The notes beneath the pieces were generated by a model. It made no database searches. It saw nothing but the letters and a program-made list of their open reading frames with translations, and had not been told where the DNA came from. A stretch of DNA of 64,000 bases from positions 32,001 to 96,000 of the forward strand of contig JAWBTQ010000002.1 in NCBI GenBank assembly GCA_038841535.1, written 5' to 3'. Made by a program: the position numbers and the translations under genes. How positions within the stretch are numbered: the stretch's first letter is position 1; every line of letters begins with the position of its first letter. Below are positions 1-64,000 of this stretch, piece after piece. The stretch is from Sulfolobales archaeon. GTDB taxonomy: Archaea; Thermoproteota; Thermoprotei_A; Sulfolobales; NBVN01.

Positions 1-160
1 GTCTTACTGCCGGAGCCTCGACTCGAGGTGCTTGCGGCTTACTTACTTTACCCATTAAAAACCGCGATGATATCCTTATAAAGAAAACTATCATACCCAG
101 TATAATGAAGGCAAGCAGGTAGGCATAGACTATAGCTAGGATGTCTAGAGCACCAGACAT
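1..160 (-). CDS. Partial (runs off window start) small membrane-anchored protein, OadG/MmdD-like Na+-pumping decarboxylase gamma/delta subunit candidate
   Basis: Not in the ORF track. ATG at 160 with GTGGGG upstream reads MSGALDILAIVYAYLLAFIILGMIVFFIRISSRFLMGKVSKPQAPRVEAPAVR: one TM helix followed by a Pro/Ala linker, the OadG architecture. Confidence 0.5.
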   Translation of the reverse strand, partial: MSGALDILAIVYAYLLAFIILGMIVFFIRISSRFLMGKVSKPQAPRVEAPAVR

Positions 161-259
161 AGGCCCCACAATATCAGGGTTAGACCCTTAAAAGCGTATC
201 CATCACCGATTACCGTACTTTACAACCGAATCCTGTTCCTTTAGAAGGAAGGAGATCGG

Positions 260-1777
260 TCAAGAGTGCTGAGATGCTAGTGCTACTCCCTCGCTTCTAG
301 GATCTGAGGCTACCTGCGCTATACGCTTAGATATATCGGTGAGAGCAATGTGAACTAAGCCCGTAGGTCCGTACCTTTCTACTTGTTCTACACTTAAGTT
401 AGTCGATGACGGTGGGCGAAGGAAGTCCTCGACAACTACTTTTTTTCTCCCTATAGGTTCTGTGAAAATAAACCTTGGTGCATCAAGTGCTCGAGACAGA
501 TCGAATCCATATAAGAATATGTTCTCATAAATTCTTGCGTGTATTTGCGGTCTCAAGTCACCCCCGGCGCACCCTATTACGTATCTTCGACTTCCGTGCT
601 CTACCCCTAGTATCGACAACGTATGAAGAGGTCTCTTCTTGGGAGCCGGACTGTTAGGCAGGCCCTCTCTTTTAGCGAACCCGTAGCCCCTGTTCTGTAC
701 TGGAAAACCGAGAGCTATTAGACCAGACCCAAACGGGTGGAAGAGGCTTTGTATGAATCCCACCGTCGATACTCCATCAGATACAGCAAGAAATGTTGTG
801 TCCATAGCTCCGTACTCCGCGCTACCTTCGATCTGCTTACTAAGTAAAAGTTGCCTGATCTTACTGTACTCTAGGTACGAAGAAACGTCGATGCCCATGA
901 AGTCTGGATCCCCTAGGAAAGCATCGCGGAAGCTGTAGGATGTTTCAACCACTTCAGACCACTTCTCAATTCTCATAGGGTCGTCGAATGCCGTAGTGCT
1001 AATGTCTAGGTCGTAGATAGCTGATAGCATGTGTAGTGTTGTAGCTCCTTGAGTATTGGGTGGTAGCTCGTAGAGCACCTTACCGTCTAGGTCTAGCTTT
1101 AGGGGCCTAGTCTCATAGCCCTCGTGGTCCATTAAGTCCTCTAAACCAATATCGACTTTCTGTTCTCGCAGTTCATCTACGAACCTCTCAGCTAGCTTAC
1201 CGTAGTAAAATTCGTCCCACCCGCGAGTAGCTATAGTCCTAAGCGTCCTAGCCATTTCCTTGCTGCTGATGTAGCTACCCGGCTGAATACCCTTAAAGAA
1301 CTTCGACCACTTATAGCCTTCAAGCTCACTTTCAACGAGCCTTGAGGCTCTCGATAGGTAGTATCCAGCGTGAAAGCCGTTGTATGCTAGCGAAATAGCT
1401 GGACGTAGGAGCCTCTCGAGAGGTAGAGTACAAAACTCCTCGCTAACGAACCCCCATAAGTAAGCTAGGCCGGGAATAGTTACAGTAAGGGGGCCTCTTT
1501 TGGGTAGTTGCCTCAGGTATTCCTCCGGTTTAAGCCCTGACGGAGACTTACCGCTAGACATGTAGGCCATAACATCGCTATCTATAAAGGCCAGCATGAA
1601 ACCGTCTCCACCTAGCCCACCGGTTTGGGGAAGTACTACGGATAGAACAGCACTAGCGGCTATGGCTGCGTCAAAAGCGTTTCCACCTTCCTCTAAGATA
1701 TCTAAAGCAGCTTTTGTAGCAAGATAGGAGTCTGAGGAAGCTCCCTTAGTACCGAACGCAGACTTAACCACGACCAC
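260..1777 (-). CDS. ggt: Gamma-glutamyltransferase family protein
   Basis: GGNAFDAAIAA, PQTGGLGGDGF, autoprocessing Thr in MDTTF, PAPKKRPLHTLS, C-terminal SDPR. Confidence 0.9.
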   Translation of the reverse strand: MVVVKSAFGTKGASSDSYLATKAALDILEEGGNAFDAAIAASAVLSVVLPQTGGLGGDGFMLAFIDSDVMAYMSSGKSPSGLKPEEYLRQLPKRGPLTVTIPGLAYLWGFVSEEFCTLPLERLLRPAISLAYNGFHAGYYLSRASRLVESELEGYKWSKFFKGIQPGSYISSKEMARTLRTIATRGWDEFYYGKLAERFVDELREQKVDIGLEDLMDHEGYETRPLKLDLDGKVLYELPPNTQGATTLHMLSAIYDLDISTTAFDDPMRIEKWSEVVETSYSFRDAFLGDPDFMGIDVSSYLEYSKIRQLLLSKQIEGSAEYGAMDTTFLAVSDGVSTVGFIQSLFHPFGSGLIALGFPVQNRGYGFAKREGLPNSPAPKKRPLHTLSILGVEHGSRRYVIGCAGGDLRPQIHARIYENIFLYGFDLSRALDAPRFIFTEPIGRKKVVVEDFLRPPSSTNLSVEQVERYGPTGLVHIALTDISKRIAQVASDPRSEGVALASQHS

Positions 1778-1879
1778 TCAAACACACCAGTCAACCCTAT
1801 TTCGGTAACAATATAACTGCGACAATACTAATTCAGGTTCCTCGGTATTGATAGCTACAGAATGATAGCTAAGGTCTAC

Positions 1880-2100
1880 CCGCTTTCCTGCTATAAGGAG
1901 TAAAAAGTCTTCACATCGTCAGCACCCACAACAAGCAGAAAGTCTTTCGTAAGCTAGAGACGGGGCAAGGGAATACTCCAACATCGACGTCAACTTCTAG
2001 CAACTTTAGCAGCGGGCTTTTCTTAATTACGGCATTGTTGAATTAAACGAATGAGTGTCGGAAGAGGCGCAGTAGTGAACTCTATACTACGCTACGCTTC
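1880..2100 (+). pseudogene. Decayed tnpB fragment (RuvC-I region)
   Basis: ATCGACGTCAACTTC (1983-1997) = I-D-V-N-F, in a frameshifted context resembling the 'FRK..E..P.GILTIDVNFDNITLA' segment of crenarchaeal TnpB. Multiple stops. Confidence 0.45.
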
Positions 2101-2154
2101 ACTACTTTAGATTGATTTATCTATTCTTTTATGTAATATCGGAGGTGAACTTAG

Positions 2155-3204
2155 GTTAGCAAGGAGAAGAGAGTCTGGGTTGATGTGTTGACATCTAAGC
2201 AGGGGGTACTGCTTGGAACTCTCGCTAAAGAACTAATAAGCAGAGGCTTCGAAGTATTGGTGACCTGCCGAGAGTACGAATACGCGTGCAAGGTTTTAAA
2301 CGCTCTGCGTGTTCCATGCTTATCAGTAGGTAGATACTCGGAGGGTGGACCTGCTGCGAAAGTATATGAAGATGGACTGAGGGTCTCAGCACTTGCGGGC
2401 ATAGTTAGAGACTTCTCGCCCGAGTACCTCGTAGCTTACCCTAACCCCTCCGCTGCTAGAGTAGCTTTCGGAGTGGGTATAAAGTACATAGCACTAACTG
2501 ACTCACCTCACGCAATTATTCCAAGTAGGCTCTCTCTGCCTCTAGCGGATTTCGTAGTCTTTTCTGAGTGCATACCAGTAGATGAAGTTGAATCCTTCGT
2601 TAGCGAGAAGTTTACTAAACTTGTCACATACCGTGGAGTTGATGAAGTGGGCTGGATTAAGAGGTTAGAGCCTAAAGAAGAGGATGTTAAGCTTCTCGGA
2701 CTGAAGCCATGGGAATATGTCGTCTTTAGACCTGCTGAGGAAATGGCTACGTACTACAGGGGTTTAAGCGTTTTACCAGCACGTGAAGTTCTTCAAGTAA
2801 TTGCTAGGCTAGGTTACGACATCGTGCTCCTTCCACGATACTCTAAGCACAGAGAGCTGGAGAAAGAGGGAGTGATCCTGCTTGAGGAAGGGTTTAGTGG
2901 TCCCTCACTGACTTATTTCGCGAAATTAGTTGTTACAGGTGGGGCCTCAATAGCTCGGGAAGCAGCCCTCCTTGGAACACCATCTATAACGTATACGCCA
3001 CTCGAGCTATACGTTAACTCATGTTTAGAGTCCTGGGGGTTTCCACTGAGGAGGGTGAAGTCCTTGCTAGAGCTGGAGACAGTGTCTAGAGAACTAGTAG
3101 AAAGATCTATACAGAGCGATAAAGAGCTTTATGTTGATAGAGCTAAATCTCTTGAAGACCCACTTACCGTAGTCGAGGGAATACTTTCGGGTGGTGGCTT
3201 CTGA
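2155..3204 (+). CDS. DUF354 family protein (GT-B fold, glycosyltransferase-like)
   Basis: 339-aa ORF from 2185. The family N-terminal motif KRVWVDVLTSKQ extends in frame upstream to GTT at 2155. GGASIAREAALLGTP motif near the C-terminus. Confidence 0.8.
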   Translation, partial: VSKEKRVWVDVLTSKQGVLLGTLAKELISRGFEVLVTCREYEYACKVLNALRVPCLSVGRYSEGGPAAKVYEDGLRVSALAGIVRDFSPEYLVAYPNPSAARVAFGVGIKYIALTDSPHAIIPSRLSLPLADFVVFSECIPVDEVESFVSEKFTKLVTYRGVDEVGWIKRLEPKEEDVKLLGLKPWEYVVFRPAEEMATYYRGLSVLPAREVLQVIARLGYDIVLLPRYSKHRELEKEGVILLEEGFSGPSLTYFAKLVVTGGASIAREAALLGTPSITYTPLELYVNSCLESWGFPLRRVKSLLELETVSRELVERSIQSDKELYVDRAKSLEDPLTVVEGILSGGGF

Positions 3205-3232
3205 GGAGAGACTGTAGAACTTAGTTAGGTCT

Positions 3233-4090
3233 TTGGGGGCATCTGGCATGAAGGTTTATGTCACTGTTTGGTTTAAGGACTTCAGGAGGAGAGACTTAGC
3301 GAGTGAATTAGTTGGGGGAGGTTTCGACGGGTTCGAGTTGAGTCTAGATTACCCTATTTGTGGCAGAGTGAAGCTGGATGAAATGCCTCAAATAAGAGAT
3401 CTAATGAAGTCGGGGCTTGAAGCAGGTGTGCACCTACCTTGGCGCGAGATATATCTGGCATCACCAGTCGACGAAGTAAGAAAGACTTCTTTAAATATCG
3501 TGCTCAAATGTTTTAAGGAATCTCGTGTTTTAGAGCCAAAGTACGCAGTTTTACACGTAGTTACAGACCAAGCAGTATGCTCTGACGGCATTGAAGAGTG
3601 TATTACAGCGTCCACGAAATCTATAGAGGTACTTGCGGAAGTAGCTGACGAACTCGGTGTACCTCTCTATGTTGAGACCACACGGAACTTCTGCTGTGGA
3701 GGACTTGAGCAAGCTGTTAGCTACATAGAGCATAAAGTGGGCCTCTGCTTCGATATACCACACGCTATTGAGAGGTACAGCAGGCTGCGTAAAACTCCAC
3801 TGAGCCTTAGAGACATCCTCTGGGATGCACCACCTAGGTCTCTAAAAGCTATAGGGTGCGTCCACCTTCATGGGTATGTTTTGAGTGGATACTATGTTAT
3901 CGAATCGCACGTAGAGCCCAGTAAGGAGCTTTTAGAGGAGTACGTAGAAGTTATACGTAATGGTGTGATAAGACCTAAATATACTGTTCTAGAGTCTTTT
4001 TACTCTGCGGAGTCGAGAAAGTTTGTGAGGTTTGACAAGCTGAGGTGGTGTGTTGACGAGCTCAAGAAGAACCGTGATTGGGATAGATGA
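3233..4090 (+). CDS. Sugar phosphate isomerase/epimerase (AP endonuclease family 2) TIM-barrel protein; likely start ATG 3248
   Basis: GFDGFEL, GVHLPW, VLH, YVET, CFDIPH, VHLHG metal-binding pattern. Confidence 0.75.
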   Translation: MGASGMKVYVTVWFKDFRRRDLASELVGGGFDGFELSLDYPICGRVKLDEMPQIRDLMKSGLEAGVHLPWREIYLASPVDEVRKTSLNIVLKCFKESRVLEPKYAVLHVVTDQAVCSDGIEECITASTKSIEVLAEVADELGVPLYVETTRNFCCGGLEQAVSYIEHKVGLCFDIPHAIERYSRLRKTPLSLRDILWDAPPRSLKAIGCVHLHGYVLSGYYVIESHVEPSKELLEEYVEVIRNGVIRPKYTVLESFYSAESRKFVRFDKLRWCVDELKKNRDWDR

Positions 4091-4727
4091 GGCAGGTAGG
4101 GGCTCGCTCGTTGGTGACATGTTTGTTGCCGGGGTCGCCTTAAGCGATGAGCAAAGTAAGGTGCTGTTGGATGCTGGTATAAGAGATAGTAAGGCTTTAA
4201 GTAGGTCAACGAGGTACAGGCTCCTACTCGACATAATAAGGTGCTCGGACTTGATAGTGATTAGCCGCGTTTTACCTGAGGACATAGATAAAGAAAATAT
4301 TAATGACTTGGAGGTAAGAGCTATAGAGAGAATACTGAAACATGCTAGGTCTAGGGGAGTGGATCCCACAAAAGTAGTAGTAGACGAAATAGCCGGGCGG
4401 AGGGTAGAGGTCGAGACAGCTGTCAGGGACCTCTTTCCGAGCGCTGAGGTTATCATGAGGCCGAAGGCTGATAAGGACTTCGTGCAAGTATCGGCAGCCT
4501 CTATTGTAGCGAAATGCCTTAGAGATGGACTCATCAAGGTCTTGAGCTCTGTACATGGAGAAATTGGGAGCGGGTATCCTTCAGATCCAAGGACGATTAA
4601 ATGGTTGAAGCATGTAAAGGAGTCTGGAAGTACTCCTTGCTGTATTAGAAAATCTTGGAAAACTCTGCGGAGAGTTCAATTCCGAACCCTGGACATGTAT
4701 GCGAAGAGTAGTGAGAAAGGCGGTTAA
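4050..4727 (+). CDS. rnhB: Ribonuclease HII
   Basis: IGIDEAGRG, RDSK, KAD...VSAASIVAK, GSGYPSDP, IRKSW. Confidence 0.95.
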   Translation: MLTSSRRTVIGIDEAGRGSLVGDMFVAGVALSDEQSKVLLDAGIRDSKALSRSTRYRLLLDIIRCSDLIVISRVLPEDIDKENINDLEVRAIERILKHARSRGVDPTKVVVDEIAGRRVEVETAVRDLFPSAEVIMRPKADKDFVQVSAASIVAKCLRDGLIKVLSSVHGEIGSGYPSDPRTIKWLKHVKESGSTPCCIRKSWKTLRRVQFRTLDMYAKSSEKGG

Positions 4728-4790
4728 GTTAAGGTCCCCTACCATAATTCTTAATACTCATTCCTGCGATATTCTACTGGCATTAGTGAG

Positions 4791-5660
4791 TTGACCCTGA
4801 GAAGTTACGCTAGAAAGATGTGTGAGTCTGAGTACGTAGCTTATAGAACTTACATGTACGTTAGTAAGTATGTCGTGAGTGGAAAGCTGAAATCTGCGCT
4901 CGAGAAAGCTCTAAGCGACGAGTTCAGGCACTACAGGTTCTGGAGTGAGCTGTGCGGCGACTGCAGTGGTATAACAAGTTCGATAAAAGTTCTAGCTCTC
5001 TTCTTATTCTCGATTCTCTTTGGGGTCACAATACTGATTAAGGTTTTAGAGCGCGCTGAAGGAGATACGAGTAAGCTGTATGAAAGGTTATCTAAAGAAA
5101 ACCCCGAGTTCTCAGATGTCTTAAAAGCTATGGCTGAAGACGAAGACAGACACGAGAGTGAGTTTGCCAGTAGCATTGATGAAGCAAGGATTAAGTATCT
5201 GAGCTCGATAACTTTAGGTGTATCTGACGCGATAATCGAGCTTACGGGAGTCTATACAGGGGCTTTAGGTATGCTTGAATCTACGAAAACAGCCGGAACC
5301 ATAGGCCTCCTAGCAGGTATATCGGCCTCAGCTTCGATGGCTGCCGCATCTTACGCTCAAGCAAAGCACGAGGTATGGAAAAAGCCGTACTTAGCGGCGA
5401 TATACACAGGTACATCGTACTTAGCGGTAGTATCTCTGCTCGCATTACCTTACTTCCTCACTGAATCTCTATTAACGGCATTCGCTTTAATGGTCGCTAT
5501 AGCTAACATAGTCATAGCGTACATCTCGGTGTATGGTGCAGTAATACTTAGCAAAAGCTTCTTGAGAGAGTTCTTCTCTAATGTAGCACTCCTACTAGGT
5601 ATTTCAACAGCTCTCTATGCCTTGGGTCGAGCTTTAGGCACAGCCATTCTCGGACCATAG
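4791..5660 (+). CDS. Rubrerythrin-like domain fused to VIT1/CCC1 family metal transporter
   Basis: Two ExxH pairs (DEFRH, DEDRH) followed by LGVSDAIIELTG and GISASASMAAASY with TM helices. Confidence 0.85.
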   Translation: MTLRSYARKMCESEYVAYRTYMYVSKYVVSGKLKSALEKALSDEFRHYRFWSELCGDCSGITSSIKVLALFLFSILFGVTILIKVLERAEGDTSKLYERLSKENPEFSDVLKAMAEDEDRHESEFASSIDEARIKYLSSITLGVSDAIIELTGVYTGALGMLESTKTAGTIGLLAGISASASMAAASYAQAKHEVWKKPYLAAIYTGTSYLAVVSLLALPYFLTESLLTAFALMVAIANIVIAYISVYGAVILSKSFLREFFSNVALLLGISTALYALGRALGTAILGP

Positions 5661-5743
5661 AGCTATAGCGGCTAACTATACTCATGTTCTACTTTAAATA
5701 GTGCGAAGAAATTCATCATTTCTCAAGAAGTTATACATCGAAG

Positions 5744-6604
5744 TCACTTTCTAGAAAACCTGAGTCTGGGGTTGACTCTTTCTTCAATAGCTATTCCGAG
5801 GAGCGTGAACCCTGCTCCTAATAATGCTATTCCTAGCCCCGGCACGAAGACCCACAACCATAGCCCCTGGTGGAATGCGTGACCTACTTGAGCCCTCCTC
5901 AATATCTGTCCCCAGCTCTTTACTGTAGGATCCCCAAGGCCCAGGAAGCTTAGACCAGCTTCTGTCAGGATGGCTGATGTAGCACTCAACACTATGTTTG
6001 CTATTATTAGTGGAACTACGTGTGGAAGAATGTGTCTAATCATTATTCTAAAGCCTCCCGCACCAACAGCTTTAGCGGCTTCAACGTAAGGCCTCTCTCT
6101 GAGGCTGAGCACTTGAGCCCTTACCATTCTCGCAAACCCGGACCACCCAAAGAATGCGAGTACTAAGATGATATTGTTTAAACTAGGTCCCAAGTAAGCG
6201 GCTAGGATTATTATTAGTGGTAGAGATGGGAGGGCTAGCATGACGTCGATAGCTCCAGTAATGACCTCATCTGCCACACCCCCCAAATAGCCAGCGATGA
6301 GCCCAAGCATGGTGCCTAGAATAGAAGCTATGAATGGAGCAGTGAGACCCACAAATAGGCTGACTCTAGCACCATAGATAAACTCGCTGAATATGTCTTG
6401 TCCTATATCGTTTGTTCCCAGTAGGAATCTTTCGTTAGGTGGGGTGTAGGGGGGAGCTACTAACTCGTATGGGTTGTAAGGGGCTAGACCATCGGCAAAC
6501 ACCGCAACCAACGCGAAAGCAAGTATTATAGATAATCCAACGAGTCCGAACTTGTTTCCCACTATTGCTATATACATTTCTTTAAACACGGAAGCCATCA
6601 TCAC
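5744..6604 (-). CDS. dppC: Peptide/nickel ABC transporter permease (DppC-like)
   Basis: LLGTNDIGQD, YVEAAKAVGA EAA loop, EAGLSFLGLG. Confidence 0.9.
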   Translation of the reverse strand: MMMASVFKEMYIAIVGNKFGLVGLSIILAFALVAVFADGLAPYNPYELVAPPYTPPNERFLLGTNDIGQDIFSEFIYGARVSLFVGLTAPFIASILGTMLGLIAGYLGGVADEVITGAIDVMLALPSLPLIIILAAYLGPSLNNIILVLAFFGWSGFARMVRAQVLSLRERPYVEAAKAVGAGGFRIMIRHILPHVVPLIIANIVLSATSAILTEAGLSFLGLGDPTVKSWGQILRRAQVGHAFHQGLWLWVFVPGLGIALLGAGFTLLGIAIEERVNPRLRFSRK

Positions 6605-7581
6605 CCCCTCCTTACGTATCTTATTCTAGGGTCTACTACGGCGTAAAGCATGTCGGCAATGAAGTTTGCCACTATGACGGTGATCGCTAGCATGAAGAAC
6701 GCAGCGTTGAGTACTGGATAGTCCTTGTATATTATTGACTCATATATGAGGTATCCGACACCTGGATATGAAAACACAGTCTCGGTTATAACGGCACCTC
6801 CAACTATGTGACCAAGTCTTATTGCGAGCATAGTTAACGGTGGGAGAAGAGCGTTTCTCATAGCGTGCCTCATCACGACGCTCTCTGGGAGACCCTTAGC
6901 CTTAGCAACAAATATGAAGTCCTCCTCCAAAACGTCGACCATGGAGTTCCTGGTTACTAGGGTGTATGAGGCGTAGGCTGTCAGAGTAACAGCGACTACC
7001 GGGAGAGTTAAGTGCCAGATTACATCGGCAACATACTCAAGGAAGTTAGTGTGTGTTATGCCAGGAGTTATTGCATGCGCTACCGGGAAGATCCGAAGGA
7101 TGTATCCGAAAGCGTACTGCATCATAAGGGCCAGCCAGTAGTAGGGGATGGCATATACTACGATAGCCGATAGGGTGACCGAGATGTCTACCTTAGTACC
7201 TCTTCTCCATCCTGCTATAATCCCCATCACAATGCCAAAGATAGATACGGTCATAGAAGTAATACCTTGGAGTAGCAAAGTCCACGGGAGTCTCTCCATG
7301 ACTAACTCATATACTGCCATCGGGTAATACTTGTAGCTGTAGCCCCACTGACCGGTAAAAAGGCTCTCCAGGTAAGCAAAGAACTGCTCGTGAAGAGGTC
7401 GGTCTAATTTCCATAAACTCCTGAGAACTCTAACAGTATCTGATGGAAGGTTGTACTCGTTTGCTAAGATAGAAGCCGGGTCTCCCGGCATAGCTCTGGG
7501 CAGCAGGAAATTCAGTAAAACGATAATGAAGAAAACAACCAACACTCTAAGGAGTCTGCTAAGTAAAAAATACCGTAGCAT
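6601..7581 (-). CDS. dppB: Peptide/nickel ABC transporter permease (DppB-like)
   Basis: MPGDPA, AKAKGL, ETVFSYPGVG, DPRIR. Confidence 0.9.
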   Translation of the reverse strand: MLRYFLLSRLLRVLVVFFIIVLLNFLLPRAMPGDPASILANEYNLPSDTVRVLRSLWKLDRPLHEQFFAYLESLFTGQWGYSYKYYPMAVYELVMERLPWTLLLQGITSMTVSIFGIVMGIIAGWRRGTKVDISVTLSAIVVYAIPYYWLALMMQYAFGYILRIFPVAHAITPGITHTNFLEYVADVIWHLTLPVVAVTLTAYASYTLVTRNSMVDVLEEDFIFVAKAKGLPESVVMRHAMRNALLPPLTMLAIRLGHIVGGAVITETVFSYPGVGYLIYESIIYKDYPVLNAAFFMLAITVIVANFIADMLYAVVDPRIRYVRRG

Positions 7582-7590
7582 TCTCGAACC

Positions 7591-9507
7591 CTACCGTCTT
7601 CTAGTAACTAAGAATGCGATGGCACCTATGAATACTACCAGTAGTATGGCTACTAGCACTAATGTTTCCGTTGGTATACCTGCTATTTGCGGAGGAGTCC
7701 CTGTTACGGTTAATGTTCCAACTCGAACCTCGGTCTGAGTCATAATTACCGTGGTTCCCCCAACGACTTGCGTAATCTCCCTGACCTGGGTTACAGGTAT
7801 CGTGGTTATGACCGGTACTTGGGTTATGATAGTTACAACTTCAGGTCTCCTAGGTGATAGATTGAGTACGGAAATCTTCGAGGTAGGGCCTTCGGACTCC
7901 ACCCACCCGACGAATCTCTCGGTTCTGTAGGCTACAAGAGCAGTCTTCATGTAGATCGTGAGAGCGGGTATGTCTCTCGCTACTACCTCCTGTATTTTCC
8001 ATATTATCTCACGCCTTCCCTCCGGGCTTAAAGTTCTTCTCTGCAGCTCTAGCAGGATATCGAGCTCCGGGTTCCTGTATCTGAACCAGTTTCTTCCAGC
8101 GTATGTTCCAAGAGGATATGCTTGCGAGCTGTGGAACCTCTCGTATAGGTAGTAATCTAGGTCTGTTGTTATAGACATTCCGATACCCATAAAGCCAATG
8201 TCGAAGTCTCCAACACCCTCTCTCTGATCTACGGTGCCGAGAGCTTGGGCCTCGATGGAGGCATCAATACCTATCCTCTTAAGCCACCCTGCGACAAGCT
8301 CCGCAGACCTTTCGAATTCAGCGAGGCCGGATATCGTGAGAATCTTGAACTTAAGTATTGTACCGTTAGGGGTCTCCCTTATGCCGTCTCCATCCCTATC
8401 TATAAATCCTAGTTTGTCTAGTATTTCTGCTGCCTTAGTAAAGTTCTGCTTCCTGTACTTAACATCTGGGTTGTACCAAGTACCGAAGAGTGGTTGTACC
8501 CACCCATCGGCAGCCGGGTATCCGTACCCAAGCATGACTATCCTAACTATAGCTTCCTTATCTATAGCGTACGCTAAGGCCTCTCTAAACTCTCTAATGG
8601 AGAAGGGGTATCTGTCGTTATTGAAACCTATGAATCTCAGCGAGGCTGTGTACGTTAGCTCCACGATCCTAATGTTCGGGTCTTTTAGGAGAACTGGAAC
8701 TAGCTCTGGAGCTACAGTTGTAGCGGTTATCGCGTCGATGTTACCAGCTTGAAGGTCTAGCATCAGTGCATCAGTACTCTTGTATAGTACTACAACTAAT
8801 CTGTCGACCTTCGGCCTCCCTCTGTAGTAGTTTTCGTTAGCTACAAGCTCTATAGAGACTCCAGGTGTGTACTTCACAAATCTAAATGGGCCACTGCCGA
8901 CGGGGTTCTCCATGTTCTTAAACGTAGTCGGATCTACCTCGGACCAGACGTGTTTGGGAAGGGGTGGGATCAGAGCTCCTATGTAGAATAGTGCCGGTGC
9001 GTAGGGCTCTTTTAGCTTGAACTCTACCGTTCTGTCGTCTACGGCCTTAACGTACTCAATGTACTTTCGAAGACCCCACTTATCTAGCTTATCCGAGTAG
9101 TTCGATGCCACGATTAGGTTGAACGTAAACTCGACGTCTCCCGCTGTAACCGGTTTACCGTCGTGCCAGTAAGCACCAGACCTGAGCTTGAATCTCAACA
9201 GTAGCTTCTCAGAGTCGACAGAGTAGGACTCCGCCAGCCACGGAATATAGGTTCCATTAGCCGATATGTATACCAGGGTATCATAGAGTATTCCCCTGAT
9301 GTAGCCAGCAGCAGCGAATAACCCTATTAGGGGGTTGAAGTTGTCAATTTGGTCAGGCATACCTAACTTAAGGACGACTTCCTGAGCTATGGAGGTGCTC
9401 GTGTAAGGACCGAGTAGCCCCAGCAACATCATTAATACAGTAGCTACTATGAAGGCTCTGTCTAAGTTCTTCATGATATAGTACACCAAATACTGCACGC
9501 GCATCAT
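7591..9507 (-). CDS. dppA: Peptide ABC transporter substrate-binding protein (family 5) with Thr-rich linker and C-terminal membrane anchor
   Basis: WHDGKPVTAGDVEFT, PVGSGPF, DRDGDGIRE; Thr/Val-rich stalk, TM helix and RRR tail. Confidence 0.9.
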   Translation of the reverse strand: MMRVQYLVYYIMKNLDRAFIVATVLMMLLGLLGPYTSTSIAQEVVLKLGMPDQIDNFNPLIGLFAAAGYIRGILYDTLVYISANGTYIPWLAESYSVDSEKLLLRFKLRSGAYWHDGKPVTAGDVEFTFNLIVASNYSDKLDKWGLRKYIEYVKAVDDRTVEFKLKEPYAPALFYIGALIPPLPKHVWSEVDPTTFKNMENPVGSGPFRFVKYTPGVSIELVANENYYRGRPKVDRLVVVLYKSTDALMLDLQAGNIDAITATTVAPELVPVLLKDPNIRIVELTYTASLRFIGFNNDRYPFSIREFREALAYAIDKEAIVRIVMLGYGYPAADGWVQPLFGTWYNPDVKYRKQNFTKAAEILDKLGFIDRDGDGIRETPNGTILKFKILTISGLAEFERSAELVAGWLKRIGIDASIEAQALGTVDQREGVGDFDIGFMGIGMSITTDLDYYLYERFHSSQAYPLGTYAGRNWFRYRNPELDILLELQRRTLSPEGRREIIWKIQEVVARDIPALTIYMKTALVAYRTERFVGWVESEGPTSKISVLNLSPRRPEVVTIITQVPVITTIPVTQVREITQVVGGTTVIMTQTEVRVGTLTVTGTPPQIAGIPTETLVLVAILLVVFIGAIAFLVTRRR

Positions 9508-9560
9508 AGGTAAAATAGCACTAGGGTAAGTAACTTTCTCTCTTTTCTTGCGCAGAGGAG

Positions 9561-9577
9561 GCGGAGCTTAACTCCGC
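9561..9577. promoter_or_regulatory. Inverted repeat between divergent dppA and hsp20
   Basis: GCGGAG-CTTAA-CTCCGC in the shared promoter region. Confidence 0.3.
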
Positions 9578-9652
9578 ATCTTAAGTTAGCTCGGTTGGGA
9601 TGGTGAATAAGAAGACTTATTAGCTTCATCATCATTAAATATAGGGCTTTAA

Positions 9653-10198
9653 GTGAGTAAGCGAAGAAAAGAGGAGGAAGACCCGTTCGAAAGGATTAAC
9701 AAGCTCTTTCGAGAGATGTTCGAAGAGTTCGACGAAGAAGTCAAGAGACTGATGAGAGAAATGGAGAGAGCTCATGAGTTCGGTCTAGAGCATTACAGGT
9801 CTATGGTCGGAAAGCCTTATGTATGGGGCTTTGAGATAACTATAGGACCGGACGGAGTTCCTAAGATCAAGGAGTTCGGAAATATAAGGAGGATAGGTAG
9901 AGCTCCCAAGGTGTCCGAGGAAGTAGAGCCCATAATTGACGTAATCGACGAGGAAGACAAGGTTAGGGTCGTAGCAGAGCTCCCTGGAGTAGAGAAGGAC
10001 AAGATAAGCCTGAAGACTTCTGGGATGAAGCTGATAATTAAGGCAAGCAATCACAAGAAGTACTATAAAGAAGTGGAGCTCCCAGCAGAAGTAGATATTT
10101 CCACTGCAAGGGCTACGTACCGAAACGGTGTACTCGAAGTAGAGCTAAAGAAGAGGAAACACGCGGAGAAAGAAGAAAGAGAGATCAAGGTAGAGTAG
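9653..10198 (+). CDS. hsp20: Archaeal small heat-shock protein Hsp20
   Basis: PYVWGFEITIGPDG.PKIKEFGN, VVAELPGVEK, ATYRNGVLEV, C-terminal IKVE. Confidence 0.95.
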   Translation: MSKRRKEEEDPFERINKLFREMFEEFDEEVKRLMREMERAHEFGLEHYRSMVGKPYVWGFEITIGPDGVPKIKEFGNIRRIGRAPKVSEEVEPIIDVIDEEDKVRVVAELPGVEKDKISLKTSGMKLIIKASNHKKYYKEVELPAEVDISTARATYRNGVLEVELKKRKHAEKEEREIKVE

Positions 10199-10329
10199 CG
10201 TCGCGGTTACGCAGCTAGAGTGCCTAACCACAGGTTTTCGTAGTTCATGGACCTTGCTTCGTGCTTCAGAACAGTTTTGAGTAACTTAGTCCGCTAAGGT
10301 TATTAGGACTTATATCTAGGGAGTTTCAT

Positions 10330-10560
10330 CTTAGTGTTTTGAGAAGAAATTACAAGCTTTAGGCTATCTCGATTATAAGTTATAAGCTAGAGCAGTATAT
10401 GATTTAAGTATAGAGTAGACGGAAACACCGACCTAAATAACCTTATGATAGCTTCTACCCTTAGATGGGGACTGCGGATCGTTAGTCCCGACGGCCATTC
10501 TATTCACGAACCTATGGGAGCACAAGGTCCCCTCGAGTTGACTGAGAGATATGAGATAGG
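10330..10560 (+). pseudogene. Possible decayed tnpB C-terminal fragment and 3' end
   Basis: IISYKLEQY resembles the TnpB IEYKA motif. The following LRWGLRIVSPDG and the GGGACT...AGTCCC stem resemble a tnpB tail. Confidence 0.3.
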
Positions 10561-10574
10561 GGATGTAGTCAGGA

Positions 10575-10720
10575 GGTTAGCTCTGGTGTTGATTTACACT
10601 GGGCAGTGTCATTGCCTCATCTCATTCCCCCGCATCCCGCTCGGGTTATCGGCTTGGGGGCGTTCAGGACGACTCCGGCACCCCGAATTTTGTGTATCTG
10701 ATGTCTGTGATCGCTCTTGA
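10575..10720 (-). mobile_element. IS605-type tnpB 3' end / omegaRNA-like remnant, family A copy 1
   Basis: Minus strand reads GAGVVLNAPKP...AGCGGMR. It shares an exact 16-mer CGGGATGCGGGGGAAT with 12420-12435 and ends AGAGCTAACC. Confidence 0.7.
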
Positions 10721-10791
10721 GTGAGCCGATTTTCAGCTTCCCTACGAGCTCCCATATCTTCATCGAGAAGCTTCTACGCACTATTCTATAA

Positions 10792-10813
10792 AGAGACACT
10801 TATAGGTGTCTCT
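10792..10813. repeat. Perfect 8-bp inverted repeat
   Basis: AGAGACAC-TTATAG-GTGTCTCT. Confidence 0.6.
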
Positions 10814-10921
10814 AACGCATTAGCGAGAGTAGCATCAATCACTACAAACCAATACAAAACCAGAAACAACTCTGCAGAGCACCAATAAAATGTAGAGACA
10901 AACTGTAGTAAACCGGGCTAT

Positions 10922-11356
10922 GTGCTTCCGGTTTTTTATGTCTTTCAAAGCTCGAGAAGTTATAGGGGCATGTACCTAGAGGTACTAGTGCTTTATAGGC
11001 TGGCTGGTAAGGTAGACTTGCTATATGCTTTAAAAGCTCTCTCTACTGGTAAATCGAGTTACCGAGAAGTCTCCGAGAGGTATGGAGTAAACCAGGGTTC
11101 CCTGGAGAACGTCTTCAGGGATGTATGTGGTGGGCGCTATCAGTTGTGCGTGAAGGTCTTGCCAACAGCTGTAGACGTAGTCTTATCGAGAGTGCCGTCC
11201 GTAGGTACTAGAGGCTACTGCGGTCTATGCGGTGTGGTCATCTCCAACTTACCTCTTCACTTAGGGAAAAAGCACAGAGATGTCGTAGAGTATTACACGA
11301 ACATGGTGCGTAGCGAAATAGCTGAGTTACTGAGGAAGGAGTTATTGGTTTCATGA
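10922..11356 (+). CDS. Small HTH plus C2H2 zinc-finger protein (true start probably 10970 or later)
   Basis: SYREVSERYGVNQGSL is HTH-like; YCGLCGVVISNLPLHLGKKH is Cx2C-x9-Hx4H. Confidence 0.6.
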   Translation: MLPVFYVFQSSRSYRGMYLEVLVLYRLAGKVDLLYALKALSTGKSSYREVSERYGVNQGSLENVFRDVCGGRYQLCVKVLPTAVDVVLSRVPSVGTRGYCGLCGVVISNLPLHLGKKHRDVVEYYTNMVRSEIAELLRKELLVS

Positions 11357-12166
11357 TTAGCCGAAGTTAAATTTCAATGAATATACGTCTTCTCTTCTAA
11401 GGCTCAGCAGTGGCAGGATTCTCCTAGCTTCGTGCACGTAGTCGACGTCTATTTCGTACTCTGCGTACTTCTCGCCTATCCCGAGGTCTAGTAAAACCAC
11501 ACCTAGAGGGTCCACGACCATGCTCCTACCGGTAAAGGTAGGCCCGAACTGGTTAGCAACTACTACGTAGTACACGTTCTCGCTAGCTCTACTGCGGGAC
11601 AGAAACTCGAGGGTTTCCTCTTTGAGGGGTCCGCTGTACCAAGCTGACGGTACGAAGACTACCTCAGCCCCCGAGAGGGCATAGTATCTAAAGACCTCTG
11701 GAAACCTGAGGTCAAAGCATACTGCGACAGCTGCCCTACACGACCTAACTTCGAATACCCTGCTTGGAGCATTCCCAGGAGTTACGTATTCAGATTCTCT
11801 ATAACCTAGAGAGTCGAATAGGTGTAGCTTTCTATACACTGCGATAACCTCTTCTCTAGGTGATAAGACGACGGCTGTATTGTACACTCTAGGGTATTCG
11901 GCTTTCTCAAAAAACGTAACGAGGACGTGCGTAGAGAACTCTTTAGCAAACCTCTTAAACTCTGAGATGTATGGTCCTTCTAAGTTCTCAGATTCTCCGT
12001 ATACCTCCTCTGGAGTGCGGCCACTTAGTGCGAGCATGGAGTACTCTGGGAGAACCACTATGTCGGCTTCAACTTTCTTAATTAACAGAAAAACTTTCTC
12101 TAGGTTAGCCCTCTTACTCGGAGAAGAACCGAACTGAAGAATACCGACCCTCAGGGCTCTACTCAA
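11357..12166 (-). CDS. Carbon-nitrogen hydrolase (nitrilase family; Nit1/omega-amidase-like)
   Basis: E-K-C triad: LPEY, YRKLHLFD, VCFDLRFPE. Confidence 0.9.
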   Translation of the reverse strand: MSRALRVGILQFGSSPSKRANLEKVFLLIKKVEADIVVLPEYSMLALSGRTPEEVYGESENLEGPYISEFKRFAKEFSTHVLVTFFEKAEYPRVYNTAVVLSPREEVIAVYRKLHLFDSLGYRESEYVTPGNAPSRVFEVRSCRAAVAVCFDLRFPEVFRYYALSGAEVVFVPSAWYSGPLKEETLEFLSRSRASENVYYVVVANQFGPTFTGRSMVVDPLGVVLLDLGIGEKYAEYEIDVDYVHEARRILPLLSLRREDVYSLKFNFG

Positions 12167-12249
12167 AGCCTTACCCAGTAGCTAACCAGATCCAGGTATA
12201 AAACCTTCTGAAACTGCCTAGTTTTGCACCACGCTTTCGGAGCGTTTGC

Positions 12250-12486
12250 GGATTAGCATAACCAATTTCCAGCTCGTGCTGCACTGGTGAGATCCCTGCC
12301 TTAGATGCGAGTGGATAGGAGTCAGTGACGCGATAGCATGTTCAAACCTATTCCTTAGGTACTCAAGGTGTGGGGTTCTAGGGAACTCTGAAAACCCCTA
12401 AGCCCGATTATGACCTGATCGGGATGCGGGGGAATTTAGATAAGGTAGTATAATCAAACAATATGAACTGATGTCAGAGCTGAACC
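12250..12486 (+). mobile_element. IS605-type tnpB 3' end / omegaRNA-like remnant, family A copy 2
   Basis: 12327 onward reads DAIACSNLFLRYSRCGVLG (RuvC-III D..A..NL). Contains CGGGATGCGGGGGAAT and ends AGAGCTGAACC. Homologous to 10575-10720 and 27075-27240. Confidence 0.75.
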
Positions 12487-12510
12487 ACATAACCAACGTA
12501 TTTAAATCTG

Positions 12511-13944
12511 TTGCTCCGGTTAACTAGTGAAGGTGTGAACCTCGTGACTGCGTTAATTGATTCGTTAATATTCGTGGCTTACTTGGCTGTTCTCTTAGTC
12601 ATCGGCTACATGACTACTAGGTGGACTAAGGGGTTCGAAGACTTCTCAGTAGCTGGGAGGAGGCTTAAGCTATGGTTAGCTTTCTCAACAGTTGCTGCTA
12701 CGTGGATAGGAGGCGGTATAACTATTGGTGTAGCCGCTAGAGCATACGCTGGCAGAATGATAGGTGCCTGGGGGACCACCATAGGCTTCGGGTCGACGCT
12801 AATACTCTTAGGGTTGCTCTACGCAGGTCCCCTACGCAAGCTTAGGCTTCATACTCTCGCTGACTACTACGCGTACAGGTTCGGTAAGTCCTGGCTTGGC
12901 GGGCTGTCTGGGGCATTGATGTACGTTGCTTACGTATTTGCTGTTACTGCTCAAGTAGTTGCTGGCGCAGTACTGCTTTCCGCAGTATTCGGCTGGGACT
13001 ATAGCGCCTCCGTTCTCGTGAGTGGTAGTGTCATAGTTGCCTACACGGTTATGGGGGGTCTCTGGGCTGTCGCTCTAACAGACTTCGTACAGATACTCCT
13101 TATCTTTGCTGGCGTCTTGGTAGCTACAGTTATTGGAGTAAGCTATGTCGGCTTAGATAAGCTATCGATACTAATTAGTGAAACCAAGGCCTTCGACCTC
13201 AGAGTGATACTAACTATAGACTTCTGGGCTCTATTTCTCGTCTTATCTCTAGGAGATATTCCAGCACCAGATCTCATACAGAGAGTCTACGCGTCTAAGG
13301 ACGAGAAAACAGCGAAGTTTTCATCTCTACTAGCAGGGTTCGCATACTATGCTGCTGGGGTGACCTCTGTACTAGTTGGACTAGTAGTTAAATACTTAAA
13401 GCCAGGTCTAGACGATCCGAACCTAGCATACCCGGTCTTGATCAAGTACTTTCTCCCAGTCGGTCTCTCAGGTCTAGTGCTCTCGGGGTTGATGGCAGCT
13501 GTAATGAGTAATGCGGACAGCATGCTCCTCGCTCCGTCTATAGTACTAGCCAAGAACATCGTAAGAGACTTATTCAAAAAAGACATGAGTGAGGAAGAGC
13601 TATTTAGAGTGAGTAGATATGCTGTAATAGTGCTAGGGGTTCTAGCCATAGTGGCGGGGCTAGCGAGAGCCGACGTCCTATACTGGCTAACTCTGGCCTT
13701 CGACGTCTTGTTTGCCAGTCTCTTCATACCCTTGACTCTCGGACTCTTCTGGGCAGGGTTTAACTGGCAAGGCGCTACAGCATCTATAGTCGTTGGCTCA
13801 GTCTCTAGACTGTTCCTAGAGTGGGCACTCAATGCCGAACTACTGGCTGAGTGGTGGATAGCTAGCCTGGGAGCACCCCTCGTTAGCTTAGTCGCGGGAA
13901 TGGCGGTATTCGTAATTACGAGAAGCCGATCTGAAAGAACGTAA
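12511..13944 (+). CDS. Sodium:solute symporter family protein (start probably GTG 12544)
   Basis: DFSVAGRRL, ATWIGGG, YTVMGGLWAVALTDFVQ, AAVMSNADS; about 13 TM. Confidence 0.9.
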   Translation: MLRLTSEGVNLVTALIDSLIFVAYLAVLLVIGYMTTRWTKGFEDFSVAGRRLKLWLAFSTVAATWIGGGITIGVAARAYAGRMIGAWGTTIGFGSTLILLGLLYAGPLRKLRLHTLADYYAYRFGKSWLGGLSGALMYVAYVFAVTAQVVAGAVLLSAVFGWDYSASVLVSGSVIVAYTVMGGLWAVALTDFVQILLIFAGVLVATVIGVSYVGLDKLSILISETKAFDLRVILTIDFWALFLVLSLGDIPAPDLIQRVYASKDEKTAKFSSLLAGFAYYAAGVTSVLVGLVVKYLKPGLDDPNLAYPVLIKYFLPVGLSGLVLSGLMAAVMSNADSMLLAPSIVLAKNIVRDLFKKDMSEEELFRVSRYAVIVLGVLAIVAGLARADVLYWLTLAFDVLFASLFIPLTLGLFWAGFNWQGATASIVVGSVSRLFLEWALNAELLAEWWIASLGAPLVSLVAGMAVFVITRSRSERT

Positions 13945-13977
13945 AAGAGAAGAAGAGAGAAAAACAGGCTTAGGACT

Positions 13978-15525
13978 TTAGGAGTACAGTATATTTTTGT
14001 ACTCTTCGAAAGTCCTAACCTCTTCCTGTGATGGCTTAGTAAGAGCTCTTACTACGAGGGCTATGACTATGTTGATAGCGAGGCCTAGCAACCCGGCAAC
14101 TGCTGCGTGGTAAGTGACAGGCATTCCGAAGTACTTCCCCGTCTGTACCGTAAAGAGCGTTACGATGATGGAGCCGGCCACGAAGCCTGCCACTGCTCCT
14201 TGTTTGTTTATTACTTTTCGCTTTGGGATGACCATCTGGATGGTCATCGGTACTAGCTGAAGGCCCCCGGCGACGGCTATTGCGGTTATATCGAAGATGA
14301 GTCCAGGCTTGAGTATGGCAAAGTACCAACCGACCAGCATCCAGACGAACATGAGGAGCCTGCTGATGAGCACGTATTCCTCTTCACGTCTACCTGGTCT
14401 AACGTACCTCTGGTATATGTCTCTCGTAAGCAGAAGTGACGTCGAGCCCAAGAACGAGTCGAGAGTAGACATAGCTGCCGCAGCAGCTCCTGCTAGTAGG
14501 AAACCTGCTACCGCTGGGTGCAGGAATGTAGTAATCATGGTAGCCATTATAGCATCATCGCTCCCGTACTTAGCCCTCAGGACGTCCATAAAGCCCTTCT
14601 CGAGGACGCCGGGCATGCCTACAGCGTTTACTACCGCTGCTGATAGCCCGATCATAGCTGCCGGTATGTAGTAAGACGATAGATAGAGTGCTGTCCCAAC
14701 GGCAGAAGCCTTAAGTATCCTCTCGTCTCGCGCTACGTAGTACTTTATCCAGAGATGCGGTAAAAGCATTAGACCCGGTCCGTAGATCATTATCGTTCCA
14801 AACATCATCAGCGGATCCCACTGCATAGTTAGTAGAGAAGGTTTCAGCGACCTAAGTTGGTTCATCACCTCTGGTAGTCCCCCCGGAGCTAATCTGCCGA
14901 TTATTAGAAGAGCCGCTAAAACTATACCCAAGTACATCCAAACACCCTGAAGAACGTCAGTCCAGTAGGCTGCTCTAAGACCTCCTAAAACCATGTAGAT
15001 GGTTGCCACGACCATCAGGATCAGAGACCCGTAGGCATAGGGGATCGCTCCGTTGCTCCCGATATCCAGTATGAGCCCCAGACCTACGGCTTGTACTACT
15101 ATGTAGGCTATCACGAAGAGAGCCATTATCACTGCTACTAGTACTCGAAGGAGTTCACTCCTATAGAAATCGGCTAAGCCGTCTGCTGGGGATATATGTC
15201 CTCTAGCTTTCCCCAGCTTCATGAGCCTTGTTCCAGCTAGGTACATGAACACTGCGGCCATAGTGGTCCAAGCAGATGAGGCAATCCAGAAAGTCACACC
15301 AGTCCTAGCGAATACAGCTACACTTGTCAGAAATGCGAACGCGCTATGATAAGTAGCGGCTGTAGCTAGAAACGTTACGATAGTTCCAGCACGCCTGCTG
15401 AGGATGTAGAAGTCCTCTAAAGACTTCTTTAACACTCGCCCAGATACATAGCCGATCAAAACGACCAGCAAGCAGTATACGAATATTATTACAGTAGTTA
15501 CTTGCCAGGCCTCCAAGCTAACCAC
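13978..15525 (-). CDS. Sodium:solute symporter family protein (PanF/MctP-like)
   Basis: HSAFAFL, GGLRAAYWTDVLQG, AAAMSTLDS. Confidence 0.9.
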   Translation of the reverse strand: MVSLEAWQVTTVIIFVYCLLVVLIGYVSGRVLKKSLEDFYILSRRAGTIVTFLATAATYHSAFAFLTSVAVFARTGVTFWIASSAWTTMAAVFMYLAGTRLMKLGKARGHISPADGLADFYRSELLRVLVAVIMALFVIAYIVVQAVGLGLILDIGSNGAIPYAYGSLILMVVATIYMVLGGLRAAYWTDVLQGVWMYLGIVLAALLIIGRLAPGGLPEVMNQLRSLKPSLLTMQWDPLMMFGTIMIYGPGLMLLPHLWIKYYVARDERILKASAVGTALYLSSYYIPAAMIGLSAAVVNAVGMPGVLEKGFMDVLRAKYGSDDAIMATMITTFLHPAVAGFLLAGAAAAAMSTLDSFLGSTSLLLTRDIYQRYVRPGRREEEYVLISRLLMFVWMLVGWYFAILKPGLIFDITAIAVAGGLQLVPMTIQMVIPKRKVINKQGAVAGFVAGSIIVTLFTVQTGKYFGMPVTYHAAVAGLLGLAINIVIALVVRALTKPSQEEVRTFEEYKNILYS

Positions 15526-15736
15526 CCCTTATGTCTATCATTGCGTATAGTACTATGACAGCTATTGCCACCAGCCACCACAGCAGCGAGTACGCGTAAG
15601 CAGCGCTAAGCCCCCACAGAGAAGCGTCAGGTCTATTGACTAAGTAGACACCGAACGCTGCTGCCCACACTATGACGACAACAAGGGTGTAGAGGAGGTC
15701 TCGGGACTTTCTATAAGAAGCCGGGCTCGAAGTCAA
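15518..15736 (-). CDS. Small 2-TM protein preceding the SSS gene (DUF3311/DUF485-like partner)
   Basis: 72 aa with two hydrophobic helices around NRPD..WG; overlaps the SSS start. Confidence 0.7.
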   Translation of the reverse strand: MTSSPASYRKSRDLLYTLVVVIVWAAAFGVYLVNRPDASLWGLSAAYAYSLLWWLVAIAVIVLYAMIDIRGG

Positions 15737-15844
15737 GGTTTCACTCAGAATAATTGGTTAGATTTAAAAATATATACCTTTTTTACTTACCCGCTTTGCC
15801 GTAGGCTTTTATTCTCAGTTAAGAACTCCTTTGTCGGGGGAATA

Positions 15845-16615
15845 GTGGTTAAGTTAGTTGATCTCAATACGGATGCTGGGGAGTCTTACGGAAGGTGGGT
15901 TCTAGTAGACGAGGACCAGCTGTTTAGGTATGTAACTTCTGCCAACATAGCGTGCGGTTTTCACGCAGGTGACCCAGTCAGTATATGGAAATCAATTAGG
16001 TTAGCTAAGTCTCTAGGGGTCTCAGTTGGTGCTCACCCAGGCTTTCCCGACCTGATGGGATTCGGGAGGAGAGAGATGGTTCTCTCTACTGAGGAACTGA
16101 AGTCCTACATGCTTTACCAACTGGGTGCTCTAGACGCATTTCTGAAGGTTGAGGGCATGAGAATGCAGCACGTAAAGGCCCACGGAGCTCTGTACAACAT
16201 GGCGTGGGTTAGAGAGGATTACGCTAGGGCTTTATCTGAAGCAGTCTATTCCTACAATCCGAGGCTCGTTTTAGTAGCTCCCTACGGGTCTGCTTCGGCC
16301 AGGGTAGCTGAGGAGCTCGGCATCAGGGTAGCATACGAGGCGTTCATAGACAGAGGTTACACTTCCGACGGAAGGCTGGCTCCGAGGGGTACTGCTGGTG
16401 CCTTAATCACGAATATCGAGAAAATACTCGAAAGAGTGGTGTCTATTGTTGATAAGGGAGTAGTCGTATCCGTCGACGGCAAGCCAGTTGAAGTCAGAGC
16501 TCATACCCTCTGTATACACGGAGATAGCCCAGGGGCCATCGAGATAGCTAGAGCTGTCAACCAGAAACTGCGGGAACTAGGGATCGGGCTAAGACCTATC
16601 GCCGAGATAGTGTAG
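15845..16615 (+). CDS. pxpA: 5-oxoprolinase subunit A (LamB/YcsF)
   Basis: DLNTDAGESYG, SANIACGFHAGDP, GAHPGFPD, HVKAHGALYN, TLCIHGD. Confidence 0.95.
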   Translation: MVKLVDLNTDAGESYGRWVLVDEDQLFRYVTSANIACGFHAGDPVSIWKSIRLAKSLGVSVGAHPGFPDLMGFGRREMVLSTEELKSYMLYQLGALDAFLKVEGMRMQHVKAHGALYNMAWVREDYARALSEAVYSYNPRLVLVAPYGSASARVAEELGIRVAYEAFIDRGYTSDGRLAPRGTAGALITNIEKILERVVSIVDKGVVVSVDGKPVEVRAHTLCIHGDSPGAIEIARAVNQKLRELGIGLRPIAEIV

Positions 16616-16618
16616 AGC

Positions 16619-17344
16619 ATGTCGAGAAGACACGCGGAAGTCAGGGTAGCTCGAAGTGGTGGCTACATAGTACACGTAGACATATGCGAAGAAGTTAGCA
16701 TGGAATGCGTCAGGGAGATGCACAAGCTCTACTACTCTATAAAGAAGGAACTAGCAGACATAGTCGACGAAGTCGTTCCCGGGGTCTCGTCTATAGCTGT
16801 GTACTACGATCCCAGGAAGATCTTTGGTGAAGCAGTAGAGTCTAGAATTAGGGAACTGTGGATATGGAGCAGGGGGGTAGATTTTGCGGAACTCCATAAA
16901 CCCAAGAGGTTCACTATACCAGTCGCCTACGGTGGCGAGTTCGGTCCCGATCTCCAGTTCGTCTCCAGCTGGTCTAAGCTCACTGAGGAGGAAGTAGTGG
17001 AACTACATACGTCTAGGGTTTACACTGTGATAACTCTAGGATTCACTCCAGGCTTCGTCTACATGGGTGAAGTAGATCCAGCAATCTCTGCCCCAAGACT
17101 GGAGACCCCAAGAGTTAAGATCCCCAAAGGCTCAGTGGGCATAGCTGGGAGGATGACAGGAGTTTACGGACTAGAGAGCCCCGGGGGGTGGAGGCTTATT
17201 GGGCGAACACCGCTGGCTATGTTCGATAGTAGGAGAGACCCACCCATACCGATATACCCCGGCGACGAAGTAGAATTTAAGCCTATCAAGCCCGAAGAGT
17301 TCGAGAAACTCTTGGGAGTATACGTTGGTGACTACAATGCGTAA
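16619..17344 (+). CDS. pxpB: 5-oxoprolinase subunit B
   Basis: IPVAYGGEFGPDL, GFTPGFVYM, GSVGIAG, SPGGWRLIGRT. Confidence 0.95.
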   Translation: MSRRHAEVRVARSGGYIVHVDICEEVSMECVREMHKLYYSIKKELADIVDEVVPGVSSIAVYYDPRKIFGEAVESRIRELWIWSRGVDFAELHKPKRFTIPVAYGGEFGPDLQFVSSWSKLTEEEVVELHTSRVYTVITLGFTPGFVYMGEVDPAISAPRLETPRVKIPKGSVGIAGRMTGVYGLESPGGWRLIGRTPLAMFDSRRDPPIPIYPGDEVEFKPIKPEEFEKLLGVYVGDYNA

Positions 17345-18311
17345 CATTCGAGTAGTGCACATAGCTGGCTACGCAACGGTTCAAGATCTGGGTAGAAGGG
17401 GGTATAGAGCTATAGGAGTCCCAGTCTCAGGAGCTCTTGACAGACTGTCCGCAGTATACGCTAACGCTCTAGTTGGCAACAAGCCGGGGGCTGCGGTAAT
17501 CGAGGTATCCGGAACCATGACGTTAGGTCTCCAAGGGGATGCCATAATGTCCGTTACCGGGGGCTATCCAAAGGTGTTTCTAGACAACGTGGAGGTAGAG
17601 CCCTGGACGCCTCTCTACTGCCGCCGGGGCAGTACTCTTCGTATATACCCGACTGGAGCTGGGCGTGTTCACTACGTAGCCATATCAGGCGGAGTTGTCT
17701 GTGAGGAAGTCCTGGGAAGTATGTCTACCTACACTAGGGGTGCTATGGGGTGCTTAGGCAGACCTCTAAAGCCCGGAGATATCTTAGATGTAGGTTCAGC
17801 TGATCCAGTCGAGGTATGGGAGAGAGTATCCGACCTAAGACCTCCCGAACAGCTGGTGAGTAGGTATGCTAAACCTGAGGCATCTCTGACTCTGAGGGCT
17901 ACCGCAGGTATTCATATGCACCTCTTAGAGGATGCAGATCTACTGTTACGTAGCGAGTACTTAATTACTCCAGAGAGCGATAGAATGGGCTACAGGCTTG
18001 ATGGAGAACCCCTCTCTTCGGCTAGAAGACTCGGGAGACTCCCGTCTGTACCAACCGATAGAGGATATGTACAAGTACCCCCAGACGGTAAGCCCATAGT
18101 GCTGATGTCTGACTCTCAGACAACGGGCGGTTACGCAGTAGCTCTCCACGTAATCCCGCAGGACACCGACTTCTTAGCGCAACTAAACCCGGGTCAGAGG
18201 GCTAGATTCAAGCTCATCGACCTAAGCGAGGCAGAAGCTAGTGTGAGAAATTACCTCGAGGAGATCGATAAGCCCCTCCTCTACCGGAAGGAGCTGGAGT
18301 ACTGGGGCTAG
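17325..18311 (+). CDS. pxpC: 5-oxoprolinase subunit C
   Basis: TVQDLGR.GY..GVP.SGALD, SDRMGYRL, QVPPDGKPIVLM.D.QTTGGY. Confidence 0.95.
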   Translation: MVTTMRNIRVVHIAGYATVQDLGRRGYRAIGVPVSGALDRLSAVYANALVGNKPGAAVIEVSGTMTLGLQGDAIMSVTGGYPKVFLDNVEVEPWTPLYCRRGSTLRIYPTGAGRVHYVAISGGVVCEEVLGSMSTYTRGAMGCLGRPLKPGDILDVGSADPVEVWERVSDLRPPEQLVSRYAKPEASLTLRATAGIHMHLLEDADLLLRSEYLITPESDRMGYRLDGEPLSSARRLGRLPSVPTDRGYVQVPPDGKPIVLMSDSQTTGGYAVALHVIPQDTDFLAQLNPGQRARFKLIDLSEAEASVRNYLEEIDKPLLYRKELEYWG

Positions 18312-18454
18312 CTCACTCGCTGCGGTATCCGGCTCTCTCACGATGTTTTAATACTGTAAAATCCGGAGGTATTCAGTAATCAGCCCAAAGAAGCTTTATC
18401 GCTTTCGTTAAAATAATGGTGCTGTGCGGCGTGCGCGCCGGTATCAGTAAGATC

Positions 18455-18930
18455 AATGTACATCCAGTGAAGAAGGTTGTGATAGTGCCTCGTTATGCTA
18501 TGAGTGGTGGAACGTCGATAGCTCTAAATGCCGTTGAGATAATAATGAACCCTGATGCGGTTTTGGACCTCTAGATCCCCAGCTTCAGGTAAGCAACGCA
18601 ATATCCCCGGCTCCCAGTTTGATAAGGGTAGCCAAGATAAAGAGTAGTGCGGCTAGCGATCACACAACGTCTTAGCGGACGTAGCCGAGAAGGCGATCAG
18701 GGAGGTTCAGGAGCTCATTGTTCAACTCCTCGAGGATAAGTTAGGTAGAGAAGGCTACTGAAGTAGCTTGCAACCTGACGGAGGGCTACTATATCCATGA
18801 TTACCCGATCACCGTTGGGGAGATTTAGAAACTAGGTCTAAACGTCAGGACGGAGGCACTACGAGAGTCATACGAATTGATGGAGCTATACCCGTAGGCA
18901 CTTCAACAGAGACCTGGCGTCGATACCTAC
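18455..18930 (+). pseudogene. Frameshifted SDH-family ClpP-fold serine proteinase pseudogene (C-terminal half)
   Basis: Across frameshifts: HPVKKVVIVPRYAMSGGTSIAL..EIIM.PDAVL/PLDPQL...LADVAEKAIREVQE...EGYYIHDYPITV...ELMELYP. Internal stops; absent from the ORF track. Confidence 0.85.
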
Positions 18931-19029
18931 AGCGACCACATGTTCCTTACTATGAGCGTGGTCCAGCAAGAGAATAGGCCTATGAGTGCTCAGCATCAGT
19001 TTAGACCAAGCCCTGGATTATAGTCAGAA

Positions 19030-19260
19030 CGTACTCGTTTTTGGTTAATCGTTTCCCGCTCTAGGTTTTTGTAGGTTTTCCTAGGGTGGGTTGTGCCTCC
19101 TACCCTGCGGTTCACTGTGGCTACCAACCACTCTACGCAGGTGTCATGGGCACCTTTCGAGCCCAACGGCACGGGGCTCACATCTAGCTCTACCTCTAGG
19201 TGTCTCGAAGTACCTCTCATCATCGTGAAGAAATCCCACAAAAACATTTATAAACCTAAC
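19030..19260 (-). mobile_element. Internally deleted tnpB mini-element: TATA box, start codons and structured 3' end
   Basis: TTTATAAA (19247-19254), ATGATG about 24 bp downstream, then LDVSPVPLGSKGAHD..VEWLVAT resembling crenarchaeal TnpB tails. Three stems and an A/C-rich tail follow. Confidence 0.6.
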
Positions 19261-19289
19261 ACACTAAAACAGTTGCCAACCCTATGGAG

Positions 19290-19400
19290 TTAGGAGGAGT
19301 CCTTAAGATTTAGACAAAGCTTCTTAAATCCGTCAATGAAAACTACGAGAAGTTTATGAACATGCTTGTGGGTCTGACGTTCCATAGGACTGTCGTAACT
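19290..19400 (+). pseudogene. Possible decayed tnpB fragment (RuvC-II region)
   Basis: Frameshifted VL(E)DLDK / LLKSVNENYEKFMNMLVGLTFHR resembles the TnpB 'VLEDL.KL..SVN....F...L....YR.L' segment. Confidence 0.4.
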
Positions 19401-19709
19401 TAGATAACTAAGGAGCTAGAGAATTGCGCTGGTTATGTAGCCCAACACGACTATTTAGGGTTTCATATCTCATGGCACTAGTTGAAGCAGAATCCTCTGC
19501 CACCAGCATTACTAAAACGTACAGGCTTTCTCTGCTATTTTGCCTACAGGAGCTACACTCGAGATATGGGACGTCCATGGTACTCTGTACGTGCTCGGGC
19601 TCGATGAGAACTAGAGCGGAATGCGAAGAAGCAAAACGAGACTCCAATGTCGTCCCACACAAAGCTATATGATAGCTTACCCCTAAGGCTTGAACTCGCT
19701 ACTCTAGCT

Positions 19710-19880
19710 ACTGGGGTTCCATCACAGTCTAAAGCCCGACCTTTCGAAGCATGAAGGGGGTCGGACTGAACCATTTCCGGTCATAGACCCCTTGAGTTAA
19801 CCTAGCTCAAGTCTCGGGGGCTTAGAGAAACCGATGAGCAGTTTAAAGCCTACAAAGCACGTAAAAAGTACGCAGTCACG
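19710..19880 (+). ncRNA. Structured element, candidate omegaRNA-like tnpB right end
   Basis: Stems CCGACCTTTC/GAAGGGGGTCGG (19736-19764) and CTTGAGTTA/TAGCTCAAG (19791-19811) with G-U pairs on the plus strand; A-rich tail ending TCAC at 19879. Confidence 0.4.
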
Positions 19881-20014
19881 CCAAAGCGTGTAAAGGCCTC
19901 GAAGAGAAGTGGAGCTCAGGGACCAGAGACTTAGCCAACCCTCTCTAAACATCGCATGTCTTACACTAGGTACATCAGGAAGGCCGTTGACACGAGTCTT
20001 GAGAATCAGTGGTA

Positions 20015-22318
20015 TCAAACGTACGGAGTGCCGTACCTCCCCTCGAGGGGTTTTAGGAATACCGCTGGTCTTCCATCGATGGTCTGCTTTAGTACGTAAG
20101 CAGCCTTTCTTCTAGACAAGACTCTGTTGTTATTTCCGCAGTAAGGACTGAAAACACATTTCGGGCATCCATCGTCGCAATCGCATCTACTAACGATCGA
20201 GTAGGCTACGTCAACAGCTTTCTCGAATCTTGAGTAAAGTAGCTTAGCCAAACCACTGCCACCCATGTCCGCATCGTAGAAGACTATGTCGCCACTTGGG
20301 TAGCTAACTCCACCCATGTCGCCGAGACCAGCGCCGCACACAACTCTCGTAGCCGATATAATTGCGTGCTCAATGGCGTGGTAAGCTTCTGCCATGCCCT
20401 CAAACCCCAGCTCGTCAAACTCCTCGAACTTCGTTAAGACGGCTTTAGTAGGGTACCTGAACGCTATAGGCTTACCGTAGTGTTGTGTTTCTATGATACC
20501 TCCGCTGAATAAGTCTTTAGCTACATATCCCCCAACCATCATCTCCAGCTCTACGTGTGCGTAGGCAAGCTTAACGCCGAGCTCGGAGTCTCTCGTAGCT
20601 GTAACTTCGAAATTCGAGACGTCGACGGTGTAAAGGGGCCTAGTATAGAACTCCAGTGCATCATCTGTTCTCTCGAGATAGGCCCTCAGCTTACTTAGGT
20701 CTAGTTCTACCGTTCTATAGGGTCTACCGAGGTATAAGTATAGAGAACCGGGGTATAGCTCCAGTAGAGCTCTAGGGAGCTCCCTCTCAGCTATCTCTTG
20801 GTCTGTATCCACATCTACCAACTTGACTACGGGGCCGGGAGACCTTATCCCTTCCCTTAGGGACAGGTACCTCCTAGCCTCACTAAACTGCGGGAATACT
20901 ATCTCCCCACGGACTCTTAGTAAGCCCTCGGAGAGGAGGTCTCCTATGACAGATTTCCACACCTGAGGGAGGTCACCTTCTCTGGCTCTACCTTGCTGGA
21001 GGAGAAAAGCTATTAAGTGAGTCTTTACAACCTCCTCGTTTTGAGGCTCGATGGTGCTCGGTGGAATGTCCTGGTCGAAGAACTTCTCCGGGTTCCTAGC
21101 ATAGTAGGAGTCTACAGGGTCGTCGCTCAGTATCGTCACTATGTACCCCTTCCTTCTCCTTCCAGCTCTACCTGCTCTCTGGAGATACTTAGCATACGAC
21201 GGTGGAGGTGCCACGAGAACAACTGCGTCGAGACTCCCTATGTCTATTCCGAGCTCTAGAGTCGGCGTCGAGACTACTCCCTGTATTCTGCCGTCCCTAA
21301 GGTCGCTCTCAACCTTCCTCCTTATTTCTGCCGGTATCCCGGCTCTGTGGACTAGGACCTCAATACCGTACCTACTGCGCAAGATGTTCGTGAGCATTTC
21401 GGCTAGCTGCTGGCTATCTACGAAGACTATGAACCTTAGACCCCTGCTAGCTAAGAACTTAGATACGAACACCGTAATACTCCACCTACTCAGAAGTCCC
21501 GAAAAGATGAGAGCGTGTACTGCCGTTCCCCTTCTCATGGCTGTTCCCCTTACTTCGATGAACTCCTCCCCAAACAACGACTCCGCGAACTCCTTTGGGT
21601 TCCCTATAGTGGCAGAAGAGGCTATTACTTGTGGTGTTGACCCACGGCACATCTTGACTCTCTGAAACAGGTGGTGCATGTGGGAGCCAAGTACCCCTTC
21701 GTAAATATGGAGCTCGTCGAATACCATAATGTTAGCAGAAGCAACAAACTTCCTTACGTGAGGGCTGTATACTAGCCCAACGTGGACCATGTCCGGGTTC
21801 GTGATTACGATTGTTGTGGGTCTGGAGGCTATACGTGCTCTAACACTCCTCGGGGTATCACCGTCGTAAACACTTACATTAGTAACGCCGAATACCATGT
21901 AGTCGGAGAAGCGTTTGAGCTGGTCTCGGGCTAGGGCTTTAGTTGGATAAAATACTAGTGCTCTAGGGTTAGGTCCCACTTCTTCTGATGCCTTCTTGAG
22001 TAGTGGGAGGAAGAATGCCTCGGTCTTACCAGTTCCAGTTCCCGCAGATATTACCACGTTCCGACCGTTCAAGGTGTGCTTATATGCTTCAAACTGAAAC
22101 TTGTACAGCCTACGAATACCGCGCTTTAGTAATATTCTAACGACAGCCTCTGAGAGACCTAAGTCTTGCACTGCCGGACCGGGTTCAGGCTCACCGTACT
22201 CCTCGATTCTCTCGTAAACAACTCTAGCACCCACGTCTCCGTAGTTCTCCTCGAGAGCTCTGTCGAGTTCCTCTATGAGATGATCCCTATGCAACTCTGT
22301 TCTATCCCGTTTACACAC
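20015..22318 (-). CDS. DEAD/DEAH-box helicase with C-terminal DUF1998 (MrfA/SftH/Hrq1-like)
   Basis: GTGTGKT, YPTKALARDQ, DELH, SAT, LELGIDIG, QRAGRAGR, CDCDDGCPKC..SPYCGNNN. Confidence 0.9.
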   Translation of the reverse strand: MCKRDRTELHRDHLIEELDRALEENYGDVGARVVYERIEEYGEPEPGPAVQDLGLSEAVVRILLKRGIRRLYKFQFEAYKHTLNGRNVVISAGTGTGKTEAFFLPLLKKASEEVGPNPRALVFYPTKALARDQLKRFSDYMVFGVTNVSVYDGDTPRSVRARIASRPTTIVITNPDMVHVGLVYSPHVRKFVASANIMVFDELHIYEGVLGSHMHHLFQRVKMCRGSTPQVIASSATIGNPKEFAESLFGEEFIEVRGTAMRRGTAVHALIFSGLLSRWSITVFVSKFLASRGLRFIVFVDSQQLAEMLTNILRSRYGIEVLVHRAGIPAEIRRKVESDLRDGRIQGVVSTPTLELGIDIGSLDAVVLVAPPPSYAKYLQRAGRAGRRRKGYIVTILSDDPVDSYYARNPEKFFDQDIPPSTIEPQNEEVVKTHLIAFLLQQGRAREGDLPQVWKSVIGDLLSEGLLRVRGEIVFPQFSEARRYLSLREGIRSPGPVVKLVDVDTDQEIAERELPRALLELYPGSLYLYLGRPYRTVELDLSKLRAYLERTDDALEFYTRPLYTVDVSNFEVTATRDSELGVKLAYAHVELEMMVGGYVAKDLFSGGIIETQHYGKPIAFRYPTKAVLTKFEEFDELGFEGMAEAYHAIEHAIISATRVVCGAGLGDMGGVSYPSGDIVFYDADMGGSGLAKLLYSRFEKAVDVAYSIVSRCDCDDGCPKCVFSPYCGNNNRVLSRRKAAYVLKQTIDGRPAVFLKPLEGRYGTPYV

Positions 22319-22357
22319 CTCAACTAAGGCTTTATTCTAGTGAGTTGAGCCTTGAGC

Positions 22358-22525
22358 AGATGCTTCACAGTATAGCAATTTTGAGAGTTCCTCAAGATTG
22401 CGGCATCTCCGTTGAGCACTAGCAGAAGCCAGGAACACGCCCTCCAAGTCCGCAAGTCGACTCCTCAGTCAAGTGCGGAACTTCGTGCGACATACTTAAA
22501 ACGGTGTGCCGCGAGGACGATGGAG
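22358..22525 (+). ncRNA. Candidate structured non-coding RNA
   Basis: Long hairpin (22358-22408) plus a three-way junction (22442-22525); TTTATT at 22331, about 25 bp upstream. Confidence 0.4.
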
Positions 22526-22543
22526 TTTCTCATAGAGAGCTCA

Positions 22544-23089
22544 CTATACCGCCTTAGGCTTTGCCTCAATAAGTCTCGACCAGGGACCTCTCGATAAGCT
22601 AACTAGGGTTATTGAAGCAGTAAACACAGCTCCTGGTAGGAGAACTGCTAAGTACAAATTGAGGTTTAAGTGCTTTGTGAACATGTCTGCTAGCTCCGGC
22701 ATTAGTGCTGAGAGTACTGCTATGGGTATTATACCTAGAACGAGAGTGTAGATAATCCCAGTCACGATGGCAGATACTGCCTCACTCAGCTTTAACTTAT
22801 TCCCTAAGGCTCCTTTTAGTAGCCCGAATAGTGCTCCGATTAGTATGTACTGAATGACTTGAGCGATAGGTGCTATTCGTATAGCTGCTTGAGTTATTTC
22901 ATTAACGCTCTTAACGATTCTTTCCACTTCCTCAGGCGGTATAGCTGCTGGTAGTTGTTTCTTCACCAGCTCCTCGGTTAAGCTATTGAGGCCCTCGATC
23001 GGTACGAGTAATGTCACTATGGCGATCACTATCCCAGTAATGATACCAGAAAGCACTCCTTGGAGGACGTGTTTTTCGTACCCACCCAT
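22544..23089 (-). CDS. Hypothetical 4-TM membrane protein
   Basis: 181 aa with four hydrophobic segments and a plausible ATG. Confidence 0.7.
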   Translation of the reverse strand: MGGYEKHVLQGVLSGIITGIVIAIVTLLVPIEGLNSLTEELVKKQLPAAIPPEEVERIVKSVNEITQAAIRIAPIAQVIQYILIGALFGLLKGALGNKLKLSEAVSAIVTGIIYTLVLGIIPIAVLSALMPELADMFTKHLNLNLYLAVLLPGAVFTASITLVSLSRGPWSRLIEAKPKAV

Positions 23090-23821
23090 TTTGCTCTTTC
23101 CAAACTCTCTATATTAGTTCTAAAGCTAATATTTCACCATGCGGTTAGGGCTGAGTGCATGTCTAGCTACATAGCTTCCGTGCTCGTTTCACTGGTTCCA
23201 GGATTTGTCGCGTTGGCGAGGATCGCTAGACGGAGTAGTAGTGCTTGGTTGGTTGCAGCAGTTGGTGGAGGTGGGTGGCTACTAGCCATAGCCCTGAGGA
23301 TGCCCCTGTTATCGTTACTGCAGACTTTAATACCGGGACTTACCTACTTAATCGCTGCCTCGATACTGGCGGGGGTATTCGAGGAGTCTACCAGGTCTCT
23401 GATACTGAGAGCCAGTATCGCAAGGAGTGGGGAGGTAAGTGGTTTACTAACTATAGGCCTCGGGTGGGGGCTTTCAGAGGCTCTACTGGTTTATGCTATA
23501 CCTGTGACGCTCTCAGCACCCGTATACGGATATGACTGGGTCGACCTCTTGCCCGGCGCTCTGGAGAGGAACTCAGCTATCTTAATTCACTTGTCTCTAA
23601 CTGTGTTACTGAGTAGAAACCCCCGGAGTGCTAGATTACTGGTAGCCTCAGCTGTACTGCACTCATTATCCAATTTAGCTGCTGTAGCTGCTCTACTAGT
23701 TCTTGAGGATGCCTGGTTAGTGGAGCTAGTCATAGCCACAGTGTCTTTCTCGCTGTTTGCTGGAGTGGCGCTGCCTACGTTAAAATACTTAAGGAAGATC
23801 CACCGCGATCAGATCGGCTGA
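23060..23821 (+). CDS. YhfC family glutamic-type intramembrane protease (start probably ATG 23159)
   Basis: LAGVFEESTR, GLGWGLSEA, ERNSAILIH, HSLSN. Confidence 0.85.
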   Translation: MEDVFFVPTHFALSKLSILVLKLIFHHAVRAECMSSYIASVLVSLVPGFVALARIARRSSSAWLVAAVGGGGWLLAIALRMPLLSLLQTLIPGLTYLIAASILAGVFEESTRSLILRASIARSGEVSGLLTIGLGWGLSEALLVYAIPVTLSAPVYGYDWVDLLPGALERNSAILIHLSLTVLLSRNPRSARLLVASAVLHSLSNLAAVAALLVLEDAWLVELVIATVSFSLFAGVALPTLKYLRKIHRDQIG

Positions 23822-23825
23822 GACC

Positions 23826-24161
23826 GTGGACGAAGAATTCGTTGTTACAACCCTAGAGTATGTTCCCGGACATAAAGTTAGGAAAGTCTTGGGAGTAGTT
23901 AGCGGGAGTGTAGTTAGGGCCAGAAACATAGGTAGAGACATAGTAGCAGCCCTCCGAAACATAGCGGGAGGAGAGATAGTTGAGTATACAGAACTTCTTG
24001 CCAGCTCGAGAGACGAAGCCTTGAAGAGGATGATCGAGAAAGCTAAAGCCATGGGAGCAAACGCAGTAGTCGGAGTCAGGCTCGCTACTTCGAACATCAT
24101 GAGCGGAGCAGCAGAAGTCGTAGCATACGGGACAGCGGTCGTACTGGAAAAAGAAGCGTAA
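23826..24161 (+). CDS. YbjQ/UPF0145 family protein
   Basis: LGVVSG.VV, GGEIVEYT.LL..SR.EA, GANAVVGVR, AYGTAV. Confidence 0.95.
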   Translation: MDEEFVVTTLEYVPGHKVRKVLGVVSGSVVRARNIGRDIVAALRNIAGGEIVEYTELLASSRDEALKRMIEKAKAMGANAVVGVRLATSNIMSGAAEVVAYGTAVVLEKEA

Positions 24162-24393
24162 AATAAGGTAGAACGCTAGGTAGGAACTCCTCTGCATAAC
24201 TGGACCTCACCACCTTCACACCTGCTGTAGGAGGCTGTTGAGCAACCAACAAACTACACGACACACAGACACGGCACGTAGATACAAGAAGTAAAACTTG
24301 GGAAAGACGCACTGATATTGAGTAGTTATACGTAGCACTAGTGAGAAGTCAGATATAGCTACTGCTCGGCAAGAGCCCTCAAAGGGACTTCAA

Positions 24394-25446
24394 TTAGTAG
24401 AGGCAGCACTTCTCTATGGTGTTTAGAGCTCTTGCTAGAGTAGCGCTATCGCCCCTCAGCTTTAGCCCAGCAATTACGGCTCCGCAGGATGTTCTAACTC
24501 TTTGCTCGAAGATCTCTACTTCTAGACCGAGTAGCTCCTCAAGCTTCTTTTTCAGGAGGTGCTTAAGCAATTCTCTATTCTCTCTATAAACGGAACCCGT
24601 AAACCCCACCTTGGGACTGTAGACGCCTATTTTTCTGATAGCTGCCGCAACCTGCTTCGCAAATTCTTCGATTTCACCCTCGACTATGCGGGCAGCTGTC
24701 TTGTCACCACTCTTATAGGCCTTCATTACTGCGGTAGCTACAGATGCTACAGCAGTCTTCGGGTTTTCCGAGTAATAAACATACGAGAGTACATCACTAG
24801 CAGTGCTAAAGCCCATACTGCGGGCTATCAGGGTAGCTAGGTCTGAACACTCTTTTAAACTATCGAGACATTCAAGGACTTCTCTGAGGCTCTTCAGTCC
24901 CAGTCTATACCCGCTCCCCTCGTCGCCTAGGAGATGTCCCCACCCTCCGACTCTAATGCTGTGTCCTGCGTAATCACCGTAGACGCAGCTCCCAGTTCCC
25001 AAAATCCCTACGACGCCGTCATCCAAGAGGAAGACAGATGCGTGGGCAGCTATGACGTCTTCAAAAACTACCACCCTGTCTACTGGAATGCCAGCGAGTT
25101 CCGCTAGCCTCTTACGGAGTGCGTCGGCGTAGTTCTTGCTCACTACTCCAGCAGTACCTACGGCGACTAAGTATGGTGTAGGCTTCTCGTAGCTTAGACC
25201 TGCGAGGACCTTCTCAATAGCACTAGCGATTACGGTACTCGCCTTCTCTATTCCTACTACAGAAGGGTTCGATGAGCTCTCGGAAGTAAAGACGCACACC
25301 TGACTAGCCATATCGATACCGACGGCCTCTGTCTTAGTTGCTCCGGAGTCTACTCCGACTAGAGCTGATCTCACCACCTGTTTTACCCAGATAAAAATTA
25401 CTAACGATATCAAAACTGCACTTAGATTAGGAACTCGAGCACACAC
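24394..25446 (-). CDS. BadF/BadG/BcrA/BcrD family sugar kinase (GlcNAc kinase/hexokinase-like; start probably about 25377)
   Basis: GVDSGATKT, FEDVIAA, ILGTGS, RVGGWGHLLGDEGSGY. Confidence 0.85.
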   Translation of the reverse strand: MCARVPNLSAVLISLVIFIWVKQVVRSALVGVDSGATKTEAVGIDMASQVCVFTSESSSNPSVVGIEKASTVIASAIEKVLAGLSYEKPTPYLVAVGTAGVVSKNYADALRKRLAELAGIPVDRVVVFEDVIAAHASVFLLDDGVVGILGTGSCVYGDYAGHSIRVGGWGHLLGDEGSGYRLGLKSLREVLECLDSLKECSDLATLIARSMGFSTASDVLSYVYYSENPKTAVASVATAVMKAYKSGDKTAARIVEGEIEEFAKQVAAAIRKIGVYSPKVGFTGSVYRENRELLKHLLKKKLEELLGLEVEIFEQRVRTSCGAVIAGLKLRGDSATLARALNTIEKCCLY

Positions 25447-25567
25447 CGATTTATGCTGTTGAGGGTCTTGCCCTTTAGCGCAGAGGAGATGTTGGCAACG
25501 TATAGCTCAATTCCACTGCAGATCTGAGACCTCAAAGTGATGCTATCTGGAGTGAAGAGCTCGCAGA

Positions 25568-26212
25568 CTAATGTCGATGTTCTGCTAGTACAGTCATAGC
25601 GGTCTTGAGGTCCACTCTCTCTAAGCGGCCAGCGATTTTCAGGTCAATACTTTTTCCCGCTTTGTTTACTATGAGGACTTCCACACCTAGGGTGAGGCCT
25701 GAGGCTAGAGCCTTCTTCATGTACGTAACGAGCTCTCCTCTGTAGCCAATAATTCTGACGGTGTCTCCGATACCGAAGTCGGAGAGGGGTTTCCCAACTA
25801 AAGTAGATCCCTCCCCAGGGATCGGGTTGCCGTGAGGGCATTCCTTGGGAGACCCTATGTACTTGTAAATAGACTCGACTATCTCTTGGGGCAGGTGCTC
25901 CATGTGGTGTGCGTATTCGTGAACCTCTACTGGGTCGAAGCCCAGCTCGGTCAAAAAAGCTTCACATATTCTGTGCTTTCTAACTAGATTTTTAACTGCA
26001 TTTATTCCCTTCTCGCTGAGTTTAAAGCCCCGGAACTTCGCCCACACGACGTAACCTTCGTTCGCAAGCCTGCGCAATACCTTACTAACAGTTGCGGGCC
26101 TAACTCCTAGCTCTCTGGAAATATCGTTAGTTCTAGCGACTCCGAAGACTTCCTCCAGTCTATATATAGTCGAAAGGTAGTCTTCAACACCTACTCTCCT
26201 CATGCTCTCCAA
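25568..26212 (-). CDS. DtxR/MntR family metal-dependent regulator with FeoA domain
   Basis: EDYL.TIY, HTH, RKHRICE.FL, AHHMEH, CPHGNPIP, C-terminal FeoA/SH3-like domain. Confidence 0.9.
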   Translation of the reverse strand: MESMRRVGVEDYLSTIYRLEEVFGVARTNDISRELGVRPATVSKVLRRLANEGYVVWAKFRGFKLSEKGINAVKNLVRKHRICEAFLTELGFDPVEVHEYAHHMEHLPQEIVESIYKYIGSPKECPHGNPIPGEGSTLVGKPLSDFGIGDTVRIIGYRGELVTYMKKALASGLTLGVEVLIVNKAGKSIDLKIAGRLERVDLKTAMTVLAEHRH

Positions 26213-26419
26213 GATAGTAACAAAAACACCAAATTAACTATCTTCACAGACTGCAACCAGGTGTAAAAGCGGGCATACCGATCGCTGAGGGCACTAACTT
26301 CAAGATACTTAGTACTCTAATAGAGTGTGTGTGGAGGTGTCACGATACAGCTAGAGCCTCAGTAAGGATTGGTGGCTTGAGATAGCTTAGTCGAGCTAGT
26401 GAGGGGTCTTGGAGTTTGG

Positions 26420-26660
26420 GTATCTGTTGCTGAAGTAATAGGTATCTTAATGTTTCCAGGAGTCTAGACCCGATAGAAAAGAGAGTTGAGTATAGATAGC
26501 GCTATTGAGAGACTATGACAGGAAGCAGCAGAAGCACGGAAGCGAAACAAGTTCTTTCAGGAAAGCTGTGAAAAACTACGGGAGAGAACCGCCGAGATGG
26601 AATTAAGGAACAAGATCGCACCTACGGTAGAAAAGATAGCCGTCGAAGAGAACGCCAAGG
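26420..26660 (+). pseudogene. Decayed tnpB fragment (bridge-helix region)
   Basis: RKQQKHG..SSFRKAVKNYGRE / RTAEMELRNKIAPTVEKIAVEENA resembles TnpB 'K..KYG.RE.NR..D..HK.A..I...A.E'. Confidence 0.5.
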
Positions 26661-26830
26661 GCGTGGACTTCGCGGTCCTGTAGTTCACCACGAGGTTGTG
26701 TACAGCTCCGTGAGAGCTATCTACATGCCCGGGTTCAGGCGGATGATAAAGTTTCTTGAGGGCAATCCTTAAGTGAGGGACGTCGCGATCTTCGAGTTCT
26801 CGAGGTCGCCGAGATGCTTCCTGGGCATCA
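26660..26830 (+). pseudogene. Serine recombinase/resolvase fragment (IS607 TnpA-like or plasmid resolvase)
   Basis: HEVVYSSVRAIYMPGFRRMIKFLEGNP*VRDVAIFEFSR matches the 'E..SG.....RPGF..M........V.I.E.SRL.R' resolvase core; in-frame stops. Confidence 0.55.
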
Positions 26831-26999
26831 GCGAGAGCGAGCATAATACCATCGTGGAGTACGGCGAGTGTATGAGCGGGCTGGGAGAGTCAACACGTGT
26901 TTCGGAGGAGAGGAGATAGAAGAAGGAGCATGGCTTCTCTACTCTATTTCGAGTTACGCAGGGGGTGTTTAGAAGTTGCGAGTAGCCTCAAGAAAGGTT

Positions 27000-27240
27000 A
27001 TGCCGACCTCCTCCCAACTAGAGGACGTACTTTCGTTTGTAAAACAGCGCCTTCTATGCTGCGGCATGTCTAGAACTCTTTAAAGCACTATGTGGGGTTC
27101 AAGGAGGTAGAGGCGTGATAGCGTGCGTGAACTCATTCCTAGGGTACTCAGGATATCGGGGTCGCAGTACCCTTGAATGCCCTTAGTTGTGCGGGCTAGT
27201 GATTAGTGCGGGAGAAATGAGTAAGGCACTAGTATAAGCC
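27000..27240 (+). mobile_element. IS605-type tnpB 3' end remnant, family A copy 3
   Basis: GGCGTGATAGCGTGCGTGAACTCATTCCTAGGGTACTCAGG (27112 on) aligns with GACGCGATAGCATGTTCAAACCTATTCCTTAGGTACTCAAGG (12327 on). GTGCGGGAGAAATGAGTAAGGCA matches the tail of copies 1 and 2. Confidence 0.7.
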
Positions 27241-27269
27241 AAGCCTGGTATATGGACCGGATCCCGCCA

Positions 27270-28055
27270 CTAGATTGTTCTTCCCTCACTCCACAGCATG
27301 TTAAAGTAGTTTTTGACCTGTTGCGCAATGGTGTTAGATACTATGAGTACCGATACCTCGTGGTTGTACATCAGGGCGCTCTCAGTCCAGTTGTGGCTGC
27401 CAACAAACACGTATTGATCATCGACTACAACCAACTTTGCGTGGGTAGTCACAGATTTGCTCTTGTCGAGCCTCACTGGCACCCCGCTACTCTTTAGGTA
27501 GTCTATCGTTTCACTGTAGCTGCTGTAGGTCACGTCGTCGACGAGCACTTTCACGTCGAGGCTCCTCTTGTAGGCGTCGACGACTGTGTACAGCAGCGTG
27601 TTCACTGGATCGTCGGTCTCGCTGGGGTCATACTTCATAGCGTACATCATTATGTAGATGCTCCTGTTGGCCCTACTCAAGATGCTCAGTAAAGCGTAGT
27701 AGTAGTCATCGTCCACGAGCAGGTCTACGTTAACGGCAGCAGTTACTGTGACTGGCTTCGTGACTATGTATGTCGTCGTGTAAGCTATCGTGAAAGTAGT
27801 TGTGGAAGTCGTTGTAACGGCCCTCGTAGTTGTAACAGTCGAGACCGAGGTCGCAGTTCTTTCAACAGTCCCCGTAATCGTCGTAGGTAAAGTCTGTACC
27901 ACTGTAGCGAAGAGCTCGAGAGTCCTCGTAGTCGTACTCAAGAACGTTGCCGTAACTGTGTGGTAAACAGGAGGCTTTGAGGCACTAATGCTGTAACCAA
28001 TTAGCGCTCCGATGACTAACATGAGGCATGCTAAAGCGAGGGCTTTAGCGTTCAC
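27270..28055 (-). CDS. Surface/secreted phospholipase D-superfamily (Nuc-like) protein with Thr-rich stalk
   Basis: N-terminal signal/TM, Thr-rich linker, single HKD motif HAKLVVVD..GSHNWT...NHE. Confidence 0.85.
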   Translation of the reverse strand: MNAKALALACLMLVIGALIGYSISASKPPVYHTVTATFLSTTTRTLELFATVVQTLPTTITGTVERTATSVSTVTTTRAVTTTSTTTFTIAYTTTYIVTKPVTVTAAVNVDLLVDDDYYYALLSILSRANRSIYIMMYAMKYDPSETDDPVNTLLYTVVDAYKRSLDVKVLVDDVTYSSYSETIDYLKSSGVPVRLDKSKSVTTHAKLVVVDDQYVFVGSHNWTESALMYNHEVSVLIVSNTIAQQVKNYFNMLWSEGRTI

Positions 28056-28508
28056 GATCTAACACACCCCTTACACGCTGTTCGAAGACTGATCTAAAAT
28101 AAAACGCTTCTATATGGCTTACACCGGAAGCCCGACTCGATAGATCCCCAGTCGGGTAGTAATATATCGGTGGTATACTGAGTATGTCACAGCACGACTA
28201 TTAGTTTAACTAACGGTCTAGTTGGTATTGGGAACAATCAAAAATAATCCCATGTTATATGTTAGGATGCTAGGATTGTAGAGAAGGCTTCCCCGCCACC
28301 TCCTAGTAAGCGCTAGGGACTAGTAGGAATATGAGTCGAGGGGGCAAGATTTATACTAGAGAAAGGATGTTGTGGCAGAGTACTGCCCCTGAGAGTGGAG
28401 GGAGGAGAGTATGCTAGCCCATGCTCTAGGAACAAAGCACGGGTCCTGGATATATCTAGTAAAATAGACAAGAAATAGAGAAGAGCTAAGAACAGATAAT
28501 CGATTAGT

Positions 28509-28856
28509 TCACCTTAAAGGTCTTCGGTAGCTGAGGGCTTTTCTGTGGATGAGTAATTTGTTGAAACAGAGGATACTACCCCACATTCCCAGCGAAGCTA
28601 ACACCAAGCTTACTCCCGTTGTTGAGATTTCATGTAATGCTGTGGCAAGGTTTGCCGGACTAGACATGGCGGTTAGGAACGGCGGGTATGGGACTATTTC
28701 GCCGTGCCATGCGTGTTCAATGGCTAAAAGTATGGAGCCTCCCCAGAGTACCGTACTCAGTATTCCTAGCTCTAGCTTCTCACTTGCTGCCTTGGCAAGT
28801 CTCTGAACTACCGTTACTAGCCCAGCGGCAACTAGTGGAGCTAGGAAGCAGGCCAC
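28509..28856 (-). CDS. Conserved 3-TM hypothetical protein
   Basis: MACFLAP start; LWGGSILLAIEHAWHGEIVPYPPFLTAM. Confidence 0.75.
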   Translation of the reverse strand: MACFLAPLVAAGLVTVVQRLAKAASEKLELGILSTVLWGGSILLAIEHAWHGEIVPYPPFLTAMSSPANLATALHEISTTGVSLVLASLGMWGSILCFNKLLIHRKALSYRRPLR

Positions 28857-28925
28857 GCCTGATTCCCCAGTATACTCTGGTTAGAGCTTTTATATGCACT
28901 AACTTCAATATGTCGGTGCACTGAC

Positions 28926-29213
28926 GTGTGGCTAGTAGCACTCTTGTCTGCCTCAGTAGCAGCTACAGCAGTCTACTTCAGTAGAAAAGAGGTCTCGAAG
29001 TACTTATTACTAATACTCTGGGCTGCGACATTAATGGTGTTTGTTGACTGGATGTGGAGTTACATAGAAGAGGGAGAGTTCGTGCCACTCGAGGTACTCG
29101 AAGACCCGTTTGGCAGCTCCCTGCTCGGATTCGTTATGGTATTAGGAGGGGTAGCTTTGTGGGCTATCCTAGCTATAGTTCTCGGGCTAGTTAGAAAGAG
29201 GTCTAGTAGCTAG
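28926..29213 (+). CDS. 3-TM hypothetical protein, apparent distant paralog of 28509-28856
   Basis: LWAATLMVFVDWMWSYIEEGEFVP aligns with LWGGSILLAIEHAWHGEIVP. Confidence 0.7.
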   Translation: MWLVALLSASVAATAVYFSRKEVSKYLLLILWAATLMVFVDWMWSYIEEGEFVPLEVLEDPFGSSLLGFVMVLGGVALWAILAIVLGLVRKRSSS

Positions 29214-29343
29214 TGAGAGTGTTATGGATGACTTAAAGGTTTTTCCGAACTCCCACAAAGAACTACTCAGAAGCCCGAGCACTTCGTAGAGAAAAACTTA
29301 TTAGGTTTAATTCGTGGAATCCAGCTTCTAGTGTCGACACTAG

Positions 29344-31248
29344 CTATGCCGGTAACCCTAGAGCTTTTCTCTTTTGGTCTATGTGCTCGAGGATTATTTC
29401 TGCGGCTTTCTTCATGTCGGGCTCAACTACAAATCTAGCTCCCACAAGACCTGCTATGTCTTCCGTGAGCAACTTCGTAACGACCTCACTCCCGAGTACT
29501 GGTGGTACAACCCCTAGGTGAACGTTGACTCCATGAGCGACAAACCATGTCCCTATGGAGACGGCCTTAGAGCTCATGGCCTCCGGTGCGGACCCGAAGA
29601 CTGGGAGGTCAGGTATGTCCACACCTAGCGCGTCAGCTATGGCGTTTAAAGCAGCAAGTATTCTCGAGTTGTCTACACAGCTGCCCATGTGGAGGCATGG
29701 AGGTATCTTCAGTACCTCTAGAACTTTCCTAAGCCTCATCCCCGCCATAGACTGGGCCTCTAAGGTCATGAGGCCTGCCTTAGCTGCTGCGATAGCCCAG
29801 CAGCCAGTCCCGACGACTAGGACATCGTTCGATATTAGCTCCCGCGCTAGCTCTACATGCCCTCTGTCCTGGGGTACCTTCGGGTTATTGCAGCCGACTA
29901 TCCCGACTATTCCGCGAATATCGCCTCTCTTCACCGCCTCTACGAGTGGTGCAAGTGTGCCTCCAAGGGCTTCTAGTATCACCTCCACCGAGAAACCAGC
30001 TATAACCTTAGACTTCACGTCCGGTATGAATACTCTCTCCCTGTTTCTCGCCCTGAACCCCTCTATCGCTAGCCTCAAGACTTCCCTGGCTACCTCATCA
30101 GCTCTCTCAGCCTTCCACTCGATGTGCACAGCTCCGGGAATCCTAGCTACAGGCATTGTAGTAATCAGCTTAGTGTGGAAACACCCGGCGATATCCGCTA
30201 GAGAAGGCATCACGCACTGGTAGTCTACGACCATAGCCTCAACGGCCCCCGTGGCTAGAGCGAGCTCTTGGTGGAGGAGGTTACCCGCTAGAGGTACCCC
30301 CATCCTCATGAGGACTTCGTTAGCAGTGCAGCATATGCCGCAGACGTTTATACCTTTAGCTCCAACGCTCTTGGCGAGGCTCAGCATTTCCTCACTCCTA
30401 GCTAGTTCGACTACCTTCATAGAAAGTAGTGGGTTGTGGCCGTGTACAACGATATTGACCTCATCTTGCTTTAGTACACCCAAATTCGCATAGCTCTCGA
30501 CGGGTCTCGGGGTTCCGAACAGCACGTCCTGGAGCTCAGTTGCGGCCGCCATAGCGTAGCAGTCGGCTAGAGCAGTCCTCAGACCATGAATGAGCAAGCT
30601 TCTGTAGTCTGCGTCGACTCCCACGTGTATCCTGTGAAGGGATTCGAACCCCTCGCGCCATATGGACCTGGGGACTATACCGAGTCTCTCAAAAGTCCTT
30701 TTGCGCTTCTCGATGGAGTAGGCCTTAAGGAGATTAAGAGGCTCTTCTGTAGTCCTAACGAAGTCTTCTTCAACGATTTTGGCTACCTCTATAGCTAGGT
30801 CTAGAACTGGCCTGGTATCCGCGTCGGGTATACCTAGCTTCCTCGCTATAGCTCTCAACTTCTTTTCGTCGGCTATTCTGTATGGGAAAGGTAGATTCTT
30901 AGAAGAGTGCTCTACTGCGGTTTTAAAGGTCTCAAGTACGTGAAATGCGTGCTCCCCGTGGGCCGCCTCACCGTTAGCTATATGCAGTAACACCCTCCTA
31001 GCAACCATAGTGTCGGAATTTGCTCCACACACTCCCTTACTCGGACCGACGCCGAACGGGTCGATGCGGCACGGACCCATCATGCAGAGCCAGCAACACA
31101 GCCCCAATAGACCGAATCCACACTGCGGCTGCATTCGCTCGTATCTATGGTAGACAGTCTCGATCCCCAGTTCCTCAGCCCTTCTTATCATTAGCTGCGC
31201 TGCTTTGTCCACAGTCTTCTCTTCCGGCTTCCTTATAGGGAACGCCAC
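29344..31248 (-). CDS. cooS: Anaerobic Ni-containing carbon monoxide dehydrogenase catalytic subunit
   Basis: D/B clusters CGFG..GLCC..CMMGPC; C-cluster ligands VHGHNP, GICCT, YQC, VGCNN, TGC, GSCVD; Lys in MSSKA. GAGGTGA precedes GTG 31248. Confidence 0.95.
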   Translation of the reverse strand: MAFPIRKPEEKTVDKAAQLMIRRAEELGIETVYHRYERMQPQCGFGLLGLCCWLCMMGPCRIDPFGVGPSKGVCGANSDTMVARRVLLHIANGEAAHGEHAFHVLETFKTAVEHSSKNLPFPYRIADEKKLRAIARKLGIPDADTRPVLDLAIEVAKIVEEDFVRTTEEPLNLLKAYSIEKRKRTFERLGIVPRSIWREGFESLHRIHVGVDADYRSLLIHGLRTALADCYAMAAATELQDVLFGTPRPVESYANLGVLKQDEVNIVVHGHNPLLSMKVVELARSEEMLSLAKSVGAKGINVCGICCTANEVLMRMGVPLAGNLLHQELALATGAVEAMVVDYQCVMPSLADIAGCFHTKLITTMPVARIPGAVHIEWKAERADEVAREVLRLAIEGFRARNRERVFIPDVKSKVIAGFSVEVILEALGGTLAPLVEAVKRGDIRGIVGIVGCNNPKVPQDRGHVELARELISNDVLVVGTGCWAIAAAKAGLMTLEAQSMAGMRLRKVLEVLKIPPCLHMGSCVDNSRILAALNAIADALGVDIPDLPVFGSAPEAMSSKAVSIGTWFVAHGVNVHLGVVPPVLGSEVVTKLLTEDIAGLVGARFVVEPDMKKAAEIILEHIDQKRKALGLPA

Positions 31249-31252
31249 AGTC

Positions 31253-31813
31253 TCACCTCGCAGGAGGCTTACCGTACAAAACCTTGGTCCCACTCGGGGC
31301 ACCAGTCAGTCCTGTCACGAACTCTCGAGCTTTTCTCTCATGAACTTCTCTGAGGACGTCCTCGACCCTGCCGTACTTGAGAGCCTTAGTTGGGCAAGCC
31401 TCAACGCATGCCGGCAGTAGCCCCTTCTCGGTTCTCTCGAAGCAAAAGTCACACTTTGATACGACTTTTTCCGCTATACTGAGAGTTATGGCGCCGTAGG
31501 GACACGCTAGTATACATCCCTTGCAACCTATGCAAGCCTCCTTCCTGAGGAGAACCAGGCCTTCCGGAGTCTTCACAAGCGCCTCCGTCGGACATACCTC
31601 AACGCACGGAGGTTTCTCGCAGTGCATGCAACGGATCGGCACGTTATAGCCCAGAGCAGGAGCCACCTTAATCCTAGGCAATGGTCCAGGAGTTTCGTAG
31701 ATTGCGGTATACAGATTCTTAGTGAGAGAGTGCTCAACAGCGCAAGCGATGTAACAAGACAGGCATCCTACGCAACGCTCTATATCGACATAAATTATCT
31801 CCCCACTAATCAA
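31253..31813 (-). CDS. cooF: CODH ferredoxin-like electron-transfer subunit (4 x [4Fe-4S])
   Basis: CVGCLSCYIAC, CMHCEKPPCVEVCP, CIGCKGCILACP, KCDFC..PACVEACP; directly upstream of cooS. Confidence 0.9.
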   Translation of the reverse strand: MISGEIIYVDIERCVGCLSCYIACAVEHSLTKNLYTAIYETPGPLPRIKVAPALGYNVPIRCMHCEKPPCVEVCPTEALVKTPEGLVLLRKEACIGCKGCILACPYGAITLSIAEKVVSKCDFCFERTEKGLLPACVEACPTKALKYGRVEDVLREVHERKAREFVTGLTGAPSGTKVLYGKPPAR

Positions 31814-31856
31814 TATACCACTCGATATCTTCTTTGCTTAAAGCTATTTATACCTT

Positions 31857-31886
31857 TATGTGCACGTCATAATGTTCTATATGCAC
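31857..31886. promoter_or_regulatory. Direct repeats TAT(G/A)TGCAC at 21-bp spacing upstream of cooF
   Basis: TATGTGCAC at 31857 and TATATGCAC at 31878, next to the TATA-like element at about 31846-31852. Confidence 0.4.
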
Positions 31887-32093
31887 CCAGACTTCAATGC
31901 TCTACATATACTAAACCCCAACACAGTTAAGGTTCGCATATTGCTCGAGGAGGTTGGCTGGGTCAGCGTTGAACTAAAGTGAAAGTCCCGCACTTCAACT
32001 ATTATGTGCAACCACTAGTAAGCAGCGTTGTTAGAATAGACCTGCGGTATTCTGTTCAGGAAACGACTCTACTTGCTTAATACAGCTTACGCT

Positions 32094-32912
32094 TTAGCTG
32101 GGCGTGGAGCAATGTATTCGTTGGAGGAATTCTCTCAAGATATCTGAGCACAGCTTCTCTATTGATAGTATAAAGTACGAGTTCTCGGAGTAGTCAAAGA
32201 CAGAGGCACCCGTTCTCTCCGCGGCTGACACCTTTGGGTCGAACGGTATTACGACTCGAATATCGAGACCGGACTCTCCCGCTAGTCTAGAGAACTCCTC
32301 AGCTTCTCTGTAGTCGATTACCTTGTTTAAAATACCCCAAATTTTCTTTACCCCCAGCTCTCTAGCGTAGCTAGCTATCTTTATCGCTACATCTAGGGAC
32401 TTCCGAGTTGGCTCTACTACCACTAAAAGTAAGTTAACGCTTCTGACCGTAGCTCTACTGAAGGGCTCTAGTCCAGCTTCAGTGTCTACCACAACTACCT
32501 CATCCCTCTCTAGTACCACGTGGTCGAGGAGCGCTCTAATAAGAGCATTCTGCGGGCACATACACCCAGCACCAGCGCTTGGAGCTCCCACGGTTAGTAG
32601 CCTTACTCCATCTGGCCCCATAATCGAGTGCTTTTCCGGGATGTCATCGACTCTGGGGTTAAGGGAGAACATGGCTCCCCACCCCCCCGGTCTAGCCCCG
32701 GTCTTCTCTTCGACTAGAGCTTCATTCATCGACACGGGCGTCGGGAGCTTCTCAGCCCTTATGCCGAGAGTCACGTGAAGGTTTGGATTTGAGTCAGCGT
32801 CTATAGCCAAGACCTTGAACCCCTTCCTAGCCAGAAGCCTAGCCAGTGTGCCAGCCACTAAAGTCTTGCCTACTCCCCCCTTTCCGGAGACAGCTATCTT
32901 TAGTCCCGTCAC
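32094..32912 (-). CDS. cooC: CODH nickel-insertion ATPase
   Basis: SGKGGVGKT, IDADSNPNL, GCMCP, VVDTEAGLE. Confidence 0.92.
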   Translation of the reverse strand: MTGLKIAVSGKGGVGKTLVAGTLARLLARKGFKVLAIDADSNPNLHVTLGIRAEKLPTPVSMNEALVEEKTGARPGGWGAMFSLNPRVDDIPEKHSIMGPDGVRLLTVGAPSAGAGCMCPQNALIRALLDHVVLERDEVVVVDTEAGLEPFSRATVRSVNLLLVVVEPTRKSLDVAIKIASYARELGVKKIWGILNKVIDYREAEEFSRLAGESGLDIRVVIPFDPKVSAAERTGASVFDYSENSYFILSIEKLCSDILREFLQRIHCSTPS

Positions 32913-32983
32913 GAAAGCCTGGCCCAGCGTATACCAGTCTCTGTATATATAAATTCGGAGGTAGTTACGATAGGGTGGAACAT

Positions 32984-33169
32984 ATGTGTGAGTTCAAAGT
33001 TTTCCTAGATGGCGAGTTAGTCTTTGAAGACGTTATATATGCTCGCATTGAAGGAGAAAGACTTATTCTTAAGAACGTGCTGGGAGTGAGCAAGGTTCTA
33101 GAGGGTTGTGCGATAGTAGAAGTTAACGTAGCTCAGGAGAGGCTCACCCTCTCGAGGTTAAAGAGCTAG
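32984..33169 (+). CDS. cooT: CooT family nickel-binding protein
   Basis: MCEFKVFLDGE...EDV......L.L.NVLG....E..I.EVN; N-terminal MCE Ni site; divergent from cooC across TATATATAAA. Confidence 0.85.
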   Translation: MCEFKVFLDGELVFEDVIYARIEGERLILKNVLGVSKVLEGCAIVEVNVAQERLTLSRLKS

Positions 33170-33287
33170 CTCAAGTACCTCTGAGGCGTATCCTTGCGGT
33201 CTCCTGCTAGGACTGATATGTAATAAAAACACAAACATTTTAAACTTTGTTGAGTGAGTCGAGTTGGTGGATTAACTGAGTCATGTA

Positions 33288-33764
33288 GTGCTCAACTTTC
33301 TCTATAGATTGAAGATGATGTCTGCTGGACGCTTTAGAGTCCGGGGATTATTCCAAAAGTTCTTGGAGCTAGCAGTTAAATTTCCAGATTACTTCAGCAG
33401 GTTCTCGGAGAGATTTATTAACGATCTTCTTGGCGGTGCTAGCGCTATATCAGCGCTTAGTGAGGACATAGAGAGCAAGGTTGTTACTGGCATTCTTGAC
33501 GGTGTTCACGTAGTCCCAGTACTTAGTGAAGAGATAGAGAGTGAGGTCTTGTCTGCTCTCACTGGTTCTGAGGGAGGGCTCGTTCAGAGAATAGTCAGGT
33601 ACTCTTCGAGGACTGAAAATACGTTCACTACCAGAGCTCTATTTATCTCAATGTCTCTACAGAGGCTCCAGAGATCTCTGGAGAGGTCGCTGCTCACTTC
33701 AGCGCTGCTCTCCGGGGTAGCAACCACGCTAGCTTTACTGTTTCTCGCACTCCGCTCTATCTAG
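33288..33764 (+). CDS. Hypothetical helical protein with C-terminal TM, upstream of the hydrogenase
   Basis: Amphipathic helices with internal repeat LSEDIESKV/LSEEIESEV and one C-terminal TM; ends 10 bp before the hydrogenase gene. Confidence 0.55.
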   Translation: MLNFLYRLKMMSAGRFRVRGLFQKFLELAVKFPDYFSRFSERFINDLLGGASAISALSEDIESKVVTGILDGVHVVPVLSEEIESEVLSALTGSEGGLVQRIVRYSSRTENTFTTRALFISMSLQRLQRSLERSLLTSALLSGVATTLALLFLALRSI

Positions 33765-33774
33765 GTGCATTCTT

Positions 33775-35421
33775 TTGGCTAGAGCCTCCGGTCATTTTGA
33801 GAGCTTGATCAGCGAGGTAGCTAAGCTGGGTGGAGTACTAGAGCAAGTATCTCATGGTGCTGCCTACTTTAGGGTGAGTCGAGCTAACCTGAAGCATATG
33901 GCTAAGGCTCTGTACAGTGTCGGGGCTTACTTTAAGACTTGTGTGGGGTCTGACGAGACCCTGGTTTCTGGAGGTATGGCTCTATACTACATCTTCGGTT
34001 TCGACGAAGCGGGACTTGACGTAGTTTTGAGAGCTGAGGCCCCCGTAGCAAACCCTGTCTTCCCATCGATATCCGCAGAAGTTCCCGCAGCTGAATGGTG
34101 CGAGCTCGAAGCGGGAGATATGCTTGGAGTGCGGTTTGAGAGTAAGGAGATGCGGAGGCTAGTACTGCCGGAGGACTGGCCTGCGGGAGTGTACCCGCTT
34201 AGAAAGACCTTTAAGTACAGTAGTAGACCTGCTCCTACAGCTAGACGAGAGCTCCAAGAGGTAGGAGGCCTCCCGATGGGTCCCTATCATCCAGTTCTCC
34301 ATGAGCCAGAGTACTTCGAGATATACGGTGAAGGCGAGATCGTTACCGACGTCGTCTACAGGGGTTTCCACGTCCACAGAGGTATCGAGAAGTTGGCTGA
34401 ATCTGAGCGCATGGTCTATGACGACGTGCTCTTCCTAGCTGAGAGGATATGCGGGATATGTGGCTTCGTGCACTCTTGTTGCTACGCTCTAGCGATCGAG
34501 AAGGCAGCAGACGTAGAAGTTCCTGAGAGAGCAGAGTTCATAAGGTCTCTACTCCTGGAAATCGAGAGGATACATAGTCACGTCCTCTGGCTCGGTGTAG
34601 CTGCCCACATACTGGGGTACGACGCTGGGTTCATGCATGCTTGGAGGATTAGAGAGCCGGTAATGGTTGCGGCAGAGCGTCTCACGGGGTCAAGAAAGAC
34701 TTATGGTATTAACGCGATCGGCGGGCTGAGGAGAGACGTAGATAGAGATAAGTTAGAGAAAGCAGTAAGAGACCTAAAGAGGGTTAGGAGGATGTTCTCG
34801 GAGTTTGCCGGAGTCCTCCTCAGTGTCCCGCAAGTTAGGAAGAGAGCCTCAGGTACAGGGATCTTGTTGAAGAGTATTGCGAGAGAGCTGAGCGTGGTGG
34901 GTCCTGTTGCCAGGGCGTCCGGCCTCTATAGAGATGTAAGGAAGGATTACCCGTACTTTGCTTACAAGCACGCTTCGTTTAGAGTTCCGCTCTACACCGA
35001 GGGGGACAACCTCTCCAGGCTCATGGTTAGAGTTGACGAGGTGCTCGAGAGTATCGACATAGTCGAGCAGTTAGTAGATAGACTTCCCCAGGGTAGTGTG
35101 AGAACTGATAGAGTTGAGATACCTATTCTGAGAAAGGCTGTAGCCTCCGTGGAGGCCCCGAGGGGTGAAGACGTACACTTCATAATTACCGGTTCCAGTA
35201 GACCATATAGGTGGAGGGTTAGAGCACCCACGTACCAAAACCTACCAGCTCTCAGGGCTATGCTCAAAGGTGCTCCCCTAGCAGACGCTCCGCTGACTAT
35301 AGCAAGCATAGACCCGTGCTTTTCGTGCACAGACAGAGTGATCTACTGCGATAGGCAGAGTGGGTTCTGTAAACCCCTGAGGTCGGACTTGCTAAATAAC
35401 TCTGGGGGTAGTGTAGCTTGA
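33775..35421 (+). CDS. Group 4 [NiFe]-hydrogenase large subunit, NuoC-NuoD fused (HycE/HyfG-like)
   Basis: L1 ERICGICGFVH, L2 DPCFSCTDR plus C-terminal extension; N-terminal NuoC-like RRLVLPEDWP..YPLRK. Confidence 0.92.
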   Translation: MARASGHFESLISEVAKLGGVLEQVSHGAAYFRVSRANLKHMAKALYSVGAYFKTCVGSDETLVSGGMALYYIFGFDEAGLDVVLRAEAPVANPVFPSISAEVPAAEWCELEAGDMLGVRFESKEMRRLVLPEDWPAGVYPLRKTFKYSSRPAPTARRELQEVGGLPMGPYHPVLHEPEYFEIYGEGEIVTDVVYRGFHVHRGIEKLAESERMVYDDVLFLAERICGICGFVHSCCYALAIEKAADVEVPERAEFIRSLLLEIERIHSHVLWLGVAAHILGYDAGFMHAWRIREPVMVAAERLTGSRKTYGINAIGGLRRDVDRDKLEKAVRDLKRVRRMFSEFAGVLLSVPQVRKRASGTGILLKSIARELSVVGPVARASGLYRDVRKDYPYFAYKHASFRVPLYTEGDNLSRLMVRVDEVLESIDIVEQLVDRLPQGSVRTDRVEIPILRKAVASVEAPRGEDVHFIITGSSRPYRWRVRAPTYQNLPALRAMLKGAPLADAPLTIASIDPCFSCTDRVIYCDRQSGFCKPLRSDLLNNSGGSVA

Positions 35422-35921
35422 GCTACTTGAAGCTCCTGAAGTTAGCTCTCGAGACTGGCAGAGTGACAAGGAGGTACCCGGCCGAGGCACCAATGGTGAC
35501 AGAGAGCTTTCGCGGGTCTATAGAGATAGACCCAGAGAGGTGCTGGGGGTGTGGGGCATGCGCACTAGCCTGCCCACCCAATGCCATTAGGGTAGAGGTC
35601 GAAGACGATAATGTACGCCTTTACTACTTCCTCGGGAGGTGTATTTTCTGCGGTAAGTGCTCGGAAGTATGCCCCAAGAGGGCTATAACAATAACCAATA
35701 AGTTCGAGCATGCAGCGCTGAGAGTCGAAGACCTTGAGACCGTCATAGTAATTGATGTGGTTAAGTGCAAGGTCTGTGGTAGACCATTCGGGTCTTTAAG
35801 AGAGCTCAGAGCAGTATCAGAGGTCGCATACCTAGTTAAAAAGAGGATGGATCTATGTCCGGAGTGTAGAAGTCTCACCTTCGGGAGCGCTTTAGCGAGT
35901 GCTCGCGGTAGAAGAGCCTAG
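35418..35921 (+). CDS. Hydrogenase Fe-S subunit (HycF/NuoI-like)
   Basis: T.RYP.....FRG, CWGCGACALACP, CIFCGKCSEVCP, CKVCG...CPEC. Confidence 0.9.
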   Translation: MSYLKLLKLALETGRVTRRYPAEAPMVTESFRGSIEIDPERCWGCGACALACPPNAIRVEVEDDNVRLYYFLGRCIFCGKCSEVCPKRAITITNKFEHAALRVEDLETVIVIDVVKCKVCGRPFGSLRELRAVSEVAYLVKKRMDLCPECRSLTFGSALASARGRRA

Positions 35922-36061
35922 GACAGCCCGTAATGCTATCCTCACACCTACGCTCTAGTGCAAACCCTTATAGCAGTTACAGGCTCTGTGGTCGGATGTC
36001 ATGTCTTTTTCACAAAAAACACTACTTACATAGAGGTTTAGATCGTGATGCGGTGAATGCT

Positions 36062-37456
36062 TTAAGACCTCCAACCGCTTCCGCTCTTGAGAGCTGTCTT
36101 CATTATCAGCAGAGCTGTATATAGGGTTAGGTTTGTCACTGTGTCTAAGGTTATGTACTCGTTAGGTGCGTGAGCCCTCCCGCCGTGGCCCGGTCCCGTG
36201 GAGATCATTGGTAGCTTCAGTACTCTAGTGAAGAGGTAGGAAGGCGCCGAGCCCGGCATCATGGGGATCAAGTAGGGCTTTAACCCCATCATTGAGTACG
36301 TCTCGACGGCTGTTCTGACTGCGGGGTGTCTGGGGTCAGTCTTACTCCACGTGTATGAGTCATGCACTCTGACTTCGACTAAGTCCTTGAGCTTGAGTTT
36401 CTCCAGGACTTCGTTTAAGTAAGAGATAGCATCCTCAGGCTCTATGTTTGGGACGAGTCTGAAGTCTAACCTCATGACGGCCTCCGCCGGCGTTATGGTC
36501 TTCGTACCGGGACCCACGTAGCCCGAGGCAAAGCCGTCTATGTTGACAGAGGGCCTGAAGAACACCCTGATGTACCAGTCCCTACCGGTTAGCAAAGTCC
36601 TGTAGACCCCGTACTCCTCCACGACTCTATTCAATGGGCAGGCCTCCATGATGTCCCCTAAGTACTTTAGGTCCTCCTCAGTAGGGGTCACTGCCTTAGA
36701 CTCTAGCCACCCGAGCTTGGGGCCAGCTAGAGGGTCTAAGAGCTCGAGGGCGACTCTAGCTAGTACTGCTACCGGATTCACTAGCCCGGAGCCAAGGCTA
36801 CTGTGCGCATCGTAGCGGCTTGTCCTAACTCTGAGTTCTACGAAGACTATCCCCTTATTTCCTAGCTCTATTGTCGGCTTCCCGGGAACATCTTCCGATG
36901 GGTAAGCGAAGTAGACAAAGTCAGAGCCTACTAACTCACCACCTTTGTCCTCAATGAACTTAGGCATCGAGAGGCTACCTATCTCCTCCTCACCCTCTAG
37001 TACAAAGACTACTTCAACCGGTATGTCGCCGGCTGCCTCCTTAACGGCCTCTACGCCGAGTAGAGAGCACATAAGTCCGGCCTTCGTGTTATAGGCTCCT
37101 CTACCCACTATCTTGCCTTCGGCAATGGTAGCCTCGAACGGTGGGTAGTCCCATTCACTGAGCGGGTCCGGGGGCTGGACATCGTACATGTTATAGATTA
37201 CGACCTTGCTTAACCCCCTGGAGCGTACTCTCCCGTACACTATCGGGTGCCCTCCGTAGCTCAGCAGCACTGCTTCACTACCTAGCTTTTCCCTTATCCA
37301 GTCTCTCAAGAATTCAGCAGTCTCCTGTATGCCCTCGCCAGTACCGGATATGCTGGGCATTCTGATGAGCCTTCGGACTTCTTCGACTAAGTAGTCTTTG
37401 CGGTTAGACACGTAGTTCTTGAGCTTAATGAGCAACTCCTCCAAGCTATAACCCAC
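36062..37456 (-). CDS. M20/M25/M40 family metallopeptidase (dipeptidase-like)
   Basis: YDVQPP, GRGA, EGEEEIGS, DAHS, RLVP, AHAPNE; GTG 37456 chosen as start. Confidence 0.88.
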   Translation of the reverse strand: MGYSLEELLIKLKNYVSNRKDYLVEEVRRLIRMPSISGTGEGIQETAEFLRDWIREKLGSEAVLLSYGGHPIVYGRVRSRGLSKVVIYNMYDVQPPDPLSEWDYPPFEATIAEGKIVGRGAYNTKAGLMCSLLGVEAVKEAAGDIPVEVVFVLEGEEEIGSLSMPKFIEDKGGELVGSDFVYFAYPSEDVPGKPTIELGNKGIVFVELRVRTSRYDAHSSLGSGLVNPVAVLARVALELLDPLAGPKLGWLESKAVTPTEEDLKYLGDIMEACPLNRVVEEYGVYRTLLTGRDWYIRVFFRPSVNIDGFASGYVGPGTKTITPAEAVMRLDFRLVPNIEPEDAISYLNEVLEKLKLKDLVEVRVHDSYTWSKTDPRHPAVRTAVETYSMMGLKPYLIPMMPGSAPSYLFTRVLKLPMISTGPGHGGRAHAPNEYITLDTVTNLTLYTALLIMKTALKSGSGWRS

Positions 37457-37494
37457 GAATATACCTAGGAGAGGGTTAAATACCCGTTCTCCCC

Positions 37495-38340
37495 CTAGTA
37501 CTTTCTTAGTCTCGGGTTTACTATCTCGTCTAGTGCGTAGCTTATGAACGTAACCGAAAGTACTGCTAGAACTATTCCGAGACCCGGAGGTACTACGTAC
37601 CACCAGTATCCAGCTGACATAGCTCCTATTCTGAAGGCAAACCTAAGTATCCCTCCCCAAGACGGTATCCTCGGATCTCCGAGTCCTAAGAAGCTGAGTG
37701 CTGCCTCAGCAATTATAGCATTAGAGATTTGCAGGATCATGTTCGCCACCACTAAGGGGGTCGTAGCGGGAGCGATGTGCTTAAACAGTATCCTTAGCGA
37801 GCTAGCTCCACACGCTCTGGCAGCCTCAACATGCGGGTACTCCTTTACTGAGAGAGTCTGAGACCTGACTACTCTCGCCACCGGAGGCCAAGAGAGGACG
37901 GATATTACGAAAATTACGTTAGAGATCCCTGAACCCAGAACAGCTGCGAAAATTATCATGAGGACTAGAGTAGGTATGGCGAGGAGGGCGTCAACAACTC
38001 TCATGAGTACAACGTCAAGGGGGCCGCCGAAGTAGCCTCCAACCAACCCGACTAAAGCCCCAAGCAGTGTAGAGAGAAACGCCGCCACGAAGCCAATAAA
38101 GAGAGACATCCTAGCTCCACTGAGGAAGAGAGTGAGGAGATCTCGACCTATTTCGTCACAGCCGAATGGGTGAGTAAGAGACGGCTGCTCGAACGGTTTG
38201 CACACACCGTACTGCCAGATCCCATAGGGGGAGAGGAGGGGGCCGACAACTGCGACTACTACGAGGCCCGCTAACAGGAGAGTACCGAGCCTCCCGTAAG
38301 AGTTCCTCAAGAACAGCCTCATGGTTCCCCAAGAACTCAC
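37495..38340 (-). CDS. dppC: Peptide ABC transporter permease (DppC-like)
   Basis: HPFGCDEIGRD, VEAARACGA, EAALSFLGLG. Confidence 0.9.
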   Translation of the reverse strand: MSSWGTMRLFLRNSYGRLGTLLLAGLVVVAVVGPLLSPYGIWQYGVCKPFEQPSLTHPFGCDEIGRDLLTLFLSGARMSLFIGFVAAFLSTLLGALVGLVGGYFGGPLDVVLMRVVDALLAIPTLVLMIIFAAVLGSGISNVIFVISVLSWPPVARVVRSQTLSVKEYPHVEAARACGASSLRILFKHIAPATTPLVVANMILQISNAIIAEAALSFLGLGDPRIPSWGGILRFAFRIGAMSAGYWWYVVPPGLGIVLAVLSVTFISYALDEIVNPRLRKY

Positions 38341-39323
38341 TTGAGCCTCACCCTGGGGTCTAGATAAGCGTAGAGTAAGTCAATTACGTAGTTCGTGACC
38401 AAGAAGGCCGCGAGTACGAGTATGAAGAACCCCTGTAGAAGCGGGTAGTCTCTAGTTGAGACAGCCTCGTACATTAGTCTACCGAGTCCCTCCCAAGAGA
38501 ACACGGTCTCAGTCATCACAGCGCCTGTGAGTACTCCAGCTAACTGCAGACCTACTATAGTTGCGAAAGGTGGGAGTGCCGCTCTGAACACGTGTCTCCT
38601 TATCACAGCGTCTTCGCTTAATCCCTTGGCCCTAGCTACGTAGACGAAGTCTTCCTGAATGAGCGACAGCATGGAGTTCCTCACTATTAGGAAGTTATAG
38701 CCTATCTGAATGAGAGTTAGGACTGCGAACGGTAAAGTCATGTGCCATGCGTAGTCAAGTACTAGGTCTAACAAACCTTCATGTACTCTCGTAGCAGTTA
38801 TGGTTCCACCAACCGGGAACAAGCGTAAATTCACTGAAAGGAGCATTATGAAAATCATACCGAGCCAGAATGTCGGTATTGAGTATGTCACTAAAGAAAA
38901 AGCAGTTAGAGAAGAGTCTAACTTAGAGCCGTACCTCCTGGCTGAGGCAAGCGCTAGTAGGAGTCCTACAGCTATTGCCGCAGCAGTAGATGAGCCTACG
39001 AGGACTAGGGTATTGGCCATTCTTCTCCCAAACATTATCTCGGTTACTGGCCTCCCGTAGTAAAGCGAATAGCCGAGCTCACCAGTGAATACGTTAACTA
39101 TGTAGACGAAGAACTGCTCGTAGAGGGGTCTATCCAGTCCAAGCCTCTGCTTGAGGAGCTCCCTAGTCTGTGGGTGTATTCTCGGGCTTTCAAGTAGGAA
39201 TGCCGTGGGGTCCCCCGGCATGGCCCTAAAGAGGAAGAAAGCTATGCTTATCAAAATAAAAAAGGATACTAGGGTTTGGAATGCTCTCGCGGCAGCATAT
39301 CTTGGCAGACCCACGTCAGCCAC
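38337..39323 (-). CDS. dppB: Peptide ABC transporter permease (DppB-like)
   Basis: MPGDP, ARAKGL, ETVFSWEGLG, LDPRVR. Confidence 0.9.
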   Translation of the reverse strand: MADVGLPRYAAARAFQTLVSFFILISIAFFLFRAMPGDPTAFLLESPRIHPQTRELLKQRLGLDRPLYEQFFVYIVNVFTGELGYSLYYGRPVTEIMFGRRMANTLVLVGSSTAAAIAVGLLLALASARRYGSKLDSSLTAFSLVTYSIPTFWLGMIFIMLLSVNLRLFPVGGTITATRVHEGLLDLVLDYAWHMTLPFAVLTLIQIGYNFLIVRNSMLSLIQEDFVYVARAKGLSEDAVIRRHVFRAALPPFATIVGLQLAGVLTGAVMTETVFSWEGLGRLMYEAVSTRDYPLLQGFFILVLAAFLVTNYVIDLLYAYLDPRVRLK

Positions 39324-39348
39324 CTAGGTCTTACTACGCACTCACCGC

Positions 39349-41319
39349 TTACCGCATTCTCCTACCCAGGAAAAACATTAGTGCCCCTATCACAACAACG
39401 GCTAATACAGTAGCGACCACTAGCTCTGGTGGTGTGTAAGGCACCTCCACCCTAGTGGTGTAGGTCACCCCCACGGGTGCGGTTAACGTGATGGAGACTG
39501 TCTGGATCACTGTTACAGTGGTTGGTAGAGTAGGTGTCGTTATTATGGGTGGTAGTAGCTCAGTATAGGGTAGCTCTGGTGCGAGCTTCCTGAAGTTTCC
39601 ATTGATTAAAGTCCAGAAGTTTAGTGCTCCACCTGGCATGTCTACTACACCGGATAATTCTTTTCTGTATACTTGTATCCAGTACCTAACGTATATGGGC
39701 AGTATCGGCAGCTCCTCTGCTAGTATGAGTTGTAGGCGCTTGTAGAGGTCCGCTCTAGCTCCCTCGTCGGGTTCTGCTTCAGCTTTCCTCAGCATATCCT
39801 CGAACTCCTTGTTAATGAAGCCCCACGGGTTGTTCCCGCCAGGTACAGCTTGCTCCTCTACGTAAAAGGATGAGTAGTACCATGGCATGAAGTTCGCATC
39901 GTTCTCTATTATGTACAATTGGAACTTAAGCTGGTTGTAGACGTAGTCAATCATCGTGTCAAAATCTAGGGGCACGTTTTTAGCTCTAACACCTATCTTA
40001 CCTAAGTTCTCGACCAGCAGATCTCCGATTCTCACCCTAACCGGGTCGTATTCCGGTGTGTATATAGTGACCTCGAACTTCTCGCCGGTGGGAGACTCTC
40101 TCCAACCGTCCTTATCGACATCCTTGAACCCTGCCTCATCGAGGAGCTTAGACGCCATAGTGAGGTCAAAGTCGTATCTAGGGACCTCTAAGTTTACCCA
40201 GAACGTGAAACCCGGGTGGACGAACGTGTGTACTTTCTCGGCGAAGCCTAGCATTAGCGTGTTGATTATGAAGCTCTTGTCTAAAGCGTGGGCGATGGCC
40301 TTCCTAAAGTTCTTGATCCCCGTGATCGAGTCTCTCAAGTTGAATCCTATGAACCCTACGTAGACATCCGGGCTCCTTGGGACAACGAGGTTTGGATCTC
40401 GCATAGCCTCGTCCAGAACGGCGTACGGAGCAGTCCACATCATTATATGAGCATCTCCTTTCTTTACAGCTAGGTACTGTGCTTCGTCTGTTGCGTAAAC
40501 CTTGAATATGAGTCTCACAGCCCTCGGAAAGCCCGTCTTGAAGTACTGCGGATGTTTCACTAGATCTAGGAGCTCACCCTCGACCCATCTAGCCAGCATG
40601 TAGGGTCCGGACCCTATCCTAAGGTGACCGTATTTACTCACGAAGTCCTTCGTTTTTGATGAGATCTCTTTTGGTTCTACAGACTCTATCCTCCTCAATA
40701 CTTTTTCTATGTCTGATGAACTGAGTGGGTTAAAGAATGTTGGGTCGTCGAATATGTCGGCTACGTGTGCCCATATGTGCTTAGGCAGTATTATCATGTA
40801 CCCAAAGGTTCTAAGTATCCATGCGTTAAACCTTGACAGATACACTCTGACGGTATATCTATCTAGTACCTCAACCCTCTCAATAAATTCTACCGACGGG
40901 TACCATGATGGAGGCTGATGCTTCTTATAGAACTCTATGGTAAAGGCCAGGTCTTCGGACGTAATCGGGTTACCATCATGCCAATAAGCAGTCTCAACAA
41001 GCCTGAAGGTCCAGACTAAGCCTTCAGCACTGCGCTCATAGTATGAACAGAGCCACGGATGTGGGTCTAGATCTGGTCCTTCTCGAAAGAGTCTATCGTA
41101 GGTAACCAAGTTGAGCCACCAGTCATACCACGTCTCCTCCCTGAGTGGGTTAGGGTTCTTAATGTACTTCATCGAAGCCACTATGAGTGTTTCTTCTACT
41201 TGCCCTAGTAACGCAGCTGGTATCGCAGATACCACAACTATTAGTAGTAGAAGGGAGAGTGCTGTCATTTTATTGAACAACCTACCGATATCCGTTGTAA
41301 ACACCAGAAAATATTGCAT
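39349..41319 (-). CDS. dppA: Peptide ABC transporter substrate-binding protein (family 5), membrane anchored
   Basis: WHDGNPITSEDL.FT, IGSGPY, DVDKDGWRE; Thr-rich stalk and C-terminal TM. Confidence 0.9.
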   Translation of the reverse strand: MQYFLVFTTDIGRLFNKMTALSLLLLIVVVSAIPAALLGQVEETLIVASMKYIKNPNPLREETWYDWWLNLVTYDRLFREGPDLDPHPWLCSYYERSAEGLVWTFRLVETAYWHDGNPITSEDLAFTIEFYKKHQPPSWYPSVEFIERVEVLDRYTVRVYLSRFNAWILRTFGYMIILPKHIWAHVADIFDDPTFFNPLSSSDIEKVLRRIESVEPKEISSKTKDFVSKYGHLRIGSGPYMLARWVEGELLDLVKHPQYFKTGFPRAVRLIFKVYATDEAQYLAVKKGDAHIMMWTAPYAVLDEAMRDPNLVVPRSPDVYVGFIGFNLRDSITGIKNFRKAIAHALDKSFIINTLMLGFAEKVHTFVHPGFTFWVNLEVPRYDFDLTMASKLLDEAGFKDVDKDGWRESPTGEKFEVTIYTPEYDPVRVRIGDLLVENLGKIGVRAKNVPLDFDTMIDYVYNQLKFQLYIIENDANFMPWYYSSFYVEEQAVPGGNNPWGFINKEFEDMLRKAEAEPDEGARADLYKRLQLILAEELPILPIYVRYWIQVYRKELSGVVDMPGGALNFWTLINGNFRKLAPELPYTELLPPIITTPTLPTTVTVIQTVSITLTAPVGVTYTTRVEVPYTPPELVVATVLAVVVIGALMFFLGRRMR

Positions 41320-41532
41320 TTAAAATCTTTTAAACCTTGAAATTACAAGCAGTTTCATCAAAGCTGACTAATAAGCTTGCACGAATAAATATAGGATACT
41401 AGTTGATGACAGATCTATGAGCGCTGTCGCGATCCACCGTACTGCACTATGAGGAAAGCTCTGCGTACGAGAGTGTGAAGTTAGTTGTTTGTGCTTAAAG
41501 GTACCGAAGTACAAGAACAATAGGCATGAAGC

Positions 41533-42429
41533 ATGAGCTCATCTTGGGTTTTAAAGAAGAGAGCTGCTTACTTAGAGGGTTTCATATCTACGTTGGTTAA
41601 CTTAGCCTTATTTTTAGTTAAGTACTTCGTTGGTATTGTGTTCAACTCTGTAGCTATTGTTGCGGATGCTTTTCACACTCTATCCGACTCTCTAACTTCT
41701 ATCGTTCTCGTAGCTGGGTATAGAGTTGCCGATAAGCCTGCCGATAGAGAGCACCCGTTCGGACATGGTAGAGCTGAAACCGTAGGAGGACTTATCATAG
41801 GTGTATTACTCAGCGTTGTTGCGTACAGTTTTACGGTATCTAGCTACGAGAAGCTCTTGACTGCAGTCCCCCTCGAGTACTCAGACATACTTATAGTAGT
41901 GCTAATCGCTTCGACGATCTTTAAGGCCGCCCTAGGCCTTTGGGCTTATAGACTCGGTGGGAAACACGAGAGTCAGCCGATAGTGGCAGATGCCTGGCAT
42001 CATGCTAGTGATGCTATAGCTACCGCCCTACTGGCAGTAGCCATATATGTCGGCAAAGACTACTGGTGGCTAGATGCTGTACTAGGAATAGCTGTTTCAG
42101 CACTTATTTTCATAACAGCAGCTAAAATAGTCTATGAGAGCTCGTCAGAGCTGCTCGGGAGGTCTCCTAGCAGAATAGAGTTAGACAGACTCGTAGAAGC
42201 TGTGCGAGAAGCCTATCCCGCGGTAAAGCGGGTTCACCATATACACTTCCACAAATACGGAAACCATATAGAAGTAACACTACATATAGAGCTACCCGGT
42301 GGGACACCACTCCGGGAAGCTCATGAAGTAGCAACTAAGATCGAGAATGCTGTGAGGAGTAAGTTAGGATATGAAACAACGGTACACGTAGAGCCGGGAG
42401 GAGAGCTCGTAAAAGACCATGTTGACTAG
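41533..42429 (+). CDS. Cation diffusion facilitator (FieF-like)
   Basis: ADAFHTLSD, HPFGHGRAE, ADAWHHASD, TVHVEP. Confidence 0.92.
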   Translation: MSSSWVLKKRAAYLEGFISTLVNLALFLVKYFVGIVFNSVAIVADAFHTLSDSLTSIVLVAGYRVADKPADREHPFGHGRAETVGGLIIGVLLSVVAYSFTVSSYEKLLTAVPLEYSDILIVVLIASTIFKAALGLWAYRLGGKHESQPIVADAWHHASDAIATALLAVAIYVGKDYWWLDAVLGIAVSALIFITAAKIVYESSSELLGRSPSRIELDRLVEAVREAYPAVKRVHHIHFHKYGNHIEVTLHIELPGGTPLREAHEVATKIENAVRSKLGYETTVHVEPGGELVKDHVD

Positions 42430-42599
42430 TCGAATTCTCAGAGCGATATACCGAGTCTCTTGCCTACCTAGACCCTAAAATTTAGAGTAGGTCAAATCGG
42501 GTAAGTAAGACCCGCATTAAACTGGTTCTTTAACACGTGCTTATCCCAAGATTTAATTATCTGCTTTAAATGTTCTTGAGGGGGTTTACGTGTCCCTCT

Positions 42600-43560
42600 A
42601 TGTGCGCTGGGTGTAGTCGAAGGAAGTTGAGCTAAGCTATAGGTTTCTGAGTAGGAGTTCTTTGAAAGCCGTAGTTCTTGTTCATGGAAACCTCTCTTCT
42701 TCCGCTATATGGGAGGACGTTATGAGAGCTGTTAAGGAGGACTTTGATGTACTCGCACCAGATCTAAGGGGTTTTGGTAATAGTGGGAGGGCTCCTGTCG
42801 ACGCTACGAGAGGTCTTAGGGATTTCTCAGAGGACTTGCTTGAGCTCCTCTCTATACTCGGCTATAAAGGCTACGTTATGGTTGAGCACAGTATGGGAGG
42901 TGGCGTAGTCCTTCAAGCCCTACTTGATGCTCCTAGTAGTGTTAGAATCAAGAAGGTAGTACTCGTGGACCCTATCTCTCCATACGGATATGGGGGGACT
43001 AAGGACGAATTCGGAACACCATGTCATAGTGACTATGCCGGCTCTGGTGCTGGGCTAGTTCTGAGGTATAACCCCGATTCCGTTAACTTGCTGAAAGCTA
43101 AGTACACGGGAGTAGACCACCCTTCAGCTCCAGAAAATGCCATTAAGTCTCTATTTGCTGACGATTTCGTCATCAGTGAACAACTTCAAAAGAAGCTTCT
43201 AGACATGCCGTTTAGTGTAGAAGTAAGTGTAGATAATTACCCTGGAGATTATGTGGAGAGCCCGAACTGGCCTTATGTGGCACCCGGCACTAGAGGAGTT
43301 CTCAACGCTATGTCCCCGAAGCATATGAACATCTACAAAGTGGTTAACGCTCCATTAAAGCCCCCCGTTCTCTTGGTTCACGGCAGCAAGAATATAATTA
43401 TCTCAGATATGTCACTACTAGACCTAGATGTCCTAGGAACGATGGGCTTCGTCCCGGGGTATCCCGGTCGAAATGTATTCCCATCCCAACCTATGGTTAG
43501 CAGATTAAGGTGTTTCTAGAACCAGAGTAGCTAGTGACATGCTCATTCCGTCTTAGTCAA
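42600..43560 (+). pseudogene. Alpha/beta hydrolase, probably decaying (residual ORF 42662-43519)
   Basis: VHGNLSS and APDLRGFG are present, but the nucleophile elbow reads EHSMGG (G to E). The ORF ends without an obvious catalytic His and the N-terminus appears disrupted. Confidence 0.6.
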
Positions 43561-43845
43561 TACTGTGTCCACTAACTTTCGAGCTCTGCCAATACTTGTG
43601 ACTCCCAGCGAGTGCCTTATCCACTCTCTTTATACTGAAGGCGATGTTGTTGGATTAGACCTAGTTTCCGATCCAAACGCCGCGATGGGGGTAAACTCAG
43701 ATAACAATACTGCACACGCTTGACCAACCACTAATAGGAGCCAGCTCGCAGAGCAGACTTGCTAGTTTGTGACTATAGTACTTAAATTCGTTAAAACTTT
43801 TTAAGCTCTCGTCCAATGAGTATAAAGGGACCACGGTGACCTGTT

Positions 43846-44979
43846 ATGGTTAAAGAAAAAGTTCCCTTTCTAAGGCGTATGGCTTATGCTGCTACTACTG
43901 CCGTAATTCTTCAGAGTGTTTGGATAGGCGGTGGTTTCGGGTCTGGAAGAGAGATAGTCGAGTTCATAGCTAAATACGGTTCTTTTGCGTGGGCATCCAT
44001 TGTGGTATCGGCTGTAGCACTAGCGTTAGCACTCATCCCCTCCCTAGAGATAGCCAGAGTATTCAAGGCATATGACTACATGACATGGTCAAAGCAGTTC
44101 TTGTGGAGGTTTTGGTGGGTGTTCGACATATCCTTCATAGTTCTCGCATGGATCGTCATAGCTGTTGTTGGCGCTGCCGCCGGCTATATGCTCTCAGACA
44201 TCGCGGGCATACCGTTTGCTGTATCGGCCACGATTGTAATAGTCGTAGTAGGAATACTCCACTTCTTCGGTAGGAAGGTTATTGAAGCATACTGGATCGT
44301 AGGAACCATCGGGCTTTATGTCATGTACTTTATAATTTGGAGCTACGTTCTAATGGCTGTTGGAGTCAAAGCCTTCGAGAACCTGAGGGCGGGACTCTAC
44401 ATGGGGACGTTCTCAGAGGCTATCGTTGACGGGTTTAGGTATACCCTTTACAACCTGTGCGTAGTAATGCCTGCTCTAGAGTCCGTCGATAGGTATAAGG
44501 GGAGAGCAGAAAGCCTTATAGCCACGCTACTAGCAGTTTTACTGGTCTACGGTGCCGCTACGGCGATATGGATATGCTTTATGGCTTACTACCCAGGGGT
44601 CGTAGGTATGACTGTGCCATGGTACGACATCCTTAAGAGTATGGGAGCGTACTGGGCACTAGGGATATACGTATTCTGGATATTCTATACATTGGTTGAA
44701 ACAGCTTTGGGTATGGTATATGCTATTGTGAGAAGGGTCGACGCCCAGCTGCGGCTTCGCGGAAAGGCGTTGGGAAGAGTCGGAGAAGCCGTGTTGTCAG
44801 TTATCATATTGGTGGTGTCTATAGTAACAGCTCAAGCAGGTCTGGTAGCACTTGTAGCAGCCGGTTATGGCACGATGGCGTGGGTCTTCTTCGGTGTATA
44901 CTTCCTTCCCATGATAGCCATAGGCTTGCCGAGACTGATAAACCCAAGTTGGAAGAGGGAGTTCTGGGCTAAAGCTTAG
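43846..44979 (+). CDS. YkvI family membrane protein (APC-like amino acid transporter)
   Basis: IGGGFGSGREIVEF, ETALG, LVAAGYG; about 10 TM. Confidence 0.85.
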   Translation: MVKEKVPFLRRMAYAATTAVILQSVWIGGGFGSGREIVEFIAKYGSFAWASIVVSAVALALALIPSLEIARVFKAYDYMTWSKQFLWRFWWVFDISFIVLAWIVIAVVGAAAGYMLSDIAGIPFAVSATIVIVVVGILHFFGRKVIEAYWIVGTIGLYVMYFIIWSYVLMAVGVKAFENLRAGLYMGTFSEAIVDGFRYTLYNLCVVMPALESVDRYKGRAESLIATLLAVLLVYGAATAIWICFMAYYPGVVGMTVPWYDILKSMGAYWALGIYVFWIFYTLVETALGMVYAIVRRVDAQLRLRGKALGRVGEAVLSVIILVVSIVTAQAGLVALVAAGYGTMAWVFFGVYFLPMIAIGLPRLINPSWKREFWAKA

Positions 44980-45149
44980 CGGAGATTTATAGCGACTCGC
45001 TAAAAATATAACCGTACTAACCTTTTTCTGAGTACACTCACATGGATGATTCATTCCGCTTTTAAGTAGCTTAGGCCAACGTGTTTAACAAGAGAATTCT
45101 GTTGAGTAAGTAGACCACTAAGGTCTCGTTAAATAGTCTTAGGAAATTG

Positions 45150-45720
45150 AGGAAAGTGCTTCAGACCCGCGCTCGTAACACGAGCATCTTGAGGTTACGA
45201 GAATTGGAGCTGGAAAACCTCGAGAAAGTAGTTGAGAGTTATAGATGCCCTCACACGCGGGGAGGTTGCGGCCGCGGCGCTAAAGGACTTTGAAAGGGTA
45301 GGAGCTGAGTTTCTAGGGAGTGTACCCATAATAACCGCCCCCGATCTCTATACGAGATCCTCTCTACTTACGTGAACGCCTGCGGAGACGCTATAGCGGC
45401 AACGTATGTGGTAAGAGTCTGTGGTTACAGGGTTAGTAGCGCGGAGAGTAGACTACTAGAGCTTGTAGCTGTTTCTTTTCTCTAGGTTTCTGTAGGTCTC
45501 TCTACGGCTCTTGGAGCTCTTGGTGTAACCAGGTATACACAAACGTTAGCGAGTACCCTGCGTCTATAAACTGTAGTCGGTGACCCCTAGCTCCCGAGCT
45601 CTCTCCCCACGGTCTATCGTAGGTCTCGTGGGGAAACCGTGATGGATCACTTGGGAGAAAACTAAAAACCTTGGGATGGGAAACAGTGTCTATCCCCAAA
45701 TCCGTACATGCTTTAATCCC
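45150..45720 (+). pseudogene. Decayed tnpB C-terminal half followed by a structured 3' end
   Basis: Fragments in TnpB order: LELENLEK (RuvC-II), YVNACG/NVCGK (VNP..TS..C..CG), SWCNQ..EYPASIN (zinc finger/RuvC-III); strong stems at 45591-45699. Confidence 0.55.
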
Positions 45721-45819
45721 GGTTATACCTCGTTTTTGCCGAATCCATTCCTACTTCCTTCTATGTGCGGATTCATGCGCTAGTGTCTGTTTTGAGATAA
45801 TGCTTCAGGAGGAGGTCTC

Positions 45820-46818
45820 ATGGTTCCGGCGGCATTAGCTAGTTCGGTGTTATACATCGTACTATGCGGAGTAGCTCGTATCGGTATGGGGTCAATAGAG
45901 GTGGGGTCTGCCGCAGGCTATTTAGGAAAATTTTTGAGCGAGGAACTACGTTTACGGGGGCGCAAGGTGATAGTCGGCAAGCTGGGGCGTCTAGAGCTCG
46001 GAGATGGCCGACCAGTGCGGATAGCTGGCGTCATAAACGTCTCTCCGGAATCCTTCTATAAGGGGTCCGTAGTGCGACCGGAGGAAGCTGGTGGTGTGGC
46101 AGTTAGAATGGTCGAAGAGGGAGCTGAATTAGTGGACATAGGTGGGAGGTCGACTGCTCCGTATTTGAGGACTGACATACCCTTAGAGGAGGAGGTCAAG
46201 AGGGTTAGGGAGGCTGTCAAATCCGTCAAGGACGCTGTCAACGTCACGGTGTCTGTGGACACTTTTCGGGCTAGGGTCGCAGAGGAAGCCCTCAGATTGG
46301 GTGCTGAGGTAGTAAATGACGTAACTGGTCTGAGGGATGACGAGGGGATGATCAGAGTTCTAAAGGAGTACCGGCCTTCACTGATTGTGTGTGCTAGGGA
46401 GGTTAAACCAGGAGTAGGTAGACCTATAGACAGAGTTGTTAGAGCTCTAGCTGAGACTCTCGAGTTGTTGCGTAGAATAGACTACGATATAGAGAAAGTC
46501 GTAGTAGACCCCTGTATCGGGTTCTTTAGGTATCCTGACATTCCCTGGTATGTCTGGGACCTTAGCGTGATAGCTAGCTTAAGAGAAATGAGAACTCTAG
46601 GTAGACCTATAGCGATCGGGGTCTCTAGGAAATCGTTTATCGGAGTGCTCACAGGGCGCGATAAGCCCGAGGAGCGACTCTACGGCAGTTTAGCGCTAAC
46701 AGCAATCGCTGTACTAAACGGTGCCAATATGGTCAGAACGCACGACGTACTTCCAACCAAGGACGCCGTTAGAGCCATAGAAGGTTACGTGAGGTACGCA
46801 GGCCAGCAACTAACATAG
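45820..46818 (+). CDS. folP: Dihydropteroate synthase (true start likely 45886 or 45967)
   Basis: GVINVSPESF, DIGGRSTAP, SVDT, VNDVTG, DPCIGF, GVSRKSFI, VRTHDV. Confidence 0.9.
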   Translation: MVPAALASSVLYIVLCGVARIGMGSIEVGSAAGYLGKFLSEELRLRGRKVIVGKLGRLELGDGRPVRIAGVINVSPESFYKGSVVRPEEAGGVAVRMVEEGAELVDIGGRSTAPYLRTDIPLEEEVKRVREAVKSVKDAVNVTVSVDTFRARVAEEALRLGAEVVNDVTGLRDDEGMIRVLKEYRPSLIVCAREVKPGVGRPIDRVVRALAETLELLRRIDYDIEKVVVDPCIGFFRYPDIPWYVWDLSVIASLREMRTLGRPIAIGVSRKSFIGVLTGRDKPEERLYGSLALTAIAVLNGANMVRTHDVLPTKDAVRAIEGYVRYAGQQLT

Positions 46819-46852
46819 TCGTCAGTCAATCCATGTTTACGCATTAATTACG

Positions 46853-47647
46853 CTAAGACGATACTCTAAGGTCTCTTTCGATTATTTCAGCAACTCTCTT
46901 ACCTGAGAGTAGCATGGAGCTAAATATCGGGCCCATTCTCGGGAGTCCGTATAGTGCGGCAACAGACATCCCAGACACGTATAGCCCGGGTAGCACTCTA
47001 CCAGTGTTTTCTACTACCAAGCTCTCGGACTTCTCTGAATAAGCTGCTTTCTCACCTGCTAGCACTAGGTTCACACCGGGGACTTTTTTCGATACCACTC
47101 GTAGTACTTCTGCATCATGACCTGTAGCATCAACTACCGCCCTACTTCTAACGAATAGGGGGTCAACGTGTAGTCCTGACAGGACTGCGGCACTCCATTG
47201 AAGCACCACACCCTCGACTCTAATAGGACTCTCTCTATAGATTACGTCCTCAACGTGAAGTCCGTGAATTATCTTAGCACCCGCATCGATAGCGCCCACA
47301 GCTAGTTTTGCCATAAGCTCTGAAGCGTCTAAGATGTAGAGGTTCTCTTCATCGTCTCTCGAGTACTTGACCTTAAACTCATCTAGTATCTGGGTAACTC
47401 TATCGTCAACAACTATCTTGTGTAAGAGCATGCCTCCTCCTCCTATTCCTCCACCAAAACTAAGCCTTCGCTCGAAGATGACCACTTTAAATCCTCTTTC
47501 AGCTAAGTACTTAGCTGCCGTCATACCTGAAGGACCCGCACCGACTACTGCGACATCAACTTTAGCTAGGTCTAGCCAATCTCGAGCTGTATTTCTCCAG
47601 ATCGCCCTAGAGATCCTCTCCTCAAGGCTCCTCATAGCCGTCACCAA
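46853..47647 (-). CDS. thi4: Sulfide-dependent (non-Cys) thiazole synthase Thi4
   Basis: [21 protein letters not shown] (His at the Cys position), [19 protein letters not shown]. Confidence 0.93.
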
Positions 47648-47822
47648 GGAATATGTGCTCTTGTGTAAATAAGCAGATAAGCTCGGTAGGGAGCAATCTG
47701 AAGAATTGTGTAATAATAGAGAAGCTTTTTAACCATAGAATACCTTAAGACACCAAAAGCACTGCGTAAACGAGGAAAAACCTGGGTAAAGCTTTAACTT
47801 TCCGCTAGAGTTACTTAGTGTT

Positions 47823-48974
47823 TTACTCCATTAACTCCCAAGCTCTCGTAAGCGGTCTTAAACCATCTTCGGCAACTATGAAAGTGTCTTCAAGCTTCAA
47901 GGTTCCATACCCCCGCATTACGAGCGGTGAATGAACTAGAGCTAGCACCATCCCTCTTCTCGGTTCAGCGGCTCTGTGAGCTGGGACTATAGTAGTTATC
48001 GGGTACTCCTCCACCTGAAGCCCGACTCCATGTAGGTATCCGACGAGTCTCTTATCGAGAAGCCCGTACTTCGTGTAGACAGTGTCTAAGTGGCTGATCA
48101 CTTGAGTAAACTTAGTCCCAGGTTTTGTGAGATCTTTAGCTACCTCGTAGACTTCTCGCACGCATTTGAGTGCGTTATCGACTTCCTCTGTCTTAGAACC
48201 AATGAAAGTCGAAGCTGAAGTATTTGCGTAATACCCATTGAAGTCCGAGCCAACGACAACTGTTACAAAGGTATTCTTTCTTACTCTAACTTCTCTAGAA
48301 GGTTCTGAGTGGACCCTGGGGTGAGGACCCGCGTTTACGTATACGTGCGGTTCCTCTGAGCCAAGCTTGTACGCTAGGTAATATGCTTCAGCAGCTATGT
48401 CTGTTTCAGAAACTCCCTCACTAACAGATGAAATAGCTTTCTCGAGTACTCTACTAGAGATGTCACTAGCTCTCGATATAGCGTCCAGCTCGAAAGATTC
48501 TTTAATAGCTCTCATCTCTCCGAGAATCCGACTGATGTCCACTACCTCAACACTTCTGTTAGCCCTCTTGAACATCTCGTAGAACAGTACGTACGAGTCT
48601 CTCTCGACGCCGAACACCATACCAACTCTTTTAGACCCGAGAGAACGCACTAGAGCGCTGACTTTTCCCATAAGGTCACCCCCCTCTACGTATGTTACGA
48701 CCTCCAATTTCTTTAGCTTAACCCTCTCTAGAAAGCCGTCTTCTTCACCTTTTGCTATTAACGCTATTGGAGAACCTTCTGCTGGCACCAGTAGTGACGG
48801 TCTCAACCACTTAGCACCTACTAAGTACTTGAAGTCCGATTGCGTTCTGATGATAGCGCACTCAATACCGTTCTCAACGAGACTTTTTTGAAGCTTTCTT
48901 ACTCTCTCTTCGAAGACTTCCTGCGGCATTAGCATTTTTCCATCCCTACTGTTGCTTACTGAAAACTCTAACAC
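47823..48974 (-). CDS. M24 (Xaa-Pro peptidase family) protein; start probably 48935
   Basis: Creatinase N-domain, MRAIK..E, HGVGLQVEE, LEDT; some metal ligands are divergent. Confidence 0.8.
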   Translation of the reverse strand: MLEFSVSNSRDGKMLMPQEVFEERVRKLQKSLVENGIECAIIRTQSDFKYLVGAKWLRPSLLVPAEGSPIALIAKGEEDGFLERVKLKKLEVVTYVEGGDLMGKVSALVRSLGSKRVGMVFGVERDSYVLFYEMFKRANRSVEVVDISRILGEMRAIKESFELDAISRASDISSRVLEKAISSVSEGVSETDIAAEAYYLAYKLGSEEPHVYVNAGPHPRVHSEPSREVRVRKNTFVTVVVGSDFNGYYANTSASTFIGSKTEEVDNALKCVREVYEVAKDLTKPGTKFTQVISHLDTVYTKYGLLDKRLVGYLHGVGLQVEEYPITTIVPAHRAAEPRRGMVLALVHSPLVMRGYGTLKLEDTFIVAEDGLRPLTRAWELME

Positions 48975-49338
48975 ATATCTGGCACACCATCGGATTGAAG
49001 CGCCTATCTAATTTCTCGTGAAAACTGCATAAAGCCTTCGCCGATAAGAGCTTCACGACTGCCTTGACTATTTCTTCCTCTATCTTATGTTCAGAGGCTT
49101 CTCCAGACTCCACTAAGTACGCTATTTTGTCTACGGCATTTCTAACCACGGGGTGGTGTCCTACCTCCAGTAGCTTACCTCTTTCTCCTTTTGCGTATCT
49201 ACTCACTAGGGACTTAGATATCCCTAAAGCTCTAGATACCTCAACCTTAGAAAACCCTTTACGCAGAAGCTCAAGTACTGCCTCCCTCCTAATTGATGGA
49301 ACTACGTATCTAAAGGCTATTTCAAATACCGTGCTCAT
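48946..49338 (-). CDS. HTH transcriptional regulator (related to the ThiR N-terminal domain)
   Basis: FE...YVVPSIR, SRALGISKSLVSRY..GERG, C..H......C..C tail. Confidence 0.85.
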   Translation of the reverse strand: MSTVFEIAFRYVVPSIRREAVLELLRKGFSKVEVSRALGISKSLVSRYAKGERGKLLEVGHHPVVRNAVDKIAYLVESGEASEHKIEEEIVKAVVKLLSAKALCSFHEKLDRRFNPMVCQICVRVFSKQQ

Positions 49339-49339
49339 T

Positions 49340-50668
49340 TTAGAGTACCACTACCTTTTCCTTTATTTCCTCTGCCTTATTTATTACTTCAGTTAGGTCC
49401 TCAACTACCTCAGCAGTACCTATGATCTCTCCAGCATCGTTCTTTATCGGTACTATAATGACCCTCAGTATTCTGTCACCACTCTTCGTCCAGAACTCCC
49501 TGTAAGGGGCTTCACCTCTCTTAAGACTGTCTATGACCTTTCTAACGGTTAACTCAAGTCTAGGCGGGTGGCAGAACTCAACTCTCCTTCCGATGATAGT
49601 CCTTGCTCTGTCGAACCCTCGAGACAGCATGCTTTCGCTGTAGAACTTGACTCTATCGTCTCTATTAGCAAACGTTATCTCAATCGGTAGAGCCCTAAAA
49701 AGCCCCCTCAGCTCTTCTGTGTCTAGAAAACCTGTACCTAGGTCTAGGTCTCCACCTCTTCTGATTTCGTAGTTATCCGGCTCTACTCCCCTAGAAATAG
49801 CCATAAACTTAAACTCCGGAGGCAGTTTCTCTATTTGCTCTTCTGACACGGTGGTCGCAAACTCGTACGGCATTACGGGTTTCTCTGCAGGATTCCATAC
49901 TCTGCTATCTATTTGGACTAACCACGGAAACTTCCCCGCTTCTTCAGCTATAGCTACCCATTCACCCTCGCTCAATAGCGTTAATGCCGCAGGGTAGAGT
50001 ATTTTGTTTTCTCTAAACACCAGTTCCGAAATCTCTCGAGCTAGCTCCTGAGCTCTCCTAGCTAAGTCTTTTACAGTGCCTTCAACGTTCTGCTCATTTA
50101 ATAATGAATCTACGACTTCCTCAAGCTCTCTGAGCTTAACGACCACCTGATCTTCTCTACCCCACAGAACTCTTGGAACAGCTACGATACCCCTCCTCTC
50201 TAGATATGGAAACAGTAGCATCTGTATTTTTCTGTAATGGTATTTAACTTTTCTTAATTCTCTAAGTACTGCGGCAAGCTCACTTAAGTACTTGACAGCC
50301 TCACCTCTCTCCACACTGCCCGATAAGACCATCGAGAGCATCTCTAGTATCTCACTCTTCTTGAGTAAGAGCTCGTTTTCCTTAATCAAGAAGTAAACGA
50401 GGTGTCCGATTGGCACGTTTCCTAACTCTCGGGTCTGTAGGAACTCCCTGAAGAGTTCTACATGCAGATCGCACAACTTGAGTATATCGGTTATCGGGAT
50501 CCCCTCCTTCACTAGTTCTTGCTCTATTAGAGGTATCTCGAAGGGCGATACTGTTTCTAGCACCTGTTTAAACCTCTCCTTAAGTTCGTCGACTCCAACT
50601 CCTCTGTGAAGGTCCTTCAGTATCGTCTTTACGAGCTCCAGCTTTTTGACATGATCTTGAGTTGACAC
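49340..50668 (-). CDS. DUF438 + hemerythrin-like + PAS domain protein
   Basis: EQELVKEG...LCDLH, HY..IQMLLFPYLE.RG..V.RVLW, EN.ILYP, PAS with CHPP. Confidence 0.88.
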   Translation of the reverse strand: MSTQDHVKKLELVKTILKDLHRGVGVDELKERFKQVLETVSPFEIPLIEQELVKEGIPITDILKLCDLHVELFREFLQTRELGNVPIGHLVYFLIKENELLLKKSEILEMLSMVLSGSVERGEAVKYLSELAAVLRELRKVKYHYRKIQMLLFPYLERRGIVAVPRVLWGREDQVVVKLRELEEVVDSLLNEQNVEGTVKDLARRAQELAREISELVFRENKILYPAALTLLSEGEWVAIAEEAGKFPWLVQIDSRVWNPAEKPVMPYEFATTVSEEQIEKLPPEFKFMAISRGVEPDNYEIRRGGDLDLGTGFLDTEELRGLFRALPIEITFANRDDRVKFYSESMLSRGFDRARTIIGRRVEFCHPPRLELTVRKVIDSLKRGEAPYREFWTKSGDRILRVIIVPIKNDAGEIIGTAEVVEDLTEVINKAEEIKEKVVVL

Positions 50669-50767
50669 GTGTCACACCATTATAAAATCGCAAGAAAGGT
50701 TTATAAGCTTTTCCGTAGCTTGAGAATGTGCTAGTTTAATTTTTAATTCGTTTCGCTATCTCTTCAC

Positions 50768-52543
50768 TTGGATGAAGAATTGGCGAGTTTGAGTGGTAGG
50801 AGAGTGTATACAGCCCTGTGGTTGTGGCACTATATGTCTAAGAAGGCTTCGCTATTTCTACTACTTATTTCTCTAGTTTTAATTTCTGGATACGCTGGAA
50901 GCCTGCCACCAGTCTTTGTCAGATATGCTATAGACAGAGGTGCCGCATCTGGGTCTTTAAGCGACGTTATTACTTACGCAGCTCTACTTGTCGCGGCAAC
51001 AGCCGCTGGAGGATTCATTAACTTCTTAGTTAGGTACGCCTCAGCTAGGTATGCTCAAGAAATAACTCACACGATTAGATTAGAGGCGTTTGAGTCTGTT
51101 TTACGAAAGTACCTCGGATTCTTTGATAGAGCCTCTGTTGGACAGCTAATCTCTAGGATAACTAATGACAGTGAAAGAGTAGCTAACTTTTTATCAGATA
51201 GGCTTAGGATGATCATTTACGCTACAAGCCTTCTCGCATTCTCGGCGTACAATATGTTCAGCTTACACCTAATTCTTACCGCTGTCGCAGTATCTTCGAT
51301 GGTTTTAGTAGTGATCGTTTACGCGCGCTACTCTATGGTCATAAGACCTCTCTATGACTCGATAAGACAGCAGCTAGGTGTGATTGCCTCGGTGGCAACC
51401 AACAATTTAGTCGGTATAAAGACTGTAAAAGGGCTTAACATAGTTGATAGCGAGCTGGAAAGATTTGATGAAGAGAATATCAAGTTTGCCGAACTCAACA
51501 TAAAGGCCGCAAAGGTTAGAGCGATATACGGTAACTCAACTATCCTTATATTCGGTATCGCCACTGCCCTAGTGATACTCTACGGTGCGTATGCTATTGA
51601 GGGAGGAGTGCTCACGGTAGGAGGGCTCGCCATGTTTTTGACCTACATAGCTACACTATCAAGACCACTAAATATGTTGGGCTTCTCGATTACTGATATC
51701 CAGAGAGCTTTCGCATCTGCTAGAAGGCTTTTCGAGCTCATAGAGTCTGAAGACGTGGTCCAAGAGAGACCTGACGCGTTGACCCTAAACAAGGTAGAGG
51801 GCTCTCTAGAGTTCGTTAATGCGTCGTTTACGTACCCCTCAGGTAAAAAAGCCCTCAAGAACGTCAACCTGAGAGTAAGACCTGGAGAAGTGCTTCTCGT
51901 ACTAGGACCCCCGGGCTCCGGAAAGTCAACCTTAATGAAGCTGGTTATGAGGTTCTACGACCCAGATGAGGGTGCTATACTGCTAGACGGCGTTGACGTA
52001 AGGAACCTAAAGCTCTCCACAATAAGAAATAATGTTGGGTACGTTCCGCAGGAGCCATTCATATTTAACGGCACAATATATGATAACGTCGTATTAGGGA
52101 ACCCTAGTGCGACATTCGAAGATGTAGTTAGAGCGACAGAAGTCGCTAAGATACGTAAATTCATAGAGAGCCTTCCCAGAGGGTTTAACATGATCGTTGG
52201 TGAGAGAGGTATAGACCTATCCGGTGGTCAGAGGCAGAGAATAGCTATAGCGAGAGCTCTAGTGAGAAACCCAAAGATTCTCCTACTAGACGACCCAGTT
52301 GCCAACCTCGATGCCGAGACAGAGAAAGCTCTTGTCGAGGACCTTAAGGAAATCCTGAAGAATAGGACGGCTATAATAGTTACTCAAAGGCTTTCTCTAG
52401 TACCTCTCGCAGATAGGATCGTAGTTATGAATGACGGGGAGATAGTGGAGGAGGGAACGCACGAGGAGCTTATGAGGAAAAGAGGGATGTACTACAGGAT
52501 GTACATATCTATGATGGGTGAAAGCAATGAGTCAGCAAACTAG
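50768..52543 (+). CDS. ABC exporter half-transporter (degenerate catalytic site)
   Basis: TMD plus GPPGSGKST, LSGGQ, Walker B LLLDDP, Q in place of the switch His. Confidence 0.92.
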   Translation: MDEELASLSGRRVYTALWLWHYMSKKASLFLLLISLVLISGYAGSLPPVFVRYAIDRGAASGSLSDVITYAALLVAATAAGGFINFLVRYASARYAQEITHTIRLEAFESVLRKYLGFFDRASVGQLISRITNDSERVANFLSDRLRMIIYATSLLAFSAYNMFSLHLILTAVAVSSMVLVVIVYARYSMVIRPLYDSIRQQLGVIASVATNNLVGIKTVKGLNIVDSELERFDEENIKFAELNIKAAKVRAIYGNSTILIFGIATALVILYGAYAIEGGVLTVGGLAMFLTYIATLSRPLNMLGFSITDIQRAFASARRLFELIESEDVVQERPDALTLNKVEGSLEFVNASFTYPSGKKALKNVNLRVRPGEVLLVLGPPGSGKSTLMKLVMRFYDPDEGAILLDGVDVRNLKLSTIRNNVGYVPQEPFIFNGTIYDNVVLGNPSATFEDVVRATEVAKIRKFIESLPRGFNMIVGERGIDLSGGQRQRIAIARALVRNPKILLLDDPVANLDAETEKALVEDLKEILKNRTAIIVTQRLSLVPLADRIVVMNDGEIVEEGTHEELMRKRGMYYRMYISMMGESNESAN

Positions 52544-54290
52544 TGAACTTAAGTCAAGGACGGTATCAATACGTGAAATAGTCGAGCTGGTTCTAGCAAG
52601 CAAGAGAGATGTAGTAGTTGTTGCTATAGCGATAGTATCAAGCAGTATAGCTCTACTCGTTTCTCCTTACCTACTGGGTCTTGTAATCGATGAGAGTATA
52701 GCGAAGGGAAGGCTAGACTTACTCCCGCAGCTAGTGTCCCTCCTAGTTGTTACAGTGCTTGTGCAGTGGGCTGCTATGGTAGTTAGAACGATTAAAATCG
52801 AAACTATAGGTCAGAGGGTTCTTAGAGACCTTCGCCGATCTCTATTTAGAAAATATATTGGGGCAACACTGGACTTTCACAAAGAAAACCAATTAGGGGA
52901 CTTAGTGTCTAGAGTGGTCAATGATACGTCAGTAGTTAACGAAGCGATCGTCACTGGATTACTGAACGTCCTAGGGGATATAGTGTCGATGACGGGCTCT
53001 TTAGTGGTCATGGTATACTTAAGTCCTCAGCTAACTCTCGTATCTTTAACAACGGTTCCCTTAATGGTGTTTATAGCTAAGAGGCTCGGAGTTAGATTAA
53101 GGAGAACCTGGCGAGAAGTAAGAGAAAGAGTATCTAAGATGACTACAGTAGTTGAAGAAAACATTTCCGGTATCGAGGTAATAAAGTCTTTTGGACTGGA
53201 AGAGAGTGCTCTCACGAGGTTTGATAGAGTTTCCCGAGAAGTTTACAGGTTTTCGATTAGGGCTTCAGTATTGGCGGGACTGTTCTTCCCACTCATGAAC
53301 GTCTCGTCATCTCTCTCACTAGCTATAGTTATAGCGTATGGAGGTTACTTGTGCCTGACTGGCATGCTCACTGTTGGGCTACTAGTGGCCTTTACGCAGT
53401 ACGTAAGTAGGCTGATGGCTCCAATTAATGAGCTCGTATTCGTTTATGATGCCCTTCAGTCAGCTCTCGCTTCTCTAGACCGAATATTTGAGGTTCTTAG
53501 AACTGAGAAGGTGGAAGTTGATGAAGGGCTAGAGCTTGAGAATGTGAGAGGTGATGTAATGTTTGACCACGTATGGTTCGAGTACGAGCCGGGTGTCCCG
53601 GTACTAAAGGATGTGACATTCAACATTAAGCCTGGCGAGATCGTTGCTGTAGTAGGGCACACGGGTGCTGGTAAGACGACTATGGCTAACCTCTTGGTGA
53701 AGTTCTACGAACCGTCTGGGGGTAAAATAAAGATTGATGGAATCGACATCAAGAAGGTCAAGCGGAGTAGTCTCAGGAAGTTTGTCAGCTACATACCTCA
53801 AGAGACCTATCTATTTACGGGTACAGTTATAGAGAACATCAAGGTTGTAAAGCCTAGCGCAACTGACGAGGAGGTCGTGGAAGTCTGTGAGAAGCTAGGT
53901 ATACATAAATTTATCGAGAGACTTCCCAACGGGTACTACACCGATGTCGGTGAAATAGGTAAGAGGCTGTCCCTAGGGGAGAAGCAGCTAATAGCTATAG
54001 CTAGGGCTATGCTGAAAGACTCCAAGATCGTGATATTCGATGAGGCTCTCTCAAGCGTTGACGCTGAAACTGAGAACATCATCAAGAGCGCACTCCGCGA
54101 GTTGCTTAGAGGTAGGACGGGAATTGTGATAGCTCATAGGTTGTCTATAGCTAGAGACTGTGATAGAATACTAGTTCTATCCGACGGTCGGGTAGTCGAG
54201 TATGGTACATTCGAGGAGCTAATGGGGAAGCACGGGATGTTTTATGATATGTATAGGTCTCAGATCGAAGAAAGCGCGAGTATTCAATGA
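52518..54290 (+). CDS. ABC exporter half-transporter, heterodimer partner
   Basis: GHTGAGKTT, degenerate signature LSLGE, IFDEA, AHR: TM287/288-type asymmetry. Confidence 0.92.
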   Translation: MKAMSQQTSELKSRTVSIREIVELVLASKRDVVVVAIAIVSSSIALLVSPYLLGLVIDESIAKGRLDLLPQLVSLLVVTVLVQWAAMVVRTIKIETIGQRVLRDLRRSLFRKYIGATLDFHKENQLGDLVSRVVNDTSVVNEAIVTGLLNVLGDIVSMTGSLVVMVYLSPQLTLVSLTTVPLMVFIAKRLGVRLRRTWREVRERVSKMTTVVEENISGIEVIKSFGLEESALTRFDRVSREVYRFSIRASVLAGLFFPLMNVSSSLSLAIVIAYGGYLCLTGMLTVGLLVAFTQYVSRLMAPINELVFVYDALQSALASLDRIFEVLRTEKVEVDEGLELENVRGDVMFDHVWFEYEPGVPVLKDVTFNIKPGEIVAVVGHTGAGKTTMANLLVKFYEPSGGKIKIDGIDIKKVKRSSLRKFVSYIPQETYLFTGTVIENIKVVKPSATDEEVVEVCEKLGIHKFIERLPNGYYTDVGEIGKRLSLGEKQLIAIARAMLKDSKIVIFDEALSSVDAETENIIKSALRELLRGRTGIVIAHRLSIARDCDRILVLSDGRVVEYGTFEELMGKHGMFYDMYRSQIEESASIQ

Positions 54291-54337
54291 CTGCTCTTAA
54301 TCCCACTTATTGCCAAGCTAATAGTGCTTCACTATAT

Positions 54338-55756
54338 TTACGTAAGGGATAGCTTTAGTAGGAAGTCCGATATCTCGTCAAGACACGATCTCAGCTCTTT
54401 CTCGCCTATCGTGTATGGGGACCTAATCCTCCTAGATATAGTAAACTCGACCGAGAGTGGTCCAGCAGTATCCTTCGGGTTGATCGTTACTATTATGTCT
54501 GCTATAGAACTCATAACGCTTGAGAACTCGCTCGTTCCTGTCTCAATAACTATCCCAATAAGCTTACGGCTCTTTAAATGTAGAAGCAGGTTGATCAGTA
54601 TATCTTTGTACTCCCTCAACCGCAGATCTCCAGGGGTGACGTCACCTATCGGATTCCCCAAGAACAGCATGACCATCGGCTTGTAGTGGTCGGCTAGTAC
54701 TATAGCCTTTTGGTAGAGGTCTTCCGGCAGGTAAGCTGCTGGATTGTAGGCCTCTATTTTAATAAACTCACCAAGCACGCTCTCAAGCTTCGAAGGCTTG
54801 ATCTCGATCCTAAACATATCTTTCATCATTTCTGAGAGCTGATACCAAATGTATGCTGGCGAGCTCTCGTAGCTTACGATCAAGAGTTTCCCCTTATTAT
54901 GAAGCGCACTAAGTAGTGCGTATGCTAGAACGTAGTAGTGAAAGTGAAGTCCTGGACTCTTAACGTAAACCAGCTCACCTCTATATAAGGGACCTATCCT
55001 CCTGTCTATAGTTCTGCACCCCATGGTCTCGAGAGGTCTCTCTAGGGCAGGTGCCGGTATTTCGCTGAGAGCTGGTGGAGTAAATACTTTGAATCCGAAA
55101 CCTTCTGTAATTGTGAATACCACCTTAGCTACAGACACGGGGGCACCCCTTGCCTTACGGACTTCGAGCTCGCGAAGTAAAAGCCGCCTCACTACCGAGT
55201 GTCTAAGGACTATGATTACGTCAGAAACAAACTCTATATCACCTAGCTCTATTCTCTCTTCTGATAGGGGTATTTCCGCTATGAGAACCACTACTCCACT
55301 AATTAATCTAGATAACCCAGTGAAATAGTTCTGAAGGACCGCTCTAGCTTTGATCTCGGAGCCCAGAGACTTTAGGATAGGAGTTACGGAGTCTACGATT
55401 ATTACGTTAGGGCTGAATTCTTCTATACTCTTATTTAGTACTTCAATAATGACGCTGCTTACAGTATTCTCGGATGCTGTGAGAGGGAGATGTAGAAACT
55501 TTAAGTACCCTTTTCTCTCGGCACTCTCTAGGTCAAGCCCTAAGCTCTTCATGTTTTTAAAGAGTTTTTCTCTATCTTCCTGGACTGATGTATACAGGCA
55601 CTTATACCCTTTTAACGCGTTATGGTAACAAATGGTAGACGCCAGAGTGGTCTTACCGGAACCAGGGTGACCAGCAACTACAACCAGGGTCCCACTGCTT
55701 AAAGCACCTCTTAGAAGGGAGTCGAGACCGTCGACACCAAAAGTGTAATTATTCAA
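54338..55756 (-). CDS. KaiC/RAD55-like ATPase, two domains with a degenerate C-terminal domain
   Basis: TFGVDGLD, GHPGSGKTT, IVDS, VRKARG; the second domain lacks Walker A. TTG 55756 taken as start. Confidence 0.85.
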   Translation of the reverse strand: MNNYTFGVDGLDSLLRGALSSGTLVVVAGHPGSGKTTLASTICYHNALKGYKCLYTSVQEDREKLFKNMKSLGLDLESAERKGYLKFLHLPLTASENTVSSVIIEVLNKSIEEFSPNVIIVDSVTPILKSLGSEIKARAVLQNYFTGLSRLISGVVVLIAEIPLSEERIELGDIEFVSDVIIVLRHSVVRRLLLRELEVRKARGAPVSVAKVVFTITEGFGFKVFTPPALSEIPAPALERPLETMGCRTIDRRIGPLYRGELVYVKSPGLHFHYYVLAYALLSALHNKGKLLIVSYESSPAYIWYQLSEMMKDMFRIEIKPSKLESVLGEFIKIEAYNPAAYLPEDLYQKAIVLADHYKPMVMLFLGNPIGDVTPGDLRLREYKDILINLLLHLKSRKLIGIVIETGTSEFSSVMSSIADIIVTINPKDTAGPLSVEFTISRRIRSPYTIGEKELRSCLDEISDFLLKLSLT

Positions 55757-56279
55757 ACCTTTACCCAAGAATAATATGGGCAAAGGGTATATAAAGCATG
55801 TTTGTATATTTTGACCTTTTTCTTGCCTTAAGGACGAGCTATTAGGCATCGATCTCTCCAATATAGACTGCGACCATCATAACATAACCGATGTATTATC
55901 TGGGCCCAAGCTCTTAGCCTTTCCATGCTACTTCTCCCTACCCCAATTAATATCTCTCCCGATAGTTAAGAGAGCCTGATACAAGCTTGATTAGTTCTTC
56001 CTCTAGATCTAGCTCGTTGCATGCTTCTGGATAGTTCAGAGGAAGCCTAGCTTCTTCAATACTACTCGAGGGCATAAGCTCCTTGGTGAGTACTACGGAC
56101 TCGGCAACTCGTTACGCAACTAGAAAAAATGGGCAGTATTGGACATAGTTACGTTCACAGTCTGGTTTCATTATCATGTCGTTTCCCCAAGCTCTTTAAA
56201 AGCGAATAGAGACCAGCTGAAGATAAGATGCTGAAAACGCTATTTATAGTCACGAGACTCGTTAAGCTAGTCCCACGTT

Positions 56280-57521
56280 TTACATCATGAATGTAGATAT
56301 AAGATCCGCAAAGCTTTCTCTCCTACGTGTAAGCCTTACCACACCATCGTACACCAATACTTCAGCAGGTCTAGGCCTCATGTTATAGTTCATACTCATG
56401 CTGTAGGTATACGCTCCAGCATTCAAAAATGCCAGCACGTCTCCCTCCTCTAATGGGGGTAGATCTCTTGCCCTAGCTATTATGTCTCCAGCCATGCAGA
56501 GATTGCCGACTACGTCGACTTCGACTTTGTGCTGAGTACTCGCCTTAGATACGGCCACCACTTCGTAGTACGTGTCCATCATTACTGACCTAACGAGATG
56601 GTTAATGCTGGTATCTACTATAGCGAACGCTTTTCTCAAGCCACCGAACTCTACGACTTTGATTTCTACTACCCTAGTTAATAAAATACCTGCATTACCG
56701 ACAATGAACCTTCCAGGCTCGACTCTCAGCTTGACCTCGCCAGCCCTCTTAGAGTAACCCTCCACTAGTTCTGAAACCATGCGTCCAAACGCGACGTAGT
56801 CGAACTCAGTTTCTCCAAGCTTGTATGGAACCCCCATCCCACCACCTACGTCAATAAACTCTAGGTCGCGGAGGTTTACTGCAATATCTAAAAGCAGTTT
56901 TATTACTTTGAGGTACGGCTCTACAGCGAAGACTCCGGACCCTATATGTGTGTGAAGACCTACAATCCTAAGTCTATGCTCTTTAGCTATCTCTAAAGCT
57001 TTACTCAATGAATCTAAGTTTATGCCGAACTTGGTGAGACCTCCCGTAGTAGTGAACTCGTGATATCCGCAACCAAAACCAGGGTTTATCCTTATCGATA
57101 CCTCTGTCTCCGGGAACAGCCTGCCGTACTTTCTCAACTGGGATATGGAATCTATATTTACTAGAACACCTAGCTCTCCGCGAACATACTTCATTTCTTC
57201 ATCGGTAACACCACTTCCAGTAAACATGATCTTCTCTTTTTGGAAACCAAGCATGAGGCCCAGCATTACTTCCCACGGTGATGAAGAATCCAGTCCAGCC
57301 CCGAGGTCTCTGAGGGTAGTCAGTATTCCGGGGTTATTGTTTGCTTTGCAAGAATAAAGTACCTCAACGTTTTTATAGGTAAAGCTTTTAGCGATTTTAT
57401 TAAAGTTATCTATAACAACTCCTTTGTCGTATGCGTAAAGGGGGGTCCCGAATTTTTCCGCTAGATCGATAGCTCTCATACCTCCGATGTAGAGATGCGG
57501 GCCTCTTACTTCTATCACCAT
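56280..57521 (-). CDS. PLP-dependent group IV decarboxylase (LysA-like)
   Basis: GTPLYAY, YSCKAN, TKFG, HTHIGS, DVGGG, EPGR, GNLCMAGD, GAY..SM..NYN.RP. Confidence 0.88.
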   Translation of the reverse strand: MVIEVRGPHLYIGGMRAIDLAEKFGTPLYAYDKGVVIDNFNKIAKSFTYKNVEVLYSCKANNNPGILTTLRDLGAGLDSSSPWEVMLGLMLGFQKEKIMFTGSGVTDEEMKYVRGELGVLVNIDSISQLRKYGRLFPETEVSIRINPGFGCGYHEFTTTGGLTKFGINLDSLSKALEIAKEHRLRIVGLHTHIGSGVFAVEPYLKVIKLLLDIAVNLRDLEFIDVGGGMGVPYKLGETEFDYVAFGRMVSELVEGYSKRAGEVKLRVEPGRFIVGNAGILLTRVVEIKVVEFGGLRKAFAIVDTSINHLVRSVMMDTYYEVVAVSKASTQHKVEVDVVGNLCMAGDIIARARDLPPLEEGDVLAFLNAGAYTYSMSMNYNMRPRPAEVLVYDGVVRLTRRRESFADLISTFMM

Positions 57522-57724
57522 ACCTCATCACTTAGTCTGTAGCAGAAAACCTAATAGGAGTGCTTAATACGTAAACACTCTAACCACACCTTAGAACCTC
57601 TATCCTAGTAATTCGAATAAATCGTTTGCCATATTTTAAGGTAGTCTATAAGATAGAGCCTGCTTGGCGCAGTAGTGTACTGAGCTAATCGAGTTCAGAC
57701 TCACCAGTGAAGGAAAGCAGTTAC

Positions 57725-58690
57725 TCAGCTTTCAACGCACATCAACGCTTTTTTCACAGCCTTAACGGCACTTGAGGCGAAGACGTACATTACCGGTTCA
57801 ATTCCTATACCACCTGTATCAGCTATGGCATCAGGAGCTTTATCTAGAATCTCCATTGCCTTCTCGAGCTCACTAAAAAGCTCTCGCTCAGAAGTGTGGG
57901 GACCAACTTTAACTACACTATACCCCTTAGTGACAAGTCTTTGAATACACTCATTATTGTACTTAATAACTATGACAGACTTTATGCTGGGGAACCTCTT
58001 CATTACGTTTAGCAGTACGCTGGCCGTGTGTCTACTACCTCCTCTAGTTGGATCACCTGCTGCTACAACTTTGTTATACACCCGGACTATCCTACCCGCA
58101 AATCCGACAACATCTCTAAAATCAACTGCTTCTGGTGGGGCTGAGGCAATGTTCATTCCCACCTCTGGGACAAGCTCGTGGCCTCTGGGATGAAGACTTA
58201 AGACCTCATAAGCAGTCTTAACTTCCTCGACGTAGGGATCCGCAATTTCTTCAAAAAGCACGCGGCACACACCGCAATCCAGAGGTATAGTGGGAGTAGT
58301 CTTCCTATGGATACAGCACATGAGACCTCTTTTCAATATCGAGTTAATGTAGTTACCTAATAGCTTTAGATACTCAAGGTAGTTACCATTAACTAGCTTC
58401 TCTACTAAAGCGTCAGTAATTCTGACAACATCATCTACGTCTAGACCTAACTCCCGGAGGTCTTCTAAGAGTTTAGGTATGGGAACGCTTAAATACCTAC
58501 TTACCATAGGTTGTGAAATACCCAACAATCTGGAGATCCTCATCTGACTCAGACCTTTATCGCTCAGTTTATGAGATAAGATCCCCCTAAACACCGGAAT
58601 AACTAGCTCACTAACTAGCTCGTACGGCAGCAAACTCCCCCCGAAAACCGCTTCTACACCGAAAGAAAAAAAGACAAAGAGATCGACCAA
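57725..58690 (-). CDS. thiR: ThiR regulator: HTH fused to a ThiN-like thiamine-phosphate-binding domain
   Basis: LGISQPMVSRY HTH, C..H..C..C, VPEVGMNI, GRI, GGSRHTA, DTGG.G.EP. Confidence 0.85.
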   Translation of the reverse strand: MVDLFVFFSFGVEAVFGGSLLPYELVSELVIPVFRGILSHKLSDKGLSQMRISRLLGISQPMVSRYLSVPIPKLLEDLRELGLDVDDVVRITDALVEKLVNGNYLEYLKLLGNYINSILKRGLMCCIHRKTTPTIPLDCGVCRVLFEEIADPYVEEVKTAYEVLSLHPRGHELVPEVGMNIASAPPEAVDFRDVVGFAGRIVRVYNKVVAAGDPTRGGSRHTASVLLNVMKRFPSIKSVIVIKYNNECIQRLVTKGYSVVKVGPHTSERELFSELEKAMEILDKAPDAIADTGGIGIEPVMYVFASSAVKAVKKALMCVES

Positions 58691-58841
58691 AACACTTTGT
58701 CCGTATCTTCAATAGCACAGTAAGACAGCATTATTTAGCCTGATGTGGTTACAGTGCCAGTTTCTTTGAGTTAGGTGGCTTCCTAGGCAACTTTGCGTAA
58801 GGCTTTGTTATATAGCAGTACTTCTTTTTCCCTAGCTACTA

Positions 58842-60506
58842 GTGGTAGTGGGTGTTGGCGTGAGGGAGTTGCGTAAGGTGGTCGATCCCTATGAAGCACT
58901 AAGTACTATTAAGGACGGTTCTATCGTAGCGATTTCCGGGTTCAACATGATCGCTACTCCGGCTTACCTACTGCTTAAGCTATATGAGCTATACGAGCAG
59001 ACAGGGCACCCAAGGAACCTCTTCATTATAGCTGAAACCTGTCCTGGCACTCCGGGTAGAGGACTCGACGCTATAGGGAGAAAGATGATCGAAAACATGG
59101 ATTATGCCTTTTTACGTGGAGTTTTAATTCCGTACTATGGATGGGTTCCAAGCATCTCAAAGCTAGTTGAGGAAAACTTAATTGAAGGATATAACTGGCC
59201 GATCGGTGTAGTTTCCCACTGGTTCAGAGAAGTAGCTGCCGGGAGACCTGGTCTAATCACTAAGGTCGGGCTTAACACTATGTTTGACCCAAGATTAGAG
59301 GGAGGGTTTCTCAACGAGCTCGCAGCTAAGAAGCGCACATGTAGGGTTGACGTAGTCACGATAGCAGATGAGGAGATGCTACTATACTCTTGCCCGAAGC
59401 CTACAGTAGCTCTAATTCGTGCTACAACAGCTGATGAAGAAGGAAACCTATCGATGGAACACGAGAGTGCTGTTCTTAACGTATTAAGTATAGCCCAAGC
59501 AGCAAGGTCTTCACCAGATAGAGGGATCGTTATTGCTCAAGTGAAGAGGCTTGCTAAGTTGAGGTCCATAAAACCTAGAGAGGTCCACGTTCCTGGGCCT
59601 TTAGTAAACTACGTAGTCACATCTCCAGAGCTCTTGGAGTACCACGGGCAGACGTACTCAGTTTTGTACGACCCAGCACTCTCTGGGGAACTTATGCCCC
59701 CAGAGGAAGCAACGAGAGCTTCCATGCTCCCACTGAGCGTCAGAAAGATTATCGCTAGAAGGGTTGCCATTGAGCTGGTAACACTCGTAATAGAGGTAGG
59801 TAGACCTATCCTTGTAAACCTAGGGATAGGGATTCCTGCCGAAGTAGCGTCGGTCCTTGCCGAGGAAGGTATTGGAGACTTCGTCTTTACAACAGTCGAA
59901 TCGGGCCCGTTCGGCGGCATAGCATTAACAGGACCGGACTTTGGAGCGTCAAGAGGGTTCTTTGCTTTAGTACCTATGGCGGACATGTTCTCTCTATACG
60001 AAGGAGGGATAATCGATGCAGCCTCCTTAGGGTTCTTACAGGTAGATCCTCAAGGAAACGTGAACCCGGCTTTCCTCCCAGGTAGAATGCCGGGAGCTGG
60101 CGGATTTCCAGTCATAGCCTTTGGAGCACCAAACCTATTATTTGCTGGAGAGTTTACTGCGGGTAGCAGGCAAGTGAAAACCTCGAGCGGTGGTCTCGAG
60201 ATAATCGATGATGGTGACGTAATTAAGTTTGTAAAGAGAGTGTACAAAGTAGTCTACAGCGGTTCTCATGGAGTACTTAGAGGGCAGAACGTGCTATATA
60301 TAACCGAGAGAGCCGTCTTTAGGCTTACCGAGGGCGGTCTAGAGCTAGTTGAAGTAGCACCAGGGATAGATATAGATAAGCACATTCTCTCTAAAATGGA
60401 GTTCAAACCTAAAATCAGCAGGAACGTTAGGGAGATGAATAAGGAGTTATTCTATGAAAAGCCTATCGGACTTCGAAATATAATCCTTTCGTTACTAAAG
60501 AGGTAG
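58842..60506 (+). CDS. Family I acyl-CoA:acetate/propionate CoA-transferase (fused alpha/beta)
   Basis: IKDG..VAISGF, PGLITKVGL.T..DPR, NLGIGIP, TVESG (catalytic Glu), GNVN, YITERAVF, EVAPG. Confidence 0.9.
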   Translation: MVVGVGVRELRKVVDPYEALSTIKDGSIVAISGFNMIATPAYLLLKLYELYEQTGHPRNLFIIAETCPGTPGRGLDAIGRKMIENMDYAFLRGVLIPYYGWVPSISKLVEENLIEGYNWPIGVVSHWFREVAAGRPGLITKVGLNTMFDPRLEGGFLNELAAKKRTCRVDVVTIADEEMLLYSCPKPTVALIRATTADEEGNLSMEHESAVLNVLSIAQAARSSPDRGIVIAQVKRLAKLRSIKPREVHVPGPLVNYVVTSPELLEYHGQTYSVLYDPALSGELMPPEEATRASMLPLSVRKIIARRVAIELVTLVIEVGRPILVNLGIGIPAEVASVLAEEGIGDFVFTTVESGPFGGIALTGPDFGASRGFFALVPMADMFSLYEGGIIDAASLGFLQVDPQGNVNPAFLPGRMPGAGGFPVIAFGAPNLLFAGEFTAGSRQVKTSSGGLEIIDDGDVIKFVKRVYKVVYSGSHGVLRGQNVLYITERAVFRLTEGGLELVEVAPGIDIDKHILSKMEFKPKISRNVREMNKELFYEKPIGLRNIILSLLKR

Positions 60507-60513
60507 AAGCGAC

Positions 60514-60753
60514 CTAACCCCCCATAACGAGAGGCAAGAGTAGGACACGTGCTCCCGCTTGAACGCATTCCTCCATAGAGAGGATTCTGCCTTCCGCCGC
60601 TATTACGTAGTGGTCACGCGGGATTCCAGTTTCTTCAAGGACCTTAAGGAGGTCGCGGACGCTAATTAACGGAGAGTTCGTCTTCACCTTAAGCAACCTT
60701 CCATCAGGGTATACTAACACCTCTAGTTCGTAACTATCCTCTCCGTTAGTCAT
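60514..60753 (-). CDS. MoaD/ThiS family ubiquitin-like sulfur carrier
   Basis: 79 aa ending LLPLVMGG; coupled to AOR. Confidence 0.85.
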   Translation of the reverse strand: MTNGEDSYELEVLVYPDGRLLKVKTNSPLISVRDLLKVLEETGIPRDHYVIAAEGRILSMEECVQAGARVLLLPLVMGG

Positions 60754-62621
60754 TATAATCCCACATCTAGTCCCAACTCCCTCAGCTTAGCGGGATCCGG
60801 ATAGCCGCTTTCCACATCAAGTTTTCTATATTTATAGAAAAGCTTAACCATGTCCTCTATGGGGCATACCGAGCCCCTGACCGGTCCCTCGTTGAGCGGC
60901 TCTCTTGAGAACCTACTAGGCAATATATCCTCAAGTACCTTAAGCCCCAGGTTTAAGTTGAGTAATCTCTCCAGATACCATATTCTCTCCCCTAACCTTA
61001 TTACTTCATCCTTATTGGCGCTGTACCCAGTTATGGTGAAGTAGACCTTAGCCACATGGTCGAAGTCTATAACACCAAACACCGGGAACTTGCACATACC
61101 CACAGAGTCTAAGAAGTTACAGAGGTTCTGTGTTATTACAACCGACTTAACCTTATCTTCAAGGCCCTTCGGGGGCTCTCCTATGCCGTACTCAGGTAGT
61201 AGTGCTACACCTCTCTCTAAAAGAAACGTCATGCCCTGTAGGTGGCTTGCCCCGATATTGGACGTAGCATAAACTAGTCCTATAGTGTGGTACCTCCTTG
61301 GGTGGTGAGCTGGTACTTCGAGACCCTTGACATGTGGTGCGAAGTCGCATGTATCTGGGTGTATATTCTTGCAGGCTCTAGCCACACCGTCGGCTAGAAT
61401 ATTGCCTATACCTTCTCTGTAAGCAATCATGTTAACTAACTTTAGCGCAGACTCTACATCACCCCACTTTAGTTCAAAACCTGCATCGTATTTCTTTATG
61501 TACCCTCTTTCATAGCACTCCATAGCCCAACCTATTACGGCACCAGTGGATATAGTGTCGAGACCTAGTTCATCGCAAGCTCTATTGATAGTTATGAGAG
61601 CACTCGGGTCGTTGATTAGTATGTTTGTTCCCAATAATGCTAAAGTCTCAAACTCGGGATGCTTAAACCAAGCATTATCCAAGTAAACCTCCCTGTGGCA
61701 TTGAATGATGCAGGGAACTTCTGTACCACAGGGCTTTCCTCTAGACTTATAGATCTGCTGCATTACTTGGCCAGTTATTTTAATTCTAGCAGGGTCCTGG
61801 TCTTCGAAGACCCCCTTAGACCAATTCTTTATAGGGACGTTACCGTCTAGAACGTAGGTAACTAAACCTCCAGCAGTGCCGTAAGACTTAAGGGCGCTAG
61901 CTCTCGGGGACTTAAGGCAGGCCTCTCCATGCTTCCTGATAAGTTCTGATAGAGATTTCCTATCTGTGACTGAAATAGTGGACTCACCGTATACTGCTAT
62001 AGCCTTCACCTTCTTAGAGCCCATGACCGCTCCTACCCCTGTCCGCCCCGCAACTCTGTACTCGTTGGAGATTACGCAAGCGAACCTACAAAGGTTCTCA
62101 CCAGCCGGCCCGATGGCTGCTATCTTTAGGTTCTTAACTCCGACCTCTTCTTCTATAGATTTAAAGGTTTCAGAAGTCTTCTTTCCCCAAAGGTGGTCGG
62201 CGGGTCTGATCTCAACTGTTCCGTTAACTATCGAGATGTAGACTGGTGAAGCAGATAACCCACGTAGCACTATACCGTCATAACCAGACTTCTTGATCAT
62301 AGTGCCAAAAGAACCTGCCATCATGCTTTTCCCTAAGTAACCGGAGAGAGGAGAAATGGTTACAAAAGCCGTTTTAGACCCAGATAGGTAGGTTCCAACG
62401 AACGGTCCAGCGACTATAATTAGGGGGTTCTCACTTCCTAGCGGGTCTATCCTACCCTTTTGCTTAACATCTTCGTACAAGAGTCTGACGGCATAGCCCA
62501 TCATCGAGTACAGCCTTACCCAGTCTTCTCTAAGTGACTGTATGCTGTAAGTCTGCCTAGTTAAGTCTATTTCTAAGATTTTGCCGGCGAATCCGCCCAT
62601 ACTCAACACTCCCAGAAACAA
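60753..62621 (-). CDS. aor: Tungsten aldehyde:ferredoxin oxidoreductase family protein (start probably ATG 62600)
   Basis: IGPAGEN, GRTGVGAVMGSKKVKAI, PEFET, DELGLDTIS, HVKGLE, DSVGMC. Confidence 0.92.
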   Translation of the reverse strand: MFLGVLSMGGFAGKILEIDLTRQTYSIQSLREDWVRLYSMMGYAVRLLYEDVKQKGRIDPLGSENPLIIVAGPFVGTYLSGSKTAFVTISPLSGYLGKSMMAGSFGTMIKKSGYDGIVLRGLSASPVYISIVNGTVEIRPADHLWGKKTSETFKSIEEEVGVKNLKIAAIGPAGENLCRFACVISNEYRVAGRTGVGAVMGSKKVKAIAVYGESTISVTDRKSLSELIRKHGEACLKSPRASALKSYGTAGGLVTYVLDGNVPIKNWSKGVFEDQDPARIKITGQVMQQIYKSRGKPCGTEVPCIIQCHREVYLDNAWFKHPEFETLALLGTNILINDPSALITINRACDELGLDTISTGAVIGWAMECYERGYIKKYDAGFELKWGDVESALKLVNMIAYREGIGNILADGVARACKNIHPDTCDFAPHVKGLEVPAHHPRRYHTIGLVYATSNIGASHLQGMTFLLERGVALLPEYGIGEPPKGLEDKVKSVVITQNLCNFLDSVGMCKFPVFGVIDFDHVAKVYFTITGYSANKDEVIRLGERIWYLERLLNLNLGLKVLEDILPSRFSREPLNEGPVRGSVCPIEDMVKLFYKYRKLDVESGYPDPAKLRELGLDVGL

Positions 62622-62755
62622 CTAAAAACTAAAATAATAGCTTGAGCACGACGAACCTTCATCAGTAAATTTCAGACCTCTTCTTTTGCGTTTCTCATGT
62701 ATGCAGGATAGAGTGCTTTGATTCATGAAAAAGTACTTATATCTGTCTAACGTGG

Positions 62756-63769
62756 TTAAGTCCTCGTCTTCAGCCTCTCAATTAGCTTAGGTACGACAAC
62801 GAAGAGGTCGCCCACGATTCCGTAGTCAGCTATCCTAAATATCGGTGCTTCTGGGTCCTTATTGATGGCGATCACTATTTTCGAGTCCTTCATTCCGACA
62901 ACGTGCTGAACAGCACCAGAGATCCCAATAGCTACGTAAACATCCGGTTTGACTGTCTGACCCGTTAGGCCGACTTGGTGGTCGTACGGTATCCAGCCAG
63001 AATCTACTGCTGCCCTAGATGCTCCAACCTCACCGTTAAGTACTTTAGCTAGCTCTCTTAAGAGCTCGAAGCCTCTAGCACCGCAGCCTCTGCCTCCAGA
63101 TACTATCACTCTAGCAGACTTGAGGTCCACCTTTCTTTTCTCTCTCTTGACTTCGAGTACTTCAACTAAGCTTTGCTCGCTTTCCGGTATATTCACGTTC
63201 CACTCAACAACTTTTCCAGTTCTAGACTCGTTCCTTGGAGGGACTGGAAACAAGCCTGGGCGAACTGTTGCCATTTGAGGTCTACGCTGAGGTGTCACTA
63301 TGGCGGCCATGATTTCGCCGCCGAACGTAGGTCTTATTTGGTATAAGATCTTCTCGTATTTTCTACCTGTTCCAGGGTCTACCCAGTCACCTATATCTAC
63401 ATCAGTGCAGTCAGCAGTAATCCCGGTTCTAAGTCTCGCGGCAACTCTAGGAGCTAGCTCGCGACCAATTACGGTAGCTGAGAACAACACGATTTCGGGT
63501 TCCACTTTCTTGATTACTTCTACTATGGCACTAGTATACGGTAGCAGCTTATAAGAGTCAAGTCTCGGGTCGTCAACTATGTGTACTTCGTCAGCACCCC
63601 TGTATATCAGCTCTTCAGCGACATCTCTAATCTTGTGACCTACTAGTATCGCACCGATATTAAGTCCTGCCTTATTAGCGAGGTCTCCAGCTTTACCTAG
63701 AAGCTCGAGGGAGTGGTCCGCCGGCAGTCCCTCCAGGGTCTCTACGTAGACAAGTATCTTTTTCGACAT
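62756..63769 (-). CDS. etfA: Electron transfer flavoprotein alpha subunit
   Basis: TGITADC, RPTFGG, PQMATVR, VSGGRG, QVGLTGQTV.P, GISGAVQH..GM, INKD. Confidence 0.95.
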   Translation of the reverse strand: MSKKILVYVETLEGLPADHSLELLGKAGDLANKAGLNIGAILVGHKIRDVAEELIYRGADEVHIVDDPRLDSYKLLPYTSAIVEVIKKVEPEIVLFSATVIGRELAPRVAARLRTGITADCTDVDIGDWVDPGTGRKYEKILYQIRPTFGGEIMAAIVTPQRRPQMATVRPGLFPVPPRNESRTGKVVEWNVNIPESEQSLVEVLEVKREKRKVDLKSARVIVSGGRGCGARGFELLRELAKVLNGEVGASRAAVDSGWIPYDHQVGLTGQTVKPDVYVAIGISGAVQHVVGMKDSKIVIAINKDPEAPIFRIADYGIVGDLFVVVPKLIERLKTRT

Positions 63770-63774
63770 TTCTG

Positions 63775-64000
63775 CTACACCCCTAGCGAGACTCCATCTT
63801 TCTTTAGCTCGCTTATGAGCTTCTCAATAGCGACATCGACATCTGAATCGGTGAATATTTTACCTCTCCTCCTGATCTCGATCCTCCACATTCTTACTAC
63901 TCTAGTAGGAGATCCTACCAAACCAACTAAGGACGGGTCTAGACCGACCGCATCAGCGTTCCACACGTCTATATGCTTTCGCCTAGCGGCTAGTACTTCC
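63775..64000 (-). CDS. etfB: Electron transfer flavoprotein beta subunit, C-terminal part (runs off window end)
   Basis: GLVGSPTRV motif directly upstream of etfA. Confidence 0.85.
   Translation of the reverse strand, partial: EVLAARRKHIDVWNADAVGLDPSLVGLVGSPTRVVRMWRIEIRRRGKIFTDSDVDVAIEKLISELKKDGVSLGV

Follow-up and report, generated by a model that had tools for sequence, protein, structure and literature searches.

Gene-less miniature elements and broken tnpB pieces from two transposon families in a Sulfolobales genome

Most of the "tnpB ghosts" reported in a 64,000-nucleotide stretch of a Sulfolobales genome (the window, C2:32001-96000) prove genuine, being gene-less miniatures and broken remains of two transposon families that carry guide RNAs, here called A and B. 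A preliminary description of this DNA had listed about nine such loci. For seven of the nine, nhmmer, blastn or tblastn gave significant matches to the genome's own TnpB elements, and for these seven the TnpB/omegaRNA origin proposed there was right. The window contains four gene-less miniature elements (MITE/PATE-like), whose left and right ends are joined directly, and three truncated tnpB pseudogene pieces. We give a probability of about 0.7 to the reading that two families of TnpB-bearing transposons left these loci behind, with the miniature elements acting in trans as standalone omegaRNA genes.

Parent elements and window loci

Each family has a single intact copy in the genome. The family-A copy, on contig C18, is an IS607-type element of ~1.96 kb with a MerR-HTH/serine-recombinase tnpA and a 423-aa tnpB; the ORF upstream of tnpB matched the Pfam families Resolvase (E 5.8e-26) and HTH_17. 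The family-B copy, on C19, is tnpB-only and ~1.5 kb long, and the left end found in family-B miniature elements lies upstream of its tnpB. Both TnpBs matched Cas12f1-like_TNB in Pfam (E 5.9e-17 and 1.3e-15), and the C18 protein scored 100.1 bits against NF040570, barely above the cut-off of 100. In the family-A TnpB, the D of IGVDVN and the D of HDRDV aligned with Cas12f motifs, the first of these alignments being weak, and motifs of the IGVDVN/HDRDV type are visible in the family-B TnpB too. Both full-length TnpBs retain the RuvC-type acidic motifs, and an intact tnpB elsewhere in the genome, as the preliminary description had envisaged, is present for each family. The window itself has no intact tnpB ORF: a whole-genome search with PF07282 and NF040570 placed no match there. 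A Y1 transposase gave 0 matches in the genome, the assembly being 83.77% complete. Because the left ends of families A and B share a 12-nt word, GCAACTGTTTCG, a single tnpA probably moves both.

The family-A (IS607-type) miniature element in the window is 237 bp long and lies at 19047-19283 on the minus strand. Its left end (19203-19283) contains a TTTATAAA box and matched C18:1980-2059 by blastn; its omegaRNA-like right-end tail (19049-19186) matched C18:3789-3943, and its candidate guide is 19028-19047. The element is 92% identical across 234 bp to C1:223147-223377 and C26:1396-1631. The tail matched the tail profile at E 5.7e-42 (nhmmer), still encodes TnpB residues 379-424 with one frameshift (tblastn, E 2e-13), and keeps 28/28 pairs of a structure that was partly derived from this same copy. 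Since its right end reads CGA, not the CGG of most copies, this copy may no longer be excisable.

A family-B miniature element of ~305 bp occupies 10570-10877 on the minus strand, with its left end near 10877, an omegaRNA-like right-end tail at 10572-10692, and the flank 10551-10570 as its candidate guide. By nhmmer it matched positions 8-279 of the 281-position profile built from 25 family-B miniature elements (B1; E 2.7e-37) as well as the tail profile (E 5.9e-26). Four similar copies of 250-300 bp exist elsewhere in the genome, the tail keeps 13/15 consensus pairs, and the orthologous spacers in the species G002 and G007 are 313-341 bp shorter. A decayed family-B miniature element lies at 19440-19687 on the plus strand, consisting of a left-end piece (19440-19489; nhmmer E 0.012) and a tail (19560-19683; E 7.9e-11). 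It is 62-66% identical to 11 family-B copies by blastn and keeps only 9/15 pairs.

The fourth miniature element, at 45464-45687 on the plus strand, is of a variant type, A2, with the terminal sequence GGGAAACAGT. It matched C2:174992-175189 (E 1.7e-22) and C7:69404-69622 (E 4.8e-13) by blastn, and its relative on C7 has a family-A left end and, at the A right end, the final ~44 nt. Inside, A2 either differs from family A or has diverged: the A-tail profile matched the C7 copy at positions 40-139 (E 8e-12) and gave no nhmmer match to 45464-45687 at E<=10.

The three pseudogene pieces are all on the plus strand. The one at 12198-12489 is a family-B tnpB 3' remnant covering the zinc-ribbon/RuvC-III region; it has a tail (12363-12488, flanked by 12490-12509) and no left end. 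It matched residues 347-405 of the C19 TnpB with 2 in-frame stops (tblastn, E 2e-7), and by nhmmer the element (E 1.4e-17) and the tail (E 1.1e-26). Its tail keeps 14/15 pairs. The preliminary description had proposed that structured 3' ends outlast the ORF, and at this locus the tail (identity 0.70-0.75) is not better conserved than the coding remnant (0.72-0.77). The piece at 26526-26698 is an internal family-A tnpB fragment of approximately residues 246-273 of 423, without a tail, which matched the C18 element at E 1.3e-7 (nhmmer), C18:3341-3471 at E 4.5e-9 (blastn) and the protein at E 0.013 (tblastn). The piece at 27073-27242 is a family-B tnpB 3'-end fragment with the RuvC-III region and part of the tail. 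It matched copies on C3 and C9 (blastn, E 2.4e-7 and 1.7e-6), the element (nhmmer, E 1.2e-4), positions 3-99 of the 129-position tail (nhmmer, E 0.0035) and the protein (tblastn, E 0.004-0.037). All three are genuine ORF remnants with the look of ordinary fossils. Together with the decayed copy at 19.4-19.7 kb they are most likely inert.

The remaining two reported loci, at ~1.9 and ~10.3 kb, did not hold up. Searches by tblastn found nothing there at E<1 with 12 TnpB-related frames of the same genome, and nothing at E<0.5 with 20 ORFs of at least 150 aa from the TnpB loci of five relatives, a query set that includes flanking ORFs. In blastn of the two gaps against the genome the best E-values were only 0.088 and 0.45, and nhmmer gave no match at E<=10.

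Copy number and structure of the miniature elements

Across the 1.56-Mb genome, the tail profiles detected 29 family-A and 58 family-B right-end tails (E<=0.01), compared with one intact tnpB per family. In the miniature elements of both families, fusion has brought the left end next to the element's final 130-180 nt, which overlap the 3' end of tnpB and extend to the right end. The region from the 3' end of tnpB through the right end is the one that encodes omegaRNA scaffolds. The left-end/tail junction is identical across many copies whose flanks differ. With the same junction recurring in different surroundings, the four window elements were inserted gene-less and no ORF decayed in place there; the picture of 3' ends outlasting their ORFs is wrong for these four best loci.

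Among family-B tails, the left-end word lies no more than 520 nt upstream in 33 of the 55 full tails, one of these 33 words belonging to an adjacent A element, and the typical B miniature element is 262-292 bp long. At least 12 full-length A copies with this kind of junction occur at other genomic places in two other species (9 in G002 and 3 in G007), and in two congeners the orthologous spacers fall short by roughly one element length. The A2 type has 3-4 copies, against the 29 and 58 tail-bearing matches. AGGG, a candidate TAM, adjoins the A left end in 5/6 aligned copies, and no clear conserved motif showed up outside the B left end.

We compared pairing in the tails with pairing after partners were slid, and double-sided changes with shuffled alignments. 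In family A, 81.0% of 474 cells were paired (34.5-47.6% with slid partners), and changes on both sides occurred in 26 cells compared with 14.3 +/- 3.2 after shuffling (0/500 shuffles reached 26). In family B, 90.7% of 590 cells were paired (32.9-61.0% slid), with both-side changes in 58 cells compared with 22.4 +/- 4.1 (0/500 reached 58). Both structures were drawn from the tested sequences themselves, and the copies are kin, so these shuffle controls are inflated. A separate family-A test set, made up of 18 copies from G002 and G007 with C18 added as a reference, gave 89.7% paired (28.7-48.8% slid) and 13 both-side changes compared with 2.9 +/- 1.7 (0/500 reached 13). One A helix, pairing 34-37 with 45-48, was weak: it was 66.7% paired, and pair 36-46 formed in 0/18 sequences. 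Two sublineages account for most of the family-B double changes, which show no excess when counted as pairs changed on both sides (7 compared with 7.6 +/- 1.3 shuffled; 407/500 reached it). Folding energy reached z <= -2 in one of six window tails (19047-19190, z -2.10; 4/200 shuffles as good), and the other five ranged from +0.78 to -1.60. Taken together, these comparisons indicate that compensatory and G-U changes maintain a set of stems in the tails on the tnpB-sense strand, and that covariation, not folding energy, is what argues for the structure. Folding energy bears out the strong stems of the preliminary description in part only. An absence of compensatory changes, which it had listed among the observations that would refute the idea, is not what A, B and the separate test set show.

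Conservation along 25 B miniature elements was 0.71-0.77 in the left end, 0.52-0.53 in the linker and 0.69-0.77 across the whole 129-nt tail. According to the available text on one studied IS607 recombinase, the enzyme needs 60 bp of the right end (10.1101/2023.11.20.567912), so the conserved stretch exceeds that need. The tail could nevertheless be conserved as DNA required by the recombinase.

Proposed function and alternative readings

We propose that each miniature element could be a standalone omegaRNA gene. A TATA-like box within the left portion of the element would drive transcription, although by eye only around half of the 25 B elements have one, and 16-20 nt of host DNA past the right end would serve as the guide. 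The RNA would be loaded by the intact TnpB of its own family; such loading in trans is plausible and has published precedent. The serine recombinase would excise the element, the TnpB-RNA complex would cut the site left empty, and the element would be restored by repair off a sister copy. Homing or retention of this kind is the published role of TnpB. A hint of expression comes from one metatranscriptome library with contigs in which A-type tails run into other flanks. These contigs are products of assembly that represent a related strain or community and carry neither ends nor strand, and a library of this kind can include DNA.

It is hardly credible that the matches arose from chance or low complexity and that the loci are unrelated to TnpB. 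Such a reading is true of the 1.9 and 10.3 kb loci, where every search came up empty, and the 26.5 and 27.1 kb loci are weak at the protein level (E 0.004-0.037). Against it, five loci gave nhmmer E-values from 1e-7 to 1e-42 with a 64-kb target, their alignments run collinearly along the 3' end of intact tnpB, and protein-level E reaches 2e-13; on these nhmmer and tblastn values we rejected chance similarity for the five. We also regard it as very improbable that the copies are a domesticated guide set steering an active or nuclease-dead TnpB to host genes, plasmids or viruses for TldR-like regulation or defence. Many scaffolds per nuclease gene and a TATA-like box upstream of the scaffold in some copies would suit such a set, but the flanks do not. 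The listed flanks (24 A and 55 B) are all distinct except for one pair at contig ends. A second genomic match of at least 15 nt was found for 5/24 A flanks compared with 7/24 control 20-mers, and for 16/55 B flanks compared with 17/54; the sole perfect match (20/20) links the ends of two contigs, and neither of the two window guides searched (2/2) had an exact 20-nt match in viral contigs. The idea of dispersed guides aimed at other targets thus found no backing. The acidic motifs kept by both full-length TnpBs speak against this reading as well, and so do the differing positions of copies among related species, a pattern to be expected from mobile DNA but not from fixed regulators.

A weightier alternative, still unlikely in our view, is that all loci are inert debris: the miniature elements would have spread through recombinase DNA sites only, with no RNA made or used, the tail being carried along or needed as DNA and its stems inherited from an active tnpB past. 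In its favor, three of the seven are clear truncated pseudogene pieces, decay at 12.3 kb is as fast in the tail as in the coding remnant, the 19.4-19.7 kb copy has only 9/15 pairs, folding z-scores are mostly unremarkable, the A2 variant spreads despite a different interior, and the metatranscriptome contigs show no transcript ends. What such debris accounts for poorly is that compensatory and G-U changes keep sense-strand stems among gene-less copies, in two other species as well, and that the whole 129-nt tail is conserved where the linker drops, beyond the 60 bp needed by the one IS607 recombinase studied. Tail-bearing copies (29 and 58 matches) also far exceed the A2 type (3-4), and standalone omegaRNAs acting in trans are in print, as the accessible part of one report describes (PMC10691335). 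We therefore favor standalone omegaRNA genes acting in trans as the reading of the miniature elements.

Relation to known systems

The window elements belong to a type of mobile DNA already described and do not constitute a new system. The closest description in the partial texts we drew on is of standalone, effector-less omegaRNAs of OMEGA systems that work in trans (PMC10691335). As far as that text goes, the two cases share mobilised scaffold copies without nuclease or transposase genes in the same genome as effector loci, a guide directly outside the transposon end, and many scaffolds per nuclease gene; they differ in that an uncultivated archaeon of hot springs is the host here and its copies derive from IS607-type and tnpB-only elements. 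The CboIStron, an IS607-family element with TnpB and omegaRNA (10.1101/2023.11.20.567912), resembles family A in its small serine-recombinase tnpA with an N-terminal HTH, in a scaffold of several stem-loops beside the right end, in GG at the right end, and in a G-rich motif adjoining the left end (AGGG here, TGGG there). Unlike the CboIStron as described there, the elements here have no group I intron, belong to an archaeal host and are mostly gene-less miniatures, with a putative GG core and TAM read off alignments. TldR-type nuclease-dead TnpB repressors with fixed guides (PMC10705468, PMC13622181) likewise have, from the excerpts available, omegaRNA-like scaffolds away from an active transposon, whereas the TnpBs here keep acidic motifs, mobile scaffolds are present in multiple copies, and the guides match their own flanks only.

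Palindrome-associated transposable elements (PATEs) of IS200/IS605 'often encode omegaRNAs', in the words of the available part of one source (PMC10055086), and a PATE with IStron ends is mentioned in another (10.1101/2023.11.20.567912). As outlined in these texts, PATEs are likewise gene-less minimal elements built from the two ends of a parent and reliant on a transposase and TnpB encoded elsewhere, but they depend on a Y1 transposase, palindromic ends and single-strand movement. The genome, 83.77% complete, gave no Y1 match. As family A has a serine recombinase, we conclude that the window miniatures are better called IS607/IS1341-derived MITEs than PATEs.

TnpB-related elements in the window and their parents

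We searched the window by tblastn with 12 TnpB frames from the genome, by blastn of the window, by blastn of its 21 intergenic gaps against the genome, by nhmmer with profiles of elements, miniature elements and tails, and by tblastn with ORFs taken from TnpB loci in five relatives (20 ORFs, flanking ones included, each 150 aa or longer). TnpB sequences from the same genome were far more sensitive in the window than general HMMs. A preliminary description had proposed about nine tnpB ghosts, and blastn, tblastn and nhmmer combined confirmed seven of them as TnpB-related: 10570-10877 (-), 12198-12489 (+), 19047-19283 (-), 19440-19687 (+), 26526-26698 (+), 27073-27242 (+) and 45464-45687 (+). 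The other two, at about 1.9 and 10.3 kb, gave no TnpB similarity in any of the five kinds of search. The same description held that none of these loci has an intact tnpB ORF. The whole window has none: neither PF07282 nor NF040570 has a match there. By the same models the elements, 224-308 bp long, carry no nuclease or transposase ORF. With profiles built from genome copies of the tail (the right-end omegaRNA-like stretch that overlaps the 3' end of tnpB), nhmmer returned 10572-10692 (E 5.9e-26), 12363-12488 (1.1e-26), 19049-19186 (5.7e-42) and 19560-19683 (7.9e-11), and the window tails are collinear with C18:3804-3941 and C19:1269-1395, on the two contigs that hold the intact parents.

The parent of family A, on contig C18, has a 195-aa ORF (Pfam Resolvase, E 5.8e-26; HTH_17, E 7.7e-8) that ends 29 nt inside the start of a 423-aa tnpB. 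Judged by domains and gene order, a serine recombinase with an N-terminal HTH followed by tnpB, this is the IS607 arrangement. A second family-A tnpB, at 40.3-41.4 kb of contig C1, is frameshifted. Family B is represented on contig C19 by a 403-aa TnpB with no adjoining transposase gene, in an element of about 1.5 kb whose left end lies about 240 nt upstream of tnpB; fragments of this tnpB occur on C9, C3 and C1. The search for an intact or RuvC-dead tnpB elsewhere in the genome found intact copies on C18 and C19, and no RuvC-dead version in the assembled 83.77%. Both genes are open and encode a TNB domain, a CxxC...CxxC ribbon and the acidic motifs (IGVDVN, VVVLEKL and HDRDV in family A; TIDVN, VVVLEDL and GDRDV in family B). 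The first and third motifs of the family-A protein align with Cas12f, the first weakly, and we take the glutamate of VVVLEKL/VVVLEDL to be a RuvC-site residue. Both TnpBs show the motifs that an active RuvC site would be expected to have.

Across the genome, PF07282 gave 21 matches at E<=1, ten of which exceeded the cut-off, and NF040570 gave 16, one of which did. Pfam OrfB_IS605 (PF01385) had only two weak matches in the genome and none in the window, and a pattern search of genome contigs with the family-A TnpB yielded 26 matches, none of them confirmed. We also observed TnpB-like frames that belong to other families and are short or broken (NF040570 E 2.8e-21 to 5.8e-4), none full length, at C17:25663-26121, C17:10552-10776, C4:108210-108664, C3:51754-52056 and C11:35429-35662. 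No Y1 transposase (PF01797) was matched in the genome, with two candidates scored and neither passing; because about 16% of this 83.77% complete genome is missing, that absence is not proven.

Both parental ends are present in four of the seven loci (10.6, 19.1, 19.4-19.7 and 45.5 kb) and not in the three ORF fragments. The element at 19047-19283 shares 92% identity with C1:223147-223377 and C26:1396-1631 across a 234-bp stretch. The outer 56-81 bp of the element correspond to C18:1980-2059, just upstream of tnpA, and the remaining 140-155 bp to the C18 tnpB end plus 18 nt past the stop codon, so the left end has been fused to the right end with everything between deleted. The same fusion is common to several family-A copies with unrelated flanks. 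The tail of this element, 87-90% identical to the C18 tail, can be read as TnpB residues 379-424 with one frameshift, and the overlapping 83-aa ORF (18996-19247), which has no Pfam match, is the frameshifted TnpB C-terminus. A profile built from 25 family-B miniature elements, 281 columns long, matches the locus at 10570-10877 over columns 8-279; the left end of these elements is that of the C19 element, and 19440-19687 is a decayed element of the same kind. The locus at 45464-45687, which ends GGGAAACAGT, belongs to a variant group of three to four copies related to family A. In the copy of this group on contig C7, the family-A left end and the terminal ~44 nt of the family-A right end enclose an interior that is different or diverged.

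The three fragments lack a left end. At 12198-12489, residues 347-405 of the family-B TnpB are interrupted by two in-frame stops and have lost cysteines, and a tail follows; 27073-27242 covers less of this region, and 26526-26698 is an internal piece of the family-A tnpB. Structured 3' ends had been said to outlast their ORFs. This is seen only at 12.3 and 27.1 kb; the loci in better condition already lacked a gene when they inserted.

Two further observations concern the surroundings of these loci. Two DNA runs (one contig each; depths 18.3 and 4.78) have 12 extra bases after position 12195, an indel between strains that lies just upstream of the 12.3 kb remnant. At 18416-18980 (+) lies the remnant of a broken ClpP-like SDH-type serine protease gene, with a 52-aa ORF (18416-18574) and 71% DNA identity over 18460-18978 to the intact 290-aa gene of a relative (G005; PF01972, E 5.5e-122). 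The gap of 1.7 kb at 18312-20014 thus contains a dead gene and two miniature elements.

The genome (1.56 Mb, 40 contigs) comes from a setting in which the sequencing runs containing the window are hot-spring metagenomes. It encodes ribosomal protein L37ae (Pfam E 1.6e-28), which is not known outside archaea and eukaryotes. By Pfam-type domain assignments the large ORFs of the window are ordinary genes, among them gamma-glutamyltranspeptidase, an SBP_bac_5 binding protein, HSP20, CN hydrolase, two sodium:solute symporters, a DEAD/MZB helicase, an iron-dependent repressor, a PLD-like protein and a prismane protein. Rfam at gathering thresholds gave no match in the whole window. Transposon debris, not new RNA genes, accounts for most of the long gene-free gaps, and in annotation such tails should be masked as repeats. 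Other repeats were noted. Window 33899-35709 is 66-72% identical in DNA to C16:13130-15151 and is a paralogous copy of membrane-bound hydrogenase/complex-I-like subunit genes (ORF 33775-35421 has Complex1_30kDa, NiFeSe_Hases and Complex1_49kDa domains). Two overlapping, neighbouring ABC exporter paralogues (ABC_membrane + ABC_tran; 591 and 590 aa) occupy 50768-54290, and within this region 52218-52261 (44 nt) is identical to C1:83210-83253. A weak repeat at 45131-45237, 64% identical to C2:117395-117503 (E 7e-5, 1e-5), is unrelated to the TnpB tails.

Copy number, borders and candidate guides

At E<=0.01 the tail profiles matched 29 family-A and 58 family-B tails in the genome, 87 in all against two intact tnpB genes. 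Only two family-A tails are preceded by more than 100 codons of their tnpB. Among full family-B tails, the left-end word lies within 520 nt upstream in 33 of 55, one of the 33 belonging to a neighbouring family-A element. Family-B miniature elements are typically 262-292 bp long, and four copies are about 190 bp. The left ends of the otherwise unrelated families have a common 12-nt word, GCAACTGTTTCG, found at C18:1980-2059, C19:~2740-2766 and window 19250-19283 and 10850-10877; when at most two mismatches are allowed, a 13-nt search word, GCAACTGTTTCGG, has 71 genome matches. This common word suggests that the single serine recombinase of C18 may move both families. At C1:222947-223377 a family-A miniature element directly adjoins a family-B tail. 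This is a nested or adjacent insertion, and it places the candidate guide of the family-A element in or beside another element.

Among 31 genomes searched with the family-A TnpB, 22 had a match. In two same-genus genomes of other species, G002 and G007, many matches are restricted to residues 378-423, and full-length copies of the 234-bp element (81-91% identity) number at least nine and at least three, respectively, all at other sites. The spacer at 10.2-10.9 kb measures 720 bp in the window against 379 bp for its orthologue in G007 and 407 bp in G002, and that at 18.3-20.1 kb 1766 bp against 827 bp for the orthologue in G002. These spacers are too diverged for empty sites to be mapped at base level (10.6 kb locus against G002 and G007), so it is the length difference that can be used. 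No contig in three DNA runs joins across 19047-19283 or 10570-10877 as an empty-site allele would. Compared over these three runs and one RNA run, assemblies break at element borders; one DNA contig skips 148 bp (19100-19249), and this probably derives from another element copy.

The last sequence that copies have in common is ...GCGGGAAACGGT for family A and ...GAGCTGAACCCC(T) for family B. The next 20 nt, which would contain the guide, differ in all 24 family-A and 55 family-B copies listed except for one pair, which is the same locus at two contig ends. The preliminary description had considered a dispersed set of guide RNAs loaded in trans. Second matches of at least 15 nt in the genome were no commoner for guides (5/24 in family A, 16/55 in family B) than for control 20-mers taken 100 nt beyond each guide (7/24 and 17/54), and the exact 20-mers of two window guides, out of seven loci, had no match in viral contigs. 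These results gave no support to a set of guides aimed elsewhere. We infer from the control comparison that the guides point at their own insertion sites, as the published homing model predicts; a network of targets in trans does not fit. A domesticated guide system of the TldR kind was also considered and set aside, given that acidic motifs are kept in both TnpBs and second-site matches do not exceed controls.

AGGG abuts the family-A left end in five of six aligned copies, with GGG in the sixth. CGG ends seven of the eight closest family-A right ends, and the window copy at 19047-19283 has CGA (GA for GG). Target duplication is not visible at family-A junctions as read from the alignments.

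Structure and conservation of the tails

The tails had been described as keeping strong stems. Folding energy reached z <= -2 in only one of six window tails and said little, so the case for structure is based on covariation, which supports it. In 18 family-A tails, a model of 28 pairs in seven helices (helix 2 being weak) has 81.0% of cells paired, against 34.5-47.6% when partners are slid by one to three columns, and 26 cells changed on both sides against 14.3 +/- 3.2 in shuffles (0/500 reach it). In family B (40 of 49 full-length tails used) the model has 15 pairs and leaves out the 3' third to half of the tail and any pseudoknot; here 90.7% of cells are paired against 32.9-61.0%, again slid by one to three columns, with 58 cells changed on both sides against 22.4 +/- 4.1 (0/500). 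Seven family-B pairs are changed on both sides, no excess over shuffles (7.6 +/- 1.3), and the double changes fall mostly in one hairpin, with CC..G/C..GG in one sublineage and GG..A/T..CC in another. Because the copies are related, the shuffle control is inflated, and the structures were drawn from the families on which they were tested. In a test set of 18 family-A tails from G002 and G007 with the C18 reference, 24 pairs gave 89.7% paired cells against 28.7-48.8% slid, 13 cells changed on both sides against 2.9 +/- 1.7 (0/500), and six pairs with both sides changed against 2.1 +/- 1.0 (1/500). RNAalifold alone returned partial structures only, and a pairwise covariation scan of 51 family-B tails was dominated by G-U noise except at pairs 43-62, 44-61, 45-57 and 15-24. 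Many G-U pairs are sensible on the tnpB-sense strand only, so RNA (or one DNA strand) fits better than duplex DNA. From the covariation in both families and the test set, we conclude that scaffold secondary structure is conserved. In the window, 19049-19186 keeps 28/28 consensus pairs of family A, the model being partly drawn from this copy, and the family-B tails keep 14/15 (12363-12488), 13/15 (10572-10692) and 9/15 (19560-19683).

Conserved ends could also serve the recombinase. Only one IS607 recombinase has been studied, and excision by it is reported to need no more than 40 bp of left end and 60 bp of right end (10.1101/2023.11.20.567912). Mean pairwise identity among the 25 family-B miniature elements is 0.71-0.77 over the first 40 nt, 0.52-0.53 in the linker, 0.81-0.85 in the hairpin arms (around a variable loop) and 0.69-0.77 over the whole 129-nt tail. 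Set against a 60-bp requirement, this even conservation of the whole tail argues, by analogy, that it may have a role beyond recombinase binding. At 12.3 kb the tail is no better conserved than the coding remnant (identities of 0.70-0.75 and 0.72-0.77, respectively, against three references), and the locus shows no sign of selective preservation.

Expression, interpretation and known systems

One metatranscriptome library, whose pieces stem from a related strain and are mostly 90-99% alike, covers part of the region. Its contigs include family-A tails running into other flanks (loose ends 19050, 19061 and 19186), which is only a hint of family-A tail transcription, since contigs give no ends, strand or level and the library may contain DNA. 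Bins without RNA cover (for example 18218-18804, 19392-19978 and 26436-27600) and the lack of clear cover of family-B tails in the same library are not informative on transcription. The family-A left end has a TTTATAAA box about 60 nt from its outer border, and in about half of the 25 family-B copies GAAAC is followed by a (T/C)TTATAA-like box, which lies about 30 nt upstream of the hairpin. Both boxes may be archaeal promoters.

Taken together, the sequence comparisons partly support the preliminary interpretation: the window scaffolds are orphan omegaRNA-type tails, in the form of mobile miniature elements and a few fossils. Their use in trans by TnpB is plausible and has published precedent. 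A joint reading, to which we give a probability of roughly 40%, is that the miniature elements are guide-RNA genes with promoters of their own, parasitic on the parental TnpB. One serine recombinase would move the two unrelated scaffold families through the common left-end word, and copies that recruit TnpB in trans to re-cut emptied sites would be retained, with selection for the full scaffold. Such retention would explain a ratio of scaffold miniatures to nuclease genes of about 40:1 and the persistence of the elements across species of the genus. If true, this would be a natural, quantifiable archaeal case in which guide RNAs evolve as selfish units in their own right. The elements are a clean natural example, in a thermophilic archaeon, of guide-RNA scaffolds that split from their nuclease gene and then multiplied, the 234-bp element being multi-copy in two sister species as well. 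For TnpB biology they offer compact archaeal scaffolds (~140 nt), a candidate AGGG target motif and natural compensatory variants, of possible use in thermostable TnpB engineering.

[quoted passage not shown] According to the discussion of PMC10055086, PATE elements often encode omegaRNAs that would need the TnpB of other IS elements. Full-text searches, supplements aside, found no publication describing archaeal miniature elements that derive from IS607 and bear omegaRNA scaffolds, which is not proof of absence. A strict IS200/IS605 PATE is not what we found, given that PF01797 had no match in the 83.77% complete genome and that the recombinase of the family-A parent is of the serine type. 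The window loci fit the kind of standalone omegaRNAs, and they open no new question, since these RNAs and their action in trans have been described before. Like the standalone omegaRNAs and PATEs of the two papers, the miniature elements are gene-less and scaffold-bearing; unlike them, they have an archaeal host, IS607-type and tnpB-only parents rather than Y1-type IS605, and a different abundance. The AGGG at the family-A left end and the GG at its right end resemble the IS607 case, with TGGG and GG, in 10.1101/2023.11.20.567912.

Follow-up and report, generated by a model that had tools for sequence, protein, structure and literature searches.

A repeat of ca. 234 bp, one copy of which occupies positions 19049-19283 (minus strand) of the 64-kb stretch of DNA analysed here (hereafter, the window), is almost certainly a gene-less, non-autonomous derivative of an IS607-family transposon. 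It has kept ca. 95 nt of the left end and ca. 139 nt of the right end of its parent, the latter consisting of the last ca. 45 codons of tnpB together with the right terminus. The reading that we favour, and consider reasonably probable as a whole, is that this gene-less IS607 derivative is moved in trans and supplies omega RNA to a cognate TnpB; the part of it by which the copies would act as working guide RNAs is held more tentatively, at slightly less than an even chance.

Extent and make-up of the element

Searches covered the genome to which the window belongs (G000; 1.56 Mb in 40 contigs, 84% complete) and 40 relatives. In G000 the archaeal models score best for both SSU and LSU rRNA, so that the genome is archaeal. 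The limits of the repeat were set by BLAST against its own genome, by alignment of the copies together with their flanks, and by the loose ends of contigs. They are confirmed by contigs from four hot-spring metagenome runs, which diverge from the window at 19050 and at 19283/19284, with loose ends that are many and mutually different. An earlier reading made from the sequence alone (the sequence-only reading) had described a promoter-preceded tnpB mini-element at 19030-19260 that was almost pure omega RNA scaffold. The element is indeed located there, but its true limits, 19283 to 19049, are wider, and the description as almost pure scaffold was overstated, ca. 95 of the 234 nt being left end. 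The individual signals were correctly recognized: TTTATAAA lies at 19254-19247 (minus strand), ATGATG at 19223-19218, its first A 24 nt past the last A of the box, and the tnpB-type tail begins at 19187, where tblastn aligns TnpB residues 379-424. The A/C-rich tail is also present and corresponds to the loop and 3' arm of a terminal hairpin plus the right end of the transposon. The features of the element are the following:

19049..19283, minus: whole non-autonomous element, a MITE-like internal-deletion derivative of an IS607-family transposon, ca. 234 bp
19280..19283, minus: left junction AGGG; predicted crossover GG at 19282-19281, the A at 19283 being probably target DNA
19247..19254, minus: TTTATAAA, TATA-box-like, inherited from the region upstream of the parent's tnpA; putative promoter
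19230..19245, minus: subterminal inverted repeat, left arm; 88% complementary to 19065-19080 over 16 nt; likely TnpA-binding motif
19188..19223, minus: what is left of the tnpA start, as far as the deletion junction (ATGATG at 19223-19218, then GAGAGGTACT..., the latter also found at the parent's tnpA start)
19061..19187, minus: last ca. 45 tnpB codons, no longer a gene (tblastn to TnpB residues 379-411 and 413-424; DNA 90% identical to the parent's 3' end)
19159..19179, minus: scaffold helix 1, GAGCCC/GGGCTC; 94.6% of cells paired, 3 of 6 pairs changed on both sides
19093..19153, minus: long-range helix, 19153-19149 with 19097-19093; 97.3% of cells paired, compensatory change in 0 of 5 pairs
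19142-19136 with 19109-19103, minus: helix CCUGCG/CGCAGG, inside the long-range helix; 84.9% of cells paired, compensatory change in 4 of 7 pairs
19131-19126 with 19122-19117, minus: hairpin inside the long-range helix; 90.4% of cells paired, compensatory change in 3 of 6 pairs
19055..19090, minus: terminal hairpin, 19090-19080 with 19065-19055; 82.7% of cells paired, compensatory change in 6 of 11 pairs
19049..19053, minus: AACGA, 3' half of the pseudoknot and right terminus; 91.6% of cells paired, compensatory change in 3 of 5 pairs; crossover dinucleotide GA, not GG
19029..19048, minus: guide segment predicted from TnpB biology, the flank directly 3' of the right end

Two other identities, a box C/D methylation guide RNA (with AUGAUGA as the C box) or a small protein gene (an 83-aa ORF at 18996-19247), are hardly credible. 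There is a weak match to Rfam sR42 (12.2 bits vs a gathering score of 38, E = 9), but no CUGA D box follows the C box within that match and no Rfam gathering score is reached. Over the whole window, in fact, the Rfam search rendered nothing at gathering score, and between 18200 and 20200 only chance-level matches (sR42, 12 bits; RNase MRP, 9 bits; CRISPR repeat, 18 bits vs a gathering score of 44). As for a protein, the ORF is present in the window copy, but its start lies inside the TATA box, it has no Pfam match, and its frame is not kept in other copies, which show stops and frameshifts, open frames of 42-76 aa and, in three of them, a 1-nt insertion. The sub-threshold sR42 score, the missing CUGA and the unkept ORF contradict both identities. 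ARAGORN detected no tRNA in the window.

The element lies in a 1.7-kb stretch devoid of long ORFs, between a plus-strand gene ending at 18311 and a minus-strand helicase gene ending at 20015. This spacer (18311-20015) of ca. 1.7 kb measures ca. 110 bp in the relatives G001 and G008 and ca. 830 bp in G002, so that the element sits in lineage-specific extra DNA. No clean empty site for the window locus was found in G001 or G008, whose short intergenic region shares nothing with the 1.7-kb spacer, and no joint skipping the whole element was found in the contigs of the four DNA runs. Two contig joints in those runs skip 148-160 nt inside the element and are read as shorter variants of the family. 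The spacer also carries, on the plus strand, a pseudogene fragment (18460-18978) related, at 71% identity, to the 3' 175 codons of an ORF of 290 aa that is intact in G005 (L075 1154-2026), with an open piece of only 52 aa (18416-18574).

The intact parent and the deletion

A deletion that removed nearly all of tnpB and left a promoter and the scaffold had been postulated, together with the search for a full-length parent having the same 5' and 3' ends. Such a parent exists in the same genome: the intact transposon G000:C18:1980-3946 (1.97 kb), which encodes a 210-aa TnpA and an overlapping 423-aa TnpB, matches the 5' 56 nt of the element at 86% and its 3' 142 nt at 90%. The domain matches of the 210-aa ORF (Resolvase, 7.1e-26; HTH_17, 7e-14) are those of a serine recombinase, and the 423-aa ORF matches Cas12f1-like_TNB (5.9e-17) and, weakly, RuvC_1. 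In PDB alignments, its GVDVN and HDRD motifs stand opposite the RuvC aspartates of Cas12f, and both CxxC pairs are present. On sequence grounds, this gene arrangement is of the IS607 type, and the parent of the mini-element belongs to the IS607 family.

The C-terminus of the parent TnpB reads ...LDVSPVPLGSKGAHDSCVEWSVTTVNRRAEAQPALGKPTKT, from which, with tblastn, it follows that the window element carries the last ca. 45 tnpB codons; the 83-aa ORF at 18996-19247 reads LDVSPVPLGSKGAHDTCVEWLVATVNRR, and the intact 423-aa TnpB at G000:C18 ends LDVSPVPLGSKGAHDSCVEWSVTTVNRR... Upstream of the junction, GAGAGGTACT matches the start of the parent's tnpA (TTG GAG AGG TAC T). Since the tnpA start is found on one side of the junction and the tnpB tail on the other, the deletion took both genes. 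The postulated event is thus upheld as regards the near-complete loss of tnpB and the retention of the scaffold and left end, but tnpA, encoding the serine recombinase, was lost as well, and the box is that of the putative tnpA/left-end promoter. No TnpB domain was found anywhere on the contig of the window.

The retained 3' part begins only ca. 8 nt upstream of helix 1, the first helix supported by covariation, and at least three junction types (the main one, the L064 type and the L066 type) all retain the region from helix 1 onward. More miniature subfamilies were observed among L064 and L007, among L066, L067 and L069, and among L061, L062 and G000:C7:69399-69620; their types are elements of ca. 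205 bp with another left end, elements of ca. 265 bp without the TTTATAAA box, and elements with the same two ends and another interior. G000 also contains a frameshifted tnpB (C1:40324-41376) whose product is 76-81% identical to the parent protein, with a solo scaffold (C1:41843-41994) ca. 1.4 kb away in opposite orientation.

Copies and spread

The copy count rendered 17 copies with the same internal deletion junction in three genomes of the same genus: 4 in G000, 10 in G002 and 3 in G007. The junction is kept in 16 of the 17, the remaining copy having a further deletion of 13 nt. The deleted form itself has multiplied, as one junction at many loci in three species. Matches in other genomes are mostly to a conserved piece of ca. 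45 nt, and 25 of the 41 genomes (G000 included) give a match at E <= 0.001. In the peak bin, the contig depth added up over the element is 24 to 125x that of the flanks, a figure to which all organisms contribute and which does not give a copy number.

Within G000, the segment 19050-19283 recurs at C1:223147-223377 with 93% identity and at C26:1396-1631 with 92% identity; with copies only this alike, recent movement is not indicated. Further relatives of the element in this genome are a 262-bp variant (C1:128480-128741) and a degenerate form (C7:69399-69620). The 262-bp variant lies 5-6 nt downstream of a 99-nt tRNA gene (L004 1768-1866, minus strand, equal to G000:C1:128747-128845; Rfam tRNA, 46.2 bits), which was missed by ARAGORN and therefore probably contains an intron. 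The flanks of a G002 copy (L055, G002:C4:246201-246833) map to G000:C1:141150-141349 and C1:128280-128484 in opposite relative orientation, which indicates an inversion of 12.6 kb, one of whose breakpoints coincides exactly with the left end of the variant copy C1:128480-128741.

The G002 copy on C14 and the G007 copy on C12 share their flanks (92.5% identity over 625 nt), so that this insertion predates the split of those species. In the orthologous insertion compared between G002 (L051) and G007 (L058), the left part is 92.0% and the scaffold 86.8% identical, with 96.0% and 98.9% identity in the flanks, and the differences fall in blocks resembling exchange with other copies. These figures bear on the main alternative, to which we assign a minor though appreciable chance: that the element is an inert relic, namely a MITE or deletion remnant now in decay after a single episode of spread, with an inherited fold that is unused, an incidental TATA box and no functional guide RNA. 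A scaffold more diverged than its flanks (86.8% vs 96-99%) is what such decay would give, but the sequence flanking the orthologous site is possibly coding, and hence slow-evolving, and exchange between copies can raise divergence. It also fits a relic that no close TnpB was found in G002 or G007: G002 has 10 copies, yet the TnpB of its nearest full element is only 40% identical, and no full element was found in G007 (80% complete). When the parent TnpB was used to find related loci in genome contigs, 26 pattern matches were obtained, of which none was confirmed. The intergenic stretch that holds the window copy, ca. 1.65 kb longer than in two relatives and carrying a pseudogene fragment as well, points in the same direction. 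A relic is less easily reconciled with the several junction types that all retain the whole scaffold, nor with the abundance and pairing of the scaffolds described below.

Termini, junctions and subterminal repeat

Junctions were tabulated for 21 copies, made up of three variants and the parent in addition to the 17. On the left they read A(19) G(19) G(20) G(19) and on the right C(20) G(19) G(20) T(19), the number of copies being given in brackets, so that the junctions are of the form AGG/G...C/GG/T, without duplication, and the sequence beyond them is unrelated between copies. Both of the candidate empty sites examined (in G000, for two G002 copies) consist of a single AGG followed by the right flank, which fits insertion at AGG/Y with no duplication. 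IS607 has been described to carry GG at both termini and at the target, without target duplication (PMC6188088; bioRxiv 10.1101/2023.11.20.567912), and the sequences of our termini and predicted target sites agree with that behaviour.

A subterminal inverted repeat, AGGTTTTTGTAGGATTT vs AAAACCTACAAAAACCT, is 17 nt long and 94% complementary in the parent, and 16 nt long and 88% complementary in the window copy, where its right arm sits in the loop and 3' arm of the terminal hairpin (19055..19090). By analogy with the footprints on IS1535, this repeat is likely to be the site of TnpA. In IS1535, TnpA binds only two motifs at the right end (PMC6188088); since the repeat arm lies here within ca. 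35 nt of the end, a further ca. 95 nt are left unexplained by transposase binding.

The element had also been put forward as a MITE candidate. It has no transposase gene, it shares its ends with an autonomous element, and one deleted form is found at multiple loci; the terminal inverted repeats and flanking direct repeats of classical MITEs are absent from it. With neither these repeats nor a duplication, the term MITE applies to it only loosely, for an element that is miniature and non-autonomous.

The right crossover dinucleotide of the window copy (19050-19049) is GA and not GG. The base concerned, 19049, is A in this copy and G in 33 of the 37 other rows of the alignment, and it is the sole departure of the window copy from the >=80% consensus; its scaffold matches the family consensus. 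With GA as its right dinucleotide, this copy may no longer be excisable, a point that would suit a decaying relic.

A conserved fold in the retained 3' part

The fold was studied in an alignment of 38 non-identical homologous 3' regions, namely the 17 MITE copies, the parent, tnpB-linked ends from five other genomes and other gene-less ends; matches shorter than 95 nt and loci duplicating another id were left out. The resulting structure has five helices and a pseudoknot, with 88.9% of 1505 cells paired vs 37-43% when partners were slid by 1-3 columns, a contrast that is inflated because the structure was drawn from the same 38 sequences. Compensatory change on both sides was found in 19 of the 40 pairs, vs 5-12 in the slid controls, and the covariation score was 0.210, vs 0.056-0.100 for the slid controls, a value reached by none of 500 shuffles.

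Three stems had been proposed from the window sequence. Two of them, GAGCCC (19179-19174) with GGGCTC (19164-19159) and CCTGCG (19141-19136) with CGCAGG (19109-19104), are exact and show compensatory changes across the 38 sequences. The middle one, AGGTG (19155-19151) with CACCT (19143-19139), exists in the window copy but finds no support in the family, column 63 (19142) being A in a few rows only; in its place, GGTGC (19153-19149) has its covarying partner in GCACC at 19097-19093. In the pseudoknot, CCGUU from the helix 1 loop (19169-19165) is paired with AACGG, the last bases of the element (19053-19049), and in one relative UCGUC with GACGA constitutes a double compensation. In the window copy, all 32 canonical consensus pairs are kept in its own minimum-energy fold, including all nested helices of the long-range domain. 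The end of the fold coincides exactly with the boundary of the transposon: in the parent and in the window copy alike, the scaffold spans the tnpB 3' end and the right end, and the flanks past CGGT vary. Sliding identity along tnpB, compared with distant homologues, rises over the last ca. 140 nt, and also over the zinc-finger/RuvC-III region, and does not cleanly mark the start of the scaffold.

Several features of the fold would also be expected of a sequence that is no longer used. Among the MITE copies, conservation is the same for paired (0.872) as for unpaired (0.875) columns of the scaffold, and the scaffold as a whole exceeds the left end only slightly (0.873 vs 0.81). Moreover, two internal pairs of the terminal hairpin are A.C and C.A mismatches in most MITE copies (12 and 16 of the 17, respectively); the C.A mismatch, however, is also present in the intact parent. 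Against decay, the 17 gene-less copies taken alone still have 90.6% of cells paired, vs 36-43% in slid controls, and 7 compensatory pairs, vs 0-4.

A covariance model built on the nested helices was searched in G000; at E <= 0.01 it rendered 42 matches, of which 36 also reach E <= 1e-4. Only two of these 36 scaffolds, those of the intact parent and of one degenerate copy, are preceded by a tnpB body, and the other 34 are gene-less; the persistence of 34 gene-less scaffolds in a 1.56-Mb genome is a further argument against an inert relic. Many of the 36 matches score only 20-90 bits and probably represent other miniature subfamilies. The TnpB zinc-ribbon domain has 13 matches in G000.

The strand of the RNA, inferred from the orientation of tnpB, is probably the one sense to tnpB. 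Wobble counts for this RNA strand amount to 114 G.U vs 109 A.C cells (88.9% vs 88.6% paired), which favours neither strand, and the fold z-score of 19030-19260 is better for the plus strand (-3.25) than for the minus strand (-1.44).

The promoter-like box and the predicted guide

The box TTTATAAA occurs once in the 64-kb window vs 0.9 occurrences expected, so that the box alone is no evidence, and its weight comes from being shared with the parent, in which the identical 8-mer is found (L017 609-616), and with other copies. Among the 17 copies it reads TTTATAAA in five, TTTATATA in one, TTTAAA in six and something weaker in five; the 8-mer is thus intact in only 5 of the 17 and degraded in 11, a pattern that could be due to decay.

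The TATA box lies ca. 60 nt upstream of the structured RNA module, and gene-less scaffolds far outnumber nucleases. Both observations would be compatible with a domesticated regulatory small RNA that base-pairs with host mRNAs or DNA, with or without TnpB, as transposon-derived antisense RNAs and TldR-type repressors do. We regard this as very improbable: the locus is not conserved in relatives, the flanks differ in every copy, as expected of passive insertion, and the predicted guide flank has no second match of at least 16 nt in its own genome (84% complete), the best being of 14 nt (E 0.079). A guide flank that matches nothing else in the genome fits homing, and not regulation.

The supply of guide RNA itself, in our favoured reading, has to be weighed against the near-equal G.U and A.C counts, the better z-score of the plus strand, the equal conservation of paired and unpaired columns, the 86.8% identity of the scaffold at the orthologous insertion, the intact TATA box in just 5 of 17 copies and the 40% identity of the nearest TnpB in G002, all of which count against it or limit it.

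Comparison with known elements

A gene-less carrier of omega RNA is a known kind of element, already proposed in print for PATE, and the one described here is a well-documented example. PATE elements "often encode omega RNAs", to be acted on in trans by the TnpB of other elements (Meers et al. 2023, PMC10055086). Like PATE (IS200/IS605), our element is gene-less, keeps its ends and a predicted omega RNA, would need transposase and TnpB from genes located elsewhere, and is present in many copies per genome. Unlike in PATE, which is of the Y1/HUH type with palindromic hairpin ends, the parent is of the IS607 type, with a serine recombinase, double-stranded DNA and a GG crossover; in addition, the host is an archaeon and the left end brings a TATA box ca. 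60 nt upstream of the scaffold. Membership of PATE was considered and discarded, the parent transposase being a serine recombinase and the junctions of the GG type.

With IS607 elements that carry TnpB (bioRxiv 10.1101/2023.11.20.567912; Chen et al. 2018, PMC6188088), it shares the GG termini, the lack of duplication, the subterminal repeats, a predicted omega RNA that spans the tnpB 3' end and the right end, and the guide-side pseudoknot; in the published IS607 omega RNA, the 3' half of the pseudoknot (PK-1/PK-2) adjoins the guide (bioRxiv 10.1101/2023.11.20.567912). An engineered mini-IS607 lacking both genes was excised by TnpA acting in trans (Zedaveinyte et al. 2023, bioRxiv 10.1101/2023.11.20.567912). 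Compared with the IS607 elements of those reports, the mini-element is natural and amplified, the base upstream at the target is A (AGG) vs the clostridial TGGG, and there is no group I intron. The Sulfolobus MITEs SMN1 and SM3A (PMC3718332) are, likewise, short ORF-less derivatives of archaeal insertion sequences that are mobilised in trans. They differ in deriving from ISC1733 and ISC1058, in having terminal inverted repeats and flanking direct repeats, and in the lack of any described guide-RNA module. In the literature searched, no archaeal MITE was found to be described that derives from IS607 and carries an omega RNA. The differences from the PATE elements and from the engineered mini-IS607 are the natural amplified element, the serine-recombinase parent in an archaeon, and the left end, with its putative promoter, fused beside the scaffold.

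Proposed mode of action and implications

In the reading that we favour, an internal deletion removed tnpA and almost all of tnpB from an IS607-family transposon of a hot-spring archaeon, and the shortened form then multiplied. Its copies would be moved in trans by TnpA, which would bind at the subterminal repeats, with strand exchange taking place at the GG dinucleotides. From the captured tnpA TATA box, transcription may begin near 19223 and continue past the scaffold into the flank, giving an omega RNA with a guide from 19048 onward. The sole intact cognate TnpB (G000:C18) would load this omega RNA and, on loss of the element, cut the empty site (...CCATAGG + TTAACC...), the copy being restored by recombination.

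A bolder version, which we consider unlikely, starts from the 34 gene-less scaffolds vs one intact cognate tnpB and takes the gene-less copies as working, self-promoted guide-RNA genes that parasitise a single TnpB. Each cassette would then be driven by the captured tnpA promoter and not by processing of the tnpB mRNA, the unit of selection would be the RNA cassette and not the transposon genes, and copies that cannot be excised, such as the window copy with its GA terminus, would be free for co-option as host guide RNAs.

If the transcript exists and loads TnpB, the element would be a natural minimal guide-RNA gene of a thermophilic archaeal TnpB, made up of a promoter, a leader of ca. 35 nt, a 131-nt scaffold and a guide, and it would define the limits of the scaffold and the likely TAM (...AGG) of that nuclease. 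It would also mean that this lineage, with gene-less scaffolds in a ratio of 34:1 to the intact gene, is suited to tests of two questions, the maintenance of non-autonomous elements by a TnpB acting in trans and the co-option of such cassettes.
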